A DNA stretch of 64,000 nt, taken from positions 682,001 through 746,000 of the forward strand of contig OZ237743.1 of assembly GCA_965178125.1 (NCBI GenBank), written 5' to 3'. Every line of letters begins with the position of its first letter. Position 1 is the first letter of the stretch. Positions 1 to 64,000 of this stretch are shown here, one piece after another. Made by a program: the position numbers and the translations under genes. Below the pieces are notes generated by a model, which saw only the letters and a list, made by a program, of their open reading frames with translations, was not told the DNA's origin and made no database searches. This stretch comes from Bilabrum cf. latius (Eukaryota).

Positions 1-1
1 T

Positions 2-277
2 AAAATTATTGAGAATCTACCGCCTACACACGATGTCTATATCCAGACAGAAATTGATGGAGTTTTGACCGTAATTTTTACAAACAGTGATTAGGTAAAA
101 GAAATCACCAATCAATTAAAAAAAGACAGTAGAGAGAAGCTATTATATCTCAAATATTCAACCTATAAATGTATTATATAGACGAGGAATAAGTATAGAG
201 ATGATGACATTGTACTTCATTATTTGGCTGTTTGTCTATTAGAAAAGAAACCCATTCAATTATATAAGGCAAGATAA
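2..277 (+). CDS. Partial hypothetical viral protein (5' end outside window)
   Basis: Frame open from 2 to TAA at 275-277 when two in-frame TAG are read as Gln. Confidence 0.55.
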
Positions 278-328
278 TCATTTTATTATTTATTTATACA
301 TATTAAATAAATATATGACCTGTGAATG

Positions 329-441
329 ATACTTTCCAAAGTAGGTTCATACTTTTCGAAGTTGGTTCACACTTTTCAAAGTAGGTTCATACTTTCCGAA
401 GTTGGTTCATACTTTTCAAAGTAGGTTCATACTTTCCAAAG
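329..441. repeat. Tandem repeat, ~5.6 x 20 bp (ATACTTTYCRAAGTWGGTTC), alternating GTAG/GTTG variants
   Basis: Directly visible head-to-tail 20-bp units with no spacers. Confidence 0.95.
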
Positions 442-592
442 AACTATTTAACCGGTCTAATTAATTAATATTTTAATAATATTAATTATTATAATCACTT
501 ATATCTATAGTGTCTATTTTTAAGCCCCTAATTTATAATATAACGCGTTTAAAATGACTTAAAGATTATATTATATAGATATTATATAGAGA

Positions 593-1144
593 ATGTGTAA
601 AAAGTGTATTGAACAAATATAGGAACATACCGGTAATATAAAGTGGATGGACATTTAGAAGAAATTAATTCATATTGGCTCAACCGTTATTCAAGGTGAT
701 AAATTGGGTAATTGTATTTGTGGGCACGAGATACGAACCGAGCACGAAATAGAGCATACCCCTAGTGGATATGTTTTTAAAGTGGGTTCTAGTTGTATAA
801 AGTAGATGATAAAGGATAAAGAAAATCAAATTCGTAAAAAATGTTTATATTAGTGGTGTGGAATATGTAAAAAAGATGTCGCAAGAGACCGATATAATAA
901 GCACTGTGAAGGAATAAGACATATTGAGTTAGAAAAGAAATAGAAAAAGTTAGAGGAAAAAAAGAGGAATGAAAAAAGATGTGATGTGTGTCTTTGTAAA
1001 ATGCTTAGAGGTGATTGGAGGACAACCTGTAAGTCTTGTTATACGATTACAAAATATGGAAAAAAGGCGTGTAAAAAATGCGGAGTGTCTAGAATTAAAG
1101 ATATGAAATATTCAATTTGTTATAAATGTCATATTGGTAAATAA
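593..1144 (+). CDS. Cys-rich multi-zinc-finger protein, 183 aa (TAG=Gln)
   Basis: ATG593-TAA1144 with 5 in-frame TAG; motifs CICGH, VGSSCI, CGIC..H..H, CDVC, CKSC, CKKC, CYKC; absent from the ORF track. Confidence 0.8.
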
Positions 1145-1215
1145 TAATTAGATATTAATGATAAAATTAATATTTAACATATTGATGATGGGAGTTAGAA
1201 GGGGCTATATTACAA

Positions 1216-1400
1216 CCTTCTAAAGTGATGGAACTTTTGGGCTAGAAATACGATATCAATCAAATCATCTTCATAAAACTAATCCATCCACGTTTTGCTA
1301 AATAATACATATACTAATACGCAATTTGTGGATATAGCCATCGTATGGATTTTATTATAGAGATAACCATATATATTTTAATATTCTAGCCCTTTTATTA
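1216..1400. repeat. Dispersed repeat copy 1 (AAAGTGATGGAACT...ATCCACGTTTTGC...GCAATTTGTGGATAT)
   Basis: Same-orientation copies at ~8847-9035 and ~11678-11812. Confidence 0.85.
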
Positions 1401-1466
1401 GATGGTCAAGGTGTTCAACTATTAATAAAGATATCATATTTAATATTAGTATAAATATTAAATTAT

Positions 1467-2012
1467 TTAGAAATCTTTTAATGCTTCTTGAAGTTGCTCT
1501 CTAAAGGCTTCTTCATCATCATCTTCATCATCTGGTTTCTCAACATTTCTATTATTATCACGTTTTTGTTTCTTCTTGTTCCTCTTCTTAGTCTTTTTCT
1601 TGGGTCTTATTGGTTCTTCTTCTTCTTCTGGTTCCTCTACTTCATCGGGTATAAATTGACCGTATGACAAATTAATATATTTGATGGGTTTGTCCTTCTT
1701 TTTAATTGTCATTATGGGGTCTTTACTCTCAAAATCTCCTGTATAATAAATCGGGGGCTCACTGGAAAACATATAAATGTATGGAACAAATGGATTTTTG
1801 GCGCTGTCGGTCTTCATATCAGGGGTTAGATACAAACCATTCAATTCGTCTTCATCCACCAGTTCAAATTTATCTTCTACGGTATTATTAAAAAATATCC
1901 CTTTAAAAGTTTTAAAGAAGAATTGATTAATATATTTCTTGGCTTTCTTTATGGCTCCCTCTTCTAAAAGTTCCATTAATTCGCTTGGTTCATAACTCTA
2001 AAATTTTGACAT
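1467..2012 (-). CDS. Hypothetical protein with acidic/basic C-terminus, 181 aa
   Basis: Track ORF 1467-1976 extends in frame through one TAG to ATG at 2012; preceded by the ACGCGTTTAAAATGACTTAAAGA motif. Confidence 0.75.
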
Positions 2013-2106
2013 TCTATATATATTATAATAAAATAAAATCTTTAAGTCATTTTAAACGCGTCTATTTGGCTTAAAAATAAAATATCTATAGGTTATATAT
2101 ATAAAA

Positions 2107-2451
2107 ATGGTTAAATTAAGTGATATTCAAATCGTTAGAACTCAACTTGTTAAAAACAATAAGCCCGTATATAATTTTGTGTTCCCTCTTCGTGAAAATG
2201 ATAATGGATATAATGATTTAGAAATGAAGACTTTATTAAAAAAATATATCTAGAGGTTATTAAAACAAAAGCCCCATTTAAAGAATTATGATGCGTATGT
2301 TAGCTCTCTCTACCCCATAGGCTGGCGAACTGGTTCACCATTTAAATTAAAGGATGATGTAATGTTATTCAGTCCTTCTTCTCGTTATACCTTCTTAAGC
2401 GATGAGCAAGTGAAGAGATTTATATTAATCCTCACTGCTCCGAAACAATAA
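2107..2451 (+). CDS. Hypothetical protein, 114 aa
   Basis: ATG2107-TAA2451 with one in-frame TAG. Confidence 0.65.
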
Positions 2452-2529
2452 TTACATTTTATAATTTAAACTTTATAATATGTGTTTAAAATGGCTTAAA
2501 AATATATTAAATATAATATACTATAGGAA

Positions 2530-4029
2530 ATGATAAATTACGAAAATGTGTTAAATCAATTAAATATATGCTTTGGTAAAAAGTATGATAACCCCATTCA
2601 ATCCGTGAAGTATCTAGAAAAGGTATTTAACGGTAAGCCCATAACTACAAAGAACCTTTATAAACTTGTTTCAGGTCTAAAAATGGATATAGAGATTAGA
2701 GAGAAAGACGATATAAAGGTCTATTATCTAAGTAGGAAAAAAGAGAGTTTTAAAAGGGTTTGTTTAGAATATAAAGATGGTTCATTTAAAGCCGTCTAGA
2801 GGATGAAACCTTTATTTGTGCGGTGCCATAAATCTATGGTTGTTAAATTAACCGATAAAGCCGAAATAATTGAAAAAGATAAATATAGAGTTGAGAGCCT
2901 GACCGATTATCATTCAAAGAAATATTATCTTCATTACACCATTCACGAATGCCCAGAGGATGAAGATATCAAAGAATGGAGCTTAAGGCTGAGTATAGCA
3001 AGTGATGAATTACACGACGAGAACCCATCATTAGATGTAATGAAATATGGAATCAGACAAACAGCCCTTCATTTCTTTACAATGTTTAATATGATGATAG
3101 ATAGCCCACCAGATATAACCCCAGAGGAAGCGGTATTTATTGAAGGTTCAACGCGTGGCGGGATTCAATATCACAAGAAGGGACAATATGAGGAGTTTAT
3201 CACCTACGATATAAATAGTCATTACCCCGCCATTATGTCATCTAATTCACTACTACCATATGGAAATCCTATTTATAAAACAATTGATAATAAATATATA
3301 AATAATAAAAACGAAATAGGGATTTATAAATGTAAGGTAAGCCGTGGAAAATGCGACCCGAATATCTTTCAAATGATGAAGGTATTTGAAAATGAATTTA
3401 CTTATTATGTCTTTACAGATATGAATATGTTTGTTAAATATGGTTGTGAGATAGAGATGTCAAGCGACGAATTTAATTTTATGACCTATGATAAATATAT
3501 CAAAAGTGAAACACTTTTTAAATCCTATGTCTCAATGTTCTACAAATTAAAAAGCAAATCATATCTAGCAAAAGAAATATTAAATTCATTATGGGGTAAA
3601 TTATGTAGTTCCTCTAAAAAGACAATTACATCAAAAGACGATAAAAAAATAAATATAGATAAATTTGATATTGACCGTGTAGAAATGGATAATGACGGAG
3701 AATTTATTTATCATTTGAAACATAAAGTACCCTTTAAATATAGCTGGGGAAAATTGAAACCTTTTATTCTGGCATATGGAAGACAACGATTGATGAAGAA
3801 AGTGAATAAGAACAACGCTAAACATATTATACGAATTCACACCGACAGTATCACATTTAACAAAAGATTAAATTTTAAAGTAGGTAAAGAATTAGGTGAA
3901 TATAAAAAAGAATAGATTAATGAAGAAGGATAGAAATTAATTATCCACGGATAGAATGATTTAATGGTCGTAAATGAAAAAGAAGAAATTATATCAAGGA
4001 AAGGAAAAAAAGGCGGTTTAATGCTTTGA
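2530..4029 (+). CDS. Family B DNA polymerase-like protein, 499 aa, no recognisable exonuclease domain
   Basis: Track ORFs 2530-2799 and 2803-3915 share a frame and join via TAG, ending at TGA4029. Motifs YDINSHYP, KEILNSLWGK and IHTDSI. Confidence 0.85.
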
Positions 4030-4223
4030 ATTAAATATTTATTAATTATATAATATATGATTAATATTATTAGTAATATCTTTGTTTAGTATGCTATTAA
4101 GAAGGCATTAAAGAAGGTAAAAAATAAATTAATGAAGAATCCAAATAATAAAAGACTCTATGAAGAATATAGAAAGAAAACGGCTCACGCAATTAAAAAA
4201 TTATCATTTTATTAATTATATAG

Positions 4224-4931
4224 ATGAATGATAATATACCTAATTATGTTAATAGTCCTAAATTATGGCGTCAGGCAGTTGAGAAAGTAAATAGAACGTA
4301 TAAAAAGCCTTCAGCTTATCGTTCATTAGCATATTTTGCTCGTTATAAAAAACTAGGGGGGACATATGATAAAATTAAATTAAATGAAGCATAGAAAAAT
4401 TTAAGAAGGTGGAAATTAGAGGATTGGAAGAATTAGAAGGGAGAAAAGGGATATTAGGAAAAAGGAGATATATATAGACCCACTAAAAGAATAAATAAAG
4501 AGACCCCTTTAACCTTTGGAGAATTAGACACGGAAGAAATAGAGGAAGCAATGAAGGAAAAATTTAATAACGGACACGTGAAATCATTTAGACCTAAACC
4601 AGTTTTTAATTTATATAAATCAACTAAATCAAATAAAAAATATATGATTAAAGTAGTTCAAGGTAATAATATTCTGTTTACTGTTCATTTTGGTGGAATT
4701 AAGAATGATGGTACCCCTTATATGGACTTTATACAATATTATAATAAAGATGGAGAGAAGGAAGCAAACCGTAAAAAGAAAAATTATATTAAAAGACATT
4801 CAATAAATGAAGACTTTAAAGACTATAAATCCCCCGCTTTTTGGTCTAGGTTTGTATTATGGAATGAACCAACATTAAAAGATAGCTTTATGGACGCCGT
4901 AGATAGAGCTAAAAAATTAATGAAAGTTTAA
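4224..4931 (+). CDS. Two-domain viral protein, 235 aa: N-terminal KPSAYRS..YKKLGG..RW..EDW..YRPTKRI domain plus C-terminal Tlr6F/DUF5754-like domain
   Basis: ATG4224 is in frame with track ORF 4551-4931 through 3 TAG; motifs KKYMIKV, VHFG, YIKRH and SPAFWSRFVLW recalled from NCLDV/PLV/virophage proteins. Confidence 0.7.
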
Positions 4932-4984
4932 TATTATAGGTTTGATATAAGTTTTAGTTTTTCTCTTATTTATATATACAAAAA

Positions 4985-5506
4985 ATGAGCTTAGCAAGAT
5001 TATCGCAACCTAATGATATATCTATTCAATGTAAGAATGTCGCAACTGGTAGATTAGATAGTAGTGGTCTATATGTAAATGCTGTTGTGAATAGTAGTGA
5101 TGTAGTTGTTAGCAACGCAGGATTACATCTTGACAGTAAGGGTATTTCTTACATCACTTCGGGTCAAGCTTTACGATTCGGTGCCAATACCGCATCTGCT
5201 GGTTTAGTTATGAGTTTTGATGAAGACGGTCACGAATGTGATTTAACCGTAAAAGGTGAAGTAGTAGCAAATAACACCGTAGCGCATAAAGGAAGGGTAA
5301 ATTGGAGTGGTGGAGGTGCTACTGAATTTGCTAGTGTTCCGGGTATGACTTCTAGTGATTTGGTTTTTATTACTACAATCACCCCCGCCAGTGAGCCGGT
5401 TGAATTTTCCCACGTAGTAGCAGGAACCGATGGATTTACGATTCATTTAACGGGTGGTAATTCCTCTAATGATTGGTCGGCTAATTGGATGGTTATTAAA
5501 GGTTGA
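4985..5506 (+). CDS. Putative fibre/spike-like virion protein, 173 aa; homologue of 23740-24270
   Basis: Beta-rich, Gly/Ser/Thr-rich; shares LRFG.N..SAG, W.GG, PG....D.V.ITT and VVAGTD.FT.HL.G with 23740-24270. Confidence 0.65.
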   Translation: MSLARLSQPNDISIQCKNVATGRLDSSGLYVNAVVNSSDVVVSNAGLHLDSKGISYITSGQALRFGANTASAGLVMSFDEDGHECDLTVKGEVVANNTVAHKGRVNWSGGGATEFASVPGMTSSDLVFITTITPASEPVEFSHVVAGTDGFTIHLTGGNSSNDWSANWMVIKG

Positions 5507-5548
5507 AAAATCTTTTTATTTATAAAAAAAATAAATAAATAGATAAAT

Positions 5549-5851
5549 TTAAATTGATATCTCCGGTGGTTTAATCCCGCTATTAAGCAGGGTTTGATTA
5601 AGTTTCTTGATATATTCCTCTAGTATATCCTTTTTTGGTTCTTTGAGATTTTTTTGGTGTTTCTTCGTTCGTTCGTGTCTCGTTCTGTCCTTCCTTCTAT
5701 AATAACAATCACACACATCGCATTTAACTTTTTCATTTCCTCTAGCTAAATATTTTTTATTCCATTTGTCTTTGTTTGTTTTGTAATATTCCTACATATA
5801 ATTAATTTTTGGTTGTTCCTATGTATTGCTTGAACTCTAAATATCGCTCAT
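5549..5851 (-). CDS. Small C2H2/zinc-ribbon protein, 100 aa
   Basis: ATG5851 to TAA5549 with 3 TAG; KVKCDVCDCYYRRKDRTRHERTKKH. Confidence 0.75.
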
Positions 5852-5909
5852 CACTATATATTATATAAATATATAATGTTTAAGTTATTTTAAACACATA
5901 AAAAAGGTA

Positions 5910-8687
5910 TTAAATATTCTAATCTAATCGTTCGTTGGATTCCTTGTATACGTCCTTCATTTCGGGATACTAATATTTATAAACTTCATCAAATAATTCT
6001 TTCTCCTTGGTGAATTTAATTCTTAATTCTCTATCCTTTTTATCCTTTTTATTTCCCATACTCCAAGAGGTTTTAATATTTCCAAATAACTACTTATATA
6101 ATTTTACTATTGCCCCGTGTAATTCACTATCGGTTTCTATTGGCTTCTATAATCTCGCCCCGCTTACTTCTACATATCTTTTACCCATTTCTATATATTT
6201 AATGGATTTCTCATTTTTACGTGTATAACTTAAATCAAATTTATTCAATTTAAGCGTCTATAACATCTCCTACAATATGATTATTTTATTCTTTGTACTT
6301 TTTGCTTTCTCATCCTTAAAATCCTTTCTATCCTTTAATTCTGTCATTAGTTTATATTTATCTTTTCTCTTGAAATTAGCATAATTAAAATAATTCATTA
6401 ATTTGTAATTATCAATTAATAACATTTTAATATCCTCCGTTATGGCTGTCTCTGGTAGCCCTAAAATTTCAATTCTTCTTTTTATATGGTCGTTCTCTAC
6501 ATCAAATGAATCAATCTTTTCTTGTAGTATCTCCATTGTCGCCTCTTTCATCTGCTATTTATTCATTCGTTGTGGTAATTCCTTATCCACCTATACATCG
6601 GCACCCCTGTTTTTAAGAATAAGCTATAAATGAATATATTTATTTGTTTCGTATGTATCACATTTGAAATTATATAATTTCTTGAGTGGTAAATAAACCT
6701 TATATGATGCCTCTATCATTGCTTTATGGGCTATCTCTTCATCATCTTCTCCCTCAAAAATATCAATGTCAATATCATTCTCCTACATTATCCTTTTTTC
6801 GTATTTTTCTAATTTAGTATATAAATCTGTCTATGCGTTAATTTCCATATTTAAGGTCGTCTATACCTCCTTTAAATTCTCATATCTTGGATAAATGGAT
6901 TTTACATCTTCAAAATATATATTCATATATTCGGGATTTCTACATCTTGCCAGTTGCTACATCATCTACGGCGGTAGAATCGTTTTTCCTTTATATAATC
7001 CATACACTGGGCGCTCCATTACACTATCTAATCCGTAAATGACTTTAGGACTAAATATAATTTTATCATATTTATCTAAGCTCACATCCTCATCAGGTAA
7101 TAAATCACTAGTAATTAATTTAACGTCCTCTATACCATCTTTACATAACATTTTATAAAATGTATCTGCGTTCTTCTTGCTATCACACGCCAGTATAAAT
7201 TTATCTTCACTTTTTAATTTATCGTAAAATTTCTATTGGTCTTTTTCAAAATATACTTTTACGTCCTTAAAATGCTTATATTTATTCTTAATGAAGCTAA
7301 ATTCTACTCCAGCACATTTTAAAAATTTCATCGCTATCTGGGATATGTCAGCATCTACAGCAATAAACTATTTACACGTCCTTATCATTTTTAAAATAAT
7401 AAATAATACAAGAACCCTATTATTATTCATCGTGGTAGAACTTAATATATGCTCTATAATGCTATTGAATTCATCCAAAAATACGATGTATTTAGAAAAA
7501 TCATAATTCACAATTTGGGGGATACTTTCCGGCGTAATAATAAGAGACTATCCAAAATCAAAAGTTTTATTCTGGTAGAACTCACATTTAATATCTTCAT
7601 TTAAAAAGCTCTCGTATTGCTCTGTGCCTAAACATACACGGGATACAATGGATAAGAACGGCGTTTGAACCTGTTTAATGTATTTCTTAAATGCTGTTGT
7701 TTTACCTGTTCCTGTATCACTTTTTACCACATAATTATATTCATATTTAAAAAATCGTTCGGGCTTCTCTATATCATCTAATTTAGGTTTATTAATTTCT
7801 GTATACCCGTTAATATTCTCGTCATAAGGACGATAATAACACTTTGAAATATACTTATCTTTCACAAATGCCTTTAAACTTTTATCATTCTAAATTATTG
7901 AATTAACTAAATTAAAGGTTTTTAACTTATCAAAATAATGGATAGAGTTCCACACCTTGTTATTTTTGTGGTAGTCGTATTTATTGCCCTTCTTGCTCCA
8001 CTCCTACCACTCCTTCTTAAATCCTAAATATTTACTCGCTAGGGTTGCTTTATACCAATCACTATAATTATTTAAATATTTCTTATCTAGTCTATTTAAT
8101 ATAATTGACCAGTCTTTACCATTTAAAATGAATTTCATCATACAGTTATTCACATCTTGATTATCAATTTTTGATATCCTTTTACTCGCCCCTTTTACGT
8201 TGGATTTCTTAGAGGATTTAATAATATACTTTTCATAAAATTTATAAAGCTCCTTAGGACATTTTTTTATTTCTACATTATTAATAACTTCGTATTTTGA
8301 CCCATTTATGCCACTTGGTGGTGCCACTACATAAGCCCCATCATTCCTAATATCAACGTCAATATCTCTATTGGTGGTAGTTAATATATTCTAATCATAT
8401 TTAAAATATAGATGATACCCTCCACCCGCTGTTTTAACCGTGAATGTGTTGAACCGCTTCACAAAGTCATCTGAAAATTTCTTGATGAATAAATGCTCCT
8501 TCTTATCGCTCCATTTATATGAATCAATATCAAACACGGTTATATTATTAATTTCTCCGGTGATAATAGCCATATTCTGATTATTAAATCGTTTAGGCTC
8601 GGGTTTGGTGAGATATCGCCAGCTTTTAACATCAGGTATTTTTTGATTGTGCTTGATGGGGAAACTAACGAGGTTTTTATTATTCAT
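5910..8687 (-). CDS. Prim-pol (bifunctional primase/polymerase) + PriCT-like + SF2 origin-binding-type helicase, 925 aa
   Basis: Five track ORFs lie in one frame joined by at least 18 TAG, ending at TAA5910. Motifs TGEINNITVFDID, TAGGGYHLYF, DTGTGKTT, VFLDEFNS, DADIS and QQLARCR. Confidence 0.88.
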
Positions 8688-8846
8688 TTTCTATATATAT
8701 TATTAGAAATATATTTTTAAACTATTTTAAACGCCATATTTAATTATAGAGGGCTTAAAGGGGCTATAATAATTAATGAAGGTAAAAGGTGATTTTTGCC
8801 ATTTAGCCCTAAAAAATAGATTGTGATATGAATGGTGTATTTTAAC

Positions 8847-9035
8847 ACCTTCTAAAGTGATGGAACTATTTTTAAAAATTATCTAAAGGTCCCATACCAC
8901 CTTCACAAGAGGCCCTACATCCACGTTTTGCTAGAAATACTATATAATTATACGCAATTTGTGGATATAGCCATCGTATAGATTTTAATATAGCGGTTAT
9001 ATTAAAATATTTTATTAAATTCTAGCCCGTTTATT
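8847..9035. repeat. Dispersed repeat copy 2
   Basis: Matches 1216-1400 and 11678-11812. Confidence 0.85.
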
Positions 9036-9050
9036 AAGTTGTAGGGGCTT

Positions 9051-9821
9051 TTAATTATAGATATCTTGTAGTTTTTCGTGTTCGGCCTTCACATAAAGGG
9101 TCAAATATACACGGCTATTCCAAAACTCAGGGCTGTTTATATCATCGCTATTATTAATATTAAAATTTCTTTTAATTTTACAAATCATAATTTGTAATTT
9201 ACGAGGGCTAAACTATTTCTTAAGAGCCTCTACATCGGGTAAATTAATTTCACCAAAAAATACATCATTTCCATTTACGGACACTTTATACCTATAATCC
9301 TGATTCTCTAATTTAATTAAATCACCTATTATTTTTTTCTCTTCCTCAGGTATCATTTCATCATCAGTTTCTGCTTCTATCTAGTCTTGTTCGGTACTAA
9401 CGCTGTTTATTTCACTTTCACTGTCAGGCTCCATACCGGTAAATTTTTCATCTATTGCGGTCTATCTAATTAATTCTGGCGGTTGTAAATCATCTACATC
9501 ATTATAAATTTTATTATTCTGTGGTTTATAGTCATTAAATTTATCTAGAATGTATGTTTGGTTAATTTCAAGCTGGTCGTTATTATCGTGTTGTATCTTC
9601 TGTTTCTCTTCTTTCTTGGGTTTTTTGACGGCTTTTTTCTCTTTAATATCACTAACTATATTTTTATTAATTAATTTAGACGTGGAAAACCTTCCACCTA
9701 AATCTACATACGTAGTAATGGTCTCTAAAATTTTTTGCGTACTATCTGTAATATGGTCTGTAGCCTTATAAATCTGCTTCATTAGGACGGGATTTTCAAT
9801 GACATAATTATTAAAGTTCAT
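9051..9821 (-). CDS. Hypothetical protein, 256 aa; C-terminus weakly resembles the DUF5754-like domain (VFFG...SPEFWNSRV)
   Basis: Track ORF 9462-9821 continues through 2 TAG to TAA9051. Confidence 0.7.
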
Positions 9822-10133
9822 ATCTATAATACTAAGTTATAATTTTTGAGTTTTAAAAAAACGCTTAGAGGTGGGGGGGTTATGTGGGGGTTATCCCTAG
9901 CCTATAGGCTAGGGTTATGGGTCTGGCTTCAATTATTCAATCCAATTCTCCTTCCTTTGCGGTTCCATCCGTCAGTTTATACCCTCCTGCCCTACATTTT
10001 CATCACTTCCTCGTGCTGGAACTTCTCACTGCTACCACTGGAATCGGCTATCGTCTACCACCTTCTCATCTTCATCTTCGGAACCTGTGCTACGCCAAAA
10101 TTTATCTGGACCACACATAAAACACATAAAACA

Positions 10134-10601
10134 ATGGCCGGGGTTTCTACAGATGTTAATGATGAAGTAATGAAGGCGCTTATTGCTGGTATTGAAGACA
10201 TTGGAGCAGTGGGCGAGGAGTGGGACAGGGTTCTTCAATCTTTTGACGGCGAGACTGCCACGGTGAAGCTAGGCGAGGAAATCCAGACCTATGAGATTAT
10301 CACCGAAGAAGAAGCAGACAAACGTTTGGACGACCACGCTACAGAGACGCTTGCTTCCTTCGTTCCTGCGTTCCTCTCGCGCTTCCTGCCTTGCGATGCC
10401 GATATCATAAGCACCGCTACCGCTGACGCGAACCACAGCGAGGCTTTAAGCGCCCTTCTTAAGTCATTTATAGTGGCTTAGGGGCGCTGGGACGACCTCA
10501 TTCAGGCCTGTAAAGATGAGGACGGGCTGGGACATTTTCTAAACAGCTACGACGGGAGCACGAGCGAGCAAAATGGATACGTGGTGATGCGTGTGGATTG
10601 A
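10134..10601 (+). CDS. Phage-like hypothetical protein, 155 aa (YEIITEEEAD...DGLGHFLNSYDG)
   Basis: ATG10134, one TAG (10479), TGA10601. Motif recalled from uncharacterised phage/bacterial proteins; GC-richer than flanks. Confidence 0.65.
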
Positions 10602-10784
10602 TTGGATTGACTGAGACCACAAATGAAACATTGAAATGCTCTTCAATGCGGGATTCCACCCGTGTCAATGCTGGAAGCACGGTTCGTACCCTGCTACACA
10701 CGACAGCGTGGCCACTCCAATATAGCCGTGTCCCTACCAATAACAAACACGACAATTTATAATAAAAAAGGTTGTTCAACCTTC

Positions 10785-11478
10785 TCACTTCTCCATCTTG
10801 GGCTAAGAACCCGCCGTCCGGGGATAGTCCTGGATGAGATTCTCATTGCCGCGAAACCGCTTGGCTGGTGCGGCGATGCCAGATTCCAGAAGAAGCTACT
10901 TGTTGAAGTCTTGGCGGCGCTTCCTCTTCTGGTTCTTCTCCAAAACATCACCAACGAGCGATGGGATGTCATATGCTGGAAGAAATGGCTTGAGGATAGC
11001 CATTTTCTGTGCCAAGAACGCCTGTGTCTGCCTCGTCTCCGCGTAATCTCTGCCGTGATGTAGAATCTTCAGCACGCCATTAATCCGGTCAAAGTCAGCA
11101 TCGGTATCGTCAAGACTCCCCTTGGGGAATATTGAAGCGATAACAGCGAGTAGAGCCTTTGAGTTGACGCCTGTCGGTTCCAATGCTCCGACCGCCTCCC
11201 GAATTGCCTTCTCCAGCGACTTCCCGGTTTGCTCAACGAGGTGCATGTCCCCTAGTAGCCTTGAATGCGCTTTCAAAAGCTTCTTGGGGTTCTTCTCGGT
11301 TTGTACGGTGTCCTGGAAGGTGAGTAGCGCTTCCGTTCCCGTTTTCTTGCGTTGGTCGGGCTTGAAGAGCTGCGTTGGCGAGCAAAACCGGTGCGATAGA
11401 TACAGATACGGTCAGCAAAGCAATTTCCATATGTTGATTATCTATCCTGTGGATTCTTACCTCAATCTTGCGGTCCAT
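10785..11478 (-). CDS. Two-exon hypothetical protein, 200 aa: join(11478-11461, 11369-10785)
   Basis: Phase-0 intron 11460-11370 with GTAAGA donor, GCTGAC branch point and CGCAG acceptor removes an in-frame TGA and joins MDRKIE to the long ORF; 2 TAG read through. Confidence 0.65.
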
Positions 11479-11677
11479 ATCTATTGTTTTAGGCTGGTGA
11501 AGTGATCAGCTGGCCTACAGCGTCATCGTTCCGGGGTGTATTGAACTGTGGCGCTTGTGGTATTGCGATGACGAGTGTAGCAAGTTGCTGTAGCGCGTTT
11601 GTTCCATTTGTGAAGGTATAAGCGAGGATAAGGGGGTATAATGAAGGTAGTTTAGAAGGTTGAATAATGGAGTCCCA

Positions 11678-11812
11678 TAAAGTGATGGAACTTTTGGCTA
11701 GAAAATGGCTAGAGTCCCAGAACACCTTCACAAGAGGGCTACATCCACGTTTTGCTAAATAATACATATACTAATACGCAATTTGTGGATATGGTCATCG
11801 TATAGAGTTTTA
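11678..11812. repeat. Dispersed repeat copy 3
   Basis: Matches 1216-1400 and 8847-9035. Confidence 0.85.
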
Positions 11813-12104
11813 TATATAATTGATTTTCTATAATTAGAAGGATAAAGCAGTTATATGAAGTAGCAGTATGAAGAGGCTCACCTTGACTTTTGGAGCGACT
11901 AGCGAGAAAAGGAATGGAGAGAGGGAAGAGCTTTAGCTCTGACTGAACGTAATTATTGAAACTTGTTTCCTTAACCGAAGGGAATAAATTTATTTATTAC
12001 CGTAGCGGGGGGGTTCCGAACTCTCACTTAGTTAGTACCAGAAGCTCTTTCCTGATAGTTTTACTGATGATGATAGCGAACAATGTCAAATTTAATTTAT
12101 TTTT

Positions 12105-12230
12105 ATTTGGTTATGATAAGATTTATGATAAGAATATTTGGTTACGAATAAAATTTATGATAGGAATTATGATAGGAAATTAGAGTTTTATGATAGGAAA
12201 TAATTGGTTTATGATAGGAATATTTGGTCT
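12105..12230. repeat. Cluster of six TTATGATARG(AA) direct repeats (iteron-like)
   Basis: Copies start at about 12111, 12123, 12155, 12167, 12188 and 12209, followed by poly-T tracts. Confidence 0.8.
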
Positions 12231-12398
12231 GGATTTCAAACTGCTCTTAGGAGTATTTTTTTTTTTTAATTTTTTTTTGAGTAGCGCTAATCTCAAAATC
12301 TCAGTTTTTTGACATTTTGCGATTATTCTGAACATTTTTCATTTTTTTCTGATCATAACCAAATAAATGAAAATGAAATCATCTGATGTTGTTTTTAA

Positions 12399-12662
12399 AT
12401 GACAGACAAACAACAGTTAGATACATTCAACAAATACTTTCAACCCTCGTTATCATCCGTTCTAATTTGGAGCGAGGTGCGAGAGAGGTTTAAACAAGAG
12501 ATGCAAATCTCACCAATGAAACTACGTAAATTCCTAGTAAAGCAAGGATATCAAGTTCTCAGAGCCAGATATGAAGGTAAAATTACAAAGGTAGTTAGAG
12601 GAATTGAAATAAGGAAACTAAATTTAAATAACTATTCATAGTTATGGCTCATGGCTTTTTAA
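12399..12662 (+). CDS. Stand-alone winged-helix protein resembling the C-terminal DNA-binding domain of D5-like primases, 87 aa
   Basis: Pattern YFQP..V...EV...F..ISPMKLRKFL..QGY..RARYEGK..KVVRGI; extends through TAG to TAA12662. Confidence 0.55.
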
Positions 12663-12721
12663 ACTGGATATCATTTAAAAAAGAAATCATTTAAGATTAA
12701 TTTGTTTATTATAATATATAT

Positions 12722-13231
12722 ATGGAAAGAAGCGACTCCGATGAATCAATTCCAGAGGATTTCGATACACGATTAACTATTCAAAACAAAAATTGTTTGC
12801 TAGAAGCTGTTTCTGCTAATCTGATATTTGAAATCGATAAATCAGCAGTTCATCGCATCGGCACTCTATACAACGAACGTGTTGATGAAGGTACTGTACC
12901 AACTGGAATCCATTGGTCACCATTGTTGGTTCATGTTACAACTCTTGAAAATAAATATGAGAGTAAACTCCTTCCTTATCCAGATGATTTACTTGATAAA
13001 ATTGTCTACCCTGAAAAATAGATCAGGCTTAAATCATTCGATACCCTAAAATCATTCAATAGCAATAAGGAAGGCGGATTTACCACACGTTACTTACTCG
13101 ATTGTATTTTGGAACTCGAACAAGAGGCTAGATTGAAATCCAAATGGTTTGGTGGTGTTGATATCCATCATCAGTATTTTGAAGGATTGTATCCTAGAAA
13201 TGGATACTGGTACGTTAATTGGGGATCATGA
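12722..13231 (+). CDS. Hypothetical protein, 169 aa, with C-terminal HQYFEGL...YVNWGS motif
   Basis: Track ORF extends through TAG13019 to TGA13231. Confidence 0.75.
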
Positions 13232-13296
13232 CTGAACAACTGGATATCATTTTAATCTTAAATGATTTAAGATTAATTTGATTTATTATATATATA

Positions 13297-13596
13297 ATGG
13301 CGAAAGGAACTCATAACATAATTTTAACAGTAACGGATTTACAAGGCGATTAGCATACATATTTGGTTTACAATATCAATAAGGCTATGGAATTGCTAGA
13401 GCAACAGTATCCAGATGTGCTAAACCAACATCCTGTATCTCGATTGATTTTAAACCAACTTAAGTTGGGCAAATACCCTCATTCAATCACTAATTACAAG
13501 GTTGAATAGCGACCCAAGTATTTAGCAAGCTTACCCAAAGCAATCGATTGGGTGCCTTTACATAAACAAAACGTGTTTGTGCCTATTCAAGATTAA
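13297..13596 (+). CDS. Hypothetical protein, 99 aa
   Basis: ATG right after the repeat, 2 TAG, TAA at the start of the next repeat; absent from the ORF track. Confidence 0.7.
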
Positions 13597-13651
13597 TGAT
13601 AAATCATTTCATTGGTAAATGATTTAAGATTAAAATGTTATACAATATTAA

Positions 13652-14206
13652 ATGGATAAAAATTGGCATCGCATATAGTCGAAACGTGCTCGTTACTTAG
13701 AGCGAAAGGAGCGAAAAAAGCGAAAAAAGCAACAGTTATTGAATCGAGAGTGGTATGAACATGGTTTCGAACTTATAGATACGAAAGAATCAGCAAATAA
13801 ATTTGCTAAATGCTTAGAAAACCCAAGAATGCAATATGCTATATTATATACTTTTGATATGGAAGAAATAACTAAGCTGACTATATCTTTTAACACAATG
13901 AATGTTTATGCTATATTAGAATTTGACGATAGTCACAGTTGTACCTTACTGTTTGATCCTGTGTTTTTGTGTGATGATGAGTATTTGAATGATAGAATTT
14001 ATAGGTTAATAATGCAAAAAATATACTCTGAATAGTTGTTAATTTCCAAATGGAAACCCTACAACGAACTGTTAAACAAGCAACGTGGTTATCAAACTCG
14101 AATGCAAACTAGATAGATTAAACAGGAATTAATGGCAAAAGCATGGCATCCCAATAGAGTAGTAGATTGGTGCTTAACAACTGATGAACGGGATGATTGG
14201 AATTAA
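13652..14206 (+). CDS. Hypothetical protein, 184 aa, with giant-virus-type C-terminal IKQELMAKAWHPNRV motif
   Basis: ATG13652, 3 TAG, TAA14206; exactly fills the space between two repeats. Confidence 0.75.
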
Positions 14207-14261
14207 TGATAAATCATTTCATTGGCAAATGATTTAAGATTAAAATGTTATATAGTTATAT

Positions 14262-14768
14262 ATGGGATACAATATAACGATTTATGAAAACAAAACAGGT
14301 ACAAAGATGAAAGGAATGTATTTGAGAGACACTGTGTATGAAACTTTGATCACAATATTCATGGATGAGTGTGATGGAGTTGGATGGCATGGATATCCGG
14401 ATGTTGGAAGGAGGGTATCGTGCCGAAAACTAAAGATGTTTTCAGAGCAACTAGAAACACTGAAAGAGTATATTGATCAAAACAAAAGTTACATAAAGCC
14501 CTGGATTGAGAAACCAAAGTATAGTTGTATAACACCGTTACCAGAAATGAGTGTGGATGAATATGATAGATGTGTAGAAGAAGATTTAGAATGCTAGTGG
14601 CACGATAAAGTAGATGATTACAGCGACCAATTCAAAACATTTGGAAAGTTTATACGATCAGTGGCAGATACTGATCACTTTTTCGAGGTACATTCAAAAC
14701 GCTAGAAATTTGCAAGAGATCCTGGGAATGGCATAGTAAGAATGATGAAGAAATTAAAGGGATTATAA
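14262..14768 (+). CDS. Hypothetical protein, 168 aa
   Basis: Track ORF extends through 2 TAG to TAA14768, at the next repeat. Confidence 0.75.
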
Positions 14769-14821
14769 ATATATCATTTCATTGGTAAATGATTTAAGAT
14801 TAAAATGTTATACAATAATAT

Positions 14822-15391
14822 ATGAACAATTTAAAATGTTGTATTTGTTTGAATGAGATAACGGATCATAGGTATTACCATAAAGGGTGTTGTGGAGAAG
14901 GCACTATTTGTAATAGTTGTATGGAAACTATGCCACCGCAGGAAAAATGCCCGACTTGCAGATAGCCGTGGATTGAACCTGAACCTGAACCACAACCACA
15001 ACCACAACCAGTTCTGTAGCGGAATCAAACCAATAATGCGTCAACGCAGATAAATTTAACTAAGGAGTTTGTAGATAGAGTGGGATATAGTGAATGGATG
15101 CGTGAGGAGTTACAACGAAAGGCAGATGAAATGTTATACCAAAATGATTTTAATATATATATTGACCAATTAGAAGCAATATACATTAATACACAAACAG
15201 AACGAGTGCATATTTGTAAGATGCGAGAAGGACCATCAATTGATGGTAGTGATTATCTAGCCATTCTGTACATATTTATACTAAAAAAACAATTGAGAAC
15301 TAGCAATCACCCACGCTATAGTGTTCGACAAGATTGTAGAATCACTTGGCGAGAAATTTACGACAAATACAAATGCATAATTGGCGAATGA
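14822..15391 (+). CDS. RING-like zinc-finger protein with PE/PQ linker, 189 aa
   Basis: CCICL..YHKGCC...ICNSC...CPTCR[TAG]P; in frame with track ORF 15080-15391. Confidence 0.8.
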
Positions 15392-15456
15392 TTGGAATTA
15401 ATAATAAATCATTTTTTAAATAAATGATTTAAGATTAAAATGATATATTATAATAT

Positions 15457-15837
15457 ATGAGAACATCAGAATCAGAAATAGAAATAAAAATAAAAAAAGT
15501 ATATGGATGTCACAGTGAAATATGTACAGGATTATCGGCTATAACAGCCATAAGTTTGTTCATGTATTTTTATGGACAAGATGAATACACAACGACAGTA
15601 AAGGTAGGTATTGGAATATTTGGTTTTTTTTCATATTTATATATTTGTATGAGCATTATGTAGTCAATGTTTAGTGTTCGTGCTATTAATGAAGAAATAC
15701 GACCAGAAATTGAGTTGTTGAAAGAACGACTTCAACAATTAGAATCCTCAGGACCAAGACCGATGACAAATGTTCCAAATCAACCAAACATAATAACTAT
15801 TGGATCAACAGCACCAAGACAACAAGAATCAGTATAA
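15457..15837 (+). CDS. Small protein with two predicted TM segments, 126 aa
   Basis: Two hydrophobic stretches; extends through TAG15661 to TAA15837. Confidence 0.7.
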
Positions 15838-15859
15838 AAAAATACAAACATTAATTATA

Positions 15860-16456
15860 ATGCAATGTTGTATTTGTTTATAGGATATAAATGATTGGAA
15901 ATATGTTCATAATGGATGTTGTAAAGATGGCACGTTTTGTAATGAGTGCCATAATTCTTTGGATACAACCAAGTGTCCAGTTTGTAGACAAGTTAATTCA
16001 GCAACTCAACCAATTCTAAGAACTGATAGCCAATCTGTAAGATTGCATTGGAGTTCAAATTATATATTTATATTAAGGGGGAAGTTACATTCAATTGATG
16101 ATTTGCCATCAATTAGGTGGAATAACACGATATGGCGTGACACAACGATGTGGCATAAGTATGGCAAACTTCACAGAGAAAATGGTCCAGCAGTTATTGA
16201 AAAATGGATACTACTGCATCGTACAACTAAAACATGGTACAAAAATGGTAAACGTCACAGAGACGGTGATCTACCAGCAGAAACTATAAATCATCAAGGT
16301 AATGTATCTAAAAAATGGTTCATAAATGGCAAACTTCACAGAGATGATGGTCCAGCAGTTATTAATTTTCATGGAACACAAACATGGTACAAAAATGGTG
16401 TTAAAGGTAAAATTAAACCAGTGTTCGTGAAAAGAAATACACAAAATGCTAGTTAA
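15860..16456 (+). CDS. RING-like finger fused to MORN-variant (WYxNGKxHRxDGPA) repeats, 198 aa
   Basis: ATG15860, CCICL[TAG]..HNGCC..FCNEC..CPVCRQ, followed by repeats. Confidence 0.8.
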
Positions 16457-16544
16457 TTTGAGTTTGAGTTTCTTACAATAGGAAACCCAGAAACAAATGA
16501 TGTTTTTGCAGAAAACATTGCTCGCTGCTGTGACTAGTGATACT

Positions 16545-16580
16545 AGGTATCACCTCGGAATCGAACCGAGATTTGCAGAG
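16545..16580 (-). pseudogene. tRNA 3'-half relic (T-arm CTCGG-TTCGATT-CCGAG)
   Basis: Perfect T-arm preceded by TCTGC-AAAT; no D-arm or 5' acceptor strand. Confidence 0.5.
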
Positions 16581-16617
16581 TGGAACGCAAATTAATTGCT
16601 GTTAGTTTTCTTTGGAT

Positions 16618-16688
16618 GTGGATTATCAGGAATCGAACCTGAATCTCTAGCTAATGAGGCTAGTATGCTACCGTTACAACATAATCCC
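16618..16688 (-). tRNA. tRNA-Met (anticodon CAT)
   Basis: GGGATTA TG TTGT AACGGTA GCAT A CTAGC CTCATTA GCTAG AGAT TCAGG TTCGATT CCTGA TAATCCA C. Anticodon and T stems are perfect; 1:72 mismatch. Confidence 0.8.
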
Positions 16689-16849
16689 ATTGATGAATTT
16701 AATGAGTAAATACTTAGAATCAATGGATTAACAAACAGGTATTTCCATGGTATTTCCTATACTAGTACGATGAAAACTAATTCAAATTTCGAATGACAAG
16801 GAGGAAACGTTTTTAAGATTCATCGCACAAAGTATATTGAGATATTTCT

Positions 16850-17173
16850 TTAAGTAGAAATTAGATTTAATGTATCTAAGATTTGGTTTATCACTTTAAT
16901 TTTGTTTTCGGTATTGAGTGATTGATAAAGGGATGGACCACCAGTGCTAGGCTTAACTGCTTTGTATTTTAGATCAGAGTGATTAGGATCAATATCCATT
17001 AGCTCGAGTTCTTTTTTAAGTAAAGGCAGGTGGAAATCGATGGCATTTTTGCTAATGCGAGATAGTTCTATTCTTTCTATTTCTTCGATTGGAAATTCCA
17101 CACATCCAAGCAATAATCGATCGGATTTCTTATCAAACATGATTTTAAAAGGAAGGAGTTGACTGTATTCCAT
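16850..17173 (-). CDS. Hypothetical protein, 107 aa
   Basis: ATG to TAA; preceded by an inverted copy of the intergenic repeat. Confidence 0.7.
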   Translation of the reverse strand: MEYSQLLPFKIMFDKKSDRLLLGCVEFPIEEIERIELSRISKNAIDFHLPLLKKELELMDIDPNHSDLKYKAVKPSTGGPSLYQSLNTENKIKVINQILDTLNLIST

Positions 17174-17261
17174 ATATTCTAATTAATGTAAATTAGCCTT
17201 AAATCATTTTTTATGTAAATGATTTAATGCATAAATGATATCCAGTTCTTTTAACAGCGCG

Positions 17262-18332
17262 TCATTTTCCCCCTTTCAATCCCATCAGCATGCTTTTTAG
17301 AATAAAACACACCACATTAACCGACATTGCATTTCCAACCTGTTTATATGTCTGTGCTCTACTAACGCAAATTTTAAAATCTGGAGGAAATCCCTGCAAT
17401 CTTAGATATTCTAGGGGTGTTAGTTTGCGCATGAGTGATGTAATAAAAAATGTGCAATTACCACCACCTCCAGCAAGTAAACATGGTGATATTCCCAGCT
17501 AAGCACCTGTTCTTTTGTATGATGATACATTTAAATTCATTACCCAATCATTCTTGATGTTATCAATCAATCCATTGGACAAAGAATCTTTGATTAATTG
17601 GTTCTTGTGTGGTGTGATTTGAAAATAATATGGATCATTAACATTTTGTTCAAGTATTACCTTAATTCCTATGGGTAATTTTATGGGCTCGGGCGGCACA
17701 AATGATCCTTTTGTACCCACTATGTAAACGCGATCTCTGGATTGCGGCAATCCATAATCCAGTGTGTTGTAAACCTAGTGATGAATATAGTATCCTTTTA
17801 ATGCTGAAAGATGATCCATGATTGTTTTAAAAGTTTTGCCTTTATCATGGCTTAACAGTCCTTTAACGTTTTCTAGAATAAACATTTGTGGTTGAGTTTG
17901 TTTTATGGTTTCGTAACAGTGAAAAAACACAGTTCCTCTGTTTTTATTATCGTCAAATCCCTGACGTTTACCCAATGTTGAAAATGATTGGCATGGAAAT
18001 CCGGCACAATATAAATCTAGTTTGGGCAATTTTGAATGATCACGTGTCATTATATTATCATAAAATATGCGCGGTTGGTGGTTGCATTTAATACTGGCTT
18101 TAGCTGATTTATCTATATCTGATGCAAATTCATATTGAAAAGGTACATTCATGATTTTTAAGGAATGAATTGGTGCATCTATGCCACTACAATCGGTACC
18201 AACTTTTAACTTTGGTGTGTTGTTAGTGATTCTATATAAATCATCATTATATATACTTTTAAGATAACTCATGTACTATGGCAACGTGCTAATACGTGTG
18301 TTTTTATACTTCAAATACTATTCATAACTCAT
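17262..18332 (-). CDS. DNA (cytosine-5) methyltransferase, 356 aa
   Basis: Motifs DCSGID, GFPCQSFS, ENVKGL, DYGLPQSRDRVYIVG, RLQGFP and KQVGNAM in one frame through 4 TAG; TGA17262. Confidence 0.93.
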
Positions 18333-18358
18333 ATAATATGATCAATGAAATTTAACTG

Positions 18359-19564
18359 TTATTTTTTCCATGAGAAAGTCCATTTGTCTTTCTTGTCTTT
18401 TTTCCAAACCACATTGTGTCGCTTATCAAATAGCCGTACCATTTTTGGTACATCCAATTCCAAATTTTTCAGGCTATTCCATTCCGGTTTAGAGTATCCT
18501 TTGTATCTAACAATGTATCCCTATTCGCCATCTCGGACACTGGGACGTGTAATGCTACTAAGTTCAAATCGCTCCGCTAATTTACTCTTGTTTTCCACCG
18601 CATTGATTTGTTGCAAATCCTCGTTGCCATACTTGGTTTTAAGTAAGCCTCCCTGGCTATCCTTAACTTGATACTGGAAAGGACTCCAAGGCTATCGTGG
18701 CTTAAACACCTCGGCAACCTGGTATAAATCCTTGGACCAATTTTCCGCACGTTTCTAGTTTTGGTTCTAGACTAATTTAATTCGTACCTGATCGCCAATC
18801 TTGAATTGCTGGGTTGCCAAATCTTGCTTGGATGCTTGTTTGATTTCAGGAGCCTCTTTCATATTTGATTGTTTCCATTCCTCAATCAATTTATCAGGTG
18901 CTTTACCCGTGGTAGTTTGTGGAGTGGAATTGTATGCTTTGAGATATAATGGCAAGTTAACATCCCAATCATTTTCGCCTGTGCTCAGTAAATCGCTTTT
19001 AATAAATCTTTTGAGCGTGCCATTGAATCTTTCAACGAGTCCATTGGTCTAAGGCTTTCCTGCAGTACTCAAAATCTGTTTAATTTTCAAGGATTTTAAA
19101 CGGGCTTTAAATTTCTTGTTGATAAACTCTGAACCGTTATCGCTCTAGATGGATTTGGGTAATTTGGGTAGTTCATCCAGCAAAAGATCTAAACTATCAA
19201 GAACAGTCTTTTCATTTTTATTTTTCATTGGCAAAGCGTATGCTTTTCGGGTATAGGCATCAATCGCAGTTAGTAACCAATTTGCTCCTCTTGCTGTTGT
19301 GCTACTACTCATATCAACTAGATCTATTTGTAGTTTGTTGAATGGTGCTTTGGATCGAGTAGATTTAATACTTTTGGCTTGGCGTGTTGGTTTTTGCATT
19401 TGATACACCTCTTGATTACTCAGCCAAGAGTAGACGGTTCGTCGTGGTAGATCTACACCGAAATCCAAAGCAAGTTTCCAAAAGCGATCCCGTCCAAGAA
19501 AACTCTTTTTATCGTAGTACAAGTGGTTGAGTATTTTTCGCTATTTATCTGTGATACTATTCAT
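18359..19564 (-). CDS. rve (retroviral-type DDE) integrase with C-terminal chromodomain, 401 aa
   Basis: LQIDLVD, I[TAG]SDNGSEF, KP[TAG]TNGLVERFNGTLK and GYIVRYKGYSKPEW; TAA18359. Confidence 0.92.
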
Positions 19565-19702
19565 TATATATTATCATAGATAAATTCCCACTGGTATTTT
19601 AAAAATAAATTTCTCTCTATATAAGTACACAGACAACTGTGATTTTGCGAATAATTCCGTATTAATTTAATTGATATTAATAGGGAATTCTCAGAAATAT
19701 TT

Positions 19703-20113
19703 TTAGACATCTTGTTCTTCTCCATGAATATACCATTCCTTTCGACCATCAGCCCCAATACACGCTGGTCCATCTTCCCTATGGCGTTTTCCTTTGAACA
19801 TCCAGACTTGGGCTCCATTGGGATAAATACACGCTGGTCCATCTTTTCTATGGCGTACGTCATGCCAGTACCATATTTTAGTACCTTCTGAATCTGTGGA
19901 TGCAGGTCCGTCTTTTCTATGGCGTTTTCCTTCCTTATACCAATACTCAGAGCCATCAGGGTTGATAATAGCAGGACCATCTGCTCGGTGGCGTATTCCG
20001 TGAGACCACCATTCCTTTCTACCGTTGACAAATTCAATTGCTGGACCGCCAACTCTATGGAGTCTACCTTTATACCTCCAAATACGACATTGTTCGCCAT
20101 TAATATCTGACAT
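19703..20113 (-). CDS. MORN-variant repeat protein, 136 aa
   Basis: Five W.xG.xHRxDGPA-type repeats. Confidence 0.8.
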   Translation of the reverse strand: MSDINGEQCRIWRYKGRLHRVGGPAIEFVNGRKEWWSHGIRHRADGPAIINPDGSEYWYKEGKRHRKDGPASTDSEGTKIWYWHDVRHRKDGPACIYPNGAQVWMFKGKRHREDGPACIGADGRKEWYIHGEEQDV

Positions 20114-20150
20114 ATATGATTTCTCTATATATTATTATTTTTAACATAAC

Positions 20151-21578
20151 TCATCCATTAGCACGTCTTCGACGTCTTAATCGATCTAATAGTAATTGCT
20201 CATCCTATGCTTTCTAACCTTGCTTGCCAGCACGACGTTCATTAGCATTGATTCTCCTGTGTGCTTTTGGAGCAACTGCTTTTAATCCCTTATCACCAAT
20301 TACTTTGCGTAGTGGTCCAGCTACTAAACCATCAAAAGCTAGTTTACCAACCTCTTGCAGTAAGCCTCCGCCTTTCAAATTACTTGCTTGTTTATCTTGA
20401 GCAACAGGAAACTAAGGTGTGCCTCCTTTGAGTACATTATACGCATCTCGTAAAGCTTCGCCTTGTGTGGCGTTCACGTATGCACGGCGTTTAGCACCAG
20501 CGAGTTGCATGGCACGTTTCTGGATGGAATCGGGTTTGCTGGAGTTTTTCTTGCTTGGTTGCTTAGCACCTCTGCCTTTAACCTCACCACTTGCAGAACC
20601 ACTTGCAGCACCACTTGCACCTTCACTAGAACCACTTGCACCACTAGAACCACTTGCAGAACCACTTGCGCTCTCGCTAGCACCTTGAGCAGCTGCTTTG
20701 CCTTCGGCGCTGCCTTGTTCGGCACTGGCACGTGCTTTAGCTGATACTTTAATTTTCCGTTTTGGTTTGATTGGAATCCTGGATTTTGCCCTAAGAGCTT
20801 TGGTAGATGATGCAATACTTGGTCTGTATATGCCCTAACGATTAGAGGATTCTGTTGGTGCTTTAGACTGTAGGGTGTTGCTATTTGAGAAAAAGCTTGC
20901 TCCATCAACATATTGGGTATCATCATCTGCACTATCATCATCATCATCATCTCCACCTCCATCTTTACCAACATCATCTCCGCCATCGCCGCCTTGTCCA
21001 GCACCGCTAGCCGGTCCGATACCATCATCCAGATCAATGGGATTGATAGATGATGAAGGACCACCAGTTGCACTGCTTTGTGTTCCTCGGCGTCTGAGAT
21101 CGGGATCTTGAACTTTCTTGAGTAAAGCTTGACTGGCAGATTCCATGGCTTCATCGTAGGCAACTTGGGCTAAAGCACCTATACGGTTTGGTTTTAATTT
21201 GTCAACTCGTCGATTTAGGGACTCGATGTATTTGGGATCAACAATATCGTGCATTCCAAGGGTTTCAACGATTTTGGCGGCAATATTTATCATGGAATCC
21301 ATATTTTCATCATCCTCTCGCTCTAATTGAGTCATTAAAGTACTGATTCTGGCTTTTGCCCGGCGATCATCACGCATTTCCTCCTAATTTAGGAAACCTG
21401 CTTGGCGCAACTTCTTAGTTCGCTCGGCACGTTTAAAGGCTTGTACGCGATCCTAGATATCTTGCTGTAGTTCACCGATTCGTTCCTACTCGATTCCTGC
21501 AGAACCAGCGATACTTTGTTGTAATAGTTTAAGGAGCATCAATCGCTCTTGTTCTTGTGTAGAGATATTACTACTCAT
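20151..21578 (-). CDS. Low-complexity putative virion/core protein, 475 aa
   Basis: ATG21578 to TGA20151 through several TAG; D-rich and ASGS repeats, KGG sites, Arg-rich tail. Confidence 0.65.
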
Positions 21579-21620
21579 ATATACTTGGCAAGAAATAATT
21601 TCTCATGTACGTCTATATAT

Positions 21621-22631
21621 ATGAGTTTAAGTACCATGAGATAGGAAAACAGTAATCCAATAGCATATTCACTTTACGGAGATGGAAAGGTGATTTATTT
21701 CATGCCGAAAGTTTATGAAAACGTAAGCGACAGCGATTCTGAAGACTCAGAAGAAGAAACAGTAGATTAGGCTTACCTAAGGTACAAGATCGGCGAACGC
21801 AAGGCTAGAATCGTCAAGAATCAACCAAAGCACTGGGAGGAGTTACGAGATAGGGGTTTTAAAATCTACAAATTTAAAAACTAGAGTGGAAAGATCATCC
21901 CCTTGATGACTAAAGAGAGTCCTCGTTGTTGTATTTACAACTTTGGAATGTCTGGAAGTGGCAAGACGACTCTTGGAATTGAGATATTGCAAACAATGAG
22001 AAACTTAAATCCAAACTTGTAGATTGTAGTAGTAAACGGAAAACCCTAGGAATCTCGATTCAAAGAATTAGGAATGATAGAAGTCCCGATTCATGAACTG
22101 GTTGTTCCAGACGATTCAGCAAGATTATATCGAGATGCAGTAATTGAGTTTAAACATACAAAGAAAGGCATGGATCCAGAACAAAGGATTGAGGGTGAGA
22201 AAGCCTTGGATAGAATGAAAGTTGCCATGAAAAGAGGTGGTAAATATACTTTAACACCGGGATTGCACAAATTACTAGAACGTCCAAGTGTGTTGATGTT
22301 TGATGATATCGAGGGGGAACTAGAATCAAGAGCCATGTTTTTAGCCGAACACTTACTTGTTAAAGGAAGATCCCATGGAGCGAGTGTAATATGGGTTACG
22401 CACTCTCCCAGTGATTACAGAAAAACCCGTTTGTTGCATCGAGAGTGTTAGAGTTATATTATTTACAGATAGACTCCCGAGCGTGATCGCGAATTCATGC
22501 TATGTAAATACTTAAGTTTAAGCAAAAAACAGATTCATCTTTTAGAGGATTAGTTTAAATCCAGTCGATGGATCTATATAGATAAGATTAATAGATACGC
22601 GGTCACTCAAAGCAAGTGCTTCTTGTTTTAA
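21621..22631 (+). CDS. A32/FtsK-HerA family DNA packaging ATPase, 336 aa
   Basis: Walker A GMSGSGKT, Walker B LMFDDIE and KGRSHGASVIWVTH; in frame through multiple TAG. Confidence 0.9.
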
Positions 22632-23006
22632 TTACTCCAATCCGACGTCTTTAAAGTACCCTTTTGGATATTTTAGTAGCAGTTCTTCGCCTTGTTTAAT
22701 ATCCCGAGTTGGCAATAGCCATCGTTGTTTGATTACGCAATTAGGTTGCATATCGGCACTCTTACCAAAGCCCACTCCATTTACAAAGTTAATAATGTGT
22801 GGTAGTTCTCTGGAACAGATCCATTTGCGGAATGGTCTACGCAAACAGCATCTAAAGTTGCCATATTTGAGTCGAATATCAGCAGTGCTCATTTCAATTC
22901 CAAAGAAATAAGCAATAGGTGTGCCTTTAGGGATGCTATGTTTAGCAAATACTCCATAACCAGCAATGGGACTTTTCTTTATTATTACTATATCATTTTG
23001 ATACAT
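22632..23006 (-). CDS. Small SET-domain lysine methyltransferase, 124 aa
   Basis: KSPIAGYGVFAKHSIPKG, NFVN, PNC and RDIKQGEELLLKY. Confidence 0.85.
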   Translation of the reverse strand: MYQNDIVIIKKSPIAGYGVFAKHSIPKGTPIAYFFGIEMSTADIRLKYGNFRCCLRRPFRKWICSRELPHIINFVNGVGFGKSADMQPNCVIKQRWLLPTRDIKQGEELLLKYPKGYFKDVGLE

Positions 23007-23050
23007 ATATGAAATAGTAGTAATTTTATTTCTAGAGTATAGTTTTTAGT

Positions 23051-23680
23051 TTAGACAGCGTGTTTGAGTGATCGATAGGTAACCATAACCTCGGAGGCTA
23101 GTTGTCCAATGCTGTCGAAAGTTACGTATTCATCACCACCAAACTCAAACTGGCGAAATTGCTCTCTGGAGTGATCGAATACTTGTTTATCAGAATCACT
23201 GAGTTGTTTTCTGATTTGTTCAGAATAGCGTTTGCTTGGAATGGCAACACAGACACTTGTTCGCTTAAAGCGTTCGAGGGCTACATCTACATCACTAGTT
23301 ACGAATATTGCCTTACGATCCTTGTTGATCAACCATTCACGTTTTACATCTTCAATTGCTTGAAGCACAAACTTACGCCGGATATCGGCACTTACCCCTT
23401 TATCTTGGTGTTGTTCACCCCAAGCTAATTTTAATTGTTCGGTAGCGTTGCCAAATACTGATGCTTTGACACATTCATCAAGATCAACTAATCTAAGATT
23501 CTTGTTGCGTGATTGAAGCGTCTTGCATAGCTAACTCTTACCACATTTGCTGGGAATTAAGAGCACTAGCTTTTTACGTTGATCAAGAGGGCGTTCAAAT
23601 ACATATTTATAAAGATACCAAACGGCATGATAGCCTAAAGAAACTAATCCTGTGGCTACTACGGAAGTATTTATCTCCAT
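23051..23680 (-). CDS. P-loop kinase-like protein with N-terminal hydrophobic segment, 209 aa
   Basis: ATG23680, LLIPSKCGKS[TAG]LC...LVDLDE; in frame with track ORF 23051-23368. Confidence 0.65.
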
Positions 23681-23739
23681 TATACTCTAGATAAGAAAAA
23701 AAATAAGAATTGGTGGAATATTTTCTGGTTTAGAGTATA

Positions 23740-24270
23740 ATGGCAGATATACTGACCGACCCAAGAAATACCAATAACCTTTATGCCCCAAGAATGGGAG
23801 CAAAGACTTTACGCTTAAATCCAGTTTTAGGTCCAAGCGATGTATTAGTTGGCAACTCAAGTATTATATTTGAGGGCTCAATAGGAGTACCTTACATCCT
23901 TTCAGAAGCAGATGAGCTTAGATTTGGTAAAAACGCACTATCCGCTGGAATGAGATTATTGTTTAGCAATGATGGCGAGAATTGTAATATTGATCTGAAT
24001 GGCACAGTTAATTCCACTAATGCAGTTAAAGCCCATGGATCAGGCAGTTGGACTGGTGGTTCATCATTGGCAACCTAGACCTTTTCAGCCCCAGGTGTGG
24101 TTGCAGGTGATCACGTTCATATTACTACAACTACTGAACCAACAGGAGGGGCAACTGAGTTTTTGAAAGTGGTTGCAGGAACTGATGAGTTTACAGTCCA
24201 TCTATCCGGTAACGCAGCAGGTAATGAGGATTATGCTTTCAACTATTTGGTTCTTCCTTAGAGTTCTTAA
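23740..24270 (+). CDS. Putative fibre/spike-like protein, 176 aa; homologue of 4985-5506
   Basis: Extends through 2 TAG to TAA24270; similarity to 4985-5506 continues past the TAG. Confidence 0.7.
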
Positions 24271-24325
24271 GTTGATAATTACTGTTATTTAATTATACAA
24301 TTAACTAATAGTAACAATTTAGTTT

Positions 24326-25000
24326 TTAGTTTTGTGCTAAGTAGTATTTTTGCTCCCATTTCCATCGATCGAGAGATCCATCAGACACCGGACGGTGTTG
24401 TTTAAGATATCTATGGACTCGGGAATAAGCACGTCTCCAACTGCACATTTTACGATCCACCATTTCTTTGGCAGTCAGAGCACCTTTATCACCAAAATAG
24501 ATCCATTCACCGTTTTCCTGCTCTTGTACCATCCATCGAAATTCGGGTTTATCACTATCAACCACTTCGACTTTAAATGGTTCAGGTTCGGGTTCGGGTT
24601 CGGGTTCAGGTTCGGGATCACCGAAACCTGGAATTACAAAAGAAACCTATCGCTCTCGTTGTAATTTAGGTGGGCTTAAATCCACAACAGATGGTGGAAT
24701 GGCAGGTTTAGGTTCAGGTTTTGGAACAGGTTCGGGTTTAGGTGCAGATGGTGGAGTGGCAGGTCTAGATTCTGGTTCAGGTTCAGGTTCTGGCTCTGGT
24801 TCAGGCTCTGGTTCATCTGAATCGCTATCAGGTTCAAGAACTGGTTCTGGTTCGGGTTCTGGTTCGGGTTCAAGATCGGGTTCTATTCGTAATTCTTTAC
24901 GCATTAATTCAAGGTATTTGTCACGGGCAACTTTATCGTGAGGATAGGTTTGTTGAGCAACAGACAAAACGTGCAACCATAATTGGTTTTTGGCGTTCAT
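24326..25000 (-). CDS. PE-repeat protein, 224 aa
   Basis: Track ORFs 24647-25000 and 24326-24565 are in frame and joined by TAG. Confidence 0.75.
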
Positions 25001-25039
25001 ATATATTAGCTTAGATTTAATTTGCCACGTAAGATTAAG

Positions 25040-26173
25040 ATGAATTACGATAGCGTATTTAATGCTTTAGAACAGTGGAAGTTTCCTACCTTTTCAGTTG
25101 GAAAAACAAGACGTAAGATTTCAGGTGGAAAGAAAAGTATACCAACTTGTAACTTTGGATTGGTCTAGAAAATGTTTTCTAAAGATAAATCTTGGCAACC
25201 AAGTACTGTTATGGTTAAGAATCCCGAGATTCATCAAATGCTGGTGAAGTTGGGGCGCTAGATTGATCCTAATTTGCGTTTCAGCAATATAACCGTCAAC
25301 AAAAACTTTTTGTGTGCCCCTCATACAGATAGCCTAAACAAAGGTATAACCATGATTGTGGCTTTTGGAAATTACAAAGGAGGAGAGTTAGTGGTAAAAA
25401 ACTAGGATGGAACTCAATAGCAAATCGATATTAATCGGAAACCGTTTTACTTTTATGGTCACAGTTAGGAGCATTGGACAGCACCGTTCACAGGTACTAG
25501 ATACAGTTTGGTTTTTTATAATCATCATCATCATTTGGTAGAGAGACCGCAAACTACTGATAGCAAGGTGATTAAGGAATTGTTAGGAAAAAAGATGGAA
25601 TATACACAGTTTTTCAAGTAGGAGAAAGGGGAGAAGTGGTGTGATATCGGAGCAAATATTGGTGCATTTACAGCCAGATGTTAGATGCATGGAATAGCAA
25701 TCAAGAGTTATGAACCAGATGAAGGTAATTATAATATATTGGTTTAGAATTCTGTAACCCCCGATAATTGTTTTAACCAAGCGGTGGTGGCGGATAGTGA
25801 GACCCGAGAAATCCCTTTGTATCTAGCAAAATCAGAGTGGAATCATACCACCTTAAGAAAGGTGCGAGGAAGAAAACGGGTGATTGTGCCAGCCATTAGT
25901 TTTAAAAAAGCAATCGAGGGTTGTGATTGTGTTAAGATGGATATAGAGGGAGCAGAATTGCCGATCTTGGATCAATGTGATTTTAGTGGATTGAAAAAGA
26001 TGGTAGTAGCCTATCATGTTAACTATGCTCCAGATTTAGATGAGTTATTGAGGCGAATAGAGAGATTAAAGACTTTCTTTCAAAAGGTACAACATGCACG
26101 ACTACCAAAGCGAGAAGCCATGGCAAACAAGAGGGTGTTTCCAAATGAGGTCATGTTGTATTGTAGTAATTGA
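25040..26173 (+). CDS. TET/JBP-like 2OG-Fe(II) dioxygenase fused to FkbM-family methyltransferase, 377 aa
   Basis: One frame with 8 TAG. N-terminal NKNF..PHTD..N...[10 protein letters not shown]...[18 protein letters not shown]-terminal [20 protein letters not shown]. Confidence 0.85.
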
Positions 26174-26287
26174 ATCCTGAATCTTGAAACCTCAATCTTC
26201 AAATTAATTTATTTCTGTATTAAAACCAAGTCGATTAATACGGAATTAATTGTAAAATCACACTCGTCTGTGTAAGTATCCAGAGGA

Positions 26288-26530
26288 TTATTCAATTTTC
26301 TTTTCTTTTTTCCACTGGGCAAACCACGAGTGGGAACTAGCATCTTTGGTAAAATTGCCGACGTTCTTGTATCGCTCGGGGTCCTTTTTGCGCATAACGG
26401 GGTACATTTCTTTTACAAACAGGTTATAGTTGCTGAGTTTCTATTTGGGTCTCTACTTGAGTTGTTGTTTCTTGAGTTTAACAAGTTCGTGTAGGCGTTT
26501 AAGGCTAATCTTTCGAAGATCGATATCCAT
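26288..26530 (-). CDS. Small basic HMG-box/YABBY-like protein, 80 aa
   Basis: RPK[TAG]KLSNYNLFVKEMYPVMRKKDP...WK; absent from the ORF track. Confidence 0.6.
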
Positions 26531-26556
26531 ATATTATTGTAATCTATATTATTTTC

Positions 26557-27984
26557 TTATCTTAATTTCCATTGCTTTAATAAATCCATAACTTGTTTAA
26601 CGTTTGCTTTAGTTCCTTTATTGAGTAACTTGCTAACCTCTGCTTGTTGTTTACGAGTGAGTACATTGGATAAATCTTGTTTTATCCATTGAAGCGAGGT
26701 ACGCTTTGCGTTTGGAAAACGTAAGAACGCCTCTAAATGGTTGGCGGTGTGATTGATTTGTGCAAGTTTAGGATTTTCGAGTGTTTTAAGGGCAGCTCGG
26801 CGTTGTTTGAGAGTACCTTTATTGGATTGAATCACTCGTTTACTTGCTTTGTACCGCATTCCTTGTTTGCGATATTCCCGACTATCGTTTAGTAGTTGGG
26901 TTTGGATTTCCTTGGGATTGGCAAGAGGTTCGAATAGGTAAACCACAGTGATTTCTTGGTAGTATTTGCCATCAAACATGATTAAATCTAGTTTGGCAAA
27001 AGGGTCTTTGCTGATAATAGATTGTATTCTGGGTTCTAACTGTTTTAGATTTTTGACTGTGGGTTTGTAGTGTTTGCCACCTAGTTTAAGTTCCACTGGT
27101 CGAAGGGGAGAACTTTTGGAACTCAATAATTCTACTAGATGGATTAAGTGTGGTACAAACATTGGAATATCTTTTTGTGTTAGTTGTTGAAAGAAATCGT
27201 AATCACTAGCGTACAAGGAAATAACGGGATTGGTTTGCGAACCTTTAAGTTCAATCACGGATTGTTTGGAGGTATTATCTAATTCTAAAAGATTGGCAAC
27301 TTTGAGTAGTGGTTTAGCAAAGTTAAACAAGTTGAATTTGCGAATAATGGGATCAGTTTGTGCTTTACCGCCTTGAATTACAAAGTTTCCAAGACTGTGT
27401 GGATCTAGACCAGCTTTGCGATTGATGCGTTTGCTAAAAGGATTTCCAAGAGAAATAGGATCGCTACTAACGTTGTAACTTTTGGTTTTGCCTTGGGTGG
27501 CAAATCGTCGAATGGTGTTGCCAACTAAGTTTCGAGCGGTAGGGGCTGTTCCAGCATTCCAACCCACACTTTCGATTCCTAATTGCTATCCAATCTAATT
27601 GGCTAAAGCACCTCCTAATGAGTGTCCAGTAAGCACAACTTGTCCATTGCTAAGTTGTTTGATTTCCTCAACCTTTTTTTTCTCTCGTTGAAATCTATTT
27701 CCATTGGGAAGTGTGTTTTTAATGATTCGAGCATCGTCTAATAGATCCTCAGGATCGCTGACAACTGTGCCTCGAAAAGCAACAATATATTGATTTTTAT
27801 CGTTACGATAGACGGCTCGTTTGTTATCGCTTAAACTGGGAACATACATCCATTTTCCTTGTTTGGAGATTATTGTGGTTCGGGCATTGGGTGATTGATA
27901 GGCTTGCCCAGAGGCTTTGACTAGGTGTTGCAACTATCTGACTTCGTTTAAATTACGGGCTTTTTTTCGCTTTCCAGCAAACAT
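26557..27984 (-). CDS. Class-3 lipase-like domain fused to putative nucleotidyltransferase-fold domain, 475 aa
   Basis: VAFRGT, DLLDD and TGHSLGG; downstream KGS..LYASDYDF...KLDL. Track ORFs are in frame and joined by TAG. Confidence 0.75.
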
Positions 27985-28029
27985 TCTATATTACATAGTG
28001 AGATATATAATTTAGAATGGATTTATTAA

Positions 28030-29751
28030 TTAGTAAGAACCTCCCATTGCATCTGCCTAGCTTGAACTCATCACTTGACCTCCAACCATCTAAACCCCAC
28101 CGCCAACATGGTTTACACCAGCACCAGCCATTTTCATAACCTGTCCTAGAGCGGTACTATCACCAGCGACCTTGTTTACACCTGGTAGGTTGCGTACAAA
28201 TTTGCTGGCTTTTTGGACAAATGGTGTAGCTTTCTTGACGAAGTTCTTGAATTTCTTCCAACCGCGTCCACCGCGTCCGCCTTGAATAGCATGTTCGCTG
28301 TCATCCTCAAGATAGACCACAGGAGCGCTGGTGAGTGTTTTGGCTACTGGAATAACAACCTCTTTGGCTTGAATGCGTCCATTTTTAAATTCAATGTATC
28401 CGCCATACATGAAAGGGATTTGGATGGTGTAATCGCCGGCTGCGATTGCATTGGCTGTGCGGTTGGCAATGGTGAGTTGTAGGCTGGTGAGTCTAAACTC
28501 TTTCTTGACACCACTCATTAATTCGGCATCTAGTGGCATCTAACTGGGGCGTAAAGGTAAGATGCTCCAATTGGCGAGTACCTAATTGGCAAGGGTACTT
28601 TCAGCGGGGTTGAGTAGTAAACCAGCAAACTGGGCATAACTACCAACGTAGCCATTTGAAACGGCTAAATCGTAAAGATCGCGAGTGCTGTGATCATCAA
28701 GAAGTTTGAATTTATTGCCGACGGTGCAACTTATGTGAGTAATAGGTAGAGTTATATCAGGACCATAATCATCAGCACCACGATTGACCACAACATGAGG
28801 AACAAACATATCGGGAACAACGTCTTCTCTGATGATGGGAATACTGACAACGGTTTCGCTATTAGCAAGTAAAGCAGTATTACCCTGAAATTCATGAGGA
28901 ATTGTTTTTTCCCATGGGTAGGCGTAATTGGTGCTGAGAGGAACTTGGAGTGCAGCGTTCTTAGTGTGTAGACGCATATTTACAGTTCCTCCTTCTAATG
29001 CAACTCTTAAGTCGTCAAGACCAGAACGAACAAGGCTGGCGGCAACGTTATTAAGTTTTAGTTCAAGATTCCATTGATCCATGCTATTGCATGGTTTTGG
29101 GTACTCTGATTTGAAATCAAAAGCATCGGAGGGTAGACGGCAAATTAAACTGGGAATAGTAAATCTAACGGTGGCGGCATCTACAGCCTCCAGAGTGGCA
29201 TTGTAACGTAAGCCTAAACCGCGAGTGTTGGTGTTTGAGGTGGAGTTAAAACCATCCCGAAGCACATTGCTTTGTGCCAGAGGTACATATTTTGAACTGG
29301 TATCAGGTTCAGGACCATTGGTGATAAGGGAGTTGACTTCAATGGAGTTCATACCAGCCCAGATGTATCGCATTTTGGATGGCTCGGTTTGGATATTTTG
29401 TCCTGCTTGATTGAAATCGATTCTCTCAACAACTGATGATTCGCCGAAGGTGGCGATACCAAGGTTGTTTTTAAGGTCATCGGGGACAAGATTGCCACCA
29501 CCATTGAGAGTTAGTAAGAAACTAAGGTTCTAGAATTCCATATCGGGGATACCAAGCAATCCATCAGCAGGATCAAACTGCCAACGGTAGCTCCAACCAG
29601 TGTTTGAAAGTGGTTTGGTTGATGGGTGATCCTCATAAACCGCATTACGTGCATCGGCTTGACTTTGGTACTTAAGTTGAGAGGGGGCAGTAAATTGGTA
29701 GCTTTTGCTGATTCCAATTTCTAAAGGGAGATTAGAGTTAATTTCACTCAT
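28030..29751 (-). CDS. Virophage major capsid protein, 573 aa
   Basis: Three track ORFs in one frame joined by TAG, ending at TAA28030. DLYDLAVSNGYVGSYAQF resembles the Sputnik-type MCP segment; size, Gly-Gly-rich tail and position after protease and penton fit. Confidence 0.85.
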
Positions 29752-29776
29752 TATAACTAGGTTGTAGAAAAAAAAA

Positions 29777-30688
29777 TCAAGTGAATTCGCTAATTTCCTT
29801 AAACAAACCCTTGATATCGGCGGCTGATTCGCTGGGTAAACTTATTCTTGTTTCAACACCTCTATAATCTAACCAGTATAATTCAAAGGTTAAGTTTTTA
29901 GTACTACCAGATACATCCAGCATTTGAGTCCATCGTGGAGTGCTACTAGCATTATACAAGAAAGATCTATAAGGAGATCCGTTGGTCATAACCACTTTAA
30001 AATCGGTAACAATACTTTCGCTTTTATCGGAGATTTTGCCTTGTGAGTTGAGTGGTAGAGGTGTTAATTCTTGATTAATGGGTAAACCCCGTGCTTTGAT
30101 AAGGATACGAGCAACAGGATCGATATTTTCGAGTGAATCGGTGAATTGTGTTTCGAGATCATTTTCTAGTAGTAGCCAGTTCCAACTATCGGATGGATTG
30201 CCGCTGCCTGATTCAAAACGAAAAGTGTGTAACATTCGGGTTAATCTGGGGTTGAATCCAAGACGATTGGCGGAACGAAAGGCGGTATTGGAGTTGATGG
30301 AAAATAGTTTACCGTCGAAACTAACTGATGGTTGATCACCTGTACCAATGGATAGATTATCACATGCAACTTTGATTGAGGCATTGAGTTCGGCGACGAG
30401 ATCCTGCATGTTGTAGTACAGATCCTCGGAAAAGGTAAGATCAATTATTTCGGCAGTGCCAGAATTGGGTTCAACACTGATTGAAAGTGGATTGAGTGGT
30501 GCTTGGAAAACGGGTAAGGCAACACCGTTGCTAATAAACCATCTAACAATGCCAAACAGGTATCCTTTGTTGGGTTTGAGGAAGGTTGATTGTCGTGTTT
30601 GTTCAAGATTGGTTTCAAGATCGGTTTTGCCTTGGTTGAACTACTATAGGTTTACGTATTGGTAATCAATTACGTGACTTTTTGCCAT
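29777..30688 (-). CDS. Minor capsid (penton) protein, 303 aa
   Basis: ATG30688, two tandem TAG, QTRQSTFLKPNKGYLFGIVRWFI...LPVF; beta-rich and adjacent to MCP. Confidence 0.75.
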
Positions 30689-30711
30689 ATAATTACTACC
30701 AGTGATAATAA

Positions 30712-31233
30712 TTACTGAGTTATTTGAAACACTAGTTTATCTAGATTGGGTTGATTGTTTAGTTTGCTAAGGTATTTTAGGTACTTGTGGTATTGATCAT
30801 TGCTCATCTAGCGATTGGCAAGGCGTAAGACGCAGTGTCGACCACATGTTGCGATATCATCGGAGTATTGTTGGTGTGGGTAGTGGGAATAATCAACTAA
30901 CTTACCAGTTTGCCAGAGTAACTTGGTGAGGTTTTGGTGGTTGAGTTTGCGATCGTAGAGGATTTGTTTTTGTGCACCAGAAAGGTTTACTTTGTGTGTA
31001 TCAGGAAGTTCGCCATAAGGATCGTAGAAATAGATAACATTGGGAGTTTGAATAACACAGGTGTAGTGACCGCTGATGGTGTTGCCATATTGTTCTTGAG
31101 GGTAAAAAAGTACGAAATCGCCTTGGGGTAAACCATGATGTAAGATATCTTTGTATTGTATCCAATTGAAATTGGGTATGCTGAAACGATTGGCAAGATG
31201 AGTTAGTTGTGTGGGGTTTAGGGTTTGATCCAT
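30712..31233 (-). CDS. Adenain-like cysteine maturation protease, 173 aa
   Basis: GHYTC, FYDPYG and QQ...TCGRHC; extends through TAG to TAA30712. Confidence 0.88.
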
Positions 31234-31729
31234 ATAACCATTACCTTATATATTTTATAGAGTTATAATTTGTGTGTTTGTTCTAAGATTTTTTATTTGA
31301 TTGTTCTAAGTTTGTTCTATGTTTTGTTCCATAATTTAAAAGAGATTAAAAGAAATGTTCCATGTTTCCATGTTTTTTTTGTAACCACAGATAATTTCGA
31401 AACGAAATTTTCAGAGAAATGTCAAAAATGAAATATTGAGAGAGAGTGTGAAAAAAATGTGGAACATGGAACATCTGTATTAAATCCGTACTAAACCAAG
31501 TAAAAACTGAGACACAAAATGTGGAACTCTTTTAAATATACTGAACAATATCTTACACCACGCGCTCCGCACGTGCGCTCCGCGACCGCCCCTCGCCCGT
31601 TTGAAACCCCTAGAGAAGTAAATTATATCCATTAAGGAATTGCGGAATCCACAGCAACTCGCAGGAGAATCTGTTCGCGCCCAGCAACACTCTCTCCCGA
31701 TCCATCTCTGCACGTACAGAATAACCCAG

Positions 31730-33600
31730 TCAGAAATTTCGACTCTTGTACAATTCATGGAAAGTAATTACTTTTAACAAAAGTAAAATCCCCTATACTC
31801 TACTCTCGCAGTCCATATGAAACCCGTAGTATACTACGGGTTTCATATGGACTGCGAGACGATGGCCGCTGCTGCTCATTGCAACTCCACTGGCAGCTGG
31901 GCCACTCTTGGCAGCACCGTGTCCTCCACGGGCACGATTGCCGTGTGCAACGATATCACGGTCGCTCTCCCCCTCCATCCGTTGCATGCCACCTCCAATG
32001 CCCTCCTGTCTTGCTCTTTCACCTCGTGCCACGTGCACTCCATGACGGCGCCATGCGACCCCAGCTTCTTCTTCATCCTCTTCGTCATCGATACCTTCGT
32101 CCTCGTCTTCGTCCCCTTCAGAGTCGGTGTCTAGCCTCGCCATCTGCAGCATGCAAGCCTTGCAGTCGTCAAACTGGCCAGCAGCTTCCATCGGGGTGAC
32201 TAGCATGCGGATCTCATCATCGGCTCCTTCCTCTCCTCCAACAGGCACCGCCACCCTTTCGTGCAACGCACTGCGGCGCACTTCGTTGCGGCTCATGACC
32301 ACCGCCATGCCAACGATATCACGGCGCACTGCGAGCGCAACTAGCTCCCTCGCATGGTTCTGGTTCCGAGTCATGCGAACGCGCCGACGAACCTGCCTCT
32401 CGAGTGCCTTCCTCCTGGGCATGTAGCTCAGCACGTGGGCCCTCGACTCCTCGTCCATGCCTGCAAGCAGGAGCTCCACGAACACTTTCCTGCTGCCGCC
32501 GCAAGTCCTCAGAGCGGTTGCGACCAGCTCCATCCTTGCGATCAAGCCATAGTTCAATGACCCTTGTCTTGCCGTTGGCAGCCGACTTGCTCGTGCCAGG
32601 CAGCGCTGGGCGTAGCTCACCAGCGACATCTCGCTATCTCTCCGGTTAAGTGCTGCCCGCACCCTGTAGTCGATGGGAGCGCCTGCGTTCGCCAGCACGG
32701 CGCACGCGCCTACATGACCGCCCTGTATGGCGAGCGTCATGGGACATGATCGGCTCGCGTCAAGGAGCTGCGTTGGGATGAGACGACGCGAGAATTGCTT
32801 TTAATTAGACCTACCATACCTTGTTCATTGCGACAAGCACAGCGAACAGCGTGCCAGAACACCAACCATCGAATTCTCACGGGACCCTCCGCTGCTCGCC
32901 TCAATTTCCCGGACGTAGCTTGCGCCCCACGACTGAGAAATATACTGCAGTTGCCGTACATGCCGCATTGTGCTGCGTACTGTAAGGGCGTGTCCCCGGA
33001 CTGCGAGCATGTTCGCTGATGATCCGGAATACAAATAGATATGGCTGCACACAGATCACAAGAACAAAGGGTGCGTAGGTTTGCTCTCAAACAAACTCAC
33101 ACCTGGCTGCAAGACAACATGTGCCGCGTGGCGCATCAGCAGTCTTGTCGTGGCGGCACTGTCGATACACCCGGCGATATGCACTGGCGTGGGGTTGGTA
33201 AGTCGATGCGTCTGCACAGGTAGCTTGACGGGTAAATAGATTCGCAAGATGATAAAATAGGGCGAATCAATACGATTTCGTCTACCTTGATGAGCCAAAA
33301 CACATATGTCTCACGATGGGTCGAAACCGCACGAGTTCCAGCACTTGGTTCGATGGGGCGAGCACGTCCCTCATGGTCTCGATGGGGTCTGGCCCTCTTC
33401 CAATTGAGGCCAGGGTGTACTGAACGCCTTCGTGGTCACGATTAAGGATAGCCTCTAGCAGGTTGTGCCGTATGGGGCGAATAAAAGCCTCACGGCGCTT
33501 CGGGTACCGACTCGAGTGTTGCCTGCGACATTGGCTTGGGGCGAGGGTGAGGAGAGCGACTGTACCGGATATTGTGCGAAATGCTTGCTGCAACACCGGT
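31730..33600 (-). CDS. Host ankyrin-repeat protein (multi-exon, boundaries approximate)
   Basis: GDTPLQYAAQCG and LAIQGGHVGACAVLANAGA segments in different frames imply introns. Confidence 0.55.
31804..31859. repeat. Perfect 56-bp palindrome
   Basis: TCTCGCAGTCCATATGAAACCCGTAGTA|TACTACGGGTTTCATATGGACTGCGAGA. Confidence 0.95.
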
Positions 33601-34367
33601 CGAGATCGTCGTCACTGGATAATTGGACACGGCAAAGGAGACAAAATCTTTTCTAAAGCAGGCGTAGATCGGATCGGGGGATGGCGCGGGAGGGTCGCCA
33701 CGTGTCGCGCAGAATTGCCACCTTCTTGGGTTTCAAACCTTCATGTTTCACGTTCTCGTGGGTCCCGTGGAGGGAATCAAAGCACAGTGCCCCACTCAGA
33801 TGACTTGCATTCACATAAGTATTAACGAGAATTTGCCGTTCGCACTGTCTGGCTGGACATGGTTGTGCAAAAAGCAGCCTGGTCGCACAGAAGCTACAGC
33901 CCTGCGCCAATGCCAGCCGCGCGTGGCACTGCCGACCACTGATTGATCTAGCTGTCCCGCGACACCGTGACCGCCGCACCAACGTACACATTGGAATGGC
34001 GAGGAACTTCGAAACTTACATTATTGAGCTGATTGTGTGACAGGGGGATCCATAGAATACAGGATGCAACGTTGCGACTTCCGGTATTTGTCCAGGAATG
34101 TTCCGGGAGAAGTACTTCGGATACTGCAAAGACTGGCCACACCTATCAATCCTAAATGGCCTTGTATGCACGTGCACGTTGGGTTTGTTTTTGCACCCTT
34201 GGTGCCGGTCTGCTTGAGCTGAACCGCCAGCGTGACAGCACGCAGCCAGCCTCGCACTGCAGTCTCTGCGATATCTCGTGCCGCACCATTCGAAGTGCTT
34301 GATGAATTGACGGACACGCAACAATTATTTCAATCAATAAAAAAGAGTCACAACTCCGGCCGAAGCG

Positions 34368-36700
34368 TCATGAAGGGCCAGCAGCAGCTGCTGCTGCTTT
34401 CTTCGCCGATGCAGGTTCTAGCCGCACCTTGAGCTGCCAGAGCGCGTTGCGCATCACCGACCGGTTGCCCTCCTCGACCAGCCTGCCCACAATCGCGAGT
34501 CTTTCCTCGTCGCTTGGAATGCGGTCTGAGCTGGTGCGCCCGCGAGGCAGCACGGACACGAGCTGCACGTCGAACGTGGTCTCGGTGGAGCCCTCGAATC
34601 CATCCAGAGACGCAGTGAGCTACAGAGAGCTCGCGATGGCGGCGCCCTCAGCGTCTGCGCTCTTCGACTCGCCACCGCTGGCCGGTTCTGGAGCCGCGCT
34701 GGATGCCGCCGCTGGAGGTGCCTTTTCCTCTGCCTTTGTCTCTGCCTCTTCTTCTTCCTAGACGTCTCCGAGCATATCCGCATCCGCCACTGTGACGACC
34801 GCATAGTTGGGCGACGGCTTGCCGCCCGCCGCCTCGGTCGATGCATCCGCATCTGCTCCGCCCATTTCTAGCTTCAGCAGCCCTGCCAGTTCCCCCAGTG
34901 CCTGCTCCAACTGACCGGCACGGAGAGAGGCAGCCTTGACACCGTCCAGACGGACGTGCTGCATGCATTCCAGTTCGGAGAGCTTGACCTTGGCGAGTTC
35001 GCCCACGGTGCCGCCGGACACGATGTCCCGATAGACGTCCATCCCAGCGCCACTCCCCCCACCAGGGGGTCCCCTGCCCCCGCCTCGGGGTCCCCCCATG
35101 CCCCCACCAGGGGGTCCCCTGCCCCCACTCGGGGGTCCCTTGTCCCCGGGCCCCCCCTTGCCAGTGGTCCCTGCGGAGCCACTCCTGGCTGTGGATGTGG
35201 AGCCGGTGCTCATGCTGGCCATGGGCGCACTTCCCATCCCTGCCGCACCGCCAGTTGCAGCTGAGCCCGATCCAGAGCTGGCGCCAGGAGCACCAGCACC
35301 TGACGAGTCCATGGCCATGGGGGCAGACCCGCTTCCTGTAGTCCCCATCCCGCCGCTCCCGCTCCTCGACCCGCTCCCTTCCCCGCCCATGGCCGGCCCA
35401 CGAGCAGCAGAGCGAGCGGCGCGCGCGGCAGCCGCTCGCCTCTTCTCCTCTCGGATGATCAAGTCTCTCCTCCTCATCTCGGCCGCAATCACACCAATCC
35501 CCGGGTCGGGCTCGGCTGCCTCATTGAAGAGCCAAGGGTTCTGCAGCATGCGGTTCATGGCGACCCGGCGGCGGGGATCCCAGGTGAGCATCGCATCGAT
35601 GCACTGCTTGAACCTAGCGGGATTCGAGGTGCAGGACTCGATCCGCAGCCCGCCCCTCTCGTGGTGCTCCCAGAACGCCCTGGAATCGCCTCGAGACAGG
35701 GCCGCGTACGCGCCGCAGTCCTGGGCAGGGTCGCTGTAGTTTCGATAGGCTCTACTCCCGGGGCGGTGCGGCGAATAAGGCATCCTTCCAGTAAGCATGG
35801 TGAACGCCAAGACTCCTAGCGCCCAGACGTCTCCTTTGAATGCGTCGTATTCCCCTCTGGGAATGCCGGCCACCCTCCCGTGGCGATCTGGGCTATTGTA
35901 CATCAGCGTCCCGCATTTCTGCAATGAGAATTAAGTCAGGAAGAGTAGCATCTGCACAGATGCTCGCGAAGTTCACTGTATCGCATCGTTTCGATTGGGG
36001 TGAAGCCTTACCGTTCTTCGAACCCCCCTCGTGTCAGCTGCCATAGCAGCCATCCCAAAATCAATCAAGCGAATGTCGCAATCCGACTTGTTGACCATAA
36101 TGTTGTCGAGCTTGAGATCGCGATGAGCAACGCCAGCTCTATGGCAGCAGCCGACAGCCCTGACAACTCGCCGAAGGAGGAACTTCGTAACATTCTCAGG
36201 CAAGCCTCCAAGCCGAACAATGTCGAATAATTCCAGTCCGGTTACAAGCGGATAGACTGCAACAAGCTGCGGAGTCTCAGCCGGGACCCGCTCGAACTCG
36301 CTGGAACCAAGCGCACCAACTCGAACGGTACTTCGCGTCCACCCAACCTCGACAGGCTGCACGATTCTCTATTTTTCGGCTGTGCTGATAGGTAGCTCTC
36401 CAATGGCCTTAAAGCTAGCGCATTCTGTTCTCGCTTCGCGGATACGAGCGTCTCGCTTTGCCGGATCGTCTATCTTGATCAGTTTCACGGCAACTTTTCT
36501 TCCATCAGGCCCCCATATCCCCTTAAAAACCTTTCCGGTTCCACCAAATCCGATGTAAGACTCAAGTGTGACCTTGTCGAGCAAGTCCTCTGATCCTCTG
36601 GCTGCGCAGACGCAAGCAAATTCACACGCACGAGTGCTCTATTTCTTCACGTATCTCGCATTATTACAATCAAAAGTATCTTAAACTTACCTGAAGCCAT
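34368..36700 (-). CDS. Host Ser/Thr protein kinase (CAMK-like); introns 36690-36602 and 36011-35919; 3' end approximate
   Basis: IGFGGTGKV, VAVK, HRDLKLDN, DFG, CGTLMY and DVWALG; GT-AG introns restore frame; in-frame TAG at 36369, 34758 and 34620. Confidence 0.85.
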
Positions 36701-36889
36701 ACTTTAATCGCAATTTCGACTTATCGAGCTATGATGTGTACGGAGAATGCTGTCTGGAAATTTGGGTGGAGCTGGTGATGGTAAACCGGAAATGTATTGC
36801 AGGGGATCGCCACTCCTTCCAAGCCGAAAACATAGGCCATTCTCAAGGCCCCAGGCCTGGTAGTATCAGATATATAGCAGTCCTCAGCA

Positions 36890-39800
36890 TTAAATCTACC
36901 AAGCAAATGCATCAGCGGCCTGCAAGGCATCAGAGAACGATATCCCACTGGATTTCGCCACACCACGCTACCGAACAGCAATCTACCAACTATTCGCAGC
37001 TGCTGCATCCTTTCGAACCTCCAGCAGCTCTCCGTCGGTAGGAACACCCTCTGTCTAAGCTGTGAAACGAGCGAGCCGGATGCTCCACCCGCTCTCTTCT
37101 TCGGGAGAACCCCGAACCACCGCTGGAACACCGCGAGTTAACGCGATTGCAGCAGCCAGTTCCTCCTGGAAACCAGCACCTGCCTTCAGCGTGGCGACGG
37201 GTCCTCGATCGCCACCACTACAAGACTACTGTGATACACACGCGCCGCCAAGCAGGTCACGCAGTTCACCAAGCACCAGCCCTTCCGGGCCTAGTAGTGC
37301 TCCCTCGTTGCCTGCTTGTGCAGCGGCAACGGCGCTGCCACCGGCCTGACCTTTAGCAGGTACTAAGGGCTAGTGCAAGCATACTTGGCACGCAGCGGAG
37401 TCAAATCCTGCCACCACGGGTTCTCCCTGCATCGCAAGGGCCGACACTTCTTCCAGTCGATCCCCACCGGCACTCGTCAGATCGTGCAGGGTGTGACGAG
37501 CGACGGAGGTACCGAGGATCGCCCGCCAGTCGGAGTCACCGCCACGCAATGCACCCTAGAAGCCCTGGGCCCGGTGGGGACGCACTCGCTGCACCGGGAC
37601 GCGCACAGCCCAAGGCACCCGCGCCCGGACCGCGATGGTCCGCACAGCGGGTGCCTGCTTGTCGAGGGGCACCTGCAGCTGCAGCCGGCCATAGAGCACC
37701 CGCCGCGCAGCCGCTATGTCCAGCTGAAGCACTCCATCACCGGCTTCCTCGCCCTCTACTGCCACCTCCATGGATTCCTCTAGTCGCAGCGGCAGCAGGC
37801 CGTGCTATCCACCCACGGTGGAGCCTGCCTCCGTGGAGGGCTGCTCCACGGCTTCCAGAGCGCCCGCCAGATCCGTGAGGGCTGGTATCGCCCTTGCTCT
37901 GGTAGGATCGGAGAGCAGCGGTGCATCACCAGCCTGTTTCACCTCCTCTTCATCCTTCTGCGCCGCGCTCCTCAGACGTCCCGTCACGGAGGCCCTGCCT
38001 GCGTCCAGGAGCACCCGCTTCAGCCGGAGCGCGCCGAAGGTGTTCTTCACCTGCAGCGAGGATGCTTCATCCTCGCTGGCACTGGCGTGAGTCCCCAAGA
38101 AATAGTCAGCTGCGGCGGCGATGGAGCTGGCCCTGTCGAACGACGTGCGAGGCTGCTTGTCCGGCGGGAGGCCAGCCACCACTGGCTCGGCCATCTTGAT
38201 GCACTCAGTGACGAGGGCATCCGCCAGCAGGCTCGAAGCCGTTGGTAGCGGCGGGCTGGATCCGTGCATAGGGGCAGGCGCAGCCGCGGGGAGCACTGCT
38301 TTCGCTCTTTTTACTGCAGCGGCTGACCCTTTTAATCCGAGGGCCGACACGCATTCGTCCACCACAGCCTGTGCACTCGCAGCTGCCATGCACCAGGTAG
38401 TGGCCTCTGCCCGCTGGAGCAGCCCCTCCGAGGAGGACAGCGCCAGGAACCCTTGCTCCGCAGCTGCATCTGGCGCGATGCTACCCAGCAGGGCTCGCAT
38501 GGCCACCACAACTACTTCCTCGTGTGACCACACGCCCTGCTGCTCCACCAGGACTTCTCGGAGGCGTCGCACCCACGACCGGGCCGCCGCTGCAACGGGG
38601 TCCCTTGGCCCCTGAGGGGCACGGCTCCCGGAGGCATCGTGCCTCGATCTCTTGCTTCCAATGACAGAGGCGGAATTCCTGGAGTGGCCAGCTACCGAGG
38701 CAGCGGTAGAGGCAGAGTCAACGCCCTCTTTCCCACCGCCTGCATGGCTGGCCGTATCAGCCTCGTCGCCTCTGCTGAATGCGGGAGGGCGTGGCGCGCG
38801 AAGATCCGGCACAAGCACTATACCATTGATCCCACCTGCGCTGCGGTCGCCGGTGCCTGCACCTGATGACGCTACAGACTTAACGCCCTCTTCTTGAAGC
38901 GCGTGCAGAAGGGCCCGCCTCATGGTCCGAACCCTCGAGCCCGTGCGCGCGATCGCCCACGCGGCCCGGTCCGCCCCCTCCCTGTCCCCCAAAGCGAGCG
39001 CCTGCCGCGCAGGCAGGCAGGCTTCGAATGGAACGGGTACCACCAGGCACACGTTCCCAGGCGGTGTCTCCTGCTGCGCATCTTCAGCACCAGCGCCGCG
39101 CAGCACCTGTCTGCCCCGCTCCAGCAGTCGCTCGGCCCGAGCGATCTCCCTCCGAGCCCTCGGCAAGAGTGCCTCCACCTGGGATGCGTCCTCCAGCACT
39201 CCCGCGATGGCAAGCTGCGATAGAACGGGAGGGCCTCGCAGGAGCACTACGCCTTCGTGAGTCTGGCTCGCGTTGGGCGAAAGCGCCACAGACAGCCGCT
39301 TGCCGAACAGGTTGCCAGCCCATTCTTGAGCGGCAAACCGACGAGGCAAATCACAGCTCTGCTTGCCGCCGCCGGCATCTTCCAGTCTTAGGCCAGCGAG
39401 CCGCGGCAATGGCACGAAGACTGTCGTGTCTTGAGAGTGTTGCAGTTGAGCGGAACTAGCTGACGAGGCTGCTTCCGGTTGCGGCTCACTCAACGCCTCG
39501 ATCGCACCAACGGCATGCATCGCAGACCTGACGGCATCAACCGCCGCTGCACAGCAGTTTGCGACAGTAAGTTGCAGCCCTGCCCGCCCGGCTCCAAGGC
39601 CTCGCCGCCTGCGGATCCACTCGCCAGCCAAAAAAAGGGACCCTCCGGGCACCGACTTGCTCGAGATTACGCTGCGCAACCACTCCGCAGGCCTGTCGTG
39701 ATCTTGCTTGGCGGCACTGCCGCAGGCCTCATCTAGGGATGCTTGATCCAGCGTTCCTGGAGTCGTCTCACCTGCAGGGATGGGCGCTGCTGAACCCTCA

Positions 39801-42652
39801 GGTACCTTGGGCGGCTGGTCGAGCCAAGGGTGCGTCCCAGCGAATGGACCATCCCAGAAACCTTTGGAGCAGCTAAACTTCATCGGCTCTGGTTCTACCG
39901 GTCGGAATGCTTTGCTCTGTGCGTCTGGGCCTCGTATCACTGAAAGGGCTCCGGTAGGATGCGCCCCCCTGATTCCCTAGACGCTACTAGCACGCCGTGC
40001 TACGGGGCTGGTGTATTTAACCGCATCAGAGCCCGCCTCAGCGCTCTCAACGTCTTTCAGGAAATCGCGCTCGAATGCCGACTCAAACTCACCATCGCCC
40101 TGCTCATCGCTGACCTGCAGAATGCACTGCCTGACCCTTCGCACGAACGGATCAACGCTGCCTAGAGCGGCTGTCCTGCGGCCTGCCTGACGCATGGCCT
40201 CTGCAACTAGCCTGGCCTTGACACCTCGAGACACGCCATCGCTGATGCTATCGTTGAGTGCGATACACGTGGCAGCCGTAGCAATCTCGGACCACGCCTG
40301 CTCTTCCGAAATCTCGTCTTCAAGGTCGCTAGACTAGCAGCCACGGAAAGACTTGGCTACGGCGTCCAAAGCAGCTTGGATAACTGCAGCGACCGCGAGA
40401 CAGCCAGCCTGCTCAAGCTTGGCTTTGTGTTCTGAATCAGTACGCGCAGCACCTGGGCGCTAGCCTCGCTGGCCAGCGCGTTGCACACTCACATGTCCGG
40501 CTCCACTTTGCTCGAACTTCAGCGAGCAGTTGGTATCACTGCCAATCTGGGCTACAGTCATGCTTCTTGTCACCTCAGCACCATCATCCACGCGGAGATT
40601 GCAGGCCCGCAGCATGCCTCGAATGGACTCTACCTGGCTCTGGAGGGAACCCTCTCGAGCCTGCGCGAGCAGCCTGCCCATGCGCACTGGCCCTCCGCTC
40701 GCCAGCACTCTTTCTAGCATTGGGCCGCCGAGCAAGCCACAGCCTACGTCGTACGTGCCATCTGCTTCACTATCTACGGATAGGTCTACGCCAAAGCCGC
40801 CGTGAAGAGCCATGGCACTCGCAATGTGGACGCCCCTGAGAGCACCAGTCCCTGCCAACGCCGCCAGCAGTCGTCGCTGCCAGGTGTCAGCACTGCCTAG
40901 CTCGCGCACAGAAACAATGGAACGCAGCCATGGTATGGCACCTACAGCACCCTTGCTTGGCGCTCCATGCACTGCATGATATGCCATCGCTGCAAGCGCC
41001 TGGCCGATGGCCTATGCCTCTGCTGCTCCGGAGAGTGCACTGCGATTTTCCAGCTGCTTGTTTAAATCTTGTCGTGCATCGACAATGCTATGCATTGGCC
41101 CGAGAGAAAGCAACAGCTGCCTTTGCTGGGGGGCAAACCATGTCCGAAGCACGCTCGACTGAAGTGCTTGTCCCGCGGGGAGGGCAGACAGCCGCGACGT
41201 CCAGGAAGCTTGGGCGAGCAAGCTGCGCACGCACAGGTCGGCCTGCGCGGCGGCCAACTGCTGGGACAGGTCGAGGAGGGGTGATGCAGGGTGTCCGTTG
41301 AGTTCTGCCATGGCTGCCCTCTCGAGCGACGCCGATGCAGACACGAGCAACCTGGCGACGGATGCGGGGTTGGCCTTCAGAACCGTCCTGGGTCCTGGCT
41401 GCAGCGTGTCCTCGCCCCACTCCTCGTGTTCAGTGGCAGCAGCGCCCTGTGGCCCGCGACAGGTGCGTACCAGGCCCAGCCATCGCTCTGCTAGGGCAAG
41501 GTCGTCCGCTGGACCGGCTCGAGAACGCGCCTCTACGGCGGAATGAAGCATAGGGGCTCCTTGGTTCCAGTCCCGGTGCAAGCCGCTCGAGGAGGAAGAA
41601 GTGGCCAGCAGCGTACTACTCCCTCTGTTGGACGACTCGTCTGCGACCCACTTATCTGCTTGCAGCTGCTACCAGTGAATCCCAGCCGCGTTGCCTTTGC
41701 CATCCGCGAACCGCAATTGTGCCCTGAGCAGCTACCACCTCTCGATGCAGTCGGGGCCTGACATTCCCCCTCCCTCTCCCCCTCCCTCATCGGCGTCCAG
41801 CACAGGCTGGCTCCGTGGCACCAGTCTCAGCACTGCGCTCCAGCCGCCCTGCTGGGCCAACGTGACCGTGCCAGACCTCTCGTCAATCGAAATACTTCCG
41901 GAAATGGGGCCTGCAGGCGCGCTGCTCGGTGCGATTTGCATCCCGTCGCAGCCCGGCTCCCACCTGAGCCGTCGCCTCGCCCGCACTGCAGATAGCTCAA
42001 GCGTGCCTGTGGCGCTGCCCAGCCGGTCCGCAGCGCCAGGGTGCAGGATCTCAAGGGCTCGAGACATGGATTCGGGTCCCGCTGAAGCTGAAGCAGCGGC
42101 TTGCAGTGCTCGCCAGGATGGCTTCAAAGGGCCTGGAATGCCGGTGGAGGAGGCGAGGCCCACAGATCCAGAGGAGGCGCCACCGTCGGCAGAGGGGCCT
42201 GCCCCTACTGCAGCATAGCTCGACGCGCTGGTTGCAGCTATTGCCGCTCCAATATCTGGTGTTGGGAGCGACAGCTAATGCGCATAAGTGCCCAGCTGCT
42301 GCGCCGCACCAGACACGTGAGCCAAACCCTCTTCGCTGGCTGCAGCGGCTCGGATAGTAGACAGCGCAACCATAGCATCCTACGCCCGCCCAGCTGTCTA
42401 ACTCCATCTAACAAGGGAAAGCATCCTTGCGACCAACAAACGCGACGTGTGGGCTGCACTAATGAGCTACTCGCGGGAAGCCTGTCGGATACCCTAGACT
42501 TCAGCGGGAGTTGCTGCCGAACCCTTTGCAGCCCTCATGCTGGCACTTTGCTGCCTTCTAATTTTCTCAAATCTATCATAGACAGCGTCAATCATATATT
42601 CTACAGCAACGGGCAGCGGAATGCTTAGGATTGAGCCGCGCGGAGCAGTCAT
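36890..42652 (-). CDS. Host Mediator subunit MED14-like protein, ~1920 aa, apparently intronless
   Basis: Six track ORFs share one frame joined by TAG; ATG42652 to TAA36890. N-terminal ISAAHTSRLLVARMLSLVRWS...LPTPDIGAAI resembles the Med14 N-terminal domain. Confidence 0.6.
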
Positions 42653-43277
42653 ATTGAGCGGGGGGCGTCCACTGTGCGGTGGCCACTTTGATTCTGCTTG
42701 AACCGAAACATCAATGGACGGGCCTTCCTAGGTATCCAAGACGGCATCGCTAGCGATCGATCTGGCCCCTTCAGCAATCATTTTCTATGTTTGTACGAAA
42801 TCAGCAATTCGGCGCCGCGCAATCACGCATTTGCGGAACCGCATCACGAGCAGAGCACGCGCACTGCTGATCTCCAGAGCAGTATTCCGCAGCCATTCAC
42901 AGGAGTAATAGTCGCGGGGACCCAAAATAAGCGGTCCAAAATCTTGGAAAATATCCATTGAACAAATACTGAGTGAGTTTTAGCCTGTACAGAGTGCTCT
43001 TGGCGCCCAGTCAACCCCTGACTGTAGCACGCGGGAGTACCGCATAGTTGGGTGGATGTATTCCGCTCGACACGCGAGCCGTTCATGTATGCGAAAAGGC
43101 AGCACTACTAATTTTTAATCATAAGTGTCAACACAGCCACATGTTTTACTGGGGTCGGCTTTATTTTGCTGCCACACGAGACGCTCCCGCTGACTTTTTG
43201 CTTCTCGACTCGCTCGCAGCAGCAAGAAGTGGACAGCCAGCACTGATTGAGCGCAAGCCAAAATAAAATCGGGAGCT

Positions 43278-46200
43278 ATGAAGTCAACTTCAAGCGCTAT
43301 CGGCGTCGTGTCGTGCTTGTGCTTGGTGGGGGCTGGCATGCACAGCGCAACGGCAGCAACCTTTCCGTCAGCTCTCCAGTCTGCTTTAGCCCGCCGATGG
43401 ACCACAGCTGGTCTAACCGCTACACGAAATGCACTGGACCAGATTACTGATGAGTCTGTCGATGAGTGGGAGGATACAAGTGGGCTCCCTGCGTATCGAT
43501 TCGAGCAAACTGGCTCCACGTCGAGCCAGCCAACGATCGAGGAGGCCGCAATCGGATGCAAGAGCATGCTCAAATTCGAAGGCGGCCAGACTTTGTCGGT
43601 TAGAGACGCTACAGGACTAGATCCAGGGAGTGGGAAGTGGTCTGTTTTCTTCTTGCACCGAGTGAAGGCGCCGACGGGGTCACTCTCCTTCTATCCGATG
43701 TACAAGGGGCCTTCCGGCGAAGGATGGAGCCTTCTCCATGGTATCGCTGGTTCTGTGACAGCGTGGTTCATGGGAGATACATCATTCACGACAAGTCCTG
43801 CCCAAAGTGCAGTGTCGAGCAGCTTCTCGGGCTCGGACAGATTCGAGGCCTGGGGTCTCGTGGTCGACGACGGCACGCTCGGGGCAGGCTCGAAGCGCAT
43901 GACGGGCTACTCCAACGGAGTCACCACCGGATGGCGCCAAGGCGGCATCGCAGGTTTTCGCGGCGATGGGCAGTTCATTGGCACCGTCGAGAACACAGCG
44001 CCGCTGCGGGTGGGCAGCCCGAGCTCCAGCAACCCCGACATGGAAGTTCTCGAAGTGGCCATCTTCAACCGCGCCTTGAGCGCCGCGGAAGTGACCCAGC
44101 TCCAGACCTACTACGACGAGGAGTATCACCTGAAATGCCCAGACCTGACGAGCAGCAACGCCGACAGCGGCGTGGATGCAACCGACGTGTGCACCGACGC
44201 GCGCGGCGGCGACCGCTGCAGGCAGCAGTGCCAGACGGGCTACACCCGCGTGGCAGGTACGGAATCCCACCGCTGCACAAACGGGGCGTGGAGCGGCCAC
44301 CCAATCGTTTGCAGAGAAACCTGCCCCGCCCTGCCCAAGCCGGCCAACGCAGGCACCTGCAAGAAGACGGTTATGCTGGATTTCTTCGAGACCTCCGACG
44401 ATCCTAAGGTTGCCGACACCCACTTTGACATCCTGCCTGAAGTGCCCGACTCCGAAAAGGAGGACTACTGGGAGGTAGATCGCACCTCTGGAGTCCTCAA
44501 GACCGACGCCCTGTCGACCGTGTCGGGCACCTCGTGCGGGTCTGCCCTGACGAATGAGGGCCGCAAGTACCTGCCTTCCTTCTACTACGCTTCGAGCCCG
44601 ACCTGGGAGGAACAGCTGCAGACGTCTTCCAAGATGACCATCAAGTTCGGCGTCACGCCGGAGACGCCCGCATCCGTGGATGAGCCATCTATTGGGATTG
44701 CATTCCGATTTACCGACGAGAAGAACCACTACAGATTCGTGCTGCACGCAGACGGGGACGACCAGACCCAGGAGTTGCAGTCCGTGGTGAACGGAGTCGT
44801 AACATCGACCAAAAAGTACCTGACTGCCCTCGACGCCGGCACACAGTACGTCTTTACCATCGAGGTGGAGGGCTCCAGCATCAAGGTGATCAACAACGGG
44901 AACACGTGGATCGATGAGACCTGGACAGACCACGCGTACGGCTCCATCGCCTTCATGTCAGCAGGCAAGGGCGAGTTCAGCTACTTTTCCGTGCAAACAG
45001 ACTGCGATTCTGGCGACACGTGCCAGTTCGCCGCTCCAGGCACCGAGTGCACATGGGAGTGCGACGCGGGGTACTCCCAGACGGGGGGCGCGGAGACAAG
45101 GACGTGCAGCAACTCCGGCACCTTCCTCGGGTCCGAGCTGCAGTGCAGAATCGACCCGCCGGTCGTGCCCACGATGACCAGAGATGTGGACGAGCACGCT
45201 GCTCAGGACGAGCTTGTGGGAGACCCGATCGAGGTGGTCCTAGAGGCGCGAGGCGCCACCGCGCTGTACTCCCTGGTGGGCGGGCACCTGGACACGAGAG
45301 GCCAGCCCCTCTTCATGATCGGAGGCTGCTCAGGGCAGATCTCGGTCGCACAAGGCGATGTGCTGGACCATGAAACCCGGCCAAGCTACGCTCTCACCGT
45401 GCAGGTCGCGCCAAACGGAGACTCCAGTCGAGGAACCAACTTTACGGTGAACGTCAACATCAACGATCTGAATGACGCCCCGTTTTTCGACCAGCCACCG
45501 GGAGACATCCAGTACGTTGTGTCAGAGAGCTGGACCCCCGGCCAACGAGGCGCTACCGTGCAGGTTACCGACAGCGATGCGATCTCGAGCGGCTTCAGCG
45601 GGGTTAAGTACGTCGTGGAGGTGGACGAGACTGGAGGGATCCTGGAGGTGGTCGAAACCACCGGTGGTATGGCACTGCAGCTCGCGGCGGACTCCTCGCT
45701 CGACTACGAGACCACGAGGCAGTACTCGATGCGCATCAGGGTGGAAGATGCGACGGACCCCATGCTGCAAGATTCGCGAAGGTTCGTCATCACCGTGCAG
45801 GACTCCAACGACCCGCCCTTCGTTCAGTCGCCCCAGGGCCTGGACGTGAACGAGGCGGCCGCGGGAGTCGGGGACAGCACGCTCCCGATGAACGCCTTTG
45901 ACCAGGACCCCGCAGATAACCTTACCTTTACTGGCGTGTCCGGCCTTGCGGGCAACTTCACGCTGGACTCTTCGAGCGGTGCACTTACCTTCACAAAGGA
46001 TTGGGGCCAGTGGTCAGCTGCGGACCCTGCCTACCAAATTGACAACAAGCTGGTTCGGGTGCACTTCGATGTCGTGGTTGACGTCACCGACGGCAGATCC
46101 GCTCCTGTGCGCGCAAATGTGCGGGTGTACGTAATTGCCAACGTCAGGGCGATCCAGAACCCCATCGTGTCTTCGATCCGACCTGCCACTGGCCTGCAGA

Positions 46201-49200
46201 CGGCGGGAGGCTAGGACATCACCGTGACTGGGACCAACCTCAACACGGATGCCTCCAAGATCCGGATGTAGTACGGCCCAACGGAAAGCTCTGGCCGGCT
46301 CAAGTACCAGATTCCTTTCTGCGAGGGTGGTGTGACGACTGGATGCTGCGAGTTTGTCTCTGTCACGGAGGCCACCTGCGAGTCCGTGTCGGGCGTAGGC
46401 GACAGCCTGCCAGTCTTCTTCGAGTTCTTCATCGGAGGCAGGTGGACGACAGCAGCTGCCTCCGCCGAGCTCACGGTCAGCTACCAGGGGCCGCGCATCA
46501 CCTCTGTGGTTGCAACCGGAGGCGATCTGCCAACTGCAGGCGGGGCCACAGTCACCATTACCGGTAGCGGGTTCGGCACGGATCGCTCTCAAGTCTCCAT
46601 CAGGTACGGCTCCTTCTCCGACGAGTGGATGGAAGCGAGCTCCATTGAGACTGTGACCGATGCCCAGATCGTGTTTAAAACGGGAGAGGGGGCCGGGTCA
46701 GTGTCGTATTGGACAGTTTCGGTCGGCGGACAGGAGGTGCGAAGGTACACGTTCATCCGCCACGCCAAGGCCACCATCACGAGCATCACCACTCGGACGT
46801 GGCAGACGTACGACAAGGACACAATCCCCACCACTGGCTTTAGCAGGTACGTTTACATCGAGGGCACCAACTTTGGGCCACGGTACGCTCCCGACTACCA
46901 CTACCCAGACGTGTACTACGGCTACGATGACCCCGCTCTCTCATCCTTCTCGGACTATCGGCAGTTCACGATGCGGGTGTGCTACCATTAGTTCAGCACT
47001 CCGCATACTGCCATGACGTGCTACCTCGGCGAGAGCGTGGGGAGCAACCTGAAGCTCAAGGTTGACATCAACGGCATCATTTCAGATCCGTCCGAGCAGA
47101 CCATCGGGCACGCCCCTCCAGAGTTCCTCACGGTTGACGGACCGGGGAGGCGCAACGCAAACACCGAGGGTGGGCAGCCAGTCATCTTCACCGGACGCAA
47201 CTTTGGACCCGTCGGTGGGGAATACATCGACGAGGTCCTGTACTCCAAGGACCTATCAGGGTCGATGGGCTACCCGATCTACACCGCCACGGAGTGCCAG
47301 GTGCTCGAGCAAGAGTCCTTCTTCTCCGCCGAGCGTATCAGGTGCGAAACTGCAGAGGGCGTTGGGACAGACCTTGACTGGCAGTTTACCATTGCGTAGT
47401 CTACGTACACCAGCATAAATTCCTCTATCTTGGAAGACGCTTCGTCGTACGGGCCCCCGATCATCAGCGAGTTTGACGGCGAAGGCGCGTTCGATGCAGA
47501 CACTGAAGGCGGAGAGCGTGTCATCATCAAGGGCAGGAACTTCGGCCCAGGCACAATCGGACAGCTCCTGCCTGCGTTCATCAATGTATCGTACAGTCTC
47601 AAGCTGAAACCTTCCACCGGTGGGAATGGAACAAGAGCAGAGGTGGGTTTTCCCCTGCCGTCCGAAGATCCGGAGTCAATCCTTGGCTTCCGAACGGTTG
47701 ACTACATGCCGTACAACTGTACGTTTGACCAGCCCCACACAGAGATTGCGTGCTACACCGCAACTGGAGGCGGAAGCAACCTGCAGTGGGAGGTGCTTGT
47801 GGACGGGCAGACGAGCCGCAACCCTTTCACCGCTTACGACCTCCCCCAGGTGGACAACATCACGGACCCGGACACCGGGCTGCCTCTTGTCGACGCAGAG
47901 CCCTCGGGTGGCTCCATTGCCCGGCTCATCGGCAGCAACTTTGGCCCTCCATCAGGCAGCGCCAAGATCCCGTTCGTGAACCCTGGGCCGCTGGTGCAAT
48001 CGGTCTCGTACGGACCCATCACGAACCCAACCCTGTACAGGGTGCCTCCGGAGAAATGGAACGTGATCTCTCACGACCTGATGGATGTGGAGCTGTTGCC
48101 GGGTATTGGAAGCCAGCTTCACTTTGTGATTGAGGTTGCTGACCAGCTAGGCGACCCCAGCGCTGCTTCTTTCTCTTACTCGCTGCCGGAGGTCTTGTCC
48201 ATCTCTCCCTCCAACGGGACGACGCTGTCGGATCCGCGGGCTCCGCAGCGTGCTACGCTGTGTGGAAACAACTTCCCAGTCTCTGGATCGACGATCGATG
48301 CTGTCGTGTTCTTTGGGAACGAAGATGACGGCACTCTCGGGCCCGTCATCCCAGCCATCAAGCTGCCAGTCAATCCAGCACTTGGCACTCGTCAGTGCGT
48401 CCAGTTCAACATACCCAGTGGCAGTGGCTCCCAGCGCAAGGTGGAGCTTGGCGTGCGGCAGCAGGGCGAGGGCGACTACTCCATCAGCACTGGTCAGGTG
48501 ACCTTCTCGTACAACGACCCCAAGGTTGAGTTCGTGTCGTCCGAGCAAGCAGGCACCAGCGACCCTGAGCTACAGGCACTGGCGATCGCAACCTTTGGCA
48601 CGAGCTTCCGCGTCAGGCGCATCAATGTGGAAGGGTCTTCCTTCGGATCCACCGCGCTGCCAGACGCCGTAGAGAGGCAAGTCCTCATCAAGACCCCCGT
48701 CGAGAGCAACTTCACGAACGCCGACGGCAGAGCAGACACCGTGGTGCTGTCGTGGGAGCACTCCAAGGTAAGCTTCCTCACGCGCATTACCGACGGCGAG
48801 GTCAAGCTCCGCATCGTGACGAAGGAGCCAAGGTGGCCCCTTCAGCAAACCTACAGCAATGCGCCCGCCAACCTGATTTAGGAAACGGATGCATTCTCGT
48901 TCGCCGACGACATCCCCCAGCTGGACGCGATCCTGAACCAGCCTGCAGAGGGGTTCCCCACCCAGGGCGGGGTGCCTCTCGAAATGGAGCTCAGGGCGAA
49001 AACGTTCCGCAACAAGCAGAGCCTGACGTTCTTCGTCGCCTCGGTGTGGAGGACGTTCCGCCTGTCGTACACGTGCCCCCTGGTGCGACCGGGCACGGGC
49101 CCTGACGCGGAGAACCCAGACACGATTCGCAGCTCTGCCGATGTGCCAGCAGCCCTGGAACAGGCGTGCGCGGATCGTTTGGGAAAGACTGTCGCCGAGC

Positions 49201-52200
49201 TTCAGGATGAGGACATCTGCAGGGCAACTTGCATCGTGCCAGAGGGCCAGGGACTTACAGCAGGCGCATTTATGCGCGTGTTTGGAGATTTCAGGCAGCC
49301 CATCTACACGAGTCTGTTCTACGGTGCGCCCATGATCGAGCGAATCTCGGTCACGGACCTGTCCATCCCATCCGCGGTGACCACACAAACCTACGACTTG
49401 CAGGACTTGAACTCCGGCCCGGTGCAATTGCCAACCACGGACGGACGCGTCACCATTGAGGGCAAGAACTTCGGCCGATACCCTGTCCTGAACATTGTCG
49501 GTACCCCACTTGGTGAAAACATCATTGACTGGTACTCATTCGGAGCATACAACGCCCAGCGCTCCCACACGGAGCTAATCTTTGACTCGCCGAAGGGCCA
49601 GGGCTACATGTATCCGCTGCAGCTGCTGGTCGGTGACCAGAGCATCGAGGACGGCGGAAATCAGCGGCTAAACTCCAGCTTCAAGCCACCAGTGGTGACA
49701 GAGTTCGAGCAGTTCCCACCTACTCGCGGCGGCGTCTGGGTCAACATTACCGGGGCCAACTTTGGTCAGTTCGCCGACGCTGCCTCTCTCGGCGGCATGG
49801 GCAGCATGCCCGGCGAGCCCGAGTTCCAGATCAGCCTCGGAAAGCCTGACGCGGTAGGTTACACCCCTTGCGACCGAACCATCCGCACCAACCACACGCA
49901 CATGGCGTGCCTCGTGCCAGAGGGCTCCGGTAGCGAGCTCGAAGTGCAGGTTCTGGTGGCAGGACAGACGGGCACACACGTGAGCGGGGACACGTTTAGC
50001 TACGCGCAGCCGCGCGTGCTCCGTGCTGAACTATACCGCGACGACGAGCTGGTCCAGGCAGCGGTGGCGGGTGGCGGGACTGAGCCGTCCTCTGCTGTCA
50101 GCACCGACGGGTTGTGGCGGAGCTCTGCGACTGCGCCCATGGACTGGAGTACGGTGCTGCAGGGCGCGGCATCCATCAGGGAGCTGGACACTTCGCAGCT
50201 CGTGCTCAAGGCGCCGACTACTGGTGCGCTCGAGGTGGTGCTGCGTGGCAGCAATTTTGGGCCCGCCGCCGGCCGCACCGTGCACTGTGTATTCGTGTCG
50301 TATGCCTCGAGGTACGTTTTCGGCCCGCTGCCCGTCTGCGACGGTCTCGAGTCGGTGTCAGGCGAGGGTGAGATTTACAACGATGCGACCTACGTTGGCA
50401 ACCGCATCAGGCAGCTCGCGCTCTCCCTTGGTCTCGAAGATCCAGCGAGCGTGCTTGCTGCCATCAACCGGGAGCGGAATGTCACTGGACTTGCCATGCT
50501 GACCCTGGGAGACCTGAGCTACACGGTGCCTGCTGACGCCCCCGTGTCTCGTCGACTCAACCCCGTGGGCCTGGATCTCACGAAGGGCGTAGAGGAAGAC
50601 AGAGAGGACATCGAGCTGCTGGGCAAGGACGACGACATGGACGTGGTAGATCAGTTCCTCGACAGGGAGGACGTCTTTGGAGATGGCGATGAGGACCTTG
50701 GTGGCGACGACGACGGCTCTGGGGATGTGCAGACGGCACCCTATGACGGAACGCATGCACCCAAGACCTCTTCAGACGACCCAACGTTCCCGGCATCGCA
50801 CCTGTACAAGTGGGACCACGAAGAGATCCGTTTCCGTCTGCCTTCAGGATCCGGCCACTGGATCGTGAACCTCGACGTGCGCGGCAACCGGCTGCCATCC
50901 ACCGACGACGTCAGCATCCAGTACGAGGCACCTGACTTGCAGCATCTCGTCAAGCTCGAATAGGAAATCAACACCGACGGCGAGTCCCCTGTCCTCATTC
51001 GGGGCCAAAACTTCGGGCCCACGGAGCTGCCCTCGCTGGAGGCCGTGCTTGAGAACCACATCCGCATCTTGGGCTCTCTCCCCGTGCCCGATGTGCAGCG
51101 CCCCGCGTTCGCGCACATGCGCCTCATGTGGAACGGCAAGTGCATCTCGGAGGCCTTCGAGGCAAACCCCGAGGCTGCCGTTCTGGACAACCCCGTGCAG
51201 GACGCGCGCATCTTGGGGATCCCCATGGCTGTGCGGCCGCCTGGGTTCGAGGACTGCGAGTCTCTGATGACCCGACACGGGCACCGCGCCGTAGCCCTTA
51301 GCTCCCCGCCTGGAGTCGGCACCAACAAGACGCTGTCCATGGAGATTCTAGGCCGTGGCACCACTTACGTGGCACGTGGCGCTGTAAGGCGCTTCAACCA
51401 CTCGAGGCCAGAGGCCCAGTTCACCGAGCCCAGCATCATCTATGTCGGACCCGAGGAAGAGGAAGGCGCAATTATGCGAATCATGGGCAAGAACTTTGGC
51501 CTGAAGCAGTTCGAAGACGAGTGGACGGACGAAGAGAAGGTTCTCTCCATCGAGGTTGGCGGGTTCGAGTGCTCTGATGCTAACCGCATCACGGGGGCGC
51601 CGAACAGGGTGCAGGACGGAGCAGACGTGCTCCAGTGCAGGGTGGCGAGGCAGTCCGTGGGCAGCAAGAACATGAGCATTCAGATTGTTGGATAGACCGG
51701 GCTGACAGACCTGAACGACACGATCGCCCCGCTGATCGCGTGCCGCGCCAACTCGTTCGGATACCCCGGCGAGTTCTGCCTGCCGTGCCCCGAGGGTGCC
51801 TTCTGCAACGGGTTCAGAGACTATGTTCACACGTACCCTAGGCCTAACTCCAACTACTTCAATCTCAACAGCACGATGCTCGACGTGTGCCCAAGCGCCG
51901 CCAAGATCGGCTTTCGGGACGTGTGCATCGTCGGCTGCGACCCGCCTGAGGCTTGCGCTGGAGATAACTACTGTGCGCGTGGCTACGCATCCAAGGCTCC
52001 GATGTTCAGGTGCGGCTCTTGCGCTGATGGGTTCTACCGGAGAGCTGGAGAGTGCGCAAAGTGTCCTGACAGCCCCGCGGTGCTTATCGTTGGATTCGTC
52101 GTGGCAGCCATCTGTGCGGCCCTGTTTGGACTCGAGCTGAACCGAAGGAACGTGAACATCGCATTCATCTCCATCGGCGTGGATTACTTCCAGGTGCTAG

Positions 52201-54083
52201 CCATGTTTGCCAACTCTCGCGTCAGCTGGCCGGCGTTCGTCAAGGATATTTTCCATATCATGTCCGCCTTCAACCTCAACCTCGAAATCACGGCCCCGGA
52301 GTGCACCGTGCCCGATCTGGGATACCAGACCAAGTGGATGGTCATCCAGTCGCTGCCCATCGCAGCCGCACTCATCGCCGCCGCTGCCTTCCTCGTGCAG
52401 CTGGTCTACAAGGCATGCATCGCAGGGTAGAAGGGCAGGCAGAACCTCTACGCCCATGGCAACAAGCTTGTAGCTGGATGGGTAATCATGATGTACGTGC
52501 TCTACCTGTACATCACCAGAACGGTTCTGGACGTGTTCAACTGCGGACCAGTCGTCCCAGACGATGGCAAAAAGTACCTGCAGGTCGTGTTTGAGGAGTG
52601 CGGGGTCAAGGGCGGCACCCAGATGAAGCTTCTCGGATTGGCATGGGTAGCTATGTTCGTCTATGTCATCGGCTACCCGCTTGCCATCGGGTATGTCCTG
52701 TGGAACAACTGGTTTGAGATCATGTACGACCAGATCCTGCGGGCCAAAGGCTGGGGTTACGACGCGAACTCGTCCACGAAGCGAGTGCTTTAGACGAGAG
52801 AGCGTTTCAACAAGCTATACTACGCCTTCAGGCCGGATACATTCTACTGGATGCTGGTGATCGTAGGGCGCAAGTTCTGCATTGCCTTCTGCTCGCTCAT
52901 GTTCTCCCGCAACCCCGCCTTCCAGCTGGCAATGAGCCTTCTCGTCATGTTCGCGGCGTTTACGCTCCAAGTCAAGGTGGAGCCGTACATGTCCCCTGCT
53001 GAGATGCCGCTGACCCTCGCGCACCATGAGCGCGAGGCCGCGCGCGGCGCTGGCAAGACCGTGCACTGGCGCATCATGAACTCCATCAAGGAGCAAGTCA
53101 TCCCCAAGCGGCCTCACAAGTACGATCGAGGGATCTCGTGGCAGGACGCGGGCTTGCTCAACCAGCACGCGACTCTTTTCCTAGTCAACTACAACACGAT
53201 CGAGGCGGTACTGCTTGCGTGCGCCGTGCTGGTCAACCTGGCCGGCATCATGTTCGAGTCTGACCGTTTCACCGGCAAGCAGTTCCAGCGGTAGAGCGAC
53301 ACCATTGCGGGGCTGACCATGTTTATCATCATTAGTTCCATCGTGTACTTCTTCACTGTGTTTGTGCTGGAAGTGTACAGTCTCTGGCTCAAGTACGACG
53401 AGGACCAGGCGGTCAAGCAGAACGCCTCCAAGAAGAAGTCCATGCGAAAGATCTCTGACGGCAAGAAGAGGAAGAATATCGGGCGAAAGACCAACGCGTG
53501 TCTCGTGTTCTGCGGCATCCAGGCCCAGAAGAACGAGGACCCTGATGACGAGAATGACATTGAGCTCGGGGCCATGACGGGCACTGACATCGACTCATAC
53601 ACGCAATCCGTGGATCAGTCGGACAACCCCCTGATGCTGCTGCAGCAAGAAAAGAGGGGAGAAAAGGACCTCCTCGGCGTGGGCGAGGAGGAGCTCAGCA
53701 CGATCTTCAGGCCAAGCAGCATGCCCAACTCCCAGCAGTGGAGCCTGGCGTGCACCCGGTACAGGCAGGTGCTCGAGTACGCCAAACGGGTCAACAGCCA
53801 GCTGGAAGGGGCCAAGAGGGACGTCGCCCGGGCAGAGCGAAGCGCCAACAATGACGGCATCGCAGTTGGCAGGATGCTATAGAAGAGGACGTTTGCCGTT
53901 AAAACTTCCGTGACTCCGGGAAGTTATGCAGAGGCCGAGGCGCGGGCCGCCGCCATGGGCAGCTCAGGCGCAGCTGGAGGATAGACAGAAAAGAAACGAT
54001 TCGCGGGGCTGGGGAGTTTCGCTAAGCAGTCGAGCAGGCGAGGCCTTGGCTCTGCAGGAAGCAGGCGGGGTGGCCGCTTCTGA
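43278..54083 (+). CDS. Host giant membrane protein, 3601 aa: signal peptide, LamG-like, Sushi, cadherin, many IPT/TIG repeats, Cys-rich region, multi-pass TM domain
   Basis: Ten track ORFs in one frame; 12 in-frame TAG, no TAA/TGA until TGA54083. Motifs LDHE/LDYE, DLNDAP and repeated GxNFG. Confidence 0.88.
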
Positions 54084-54397
54084 GTCGTCGCACCACCGTA
54101 GCACTGCATCTGCCAGTCGTTGCAACATTGCTGCAGCACTGGCGCAGGCTACAGTGATACGGTGGTGAGTAACCTATAAAATTTGCATGTCCTTTGTTTG
54201 CTATTCCAAAATGATTTCATGATCGAAACGATGCTCCTGTCGCAACTTGGTGCAGCCAGCAATAGGCCTAGGCCCCTAGGTCCAGCCCCGCCCATTCGGA
54301 ATCTGAATCCCTGATCAGGCAGCTGGTGACAGGCACACCATTATCCACTGATCCAGATTAGTGTAGAGGGATGTATCGCCGAGATAAGCACAACAGC

Positions 54398-57300
54398 TCA
54401 CATGCGCTCTATGGGGTCTAGCCCGATCAGCCTGAATCCCTCACGCAGAACCATGCGGGCCGCCGCAACAAGCGCGATACGGGACCGGGCCACTGGCGGC
54501 GCGCTCCCCTTGACCCTGCAGTCCCTGTTAAAATCTGAAATGGCCCCGGTGAGCTCGTAGACGAAGCGGCACAGGTGGTGCGGCATCAGCGTGTCGGCAG
54601 CCACGGCGACAACCTCGGGCCACCGCACGATGTACTTGCCCAGCTTGCGCTCGCTTACGTGCTCCAGGTGCATCCTCGGGTTCCTGATCGCGTCATCCAC
54701 AAACTCATCGCCGAGTTCCTGGCGCAGTTTGCGCAGGATCGAGTTAAGGCGTACCTGCTGGTACTGCAGGTAGACAGCAGTGTCTCCGTTCTACGACAGC
54801 ATGCTGCCGTACGAGAACTGATAGTCGGTCTTCCTGTTGTTCTTTAGGTCAAAGTACTTGACACCGGAGTACCCCAGCTTCTCGGCAGCCTCCCTGCGGC
54901 TGCCATCGTCCTCGATCTGCGAGTAGTGCACGGCCTCGCCCTCGGCAGCAGGGGCAGGGGCAGCCTTCGCCTCTGCCGCCTCGAGTGCAGATCGCTCCGC
55001 CTCGGTCAGGTCGCTGATCAGCTCGCCCTCGTCCGTGCGCTTCCCGCGCACCTCCAAATCGGCACCTGTTCCAGGCGCGGCTCTCATGGCGAGTTCCCTG
55101 TAGGTCCTGTCCCTTGCCTCGTCTAGGAGGTCCACCAGGCGGACGGTGGAGCCGCTCCTCGTCTTGAAGCGCTTCCCGTCGCTGCCCAGCACCACGCCGA
55201 AATCGACGTGGTCGATTCGCACGCTCTTGGGGCCATCCCTTGGGGCCCAGCCCATCTTGCGCGCGCCTTCGAAGCACAGCTGCAGGTGCAGCGCCTGACC
55301 GGCATCGATGACGTACACGAGCCAGTCACACTCGAGCTCCTGCGTGCGATGCTTGAGTGCAGCTAGGTCGGTGCTGTCATACCCGTAGCCTCCGTCCCTC
55401 TTGCGCACGATCAAAGGCACATTAAAGCCCTCGATGTGGGCGAGCTTGGACTTGTCGTCGGTGGTCAGCATGCCCGCCGCCTCCATCTCGTCCACCACGC
55501 CAGGCAGCATGGGGTTGTAGAAGCTCTCCCCGCGGAGCTCCAGGTCGGGGTGCACGCCTAGCCTGCGGTACACCGCATCGAACATGCGCGAGGAGGCCTC
55601 GACGATCCTCTTCCAAAGCGATACGTTGGTGGCATCGCCACCCTGCAGGGCCACGACCTCGTCGTGGGCGCGATCCACGAACCACCCGCCCGTCTCGCCG
55701 CCCTCTGGCGTGCCAGCGGCAGGCGGAGCCGTGCCTGGGCCAGCCGCGGTCTTGGCCTTTCCACTCACATCGAAGCGAGCCTTGGCGGCCTTGTACAGCT
55801 TGGTGAGATCGGCAATGTCCGGCAGCTTGGTCTTGTAGTCCGGGTGCTCGTCCTTGAGGTGAGCGATCAGCATGCCGAATTGGGTGCCCCAGTCGCCCAC
55901 GTGGTTGATGCGATGCACCTCGTGCCCGCAGTACTCTAACATACGTGCGATCGAGTCTCCCAGGATGGTGGAGCGAAGATGACCCACGTGCATCTCCTTG
56001 GCGACGTTAGGACTGCTGTAGTCCACGGCAACCTTCCTCTTCCGCTCCACCTTGGGCGGGAGCGGGGCCCCAGCTGCAAGCACTGCGCTGATTCGCTCGG
56101 CCACGTGCTCTTTTGACAGATAGATGTTGATGAATCCGGGACCGCTTACCTCGACCTTGGCAATGGCGTTGCACTCAGGCATGGCGTCCACGACGCGCTG
56201 GGCAAGCCCTGGGGGACCGCGAAGGGCCGGAGCGATACTTTTCGCCACCTCCTGCTGTTCGGGAGTGTACGACGGCGCGGCAGGCTCGACAGCCGGACTG
56301 GATCCGGCACCTGATGCCGCTCCGCCCTTGCCCGCCTTTCCCTTGCCGCCCTTGCCTCCGCTCTTGCCCCCACCCTTGGCTCCGCTCGCGCTCTTGATGA
56401 GCCCAAAGACCTACTGGCAGACGTCTGTCTGGTAGTCGTGCTTCATGCTGGCCTTGGGAGCAGGGCCAGCTACCGCGTTGACAGCGTCAACAGTCAGGCC
56501 CAAACCACCGCCAGAGACTGGCTTCAGCAGCTGAGGGAGGGCAGCATGCACGGCCGAGGTCATGATGCTGCCGAGTACCGCATCGATGGGGTCATCCACG
56601 GTCACTTCCACGCGGGGAGGCTTCACGATGGGGCCTAGGTCGGCTGCTGGCGGACCGCCCTTCCCTTTGCCCTTGCCCTTGTCCTTGCCGCCCTTCTTGC
56701 CCTTCTCTTTCTTCCCACTCGATGCCCCTCCGGCGGCAGCACCCCCAGCACCGGGTGCAGACCCGCCAGTCGCCACAGAGGATGCCTTCTTCCAAGCCGT
56801 CTGAAACCATTCTTCCCCAGAAACAGCAGCGGTTAGTGCCCTGACACGCGGAGCAAACTCGGCGGGAAGCACTCCCGCGGCCAGTGCAGGGTAGACTGTG
56901 GCTGCAATCGCTACGCCCGCAGCATTCACAGCAACGGCCGGACCTGCTGCACCAGCCCCCGAGGTTGCCGGCGACTGTCCCTGCAGTCCACTAGAAGCGT
57001 CCGCAAGGGCAGCATCTGCGTCCTGGAGGGTCATCCACAAGTCTGCAAACGCCCTGCGAGCGCCTGTCTCTGCCTCTGTCCTGGCCTTCTTGGCAGCGGG
57101 CTCGTCGGTACTGCCGCCCTTGCTGGCCTGGGCCTGGTACAGACCCAGGGGGAAGCGTCCCCGCGGGGCTCCAATGCTCACTCCTTCAATGGAAGACGGT
57201 GCAATCTGAACGGCGTTCACGTCGGCGGCGTTGAGCGGGAATTTGATCCCGCCAAACTTGCCGGGATTCTCGGCGGCTTCCAGCACGGCGGCAACAGCCG

Positions 57301-57719
57301 GTTCGAGCCTTGAAGCATCCGCCTCCAGCCATTGGCTCTGCTTGAGGCCAGCAATTGATGTGGCGGCAGGGGCGGCTTGCGCAAATGCTGCAAAATATCG
57401 CACTGCGGCATCTGAGCCAGACAGAGGGATGGCTTCGCCTGCCACGCAAAGCTACACGAGGTTTGATGTCTCTGCGACATTCAGAAAGACAGTGTCAGAG
57501 CGTTGGTCTTACTGAGATCAAAATATTAGTGTTGCAAGTATATCTTAAATGCTGCATGAAAGTTCGCTATATGAGCAACTCACGGCTAGGTGCGCCTGCT
57601 ACATCCACGGGCGAGCCAGCGAAACCTGCTACGGCGAGAACCTTCGCGGCCTGCCGGGCAGCACGACCACCTGGTGCCACATTAAGTACAGACGAAGTCC
57701 GCTTTGGTGCAGATGACAT
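54398..57719 (-). CDS. RARS: Host arginyl-tRNA synthetase with N-terminal GST-like extension; join(57719-57584, 57471-54398), 1069 aa
   Basis: VDYSSPNVAKEMHVGHLRST, GDWGTQFG, KRFKTRSG and terminal ERM; GTGAG..GCAG intron; 3 in-frame TAG. Confidence 0.92.
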
Positions 57720-58584
57720 GCTGCAATTCCTCGAGATGCTAACTTTCACGCCAGATATGCTACGGATGCCTGTATGAATGAGCCGACCCAGTCTTGTGTA
57801 AGAACTTGTTCGACTTGCAATCATACACGGTTTTAAATCAACCCCTTTCAATCCAAGGGCTGTGCAATCCTCTAGTTTTGTGAATGTGTGCCAAATCGGG
57901 AGTGTGGAGAACCCTATGGAAAATCGGAGTGATCGGAAGTAGTAACGTGGCATTTCATTGCCCCGGGAATGAGATCACAGCCAAATAAATATGGATCGAT
58001 TGAACGAAAGAATCTGGACACTGGTTTAGGCTGTTATTGAAAACGGATCTCGTGCTGATGAGGTAGCGTCTCGGACAATCAGAAGACGGGCTCTTGATCT
58101 GATTGCGCATTTCACGGCCCCAGTAGATATGCCCCTGTTCACTCCCCAGAATGTGCAGTATTCCGACTTGTTTGTTGGTCTTTGCATTTTAGATGAGGCA
58201 GAGGGGTGGCGTGCCAATGGTCCGGCATCTGATCGGGGGGCAATCTATGAATGTGGATCCCTGTGCAGGTCATTCCCGCGCTAGTTCGAGCGATTCTAGC
58301 TGTCTTCCCCAACTTGTAAACCATCTTTGGTGGAGCTAATGCTGAGACGCCTTGTCGTGCTCTTCGGCGAAGCTAAGTTGTGGGCCGATCTGTGTGTGCC
58401 TGCAATACTGCCTTTGGATTTAGCCAAGGGCGCATCTATCGAATCATAGACGCATTCTGAGTGTGTTGTCGCACCACTTGGTGCCGTAATTACTGGTACT
58501 GCTCTGTCAAATTTATTATGGGCTGATGGAAGCGTTGGTAAACTGCCAGATACTCTCCACACCCGCCGATGCGGTGCTGGTCCC

Positions 58585-61434
58585 ATGCCAACTGCGGCAG
58601 CTGAAACTATAGCAGGCACGGTGGAATACGACGAATTTGAATCATCGGGTGGAACAGATTACAGTACGGACGAAGCCGAGATGCAAGCCAGGGTGTTCGA
58701 AGATTCGGCTTGCATGGCTCATGGGCGGCCAGTTAGACGGCCACTGGCTGCCCACGGCCATGGTCAAACCTCAGTTGCGCCAGGGGGCAAGAGGGCCATG
58801 GGTGCCGCTTCAGGGACCGGAGACACATCGTCTGTGCGACCCGATGAAGCACCCAATAGTACACCCGAGCCTGGCAAGGCAGCTGTTGGCACCCACGCCG
58901 CACCAGGAGCGCATCATGATGGAATTACGTCTGGAATCATGGCTCTTCGCAAGGCATGCAGCTCGGGTGAATGCCGGAGGTGCGTCTTGCGAGCCCCTGG
59001 CATGCTCGCCAACCAGTTGCTTGGGTAGTGGGGGAGCATCGCGGTTGGGGGCATGTCCAGAAACAAGGCGCCTTGGCATGACTTATGCTCCAGCCATATC
59101 CGGGGCCTGTTCAGAAGGCTTCAGAGGTACAGACAATTGCAGGAAGTAAAATTGGACGCGCCTGCAAGAAGTGGGTCAGAGGTAGCTTAGGAGCATGACT
59201 CCGGCGCGGGCGGCATCGAAGGTGCAGATACAGGTCATCACAGCAGCGGGCCCACGGTGGCCCCTTTGCAAGATACTACTCACGATTCAAATTTGCCGCC
59301 ATTCAAGAATGAGGCAGAGTACAAGGAAGCACAGGAGTACCTACAGACAGTTGTCCGCATCGCATCTGCCCCTGAATTATTGAACAGACTAGTACAGGTA
59401 GAGGAGGACGGCGTGGAGTTCGAATTTGTTCGATAGATTGGACAATTGGAGGAAGAAATGGCAGCGGTGGTTGGCGCGCTCAATGATACCATTATCACTT
59501 CCGGCTCTGATGTTCCTGAGGCACCAGTGGGAAGTCACGCGGCGAGCGGCGCATCTAGCCTACTTCACGTCGAAGCCAGAACGGACAGCAGCGACGGCGG
59601 TGGCGGTATTCTGGCAGATGCGCTTGAGACCTGCGGCGATGTGCCGCCGTGGCGCCTGAGAGGCCTACCCGAAGTTGCTGTAACTCAGCAAGAACCTGGC
59701 ACTCGTGGTGCTCCTGCAGCACATGAAAGTTGGGACGGCGGCATGTCGCTTGGGTTGCATGAGGCCGGGATTGGCATTGGGGTGTTTAGGGACTACTGCA
59801 CGCAGATTGGAAATCAATTTGATAGCCTCGCGATGCTCCTAGAGCCATGTACTTCTGCCATTCGTGCAGCAGGGGCGAAGGGCCGAGTAGGCCTTGATCG
59901 ATGTGTCGACATGGCCCATCTGGGAGTTCGGGTGTGCAGCCGTGCCACCGACGGTAGGCAGCTCGCTAACTTGGGGAGATTCATTGCATGTTCATTGTAC
60001 AATGGTTGCTGCATTGGCCCGGCACTGCGCTTGTCCTTGCCACTGTGCTGCGGAATGCTGGATGGCTTTAGAACGGATCGCTGGCTGGTTCGACTGGCAT
60101 CCATAGCTCGGAGCGACCTGAAGGCTGGGATCGCCGAGGACGGAACGGTCGGGCTTCCGGCGGGGGGTTCTAAAACAGACGGGGGTGAAAGCGGTCACAT
60201 AGGCAACAAGTAGGAGTCTATCGTTGCGATCGCGCGAGCTGTGTGCGACTTCATGATTGAGTGGGGCCAGGATGGAGGAGGCCCAGACGTCACGTACTGG
60301 CGAGGGAACCGGTGGATACTGGGGCAATCTCAGGATACCTGCCGCAAATTGCTCGGGGTGGATGGAGATATGGAAGGGACACAGCTGAAGGTGCCAAGCC
60401 TAGATGGGGTGCGAATGGAGCAAGCCGTGGTAGTCGCAGACCGTAGACCTGGTATCGAGCCCGAGGCCTCTCCCGGTGCGCCGGACCTCGCGATACCGGA
60501 GGTTGAAGTTCGATCTCAGCGCCAATTTGCATGCTTGGTATTGCTTCGTCTAGTTCGAGAAACGATCGGACCCTTCCCGCCCGTGCCTATTGCACTGGGT
60601 GGGACGGGCTCGGTTGAAGCGGCATTTGCTGAGTGGCGCAGTTCAGACTTGCTTGAAGTGGTTGGTTCAGCTGCAAACTCTGCGGCTGGATCACTTGCAT
60701 GTGGTTTCCAGACCGTTGTATCCGAGCCTGTCCGTGCCTTACTGCAGCCTGGTGTGCTGCAGCGAGCGCTGACCGGAGATCACGAGAACCTCGGCAATGC
60801 GGTTCAGTAGGCCTTGGATCGCGTCATTGTATCTGGAAGCTTGAGTGGCATGGGTGCGATTGGTTGGCTGATGAACAAGACGATGCCACTCTTTGGTATC
60901 AGCCAGACGGATGCATTGCAATTTGTCTACGACGGAGCGATGCAGGCCGTAAAGGCCTGCATTCAGGGGGAAGGAGAGACGGATGGTGTCATGGCAGTTG
61001 ACGTTCACAAAGCCCGACGACTGCTGCAGTTCTGGACTGGCAGCACATCACTCGGACCGTAGCTGCAGAGCGAGTGCATGAAGCTAGGCATCTCGCTGCG
61101 ACTGACAGGGCTCGATGCTGTGGCCAAGTCCATTGAGTCAAGTGGGCCCGGTGGTGCCTCGGCGGCGGCTGGTGGTAGCGTGCCAAGCGCAGCCGGGTCA
61201 AAGTCGGAGCACCCAATGCAATTTCCATGCAGATTCAAGTGCGCGCGGTACCCGACAGCATCGACTTGTGGGCTGACCCTCTCCTTGGAGGTTGAAGCGA
61301 TCGCGTGCAGTGTAGAGGAATCGGGTGCTTGCTCAAACATTGGTGACATCCCGGAGGCTGTAAGGGTGGCGTTGCAGGGGGCTGTGGACGAGGCTGTGAT
61401 TGGATAGTCGGACTCGGGATTCCTGCTTCGGTGA
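58585..61434 (+). CDS. Host hypothetical protein, ~949 aa
   Basis: Five track ORFs in one frame joined by TAG; first TGA at 61432-61434. Confidence 0.6.
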
Positions 61435-61649
61435 AGGTTGCGATCAGTACAGCCTGTTCATTCTGGTGATTGCTGTTTTGCTTGGACGTATTCGTGCGAT
61501 CTCCGCTGGTCTACAGTTCAATGCATGCCGTGCATTTCCGGCGTAATTTCCCGGACCAAGCATACCACCGCCGCGTGTACCCATTCCAGTAGATCTATGA
61601 TTCTGACCCTCAATCGGCCCCAGTCGCCCTCATCGACCGCATGACAAAC

Positions 61650-64000
61650 CTGTGCAAAGCTGCAGTAGAAGCAGCTTGCGCTGCAGCTCCGGGTGCTCCG
61701 GACCTCGTGGTTGCCGCAATCAGCCTCGCCTAATGCCGTTCATCCTCTCGGTCTCCGTTGCTCGTCCTCTTTCTCCACTCTGCATCGGCTGCGCGCCCCT
61801 GCGAGCGTTCGAGCGCTGCGAGGCTCCCGCTCGCTGTCGTCTTGGATCCGCCCCCTATGTACCTCACCGATCGAACAGAGAGCCCGGCTGCGGGGCTCGG
61901 ACGACTGGCGAGGCTGAGATCGGCGCTTGAATCGTCATCGTCCAGTGACACTCCAGGGATGAGCAGGTTGGAGTCTCGCAGCACCGCCAGCGACTTGTCT
62001 CGCATTTCCCGGTCAGCCCTTCGCTGCTTGCGACGCTCAATTGAAATCAGCTAGGAGCTTGCCGTAGCTGACCCAAGCCGTACCATCGCAGTCGCTGACT
62101 GCATGTCATTGACAGTCGTCCGTGGTCTTGGTTTCGCCGTCTCGGCTGTCCGGAATTCCGGCCTACCACCTTCAATAGAGGCCGATGCATTGAGCCTGTC
62201 GACACTCCTTACGGACAAACCTGTCGTCTGCAAAGCGGTTGTGATCTGAGAGACCCCAGAGGACTGCGCCTGGCTGACAATGTCCTAGAACGCAGGAAGG
62301 TTGAGGCGCTGCAGTACAGACGCTCCAGTCCAACCACCCGTCTCGGCATCTGCAGCACCAGACGAGGCTGCTGGAGCGCTTGGAATTGGCCAAAGCAGCC
62401 TCTCACTTGAGTCACTAGGTACCGCACCGCGGCTCCTTTGCTACTGAGAATCCGGACTAGCATCGCGCCCCAGTTGCAGGCGTGCTTCGGTGGAGTCCTC
62501 CAACGCCTGCACCCACGCCGCTGCTGGACTAAGCGATCGACCGACGGCACACGTCACCAATTGAGCCACTGACCGCACCAGCCTGTACCGAGCAGGATCT
62601 ACCTGCATGGCAATACGCAGCAGCGAGGCAGACAGCAGGACCGCCTCTTGCACGAGTGCTGGTGATTGAAGCACCGGTGTCTCCCATGACGGTGGAGGCT
62701 GCGAGACCTTCGAGGGCAAAGAAACAGGCCTCTAGGTTGGAGCAGCCGCCTTGTCGCCTGATGGCGCGTCCGATTTTCGAGCAGAGCCTATACTTGACTT
62801 CTTCATGTCGTGCGCTGCTACGTGCCTCGTATTCGGGAGTGGTGCGAGGCCGAATCGCATGCCCGTCGCTGTCGAAACGTCTCGAGGTTTTGCTCCCGGC
62901 CCGATGGTCCAGACATGCATAAATTGGCCCGCCCCGTGGCCACTCTAAGTCGAGGCACCGCTGGCCGCTGCAGCAGCATCCTCAGCAGCTTCCTTCTGTC
63001 TTTTCTGCATGGCGGCCGCAACAGGCATAATTGCGGTCGGCCGGTCATTTCCCTCCTCGTCAATACCGTCCTGCTCTAACGCATCCGCGTCATCGCCTGC
63101 ATATCCTCGATCCCCGTGTCTGTACGTGGGTCTGCACAACGTAGCGATGCACAGGGCTGCTTCCAGGCACATGCGCAGCCAGCTCGGATACCCGCTGCTA
63201 CGAACCTAAGATCTGAGCTGCTGGATAGACCGGGCTATATCATCGTTCTTGCTGGAATTCAGGGATTGTGCCAAGGATTCCGCGGTCATTCTGAACACGC
63301 CGGGCATTGTTTGCGGTCCAACGACTTGATGCTCAGGTGCGGCAAGCCGGCTCGCACCTTCAACGACCGCACCAACTAGCAAAGGCCAGAGCTCCTCTCG
63401 CGCCCTGGAGTGGAGGAAATCTCCGCCGGCTGCCTCATTGCATAGGCTGTCTGCCAAACAGTTTAGCGCGCGAATTCGAAGCTCAACATGCGCGCTGCGC
63501 TGGGCGGATGATGCAATCAGGGGCCAGGATTGTGCAAGCTGCGGTAGAAGCACAACAGGGGAGCCCCGTAGCACAATCAACGACTGTCTCAATACTTGCA
63601 GCGCAGCCGCTGCCACCCTCAGCGATGAGCTTTTGGCGCATGGTGTCGCTGAACGTATGCAAGCCAGTGCGAGGCGTCTCTCTGCCCGCTTGGCGGCAGG
63701 CAGACTGGCAGGTGAAGGCGATTCTCGCCAAACCGTGGCTGCTCGTGCAACAAACCAGTCGTGCTGCATGCACAGCCTCTGCATTGATTCATCGTCGAGC
63801 TCATACTCGTCGTCTGAATCTGGGCCACTGGGCGCCCAAGCAAGCCCAGTGGGAGCGGCAGCCAATGCAACCTGCCACGCATTCTGAATCATATCCTGGT
63901 CTGCGCACCTTGCCGGAGCAGGAGGTGGTGGCTACTTGCCATCTGATCCGGGCATCTGACTCGCAAACTCAGCTCCAGCGACCACGACTCCAAGCATCAT
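61650..64000 (-). CDS. Host TTI1-like HEAT-repeat protein, 3' part (limits approximate)
   Basis: LLPQLAQSWPLI...ALNCL...GDFLHSRAREELWPLL resembles the TTI1 C-terminal region. Confidence 0.55.

Follow-up and report, generated by a model that had tools for sequence, protein, structure and literature searches.

The window, meaning the whole 64,000-nt stretch of DNA that was analysed, combines AT-rich viral DNA (GC 0.27-0.45) with host DNA (GC 0.57-0.63). The virophage-like, AT-rich DNA occupies positions 1 to about 31,700, with its left end falling outside the window, and host genes adjoin it; as assembled, the viral DNA would be endogenous in the host genome. The following features were found in the AT-rich part and at its border.

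2500..4029, plus strand: 509-aa frame; 5 TAG, TGA end
5910..8699, minus strand: fused Prim-Pol/PriCT primase and P-loop helicase-like region, 929 aa; 21 in-frame TAG, TAA end
16618..16688, minus strand: tRNA-Met(CAU) (ARAGORN; Rfam RF00005, 48 bits)
17262..18341, minus strand: C5 cytosine DNA methyltransferase; 4 in-frame TAG, TGA end; Pfam PF00145, 2.5e-62
18359..19570, minus strand: rve-type integrase; 7 in-frame TAG, TAA end; Pfam rve, 1.4e-16
21525..22631, plus strand: P-loop ATPase, candidate packaging ATPase; 9 in-frame TAG, TAA end
24983..26173, plus strand: fusion of 2OG-Fe(II) oxygenase and FkbM methyltransferase; 9 in-frame TAG, TGA end; PF05050, 4.1e-9
26557..27990, minus strand: lipase-like protein (GHSLGG); 3 in-frame TAG, TAA end; Lipase_3, 2.5e-4, just below cut-off
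28030..29841, minus strand: virophage-type major capsid protein; 5 in-frame TAG, TAA end; Pfam PF22031 (MCP_V20_C), 1.9e-11, above cut-off
31600..31800: composition break (200-nt GC profile)

Judged by its predicted mavirus/Sputnik-type capsid protein and rve integrase, the AT-rich part is virophage-like DNA. The capsid protein matched PDB 6g45 (1.8e-10) and Sputnik V20 3j26 (5e-6), and the primase-helicase matched Pfam PF09250 (6.4e-16) and PF08707. The candidate packaging ATPase had tblastn matches in three virophage-like loci and just a weak NB-ARC P-loop match in Pfam, while the PF12851 match of the oxygenase/methyltransferase fusion fell below the Pfam cut-off. The 509-aa frame gave no Pfam or PDB match and shared 26% identity with an ORF of locus L013 across 311 aa; putative polymerase motifs make it a possible family-B DNA polymerase. 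The host part comprised the features listed below.

34368..36680, minus strand: protein kinase in two exons; 2 TAG per exon; Pfam Pkinase
36890..42979, minus strand: 2029-aa frame; 21 in-frame TAG, TAA end
42973..43219, plus strand: 5' intron of the 3610-aa gene, GTGAGT...CGCAG; X6/X7 contig ends before 43220 map to 42943-42972
43251..54083, plus strand: 3610-aa frame (3601 aa from the first ATG); 12 in-frame TAG, TGA end
54398..57471, minus strand: ArgRS exon 2; 3 in-frame TAG, TGA end; Pfam PF00750 (2e-103), PF05746 and PF03485
57472..57583, minus strand: ArgRS intron of 112 nt, GTGAGT...CGCAG; joint in X5, X6 and X7 contigs, frame kept across the junction
57584 to at least 57890, minus strand: ArgRS exon 1, holding the start ATG
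57973..61434, plus strand: 1153-aa frame; 11 in-frame TAG, TGA end; RNA-covered (X6)
61610..64000, minus strand: TTI1-like gene; 8 in-frame TAG, TGA end; PF24181 just below cut-off; 5' end beyond the window

The window is probably nuclear DNA of a GC-rich, intron-poor stramenopile akin to Cafeteria and Blastocystis. In a quick single-gene tree the host ArgRS, which is 48% identical to that of Cafeteria, clustered with these two, a placement among bigyran stramenopiles. The 3610-aa gene encodes cadherin and IPT/TIG repeats followed by a C-terminal multi-pass membrane region, and the 2029-aa frame matched no Pfam family. The kinase was the one place where TAA/TGA interrupted a domain, and the interruption is a canonical GT..AG intron: Pkinase positions 3-150 lie in exon 1 and 157-263 in exon 2, and, by reading of the sequence, an intron of ~89 nt (GTAAGG...TTGCAG) encloses both in-frame TAA/TGA stops.

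Under the standard code, 30 stop-to-stop frames in the window reached 200 aa or more, with a maximum of 987 aa. Reading TAG as sense raised their number to 58 and fused fragments into frames of 3610, 2029, 1153, 1036 (ArgRS, 54398-57508, minus strand) and 929 aa, in line with the initial annotation, which had described consecutive fragments separated only by TAG. As a symmetric control, TAA alone and then TGA alone were set to sense and the longest frames compared per compositional half. With TAA these reached 987 aa in the GC-rich and 501 aa in the AT-rich half, and with TGA 1029 and 371 aa, so that no control frame exceeded 1029 aa. Across both strands, the AT-rich half holds 1938 TAA, 1167 TGA and 971 TAG triplets, and the GC-rich half 840 TGA, 453 TAG and 209 TAA; TAG is thus the commonest stop triplet in neither half, being the rarest in the former and the middle one in the latter.

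Fifteen long frames together carried 127 in-frame TAG, 70 of them viral and 57 host, and were free of internal TAA and TGA. They ended in TAA (six) or TGA (nine), as had been claimed, and the TAG counts first given for ArgRS (3), the 3601-aa gene (12) and the helicase (at least 18) were also borne out, with 20 of the 21 counted in the last lying after its first ATG. TAG wrote 70/223 of the Gln codons in viral frames vs 57/402 in host frames. Further, homologues aligned in a single frame across TAG, which is evidence independent of how an ORF is defined: the integrase across seven TAG, the methyltransferase with M.HhaI across two, and the 3610-aa gene with its orthologue L018 across seven (1465 aligned columns, 69% identity). 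In-frame TAG was also present in relatives at about 97%, 80% and 70% identity, and, for the 2029-aa frame, fragments from a ~80% relative break at the position of its TAG 1001.

We consider it very likely that the window joins a stramenopile nuclear genome and virophage-like DNA in which UAG means Gln while UAA and UGA terminate. The most serious competitor, to which we accord a small chance, is that TAG means Gln internally yet also marks the true end of some genes, as happens in codes of the Condylostoma or Blastocrithidia type. TAG was over-represented near frame ends, with 23 of the 127 in the last decile vs 7-15 in the middle deciles. It stood within 10 codons of the stop in 4 of the 15 frames, including 2-3 codons ahead of TAA in 5910-8699 and 36890-42979, and GC3 fades across the last ~200 codons of the latter, the 2029-aa frame. 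This surplus makes a residual terminator role for TAG conceivable; however, it is also expected where translation now passes a former TAG stop and halts at a backup stop, and where tails are under weak constraint. Against such a role, all four C-termini that could be checked by homology had TAA or TGA. The integrase and its best homologue both finish in ...WKK, which in the integrase is followed by TAA; the methyltransferase, 359 aa long and closed by TGA, aligns with M.HhaI up to residue 349; and in ArgRS, TGA directly follows ...IERM in a region through which the 119-homologue alignment passes. Homology of the 3610-aa gene to L018 continues beyond its last two TAG (3544, 3578) to residue 3605 and is followed by TGA, L018 itself ending in TAA. 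Many genes ending at TAG, named at the outset as a finding that would speak against the code, were thus not seen among these four C-termini, the set to which this answer extends.

Less probable still is that TAG is sense for another residue (Glu, Leu, Lys, Ser or Tyr); UAG is read as Glu in some ciliates. PSSM log-odds were computed over all 45 TAG columns having aligned homologues (16 host, 29 virus). In resampling, the method returned the correct residue at least 194 times out of 200 for every one of the 20 amino acids. Gln ranked first, followed at a distance by Glu (-11.9 nats) and Asp (-14.5 nats), with Ser 18.4 and Leu more than 25 nats below it. The two sources agreed independently, Gln being ahead of Glu by 4.3 nats in host columns and ahead of Lys by 5.9 nats in virus columns. 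A non-Gln residue at TAG columns, another observation that was to count against the code, was therefore not the outcome overall. Conversely, a cruder pooled-substitution score placed Gln over Glu by merely 1.0 nat, and several columns are rich in other residues, such as column 1247 of the 3610-aa gene (Glu in 5/12) and integrase columns 268 (Lys in 56 homologues) and 142.

Most TAG columns fall at variable positions, and the motifs put forward in the initial annotation differed in their strength. At integrase column 174, PQ(S/T)NG, Gln was found in 103/145 homologues as proposed, and the TAG of the RING motif CPTCR[TAG] indeed faces the Gln of CPVCRQ in its paralogue. The claim of a conserved Gln was weaker at integrase column 142, I[TAG]SDNG, where 88 of the 145 homologues have Arg and 29 have Gln, and at the IPT motif GG[TAG]D, where the column is variable. 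Gln was also present at integrase column 10 (75/133 non-gap rows) and, in segments from loci related to the 3610-aa gene, at columns 2815 (7/9) and 3348 (8/12), while homologues show Pro, Leu, Asp and Thr at ArgRS column 906.

Close relatives pointed in the same direction. At 97-98% identity, Gln occupied both informative TAG columns: ArgRS column 366 in P0001 (98%) and column 3060 in P0127 (97%), the latter also being Gln in P0124 (75%). By-eye reading of the 52% identical integrase P0129 placed Gln opposite TAG 142, 174, 268 and 272. L018 has CAA, CAG and CAG facing three of the seven TAG of the window gene and Gly, Asn, Gly and Glu facing the other four; as a yardstick, it has Gln opposite 29 of 49 ordinary Gln codons of that gene. 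The two in-frame TAG of L018 itself face CAG and GCG in the window, so that matches between TAG and CAG/CAA run in both directions.

Splicing or editing of TAG before translation, a further observation that was to count against the code, is contradicted by RNA across 43220-57471 and has next to no probability left. No support for it was found, although the host does possess short canonical introns. RNA contigs of X5, X6 and X7, from two studies, cover host genes and represent spliced RNA, since the 112-nt ArgRS intron is absent from all three. One X6 contig spans 43220-54634 and one X7 contig 43220-54228, with no other letters and with every one of the 12 TAG in the 3610-aa gene retained; the presence of this whole gene in one RNA contig with zero differences excludes splicing or editing of its TAG. 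Contigs across 54662-57471 were likewise identical to the DNA and retained the three ArgRS TAG, and X6 contigs across 57997-61505, covering the 1153-aa gene, showed no differences. The sole splice joint in the stretch compared with RNA is the ArgRS intron, without any counted in-frame TAG, and the sole other-letter site, 54656, lies 3' of the stop of the 3610-aa gene and is present in X1 too. Decayed pseudogenes or assembly errors are just as implausible: premature stops in endogenous viral elements (EVEs) are often assembly artefacts, according to PMC10120064, but here all 127 interruptions are TAG despite its background rank, frameshifts are absent, independent contigs of four runs agree with the window sequence, and ArgRS, an essential gene of single-copy type, carries TAG as well.

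TAG as Gln with TAA and TGA terminating, as first proposed for host and virus alike, is thus supported in both compositional halves by frames, spliced RNA (host genes) and homologue columns, and the code is of the type written as NCBI table 15. In the proposed mechanism, UAG would have switched in the host from stop to glutamine, UAA and UGA staying terminators, and the viral DNA, translated in the host cytoplasm, would use UAG for Gln more freely than the host does. By analogy with other lineages that have the same code, the decoder would be a dedicated tRNA-Gln with anticodon CUA, pairing with UAG and not with UAA, and eRF1 domain 1 would recognise UAG inefficiently. tRNA-Met(CAU) was the sole credible tRNA of the window, and ARAGORN and Rfam detected no tRNA with anticodon CUA, that is, no UAG decoder, in its 64,000 nt.

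UAG-only reassignment is a rare code change, and full-text literature searches found no case of UAG alone becoming Gln in stramenopiles. Together with the quick ArgRS tree, this suggests that the change arose independently in the host lineage. The initial annotation had called such reassignment rare and named Iotanema; the example holds and the list is longer, comprising Iotanema spirale (Fornicata) and the ciliates Protocruzia tuzeti, Hartmannula sinica and Trochilia petrani in the lists of PMC5304391 and PMC11687900. These share with the window UAG as Gln, UAA/UGA stops and internal UAG at conserved Gln columns. The window differs in its host, a GC-rich stramenopile by the ArgRS tree and thus of a lineage absent from those lists, and in having TGA as a commoner terminator than TAA (9/15). 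In those lineages tRNA and eRF1 were studied, whereas the code of the window is known from frames, RNA and homologue columns. UAG and UAA are similarly uncoupled in the nuclear codes of the rhizarian exLh (UAG as Leu) and Scotinosphaera (UAG as Ser), where UAA is still a stop according to PMC11687900 and PMC5304391, but the best-fitting amino acid here is Gln.

As regards the virus, EVEs of Streblomastix strix follow the host code, in which UAA and UAG mean Gln, and PMC10120064 reads this shared code as a sign of long virus-host association. There too, polinton-/virophage-like integrated elements share the variant code of their host; Streblomastix is an oxymonad with both UAR codons reassigned, whereas here a stramenopile has reassigned UAG alone and the capsid is of mavirus/Sputnik type. 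The EMALEs of Cafeteria burkhardae are described as endogenous mavirus-like elements in PMC8547959, PMC10945749 and a Halocafeteria preprint. Like these, the window as assembled has low-GC virophage-like DNA with capsid and rve integrase inside a high-GC, bicosoecid-type genome. No code change in Cafeteria was found in the literature searched. Cafeteria uses the standard code. Recoded phages often encode their own suppressor tRNA. The crAss-like and other phages outlined in PMC9523058 recode TAG to Gln (code 15), as does the virus here, but they depart from a standard-code host. Since the host of the window itself reads TAG as Gln, its virus conforms rather than deviates.

The analysis drew on the 64-kb window, on public relatives and on contigs of four sequencing runs. 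Under the standard code, 30 stop-to-stop frames in the window reached 200 aa or more, the longest spanning 987 aa, and their number rose to 58 when TAG was treated as a sense codon. The frames obtained in this way included the following:

Long reading frames of the window with TAG read as sense
43251-54083, plus strand: 3610 aa, 12 TAG (the big gene)
36890-42979, minus strand: 2029 aa, 21 TAG (the 2029-aa gene)
57973-61434, plus strand: 1153 aa, 11 TAG
54398-57508, minus strand: 1036 aa, 3 TAG (arginyl-tRNA synthetase, ArgRS)
5910-8699, minus strand: 929 aa, 21 TAG, in the AT-rich half

As controls, each of the other two stops was made sense on its own. With TAA, the maximal frame length was 987 aa in the GC-rich half of the window (GC 0.55-0.65 from ~31,800 onward) and 501 aa in the AT-rich half (GC 0.29-0.43 over bases 1 to ~31,700, rising to 0.48 in an island at 10-12 kb); with TGA, it was 1029 and 371 aa, respectively. 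Counted on both strands, TAG is in neither half the commonest stop triplet (AT-rich half: TAA 1938, TGA 1167, TAG 971; GC-rich half: TGA 840, TAG 453, TAA 209), so the long frames are not explained by freeing the most frequent stop. Altogether, 127 in-frame TAG codons (70 viral and 57 host) and no internal TAA or TGA were found in the 15 long frames, all of which closed with TAA (6) or TGA (9). This is in line with the initial annotation, which had proposed that UAA and UGA still act as stops. The TAG counts it gave for single genes were reproduced as well, with three in ArgRS, 12 in the big gene (whose proposed length of 3601 aa was also found, counting from the first ATG) and 21 in the helicase, for which at least 18 had been claimed.

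The genes recognized on the two sides of the window were as follows:

Gene content of the window
Host side: arginyl-tRNA synthetase (PF00750, 2e-103)
Host side: giant membrane protein with cadherin/IPT-TIG (the big gene)
Host side, 35973-36680 (Pfam positions 3-150) and 34368-35930 (Pfam positions 157-263): protein kinase
Host side: TTI1-like protein (slightly under the Pfam cut-off)
Host side: two large proteins without any family
Viral side, 28030-29841, minus strand: major capsid protein (PF22031 MCP_V20_C, 44.1 bits vs. a cut-off of 27)
Viral side, 18359-19570, minus strand: rve integrase (PF00665, 61 bits)
Viral side: C5 DNA methyltransferase (Pfam)
Viral side: Prim-Pol/PriCT primase fused to a helicase-like region (Pfam)
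Viral side: 2OG-oxygenase/FkbM methyltransferase fusion (Pfam)
Viral side: lipase-like protein (Pfam)
Viral side: P-loop ATPase (no Pfam family assigned)

The 2500-4029 frame, for which the context of the initial annotation had suggested a polymerase, gave no Pfam or PDB match.

Part of the evidence is independent of how the frames were defined, since single-frame homology crosses the TAG codons. The integrase aligned with 145 homologues through seven TAG, the C5 methyltransferase with M.HhaI through two, and the big-gene protein with L018, an orthologue from metagenome data, through another seven (69% identity, 1465 aligned columns). Homology also defined four C-termini, all of which use TAA or TGA. 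ArgRS ends at a TGA right after ...IERM, and the integrase at a TAA after ...WKK, an end shared with its best homologue. The big gene closes with TGA, its alignment with L018 (which itself closes with TAA) extending to residue 3605 of 3610; the methyltransferase likewise closes with TGA, and M.HhaI could be aligned to it as far as residue 349 of 359. The kinase is the sole place in the window where TAA or TGA breaks a domain, and the two stops between its same-frame Pfam parts fall in a GTAAGG...TTGCAG intron of ~89 nt; no frame needs readthrough of TAA or TGA.

Removal of the TAG codons from transcripts by splicing or editing had been named as the alternative that would speak against a reassignment. 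Seven sequencing runs from three studies, dated 2025, contain the ArgRS stretch, and contigs from runs X1, X5, X6 and X7 were compared with the host stretch at 43000-62000, parts of which are without cover in the X1 contigs. The run type of X5-X7 is only guessed on record, and we infer their RNA nature from spliced joints. Contigs of these three runs skip 57472-57583 (112 nt, GTGAGT...CGCAG on the minus strand), which is a canonical ArgRS intron, and they therefore represent spliced RNA. In addition, the loose end of the X6 and X7 contigs before 43220 matches 42943-42972, which delimits a GTGAGT...CGCAG intron at 42973-43219. Across 42,943-43,260, the 5' exon of the big gene's transcript overlaps the region around the start codon of the 2029-aa gene, which is read from the other strand, so that the two genes lie head-to-head with overlapping 5' ends.

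A single X6 contig of 11,516 nt covered 43220-54634 with no other letters and no gaps, as did an X7 contig over 43220-54228; together, they include all 12 TAG codons of the big gene. Over 54662-57471, which includes all three ArgRS TAG codons, no differences appeared in the contigs of X5, X6 and X7, and the sole differing site listed was a T>C at 54656, downstream of the big-gene stop (TGA 54081-54083). Contigs drop rare variants; at this level, the identity of RNA and DNA over the TAG codons excludes their splicing or editing in the big gene and ArgRS. In ArgRS, the contigs of all runs break or diverge at a Lys/Gly-rich low-complexity insert in the N-terminal extension (56,350-56,700), with many loose ends and short alternative joints, which suggests that the insert varies in length among alleles or strains. 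On the host side, TAG density followed codon bias: the genes at 36890-42979 and 57973-61434, with a GC3 of ~0.5-0.65, carry 21 and 11 TAG, and the high-GC3 (~0.8-0.9) ArgRS and big gene carry 3 and 12, the big gene being much longer. X6 contig depths, a poor measure of expression, varied in the same direction.

The identity of the amino acid was addressed with TAG translated as X, so that the alignments to homologues could not be biased. The ArgRS set comprised 119 sequences plus one 98% relative, the integrase set 145 of 150 returned sequences (four of >700 aa were left out, as was an 84-aa fragment from the window itself), the big-gene set 22 metagenome loci plus five proteins and the set for the 2029-aa gene three fragments; viral frames were compared with 17 viral loci. 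At least one homologue was aligned at 45 of the 89 TAG codons in 11 frames. A pooled-substitution likelihood, a score that is blind to column conservation, placed Gln first with Glu just 1.0 nat behind, and was replaced by a Codetta-like score, the column-specific PSSM log-odds. Over the 45 columns, Gln again came first, followed by Glu (-11.9 nats), Asp (-14.5), Ser (-18.4), Thr (-19.4) and Lys (-21.9). Its lead over Glu was 18.3 nats in the 22 columns with at least five homologues and 4.3 nats in the 16 host columns alone, and the 29 virus columns alone put Gln 5.9 nats ahead of Lys. In the calibration, random 45-column sets gave back the true amino acid in 200 of 200 draws (Ile, 194 of 200). 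The assignment of TAG to Gln in both host and virus, as initially proposed from the sequence, was thus borne out by the joint, host-only and virus-only sets, and we hold the code call itself with high confidence.

The Gln signal arises from conserved Gln columns, namely integrase 174, which falls within the P-Q-(S/T)-N-G motif and is Gln in 103 of 145 homologues, integrase 10 (75 of 133 non-gap rows), and big-gene 2815 (VAGQTG; 7 of 9) and 3348 (8 of 12). Many other TAG columns are variable and non-Gln, such as ArgRS 906 (Pro 32, Leu 23, Asp 20, Thr 17), integrase 142 (Arg in 88 vs. Gln in 29) and capsid 584 (Val in four of five). Opposite the two methyltransferase TAG columns, M.HhaI has Lys and Thr at variable positions, and two TAG columns between within-window paralogues (42-50% identity) stand opposite Glu and Asn; both comparisons were uninformative. 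A ~80% relative of the 2029-aa gene, available as fragments, offered one aligned TAG column with Pro and one gap. The RING motif CPTCR[TAG] has its TAG opposite the Gln of the paralogue's CPVCRQ, as had been noticed initially.

Comparison with close relatives is the best evidence separating Gln from Glu. The public protein P0001, 98% identical to ArgRS, reads ...DVCQQVFG... where the window has ...DVCQ[TAG]VFG..., and two relatives of the big gene, P0127 (97%) and P0124 (75%), read AGQKGR opposite AG[TAG]KGR. At the greater distance of L018, the codons opposite the window's seven TAG were GGC, CAA, CAG, AAC, CAG, GGC and GAA, and L018's own two in-frame TAG stand opposite CAG and GCG. L018 has Gln opposite 29 of 49 ordinary Gln codons of the window, so that three of seven at TAG is what would be expected for a Gln codon at this distance.

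The code is common to several related organisms, since standard-code protein fragments from relatives end at the window's TAG codons: P0121 at TAG 1001 of the 2029-aa gene, P0127 at big-gene TAG 3181 and the 84-aa piece P0222 exactly at integrase TAG 142. Relatives at ~97%, ~80% and ~70% protein identity likewise carry in-frame TAG. Among relatives at ~35-50% identity, by contrast, none was seen: for the big gene, the loci L019, L024, L025 and others (34-38% identical in their best alignments) have ORFs that extend over 2,596-4,135 aa and lack TAG entirely.

With regard to the host, the best named ArgRS matches were Cafeteria roenbergensis (48%) and Blastocystis (46% and 43%). In a quick maximum likelihood tree of 37 rows, the query was sister to the Cafeteria group (SH-aLRT 98) in a clade with Blastocystis (97), apart from ochrophytes, haptophytes, green plants and animals. 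Since this is a quick tree of a single gene, in which the query branch is long (1.31), the host is taken as a bigyran stramenopile related to bicosoecids as a working placement only.

On the viral side, profile matches revealed a double jelly-roll capsid of the virophage type and an integrase of the rve family. The capsid matched the PDB entries 6g45 (1.8e-10), which we take to be the mavirus capsid, and 3j26, Sputnik V20 (5e-6). An integrase relative is encoded by 17 IMG/VR loci, and when the viral frames of the window were compared with these by tblastn, the capsid was detected in four, the ATPase in three and the 30712-31245 frame in four; the ATPase and 30712-31245 frames, both without a Pfam family, match ORFs in these related loci. 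Used as a single query against IMG/VR, the capsid gave no match, nor did the integrase homologue P0129 against metagenome contigs. No cysteine protease, which together with the packaging ATPase and the penton protein makes up the rest of the virophage core set, was identified among the viral frames. That the viral DNA is endogenous is less secure than the code call: the host junction near 31,600-31,800 is visible in the assembly alone, as a GC step between 31,600 and 31,800 in a 200-nt profile, the element's left end lies beyond the window, and no inverted-repeat pair flanking 17,200-31,700 was found.

The AT-rich DNA may consist of two elements in tandem (1-17,000 vs. 17,200-31,700). The 1-17 kb part, at ~30% GC, contains the primase-helicase, RING proteins, DUF5872 and tRNA-Met, and the 17-31.7 kb part, at 37-43% GC, the integrase, capsid and ATPase; the two share a paralogous pair (4946-5506 and 23707-24270, 42% identical). 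Each part also has one DUF5872/DUF5754 protein, at 4197-4931 and 24326-25066. Several repeats were present in the first part. A ~180-nt direct repeat in three copies (1198-1378, 8830-9011 and 11655-11835; 67-83% identical) brackets the primase-helicase region and the GC-richer island (0.48) at 10-12 kb, and a tandem array of a 20-nt unit in ~6-7 copies (family D2) lies near the window's left edge, at 309-461. At 12,660-17,260, successive short ORFs are preceded directly upstream by 5-7 copies, in either orientation, of one conserved AT-rich motif (...AAATCATTT...AAATGATTTAAGATTAAAATG...; families D1, D6 and I2-I6), which looks like a shared viral promoter. The tRNA-Met(CAU), the only credible tRNA in the window, lies within 16,528-16,688, in AT-rich DNA at the boundary of the ~30% and ~40% GC parts. 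It is adjoined by a tRNA-like 3' half (T-arm) at ~16,528-16,612, which Rfam did not call as a tRNA; together, they could be the remnant of an integration site.

All nine long viral frames carry TAG, with 3 to 21 each. Among their 223 Gln codons, 70 are TAG, 126 CAA and 27 CAG, as compared to 57, 79 and 266, respectively, among the 402 Gln codons of six host frames. The Gln content of the viral frames is 4.9% with TAG included and 3.4% without it. This preference for TAG over CAG in an AT-rich virus is what full adaptation to the host code would look like. With TAG making up 31% of the element's Gln codons, its expression is possible only in hosts with the same code, and the virophage-like element would be tied to giant viruses translated in such hosts. 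Given this dependence, the code change would form a barrier to host range and would mark a long association.

In the window, TAG is an in-frame codon that fits Gln and is kept in mRNA of the host genes compared, and TAA and TGA terminate. By analogy with what is established for other lineages (PMC5304391), UAG would be read by a tRNA with a CUA anticodon, which does not read UAA, and changes in domain 1 of eRF1 would weaken UAG recognition. The window does not encode eRF1, and no tRNA with a CTA anticodon was among the 20 calls of a relaxed ARAGORN search (ps90) of the 64 kb; 17 of these calls carried an inferred intron of 25-2184 nt, most of them implausibly long.

The distribution of TAG within frames was uneven. 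The last decile of the frames holds 23 of the 127 TAG, and deciles 2-9 hold 7-15 each; the first decile holds 20, codons upstream of the first ATG included. A TAG occurs at most 10 codons before the terminal TAA or TGA in four of 15 frames (5910-5921, 36890-36898, 61405-61434 and 28030-28059), and in two of 15 it is placed 2-3 codons ahead of TAA. In the 2029-aa frame, GC3 fades over the final ~200 codons. On these small numbers, the enrichment at the ends could be the footprint of former TAG stops that came to be read through to a nearby backup stop. Alternatively, it could reflect weak constraint in protein tails. A residual role of TAG as a terminator could also produce it, but the big gene remains homologous to L018 past its last two TAG, which argues against termination at these sites. 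If the footprint reading is true, the TAG excess just before TAA or TGA is a visible trace of how the reassignment spread.

Full-text searches of open-access main articles found no nuclear UAG reassignment in stramenopiles; one may already have been reported elsewhere. For another bicosoecid genome, the part of the preprint consulted gives 46.8% GC and mentions no code change. On balance, we lean slightly towards the view that this is the first nuclear code change in stramenopiles: an independent origin of UAG-only reassignment to Gln within a clade related to bicosoecids, several species of which share it. In this view, virophage-like viruses (and, by implication, their giant viruses) are co-adapted to the code, with TAG at nearly one third of their Gln codons, and the TAG excess before TAA or TGA marks former stops. 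Nuclear code changes are rare and the parting of UAG from UAA is rarer still, so that one more independent case, this time from a GC-rich stramenopile, would be a data point outside the AT-rich ciliates. It would also help to test ideas on why UAG can be captured alone, through the specificity of tRNA(CUA) and eRF1 changes. In practical terms, standard-code gene callers have already fragmented these genes in public protein sets, where P0001, P0126, P0127 and P0222 are truncated pieces that start or end at TAG codons, and annotation, orthology and viral-element surveys of the lineage will be wrong until NCBI table 15 is applied.

Codes in which UAG alone is reassigned to Gln are already known, and it is the lineage, the GC-rich setting and the co-adaptation of the virus that are notable. 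PMC11687900 and PMC5304391 list such a code in Iotanema spirale, Protocruzia tuzeti, Hartmannula sinica and Trochilia petrani, and describe a split between UAG and UAA in one fornicate, one rhizarian and one green alga besides a few ciliates. The literature searched for virophages with alternative codes yielded just a remark on Streblomastix, whose endogenous elements follow the UAR = Gln code of their host (PMC10120064). The viral DNA of the window resembles these Streblomastix elements in that it, too, follows the variant code of its host.

Follow-up and report, generated by a model that had tools for sequence, protein, structure and literature searches.

Probable mavirus-like virophage DNA with TAG as a glutamine codon in the genome of a Cafeteria-related stramenopile

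Does the low-GC DNA with in-frame TAG codons that lies beside host genes in Bilabrum cf. latius represent an integrated virophage, a small virus living as a parasite of giant viruses, and how far does it extend? The question was raised by a 64,000-nucleotide stretch of contig OZ237743.1 (positions 682,001 to 746,000), hereafter referred to as the window, in which an intact, recoded provirophage with an rve (retroviral-type) integrase was originally predicted at 18359-31557. We consider it probable that positions 1-31556 are endogenous mavirus-like virophage DNA, adapted to TAG as a glutamine codon and carried as a multi-copy family in the nuclear genome of a Cafeteria-related stramenopile. The interval 18359-31557 would then be the right arm alone, in which the capsid module is accompanied by the integrase and accessory genes. 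The predicted virophage gene set would comprise a major capsid protein (MCP) of the double jelly-roll type together with a penton protein and a cysteine protease, and in addition an rve integrase, an ATPase of the packaging type and a PrimPol-helicase.

Capsid module, integrase and accessory genes

The MCP gene (28030-29751, minus strand; 573 aa, five TAGs) was identified by Pfam, PDB and fold searches. The protein matches PF22031, the Pfam family named after Sputnik V20, with an E value of 1.7e-11, and in sequence it is closer to the mavirus MCP (6g45, E 2.2e-10, residues 88-549) than to that of Sputnik (E 7.1e-6). The AF2 model (pLDDT 76.4) matched the mavirus MCP with an E value of 1.1e-33 and a TM score of 0.78, at a structural-alignment identity of only 16-17%, and the Sputnik MCP (3j26_A) with an E value of 2.7e-25 and a TM score of 0.72, while PBCV-1 was far behind (E 1e-11). 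As judged from sequence and predicted fold, the MCP is thus of the virophage double jelly-roll type, as foreseen, with mavirus and Sputnik MCPs ahead of those of NCLDVs. The top matches of the model in BFVD were also virophage MCPs, among which the Sputnik-like (Sissi) and Qinghai Lake virophage proteins ranked above mavirus; with this mixed ranking, it is the PDB comparisons, together with penton and integrase, on which the term mavirus-like is based.

The penton (minor capsid) gene (29777-30688, minus strand) is located 25 bp upstream of the MCP gene, and its product aligns at residues 27-299 with residues 33-306 of the 307 of the mavirus penton (6g41, E 8e-23), whereas the match to Sputnik (3j26_N) is much weaker (E 2.2e-4). 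Sputnik carries a tyrosine integrase and is not known to have one of the rve type. The Sputnik-type MCP combined with a mavirus-type integrase, as initially proposed, is not supported, as mavirus gave the better scores for MCP and penton alike in these comparisons.

Next to the penton lies the gene for a putative cysteine protease (30712-31233, minus strand), for which no match was found in Pfam or PDB. Homologs were detected in four virophage loci, beside the penton (best, 37% identity over 119 aa, E 9e-21), and residues H56, D71, Q121 and C130 are invariant in all four sequences; the His-Asp-Gln-Cys order is what we take to be that of clan CE. The candidate FtsK/HerA-type packaging ATPase (21621-22631, plus strand) was recognized by eye from its Walker A motif GMSGSGKT. 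Pfam gave a weak P-loop match alone, curated families and PDB gave no support, and the similarity to the ORF upstream of protease-penton in two virophage contigs of IMG/VR, L006 and L021, amounts to 20.6% over 238 aa (E 2e-6), the counterpart itself giving weak AAA matches only. The assignments of ATPase and protease are thus predictions from virophage-contig homologs and motifs.

The integrase (18359-19564, minus strand; 401 aa, seven TAGs) matches PF00665 with an E value of 1.4e-16 and 61 bits (cut-off 32.6), and shows 30% identity over 398 aa to the integrases of L006 and L021. Between the integrase and the capsid module are located genes for a MORN-like repeat protein (19703-20113, minus strand), recognized by its repeats and as a paralog of the C-terminus of the 15860-16456 product; a SET-domain protein (22632-23006, minus strand; PF00856, E 2.9e-6, 28.1 bits, cut-off 22.4); a 209-aa protein (23051-23680, minus strand); a fusion (25040-26173, plus strand) of a 2OG-Fe(II)/Tet_JBP-like domain (PF12851, E 2.9e-6, below its cut-off) with an FkbM methyltransferase domain (PF05050, E 3.6e-9); and a class-3 lipase-like protein with the motif GHSLGG (26557-27984, minus strand; PF01764, E 2.4e-4, 21.4 bits, just under the cut-off of 22). 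The integrase, ATPase, lipase-like protein, MCP, penton and protease are all full-length when TAG is read as glutamine, in agreement with the undisrupted core genes of the original prediction, and the predicted integrated virophage with an rve integrase is supported.

TAG as a glutamine codon in virus and host

A total of 95 in-frame TAGs are spread over 24 of the 27 ORFs of positions 1-31556, and the terminators of these 27 ORFs are TAA (19) and TGA (8). Once TAG is counted as a residue, the segment 18359-31233 is occupied by 13 non-overlapping ORFs, 11 of which contain 45 in-frame TAGs and all of which terminate at TAA or TGA. The longest frames in 1-31556 grow from 371 to 929 codons with TAG as sense; no comparable lengthening was obtained with TGA (371 codons) or TAA (501 codons) as sense. 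TAG represents 19-43% of the putative glutamine codons.

The identity of the amino acid was read directly from alignments of homologs. Four of the five TAG positions of the MCP are occupied by glutamine in its nearest relative, P0001 (72% identity), recorded as a full-length protein of 574 aa, so that this copy may carry no TAG at all; another relative in the protein collection, P0002, stops exactly at a TAG position. In the PrimPol-helicase described below, the TAG at residue 577 aligns with glutamine in all 13 homologs, and two further TAG columns do so in 10 and 8 of the 13. Over all 20 TAG columns of this protein, the homologs have glutamine more often than any other residue (in 44 of the 200 cells that are not gaps, 22%), as compared with 3.2% in the alignment overall and about 25% at control columns of CAA or CAG. 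The viral DNA is thus read with TAG as glutamine, as deduced from these alignments and as had been proposed. TAA and TGA remain its terminators, and the virus is probably fully adapted to this code.

In the host, too, TAG is a sense codon: five host ORFs contain 55 in-frame TAGs and neither TAA nor TGA, and the alignment of the host ArgRS to human ArgRS runs through a TAG, although the single ArgRS TAG within a conserved block falls in a variable column. The same ArgRS groups with that of Cafeteria, and the host is, on this sequence evidence, a stramenopile protist related to Cafeteria. No tRNA with the anticodon CUA was found in the window by ARAGORN and Rfam, the only tRNA there being a tRNA-Met (CAT; 16618-16688, minus strand; RF00005, 48 bits).

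With TAG specifying an amino acid in the virus as well as in its host, standard gene callers fragment the virophage genes. Under the standard code the 573-aa frame of the MCP is split into two ATG-ORFs, one of 263 and one of 149 aa, and relatives in the protein collection occur as fragments; the expected poor visibility to standard-code annotation is thus confirmed.

Extent of the viral DNA, its junction and its copies

Low-GC (27-50%), TAG-recoded viral DNA, delimited by GC profile, TAG counts and codon usage, occupies positions 1-31556 and extends past the left edge of the window. The left part contains a candidate family-B DNA polymerase of 499 aa (2530-4029, plus strand), proposed by eye from the motifs YDINSHYP, NSLWGKL and HTDS; it gave no match in Pfam, PDB or PHROGs, and its AF2 single-sequence model (pLDDT 35.9) was unusable. 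Further to the right are a DUF5872 protein (4224-4931, plus strand; PF19197, E 8e-21), a 173-aa protein (4985-5506, plus strand) and a PrimPol/PriCT-2/helicase replication protein of 925 aa with 20 TAGs (5910-8687, minus strand; PF09250, E 7.2e-16; PF08707, E 3.2e-6). The last has 293 homologs, many on contigs of 19-27 kb, and 28 IMG/VR loci, and by these relatives it is a member of a virophage family. Seven small ORFs follow at 12399-16456 (plus strand), two with RING fingers (weak matches) and one with MORN-like repeats, and then the tRNA-Met gene given above and a cytosine-C5 DNA methyltransferase (17262-18332, minus strand; PF00145, E 2.4e-62; M.HhaI, E 2e-37).

A complete, self-contained provirophage of 13.2 kb at exactly 18359-31557 would account for the integrase and all four morphogenesis genes lying full-length inside one interval. 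We regard it as highly improbable: 18359 is the stop codon of the integrase, only 26 bp from the start codon of the methylase, and the low-GC, recoded ORFs carry on from there to position 1. Read depth from 16500 to 18500 (277-291) is virophage-like and unlike that of the host flank, a contig of run X5 (18249-19351) runs across 18359, and other copies keep synteny across this position, one of them (run X3) joining 17244 to 18358. The interval, moreover, has neither a replication gene nor a terminal repeat. Of the extent first proposed, the exact right end was upheld and the left boundary was not. Neither could the element be called intact, because the window revealed neither terminal inverted repeats nor a target-site duplication, and no left end either (which may lie outside it), the replication genes are outside the interval, and the left part is broken up by a GC-rich block.

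The whole of 1-31556 is either one large virophage or a composite array. The latter, in which a virophage of about 19.5 kb (from about 11.65 or 12.4 to 31.56 kb) lies beside a partial second virophage or polinton-like virus (1-9.85 kb) with the GC-rich block between them, is a real possibility, to which we give somewhat less than even weight. Total GC rises in steps from 29% to 33% and 40%, with the block of 45-50% GC in the GC profile at 10-12 kb (9850-11650), to which profile searches assigned no family; the stretch at 11.84-12.40 kb is non-coding, AT-rich and carries repeats; the 173-aa protein has a paralog in the right part (23740-24270; 42.5% identity over 127 aa); a length of about 19.5 kb would be usual for a virophage; and nested, recombined arrays of virophages and polinton-like viruses are described for Halocafeteria in a preprint (bioRxiv 10.64898/2026.07.28.741278). 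Against such a composite, no replication gene was recognizable in family searches of the right part by itself, and GC3 is nearly equal in the three viral sub-segments (0.29, 0.28 and 0.35, versus 0.68 in the host), with codon-frequency correlations of 0.77-0.87 among them and negative ones to the host. A promoter-like motif, AAATGAYTTAA(N)GATT, occurs at 0.5-2 kb and at 13-15.5 kb, on both sides of the GC-rich block (seven exact matches at 552, 2037, 13260, 13617, 14227, 14787 and 15422, versus none expected), and precedes five of the seven small ORFs as well as being present in the first sub-segment. The AT-rich, non-coding right terminus (31234-31556), in which repeat analysis revealed short internal repeats, gave no inverted match at 11.6-12.7 kb (score 33, shuffle maximum 29) and has no inverted partner anywhere in 1-31233; likewise, the GC-rich block does not contain the sequence that precedes 31557 where the virus is missing. 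The gene layout of 1-31556 was also counted for one extended element, by its match to the description of Cafeteria EMALE04, in which core genes are located on the flanks and small ORFs with a DNA methylase in the middle (PMC10945749).

The right end is exact at 31556/31557, where GC leaps from 0.30 to 0.51 (around 31550) and before which two runs have contigs with other sequence directly adjoining 31557. Beyond it, as the context of the integration, lies a host-side dispersed repeat (31557-31859), recognized by repeat and run-contig comparison. Its last 56 nt (31804-31859) form a perfect palindrome; in X3 and X7 the repeat is preceded by sequence that is not viral, and after 31859 it leads into at least three different sequences. 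A misjoining of a free (episomal or particle) virophage genome to the host contig at the repeat or palindrome could explain why the virophage has about five times the depth of the flank (215-290 over 16500-31240 against 46; depth is not a copy number) and why the link across the palindrome, which breaks all short-read contigs listed, is not bridged by any of them, so that the connection of virophage and repeat to the host genes beyond 31860 is taken from the window assembly alone. Such a chimera is nevertheless very unlikely: a 5600-nt contig of X5, the run of another organism, crosses 31557 from virophage to GC-rich repeat, indels and many substitutions separate the copies, as is the case in integrated families, and the unusual code is common to virus and host. 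The predicted junction at 31.5 kb was thus found again in this contig, and the virophage abuts host genes as far as the window assembly is followed.

An insertion in a single, isolated copy was rejected, for the reads indicate a number of copies which are not identical and are distinguished by indels of accessory genes. Joints in run contigs skip the methylase, with at least one other copy lacking it or having something else in its place (17244 to 18358 in X3), and the ORF 23051-23680 (23038 to 23675 in X3 and X5), and loose contig ends show alternative contexts at 31237, 31537 and 31557. Among the 39 differences listed between this copy and X3 contigs (63 more are unlisted), there are 25 synonymous changes, as compared with 11 that are non-synonymous and 3 outside coding sequence. 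This bias, together with long stretches of 0-12 differences per contig in the run of a second organism, makes it unlikely that the element is a dead relic, an old insertion which has lost the ability to replicate; every ORF is open under TAG as glutamine, and the lengths of MCP (573 versus 574 aa), integrase (401 versus 399 aa) and the aligned part of the penton fit those of homologs. A relic would be in line with terminal repeats not being seen, the GC-rich block within the left part, and the short PolB-like ORF that family models do not recognize.

Relation to known systems and the proposed cycle

The closest known systems are mavirus and the endogenous mavirus-like elements (EMALEs) of Cafeteria burkhardae, which have in common with the window element an rve integrase, the penton-MCP module with what is here a putative protease, an ATPase (here a candidate) and a primase/helicase, integration in the host with several non-identical copies, and GC far below that of the host; central small ORFs including a DNA methylase are also shared (PMC10945749). 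The Cafeteria affinity of the host ArgRS and the best scores of MCP and penton against mavirus structures agree with this relationship. Unlike these elements, the viral DNA described here uses TAG as a glutamine codon throughout, has an MCP of only 16-17% structural-alignment identity, extends over at least 31.5 kb with no terminal inverted repeats seen, and contains pPolB only as a candidate.

Homologs of five of its proteins co-occur on L006 and L021 (19.2 and 20.3 kb): the PrimPol protein in its helicase half (40% and 34% identity), integrase (30%), ATPase (21%), protease (37%) and MCP (25%, E 2.5e-11). These nearest IMG/VR virophages, however, use the standard code, with ORFs intact under table 11 and a stop-free MCP frame of 594 aa, and are known as environmental contigs. 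The lineage may be restricted to UAG=Gln hosts and its helper virus may avoid TAG stops, as first suggested; P0001, with possibly no TAG, and the standard-code IMG/VR virophages are to be set beside the former proposal. With Sputnik-type virophages the element shares the double jelly-roll fold and the Pfam family, while in sequence it matches mavirus better than them.

We found no earlier account of a virophage that is recoded. Recoded endogenous viruses have a precedent in Streblomastix strix, in which the MCP genes of endogenous polinton-like viruses follow the host code with TAA and TAG as glutamine (Bellas et al. 2023, PMC10120064). There too an integrated double jelly-roll DNA virus adopts the stop-codon reassignment of its host; those viruses, however, fall in a polinton-like MCP group of Metamonada, with TAA reassigned as well as TAG, whereas the window element is a virophage of a stramenopile with TAG alone reassigned.

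For the life of such an endogenous virophage, we infer that its integrase would have placed it next to or within the dispersed host repeat, where it may lie dormant until the cell is infected by a compatible giant virus. The window itself contains no sequence of a helper virus. The giant virus's transcriptional machinery would then read the virophage promoters, and the resulting mRNAs would be translated by the TAG-decoding apparatus of the host. If this scenario is true, any helper giant virus must also tolerate TAG as a glutamine codon.

Reading of TAG in the element and in its host

When TAG was taken as a residue, the stretch 1-31556 was found to be densely packed with ORFs on both strands. 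A total of 95 in-frame TAG codons were identified in 24 of the 27 ORFs counted as genes, and these 27 ORFs end in TAA (19) or TGA (8). The interval 18359-31557, to which the original prediction had confined an intact provirophage, holds 45 of the TAGs, in 11 of its 13 ORFs. Each stop codon was set to sense in turn and the frame lengths were compared: lengthening was specific to TAG, the longest viral frame being extended from 371 to 929 codons, against 371 codons with TGA and 501 with TAA as sense. Under the standard code, the 573-aa MCP frame is split into two ATG-initiated ORFs, of 263 and 149 aa, and relatives were recovered from the large protein collection only as fragments, so that standard-code annotation fails here as had been foreseen.

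Two protein alignments identify the inserted residue as glutamine. The closest MCP relative among 5.8 billion proteins (P0001; 574 aa, 72% identity) carries Q at four of the five MCP TAG sites, the remaining one being T. In P0002, a more distant example aside from P0001, the first two sites are Q and the sequence terminates exactly one residue short of the third, as expected if its gene also has TAG there. For the PrimPol-helicase protein, 20 TAG columns were inspected in an alignment of 13 homologs. Q was the most frequent homolog residue in these columns (44 of 200 non-gap cells, or 22%, compared with 3.2% overall), close to the level of about 25% at CAA/CAG columns of the same protein, used as the control; one TAG column had Q in all 13 homologs and two others in 10 and 8 of the 13. 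The proposal that UAG is read as glutamine in the element is thus borne out by both proteins. Nothing on the inserted residue can be read from the TAG sites of the C5 methylase, ArgRS and a host kinase, whose columns are variable or unaligned. In three sub-segments of the element TAG makes up 43%, 19% and 21% of the putative Gln codons, and per codon it is commoner in the virophage than in the host. TAG in the element is settled codon usage rather than occasional read-through.

On the host side, five long ORFs (31860-64000) are interrupted by neither TAA nor TGA but include 55 in-frame TAGs; one of them extends over 3610 codons with 12 TAGs. The alignment of host ArgRS to human ArgRS continues through a TAG, and the sequence of an ArgRS relative with 89% identity, from the protein collection, stops immediately ahead of it. 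Host nuclear genes therefore read TAG as a sense codon. Contigs of two public sequencing runs, X7 and X8, behaved like spliced transcripts on the host side, with joints of 93-113 nt that have GT..AG ends on the minus strand and look like spliced introns (32768-32880, 33001-33100, 33212-33314 and 35919-36011). No RNA record is listed as containing the virophage part. The lack of virophage cover in these two runs says nothing on expression; small patches in X8 at 17.8-18.5 and 24.5-25.8 kb, which terminate as loose ends at low-complexity repeats, are equally uninformative in this respect. The best named ArgRS matches were from Cafeteria (49%) and Blastocystis (46% and 43%). In a tree of 17 rows built from named matches only, the host joined Cafeteria first (99/98) and Blastocystis next (100/98), tentatively suggesting, on the basis of this single gene, that the host is related to Cafeteria. 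In the main texts of the literature on stramenopiles, bicosoecids and protists generally, no nuclear code change in a stramenopile was found.

Virophage proteins of the element

The MCP (28030-29751, minus strand) matched the Pfam family MCP_V20_C (E 1.7e-11), and by sequence it matched mavirus MCP (6g45) over residues 88-549 with E 2.2e-10 and Sputnik (3j26_A) over residues 264-435 with E 7.1e-6. An AF2 model made from a 30-row alignment (pLDDT 76.4, pTM 0.72) gave the same order, with mavirus MCP as the best match (E 1.1e-33, TM 0.78), Sputnik as the second (E 2.7e-25, TM 0.72), and PBCV-1 and other double jelly-roll capsids at about E 1e-11. Virophage MCPs also led the comparison with the predicted viral structures of BFVD, though in another order: the top entries were Sissi, Qinghai Lake, an adintovirus protein, an unnamed entry and then mavirus. 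The MCP is thus confirmed as a virophage double jelly-roll, with the mavirus and Sputnik folds ahead of PBCV-1. The penton likewise matched mavirus (6g41, E 8e-23) better than Sputnik (3j26_N, E 2.2e-4), and the integrase is of the rve type (E 1.4e-16). The combination of a Sputnik-type MCP with a mavirus-type integrase, as originally proposed, is not upheld, since MCP and penton both match mavirus better: the element is an integrated, code-adapted virophage of mavirus-like type and not a Sputnik/mavirus mosaic.

This MCP lineage is sparsely sampled. Among 1.84 billion representatives, 76 matched at E<=1e-3, and the nearest match outside its own cluster showed 28% identity. No MCP relatives were found in IMG/VR (searched with the MCP alone and with a 3-row alignment) or in a scan of JGI metagenomes, and tblastn of MCP and penton against the 'phages' collection gave no match.

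The ATPase and the protease matched no curated family, and both are putative annotations with indirect support. Among 28 virophage-type IMG/VR loci, protease homologs were found in four (best 37% over 119 aa, E 9e-21) and ATPase homologs in two (E 2e-6). One of these loci, L021, has the order ATPase, protease, penton, and its penton matches the Pfam family V18-19 at E 1.4e-17. The protease residues His56, Asp71, Gln121 and Cys130 are kept in all four sequences, in an order that we take to be typical of adenain/Ulp1-like proteases.

Extent of the element and its junction with host DNA

The GC content of the window is 27-50% over 1-31556 and 50-66% over 31557-64000, with the switch at about 31550 in 100-nt windows. 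The left boundary had been placed at 18359. This position is the stop codon of the integrase, located 26 bp from the start codon of a C5 DNA methylase gene (17262-18332, E 2.4e-62), and viral genes continue leftward to window position 1, so that the element is larger than the interval 18359-31557. To the left of the methylase, a tRNA-Met gene (CAT; 16618-16688, minus strand) lies inside the viral DNA. In the account of virophage tRNA genes by Paez-Espino et al. (2019, PMC6905037), tRNA-Met is the commonest tRNA in one clade and is present in many clade-14 virophages. Left of the methylase and tRNA-Met are seven small ORFs, and the left part also encodes a PrimPol/PriCT/helicase protein of 925 aa, a DUF5872 protein and an ORF of 499 aa with PolB-like motifs. 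The last is a candidate only: no match was found in PDB, Pfam or PHROGs and no relative in IMG/VR, and its single-sequence AF2 model had a pLDDT of 35.9.

A total of 293 PrimPol-helicase homologs were identified, many on contigs of 19-27 kb, as well as 28 IMG/VR loci of this family; two of the contigs behind these loci also carry homologs of the integrase, ATPase, protease and MCP of the element. A giant-virus origin of the region 1-18 kb was rejected because this family is found on virophage-sized contigs of 19-27 kb and co-occurs with virophage integrase, protease and MCP.

Within the left part, a GC-rich block of 1.8 kb (9.85-11.65 kb, 45-50% GC) contains two ORFs without family, one of which gave a weak PHROGs match (E 0.0027); PHROGs gave nothing for six other family-less ORFs. 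This block (9850-11650) may have been captured from the host, or may represent a small insertion. Near it, three repeat copies of 140-200 nt, 82-84% alike, are located at 1198-1400, 8830-9036 and 11655-11835.

The read data are consistent with an extent to the left of 18359. In the public run X3, depth, which does not equal copy number, was 277-291 over 16500-18500, 215-282 over the binned region 18501-31173 and 46 on the host flank. A contig of X5, a run from a differently labelled organism in another study, crosses 18249-19351, and an X3 contig joins 17244 to 18358, showing that the methylase flanks are syntenic in another copy. The segment 1-31556 is probably one element, of which 18359-31557 is the right arm; a composite of two elements is a less likely but serious alternative. 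The GC profile along the element is stepwise; GC3 is similar in three segments (0.29, 0.28 and 0.35, against 0.68 in the host), indicating that it is mainly the first two codon positions that produce the steps. Seven exact copies of a promoter-like motif, AAATGAYTTAA(N)GATT, were counted, against none expected: two within 0.5-2 kb and five within 13.2-15.5 kb. All but one of them are situated upstream of listed ORF starts. No terminal inverted repeat or target duplication was seen, the right terminus being without an inverted partner within the window. Six tandem 20-nt repeats are located at 309-461, near the left edge, and the stretch 11840-12400 is AT-rich and non-coding, with TTATGATAGGAA-like repeats; both may be origin or terminal-type sequences.

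For the right end, contigs of X3 and X7 carry an identical GC-rich sequence directly 5' of 31557, which fixes the boundary to the base; the sequence preceding 31557 in these virus-free contexts is absent from the window. A 5600-nt contig of X5 extends from 26235 across 31557 to 31833, and thus the virus-host junction was independently assembled. The region 31557-31859, directly adjoining the virophage, is a dispersed host repeat, terminated by a perfect palindrome of 56 nt (31804-31859). Public runs cover it more deeply than the adjacent sequence, and past 31859 they continue in at least three different ways; the repeat may have been the target of integration or may belong to a host transposon. 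Three loose-end 30-mers from the run contigs had no match in the window, and other contexts therefore lie outside it. Among those listed, all short-read contigs break at the palindrome. At the junction predicted at about 31.5 kb, the step at 31557 is bridged by the X5 contig; past 31860, the connection to the particular host genes depends on the window assembly.

Related copies and the three-partner reading

The element belongs to a multi-copy family, and accessory genes differ among the copies: joints in X3 skip or replace the methylase (17245-18357), and copies in X3 and X5 skip the ORF 23051-23680 (23039-23674). X3 also has alternative continuations at 31237 and 31537, and its contigs differ from the window copy at many positions. 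Among the 39 differences listed (with 63 further), 25 are synonymous, 11 non-synonymous and three non-coding. Such variation is characteristic of related family members diverging under purifying selection, as described for the endogenous mavirus-like elements (EMALEs) of Cafeteria. Over 16500-31859, X5 has virophage contigs with 0-12 differences each, and past 31859 its contig differs in sequence from the window. That another organism, under a different label, has almost the same virophage DNA may be a sign of recent spread; the lack of X5 cover beyond 32.5 kb is not evidence of absence.

The genes for the C5 DNA methylase, a SET-domain protein (22632-23006) and a fusion of a Tet/JBP-like 2OG-oxygenase with an FkbM methyltransferase (25040-26173; the oxygenase domain is below the Pfam cut-off) could form a predicted set for DNA or chromatin modification, as judged from domain matches. 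With its methylase, SET and Tet/JBP-like genes, the element is a candidate system for work on the silencing or marking of integrated virophages.

In the main texts of literature pairing virophage with genetic-code or stop-codon terms, no recoded virophage was found. Related cases are an ochre-suppressor tRNA in one virophage, which Paez-Espino et al. (2019, PMC6905037) note as a possible sign of a recoded host, and the endogenous polinton-like MCP genes of Streblomastix strix, which use the TAA/TAG=Gln code of their host (Bellas et al. 2023, PMC10120064). Reactivation and layout of EMALEs are described by Koslova et al. (2024, PMC10945749), and nested virophage/PLV arrays in a preprint on Halocafeteria.

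Virophages replicate only alongside a giant virus, and those integrated in protist genomes have been proposed to serve their hosts as an inducible defence against such viruses, which has so far been shown in Cafeteria. A broader reading, which we consider possible rather than probable, is a stramenopile near Cafeteria with nuclear UAG to Gln reassignment that carries active, multi-copy and fully code-adapted virophages, together with an undiscovered giant virus that reads or tolerates TAG as Gln, the latter being predicted because virophages depend on such a partner. If true, this would be a three-partner system in which a change of the genetic code failed as a barrier to viruses.

A code-adapted virophage family would show that virophage, host and presumably the helper virus can follow a stop-codon reassignment together, and that such elements escape standard-code pipelines, with relatives in the large protein collection present only as fragments. 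It would also indicate that a stramenopile has departed from the standard nuclear code, which is interesting in its own right.
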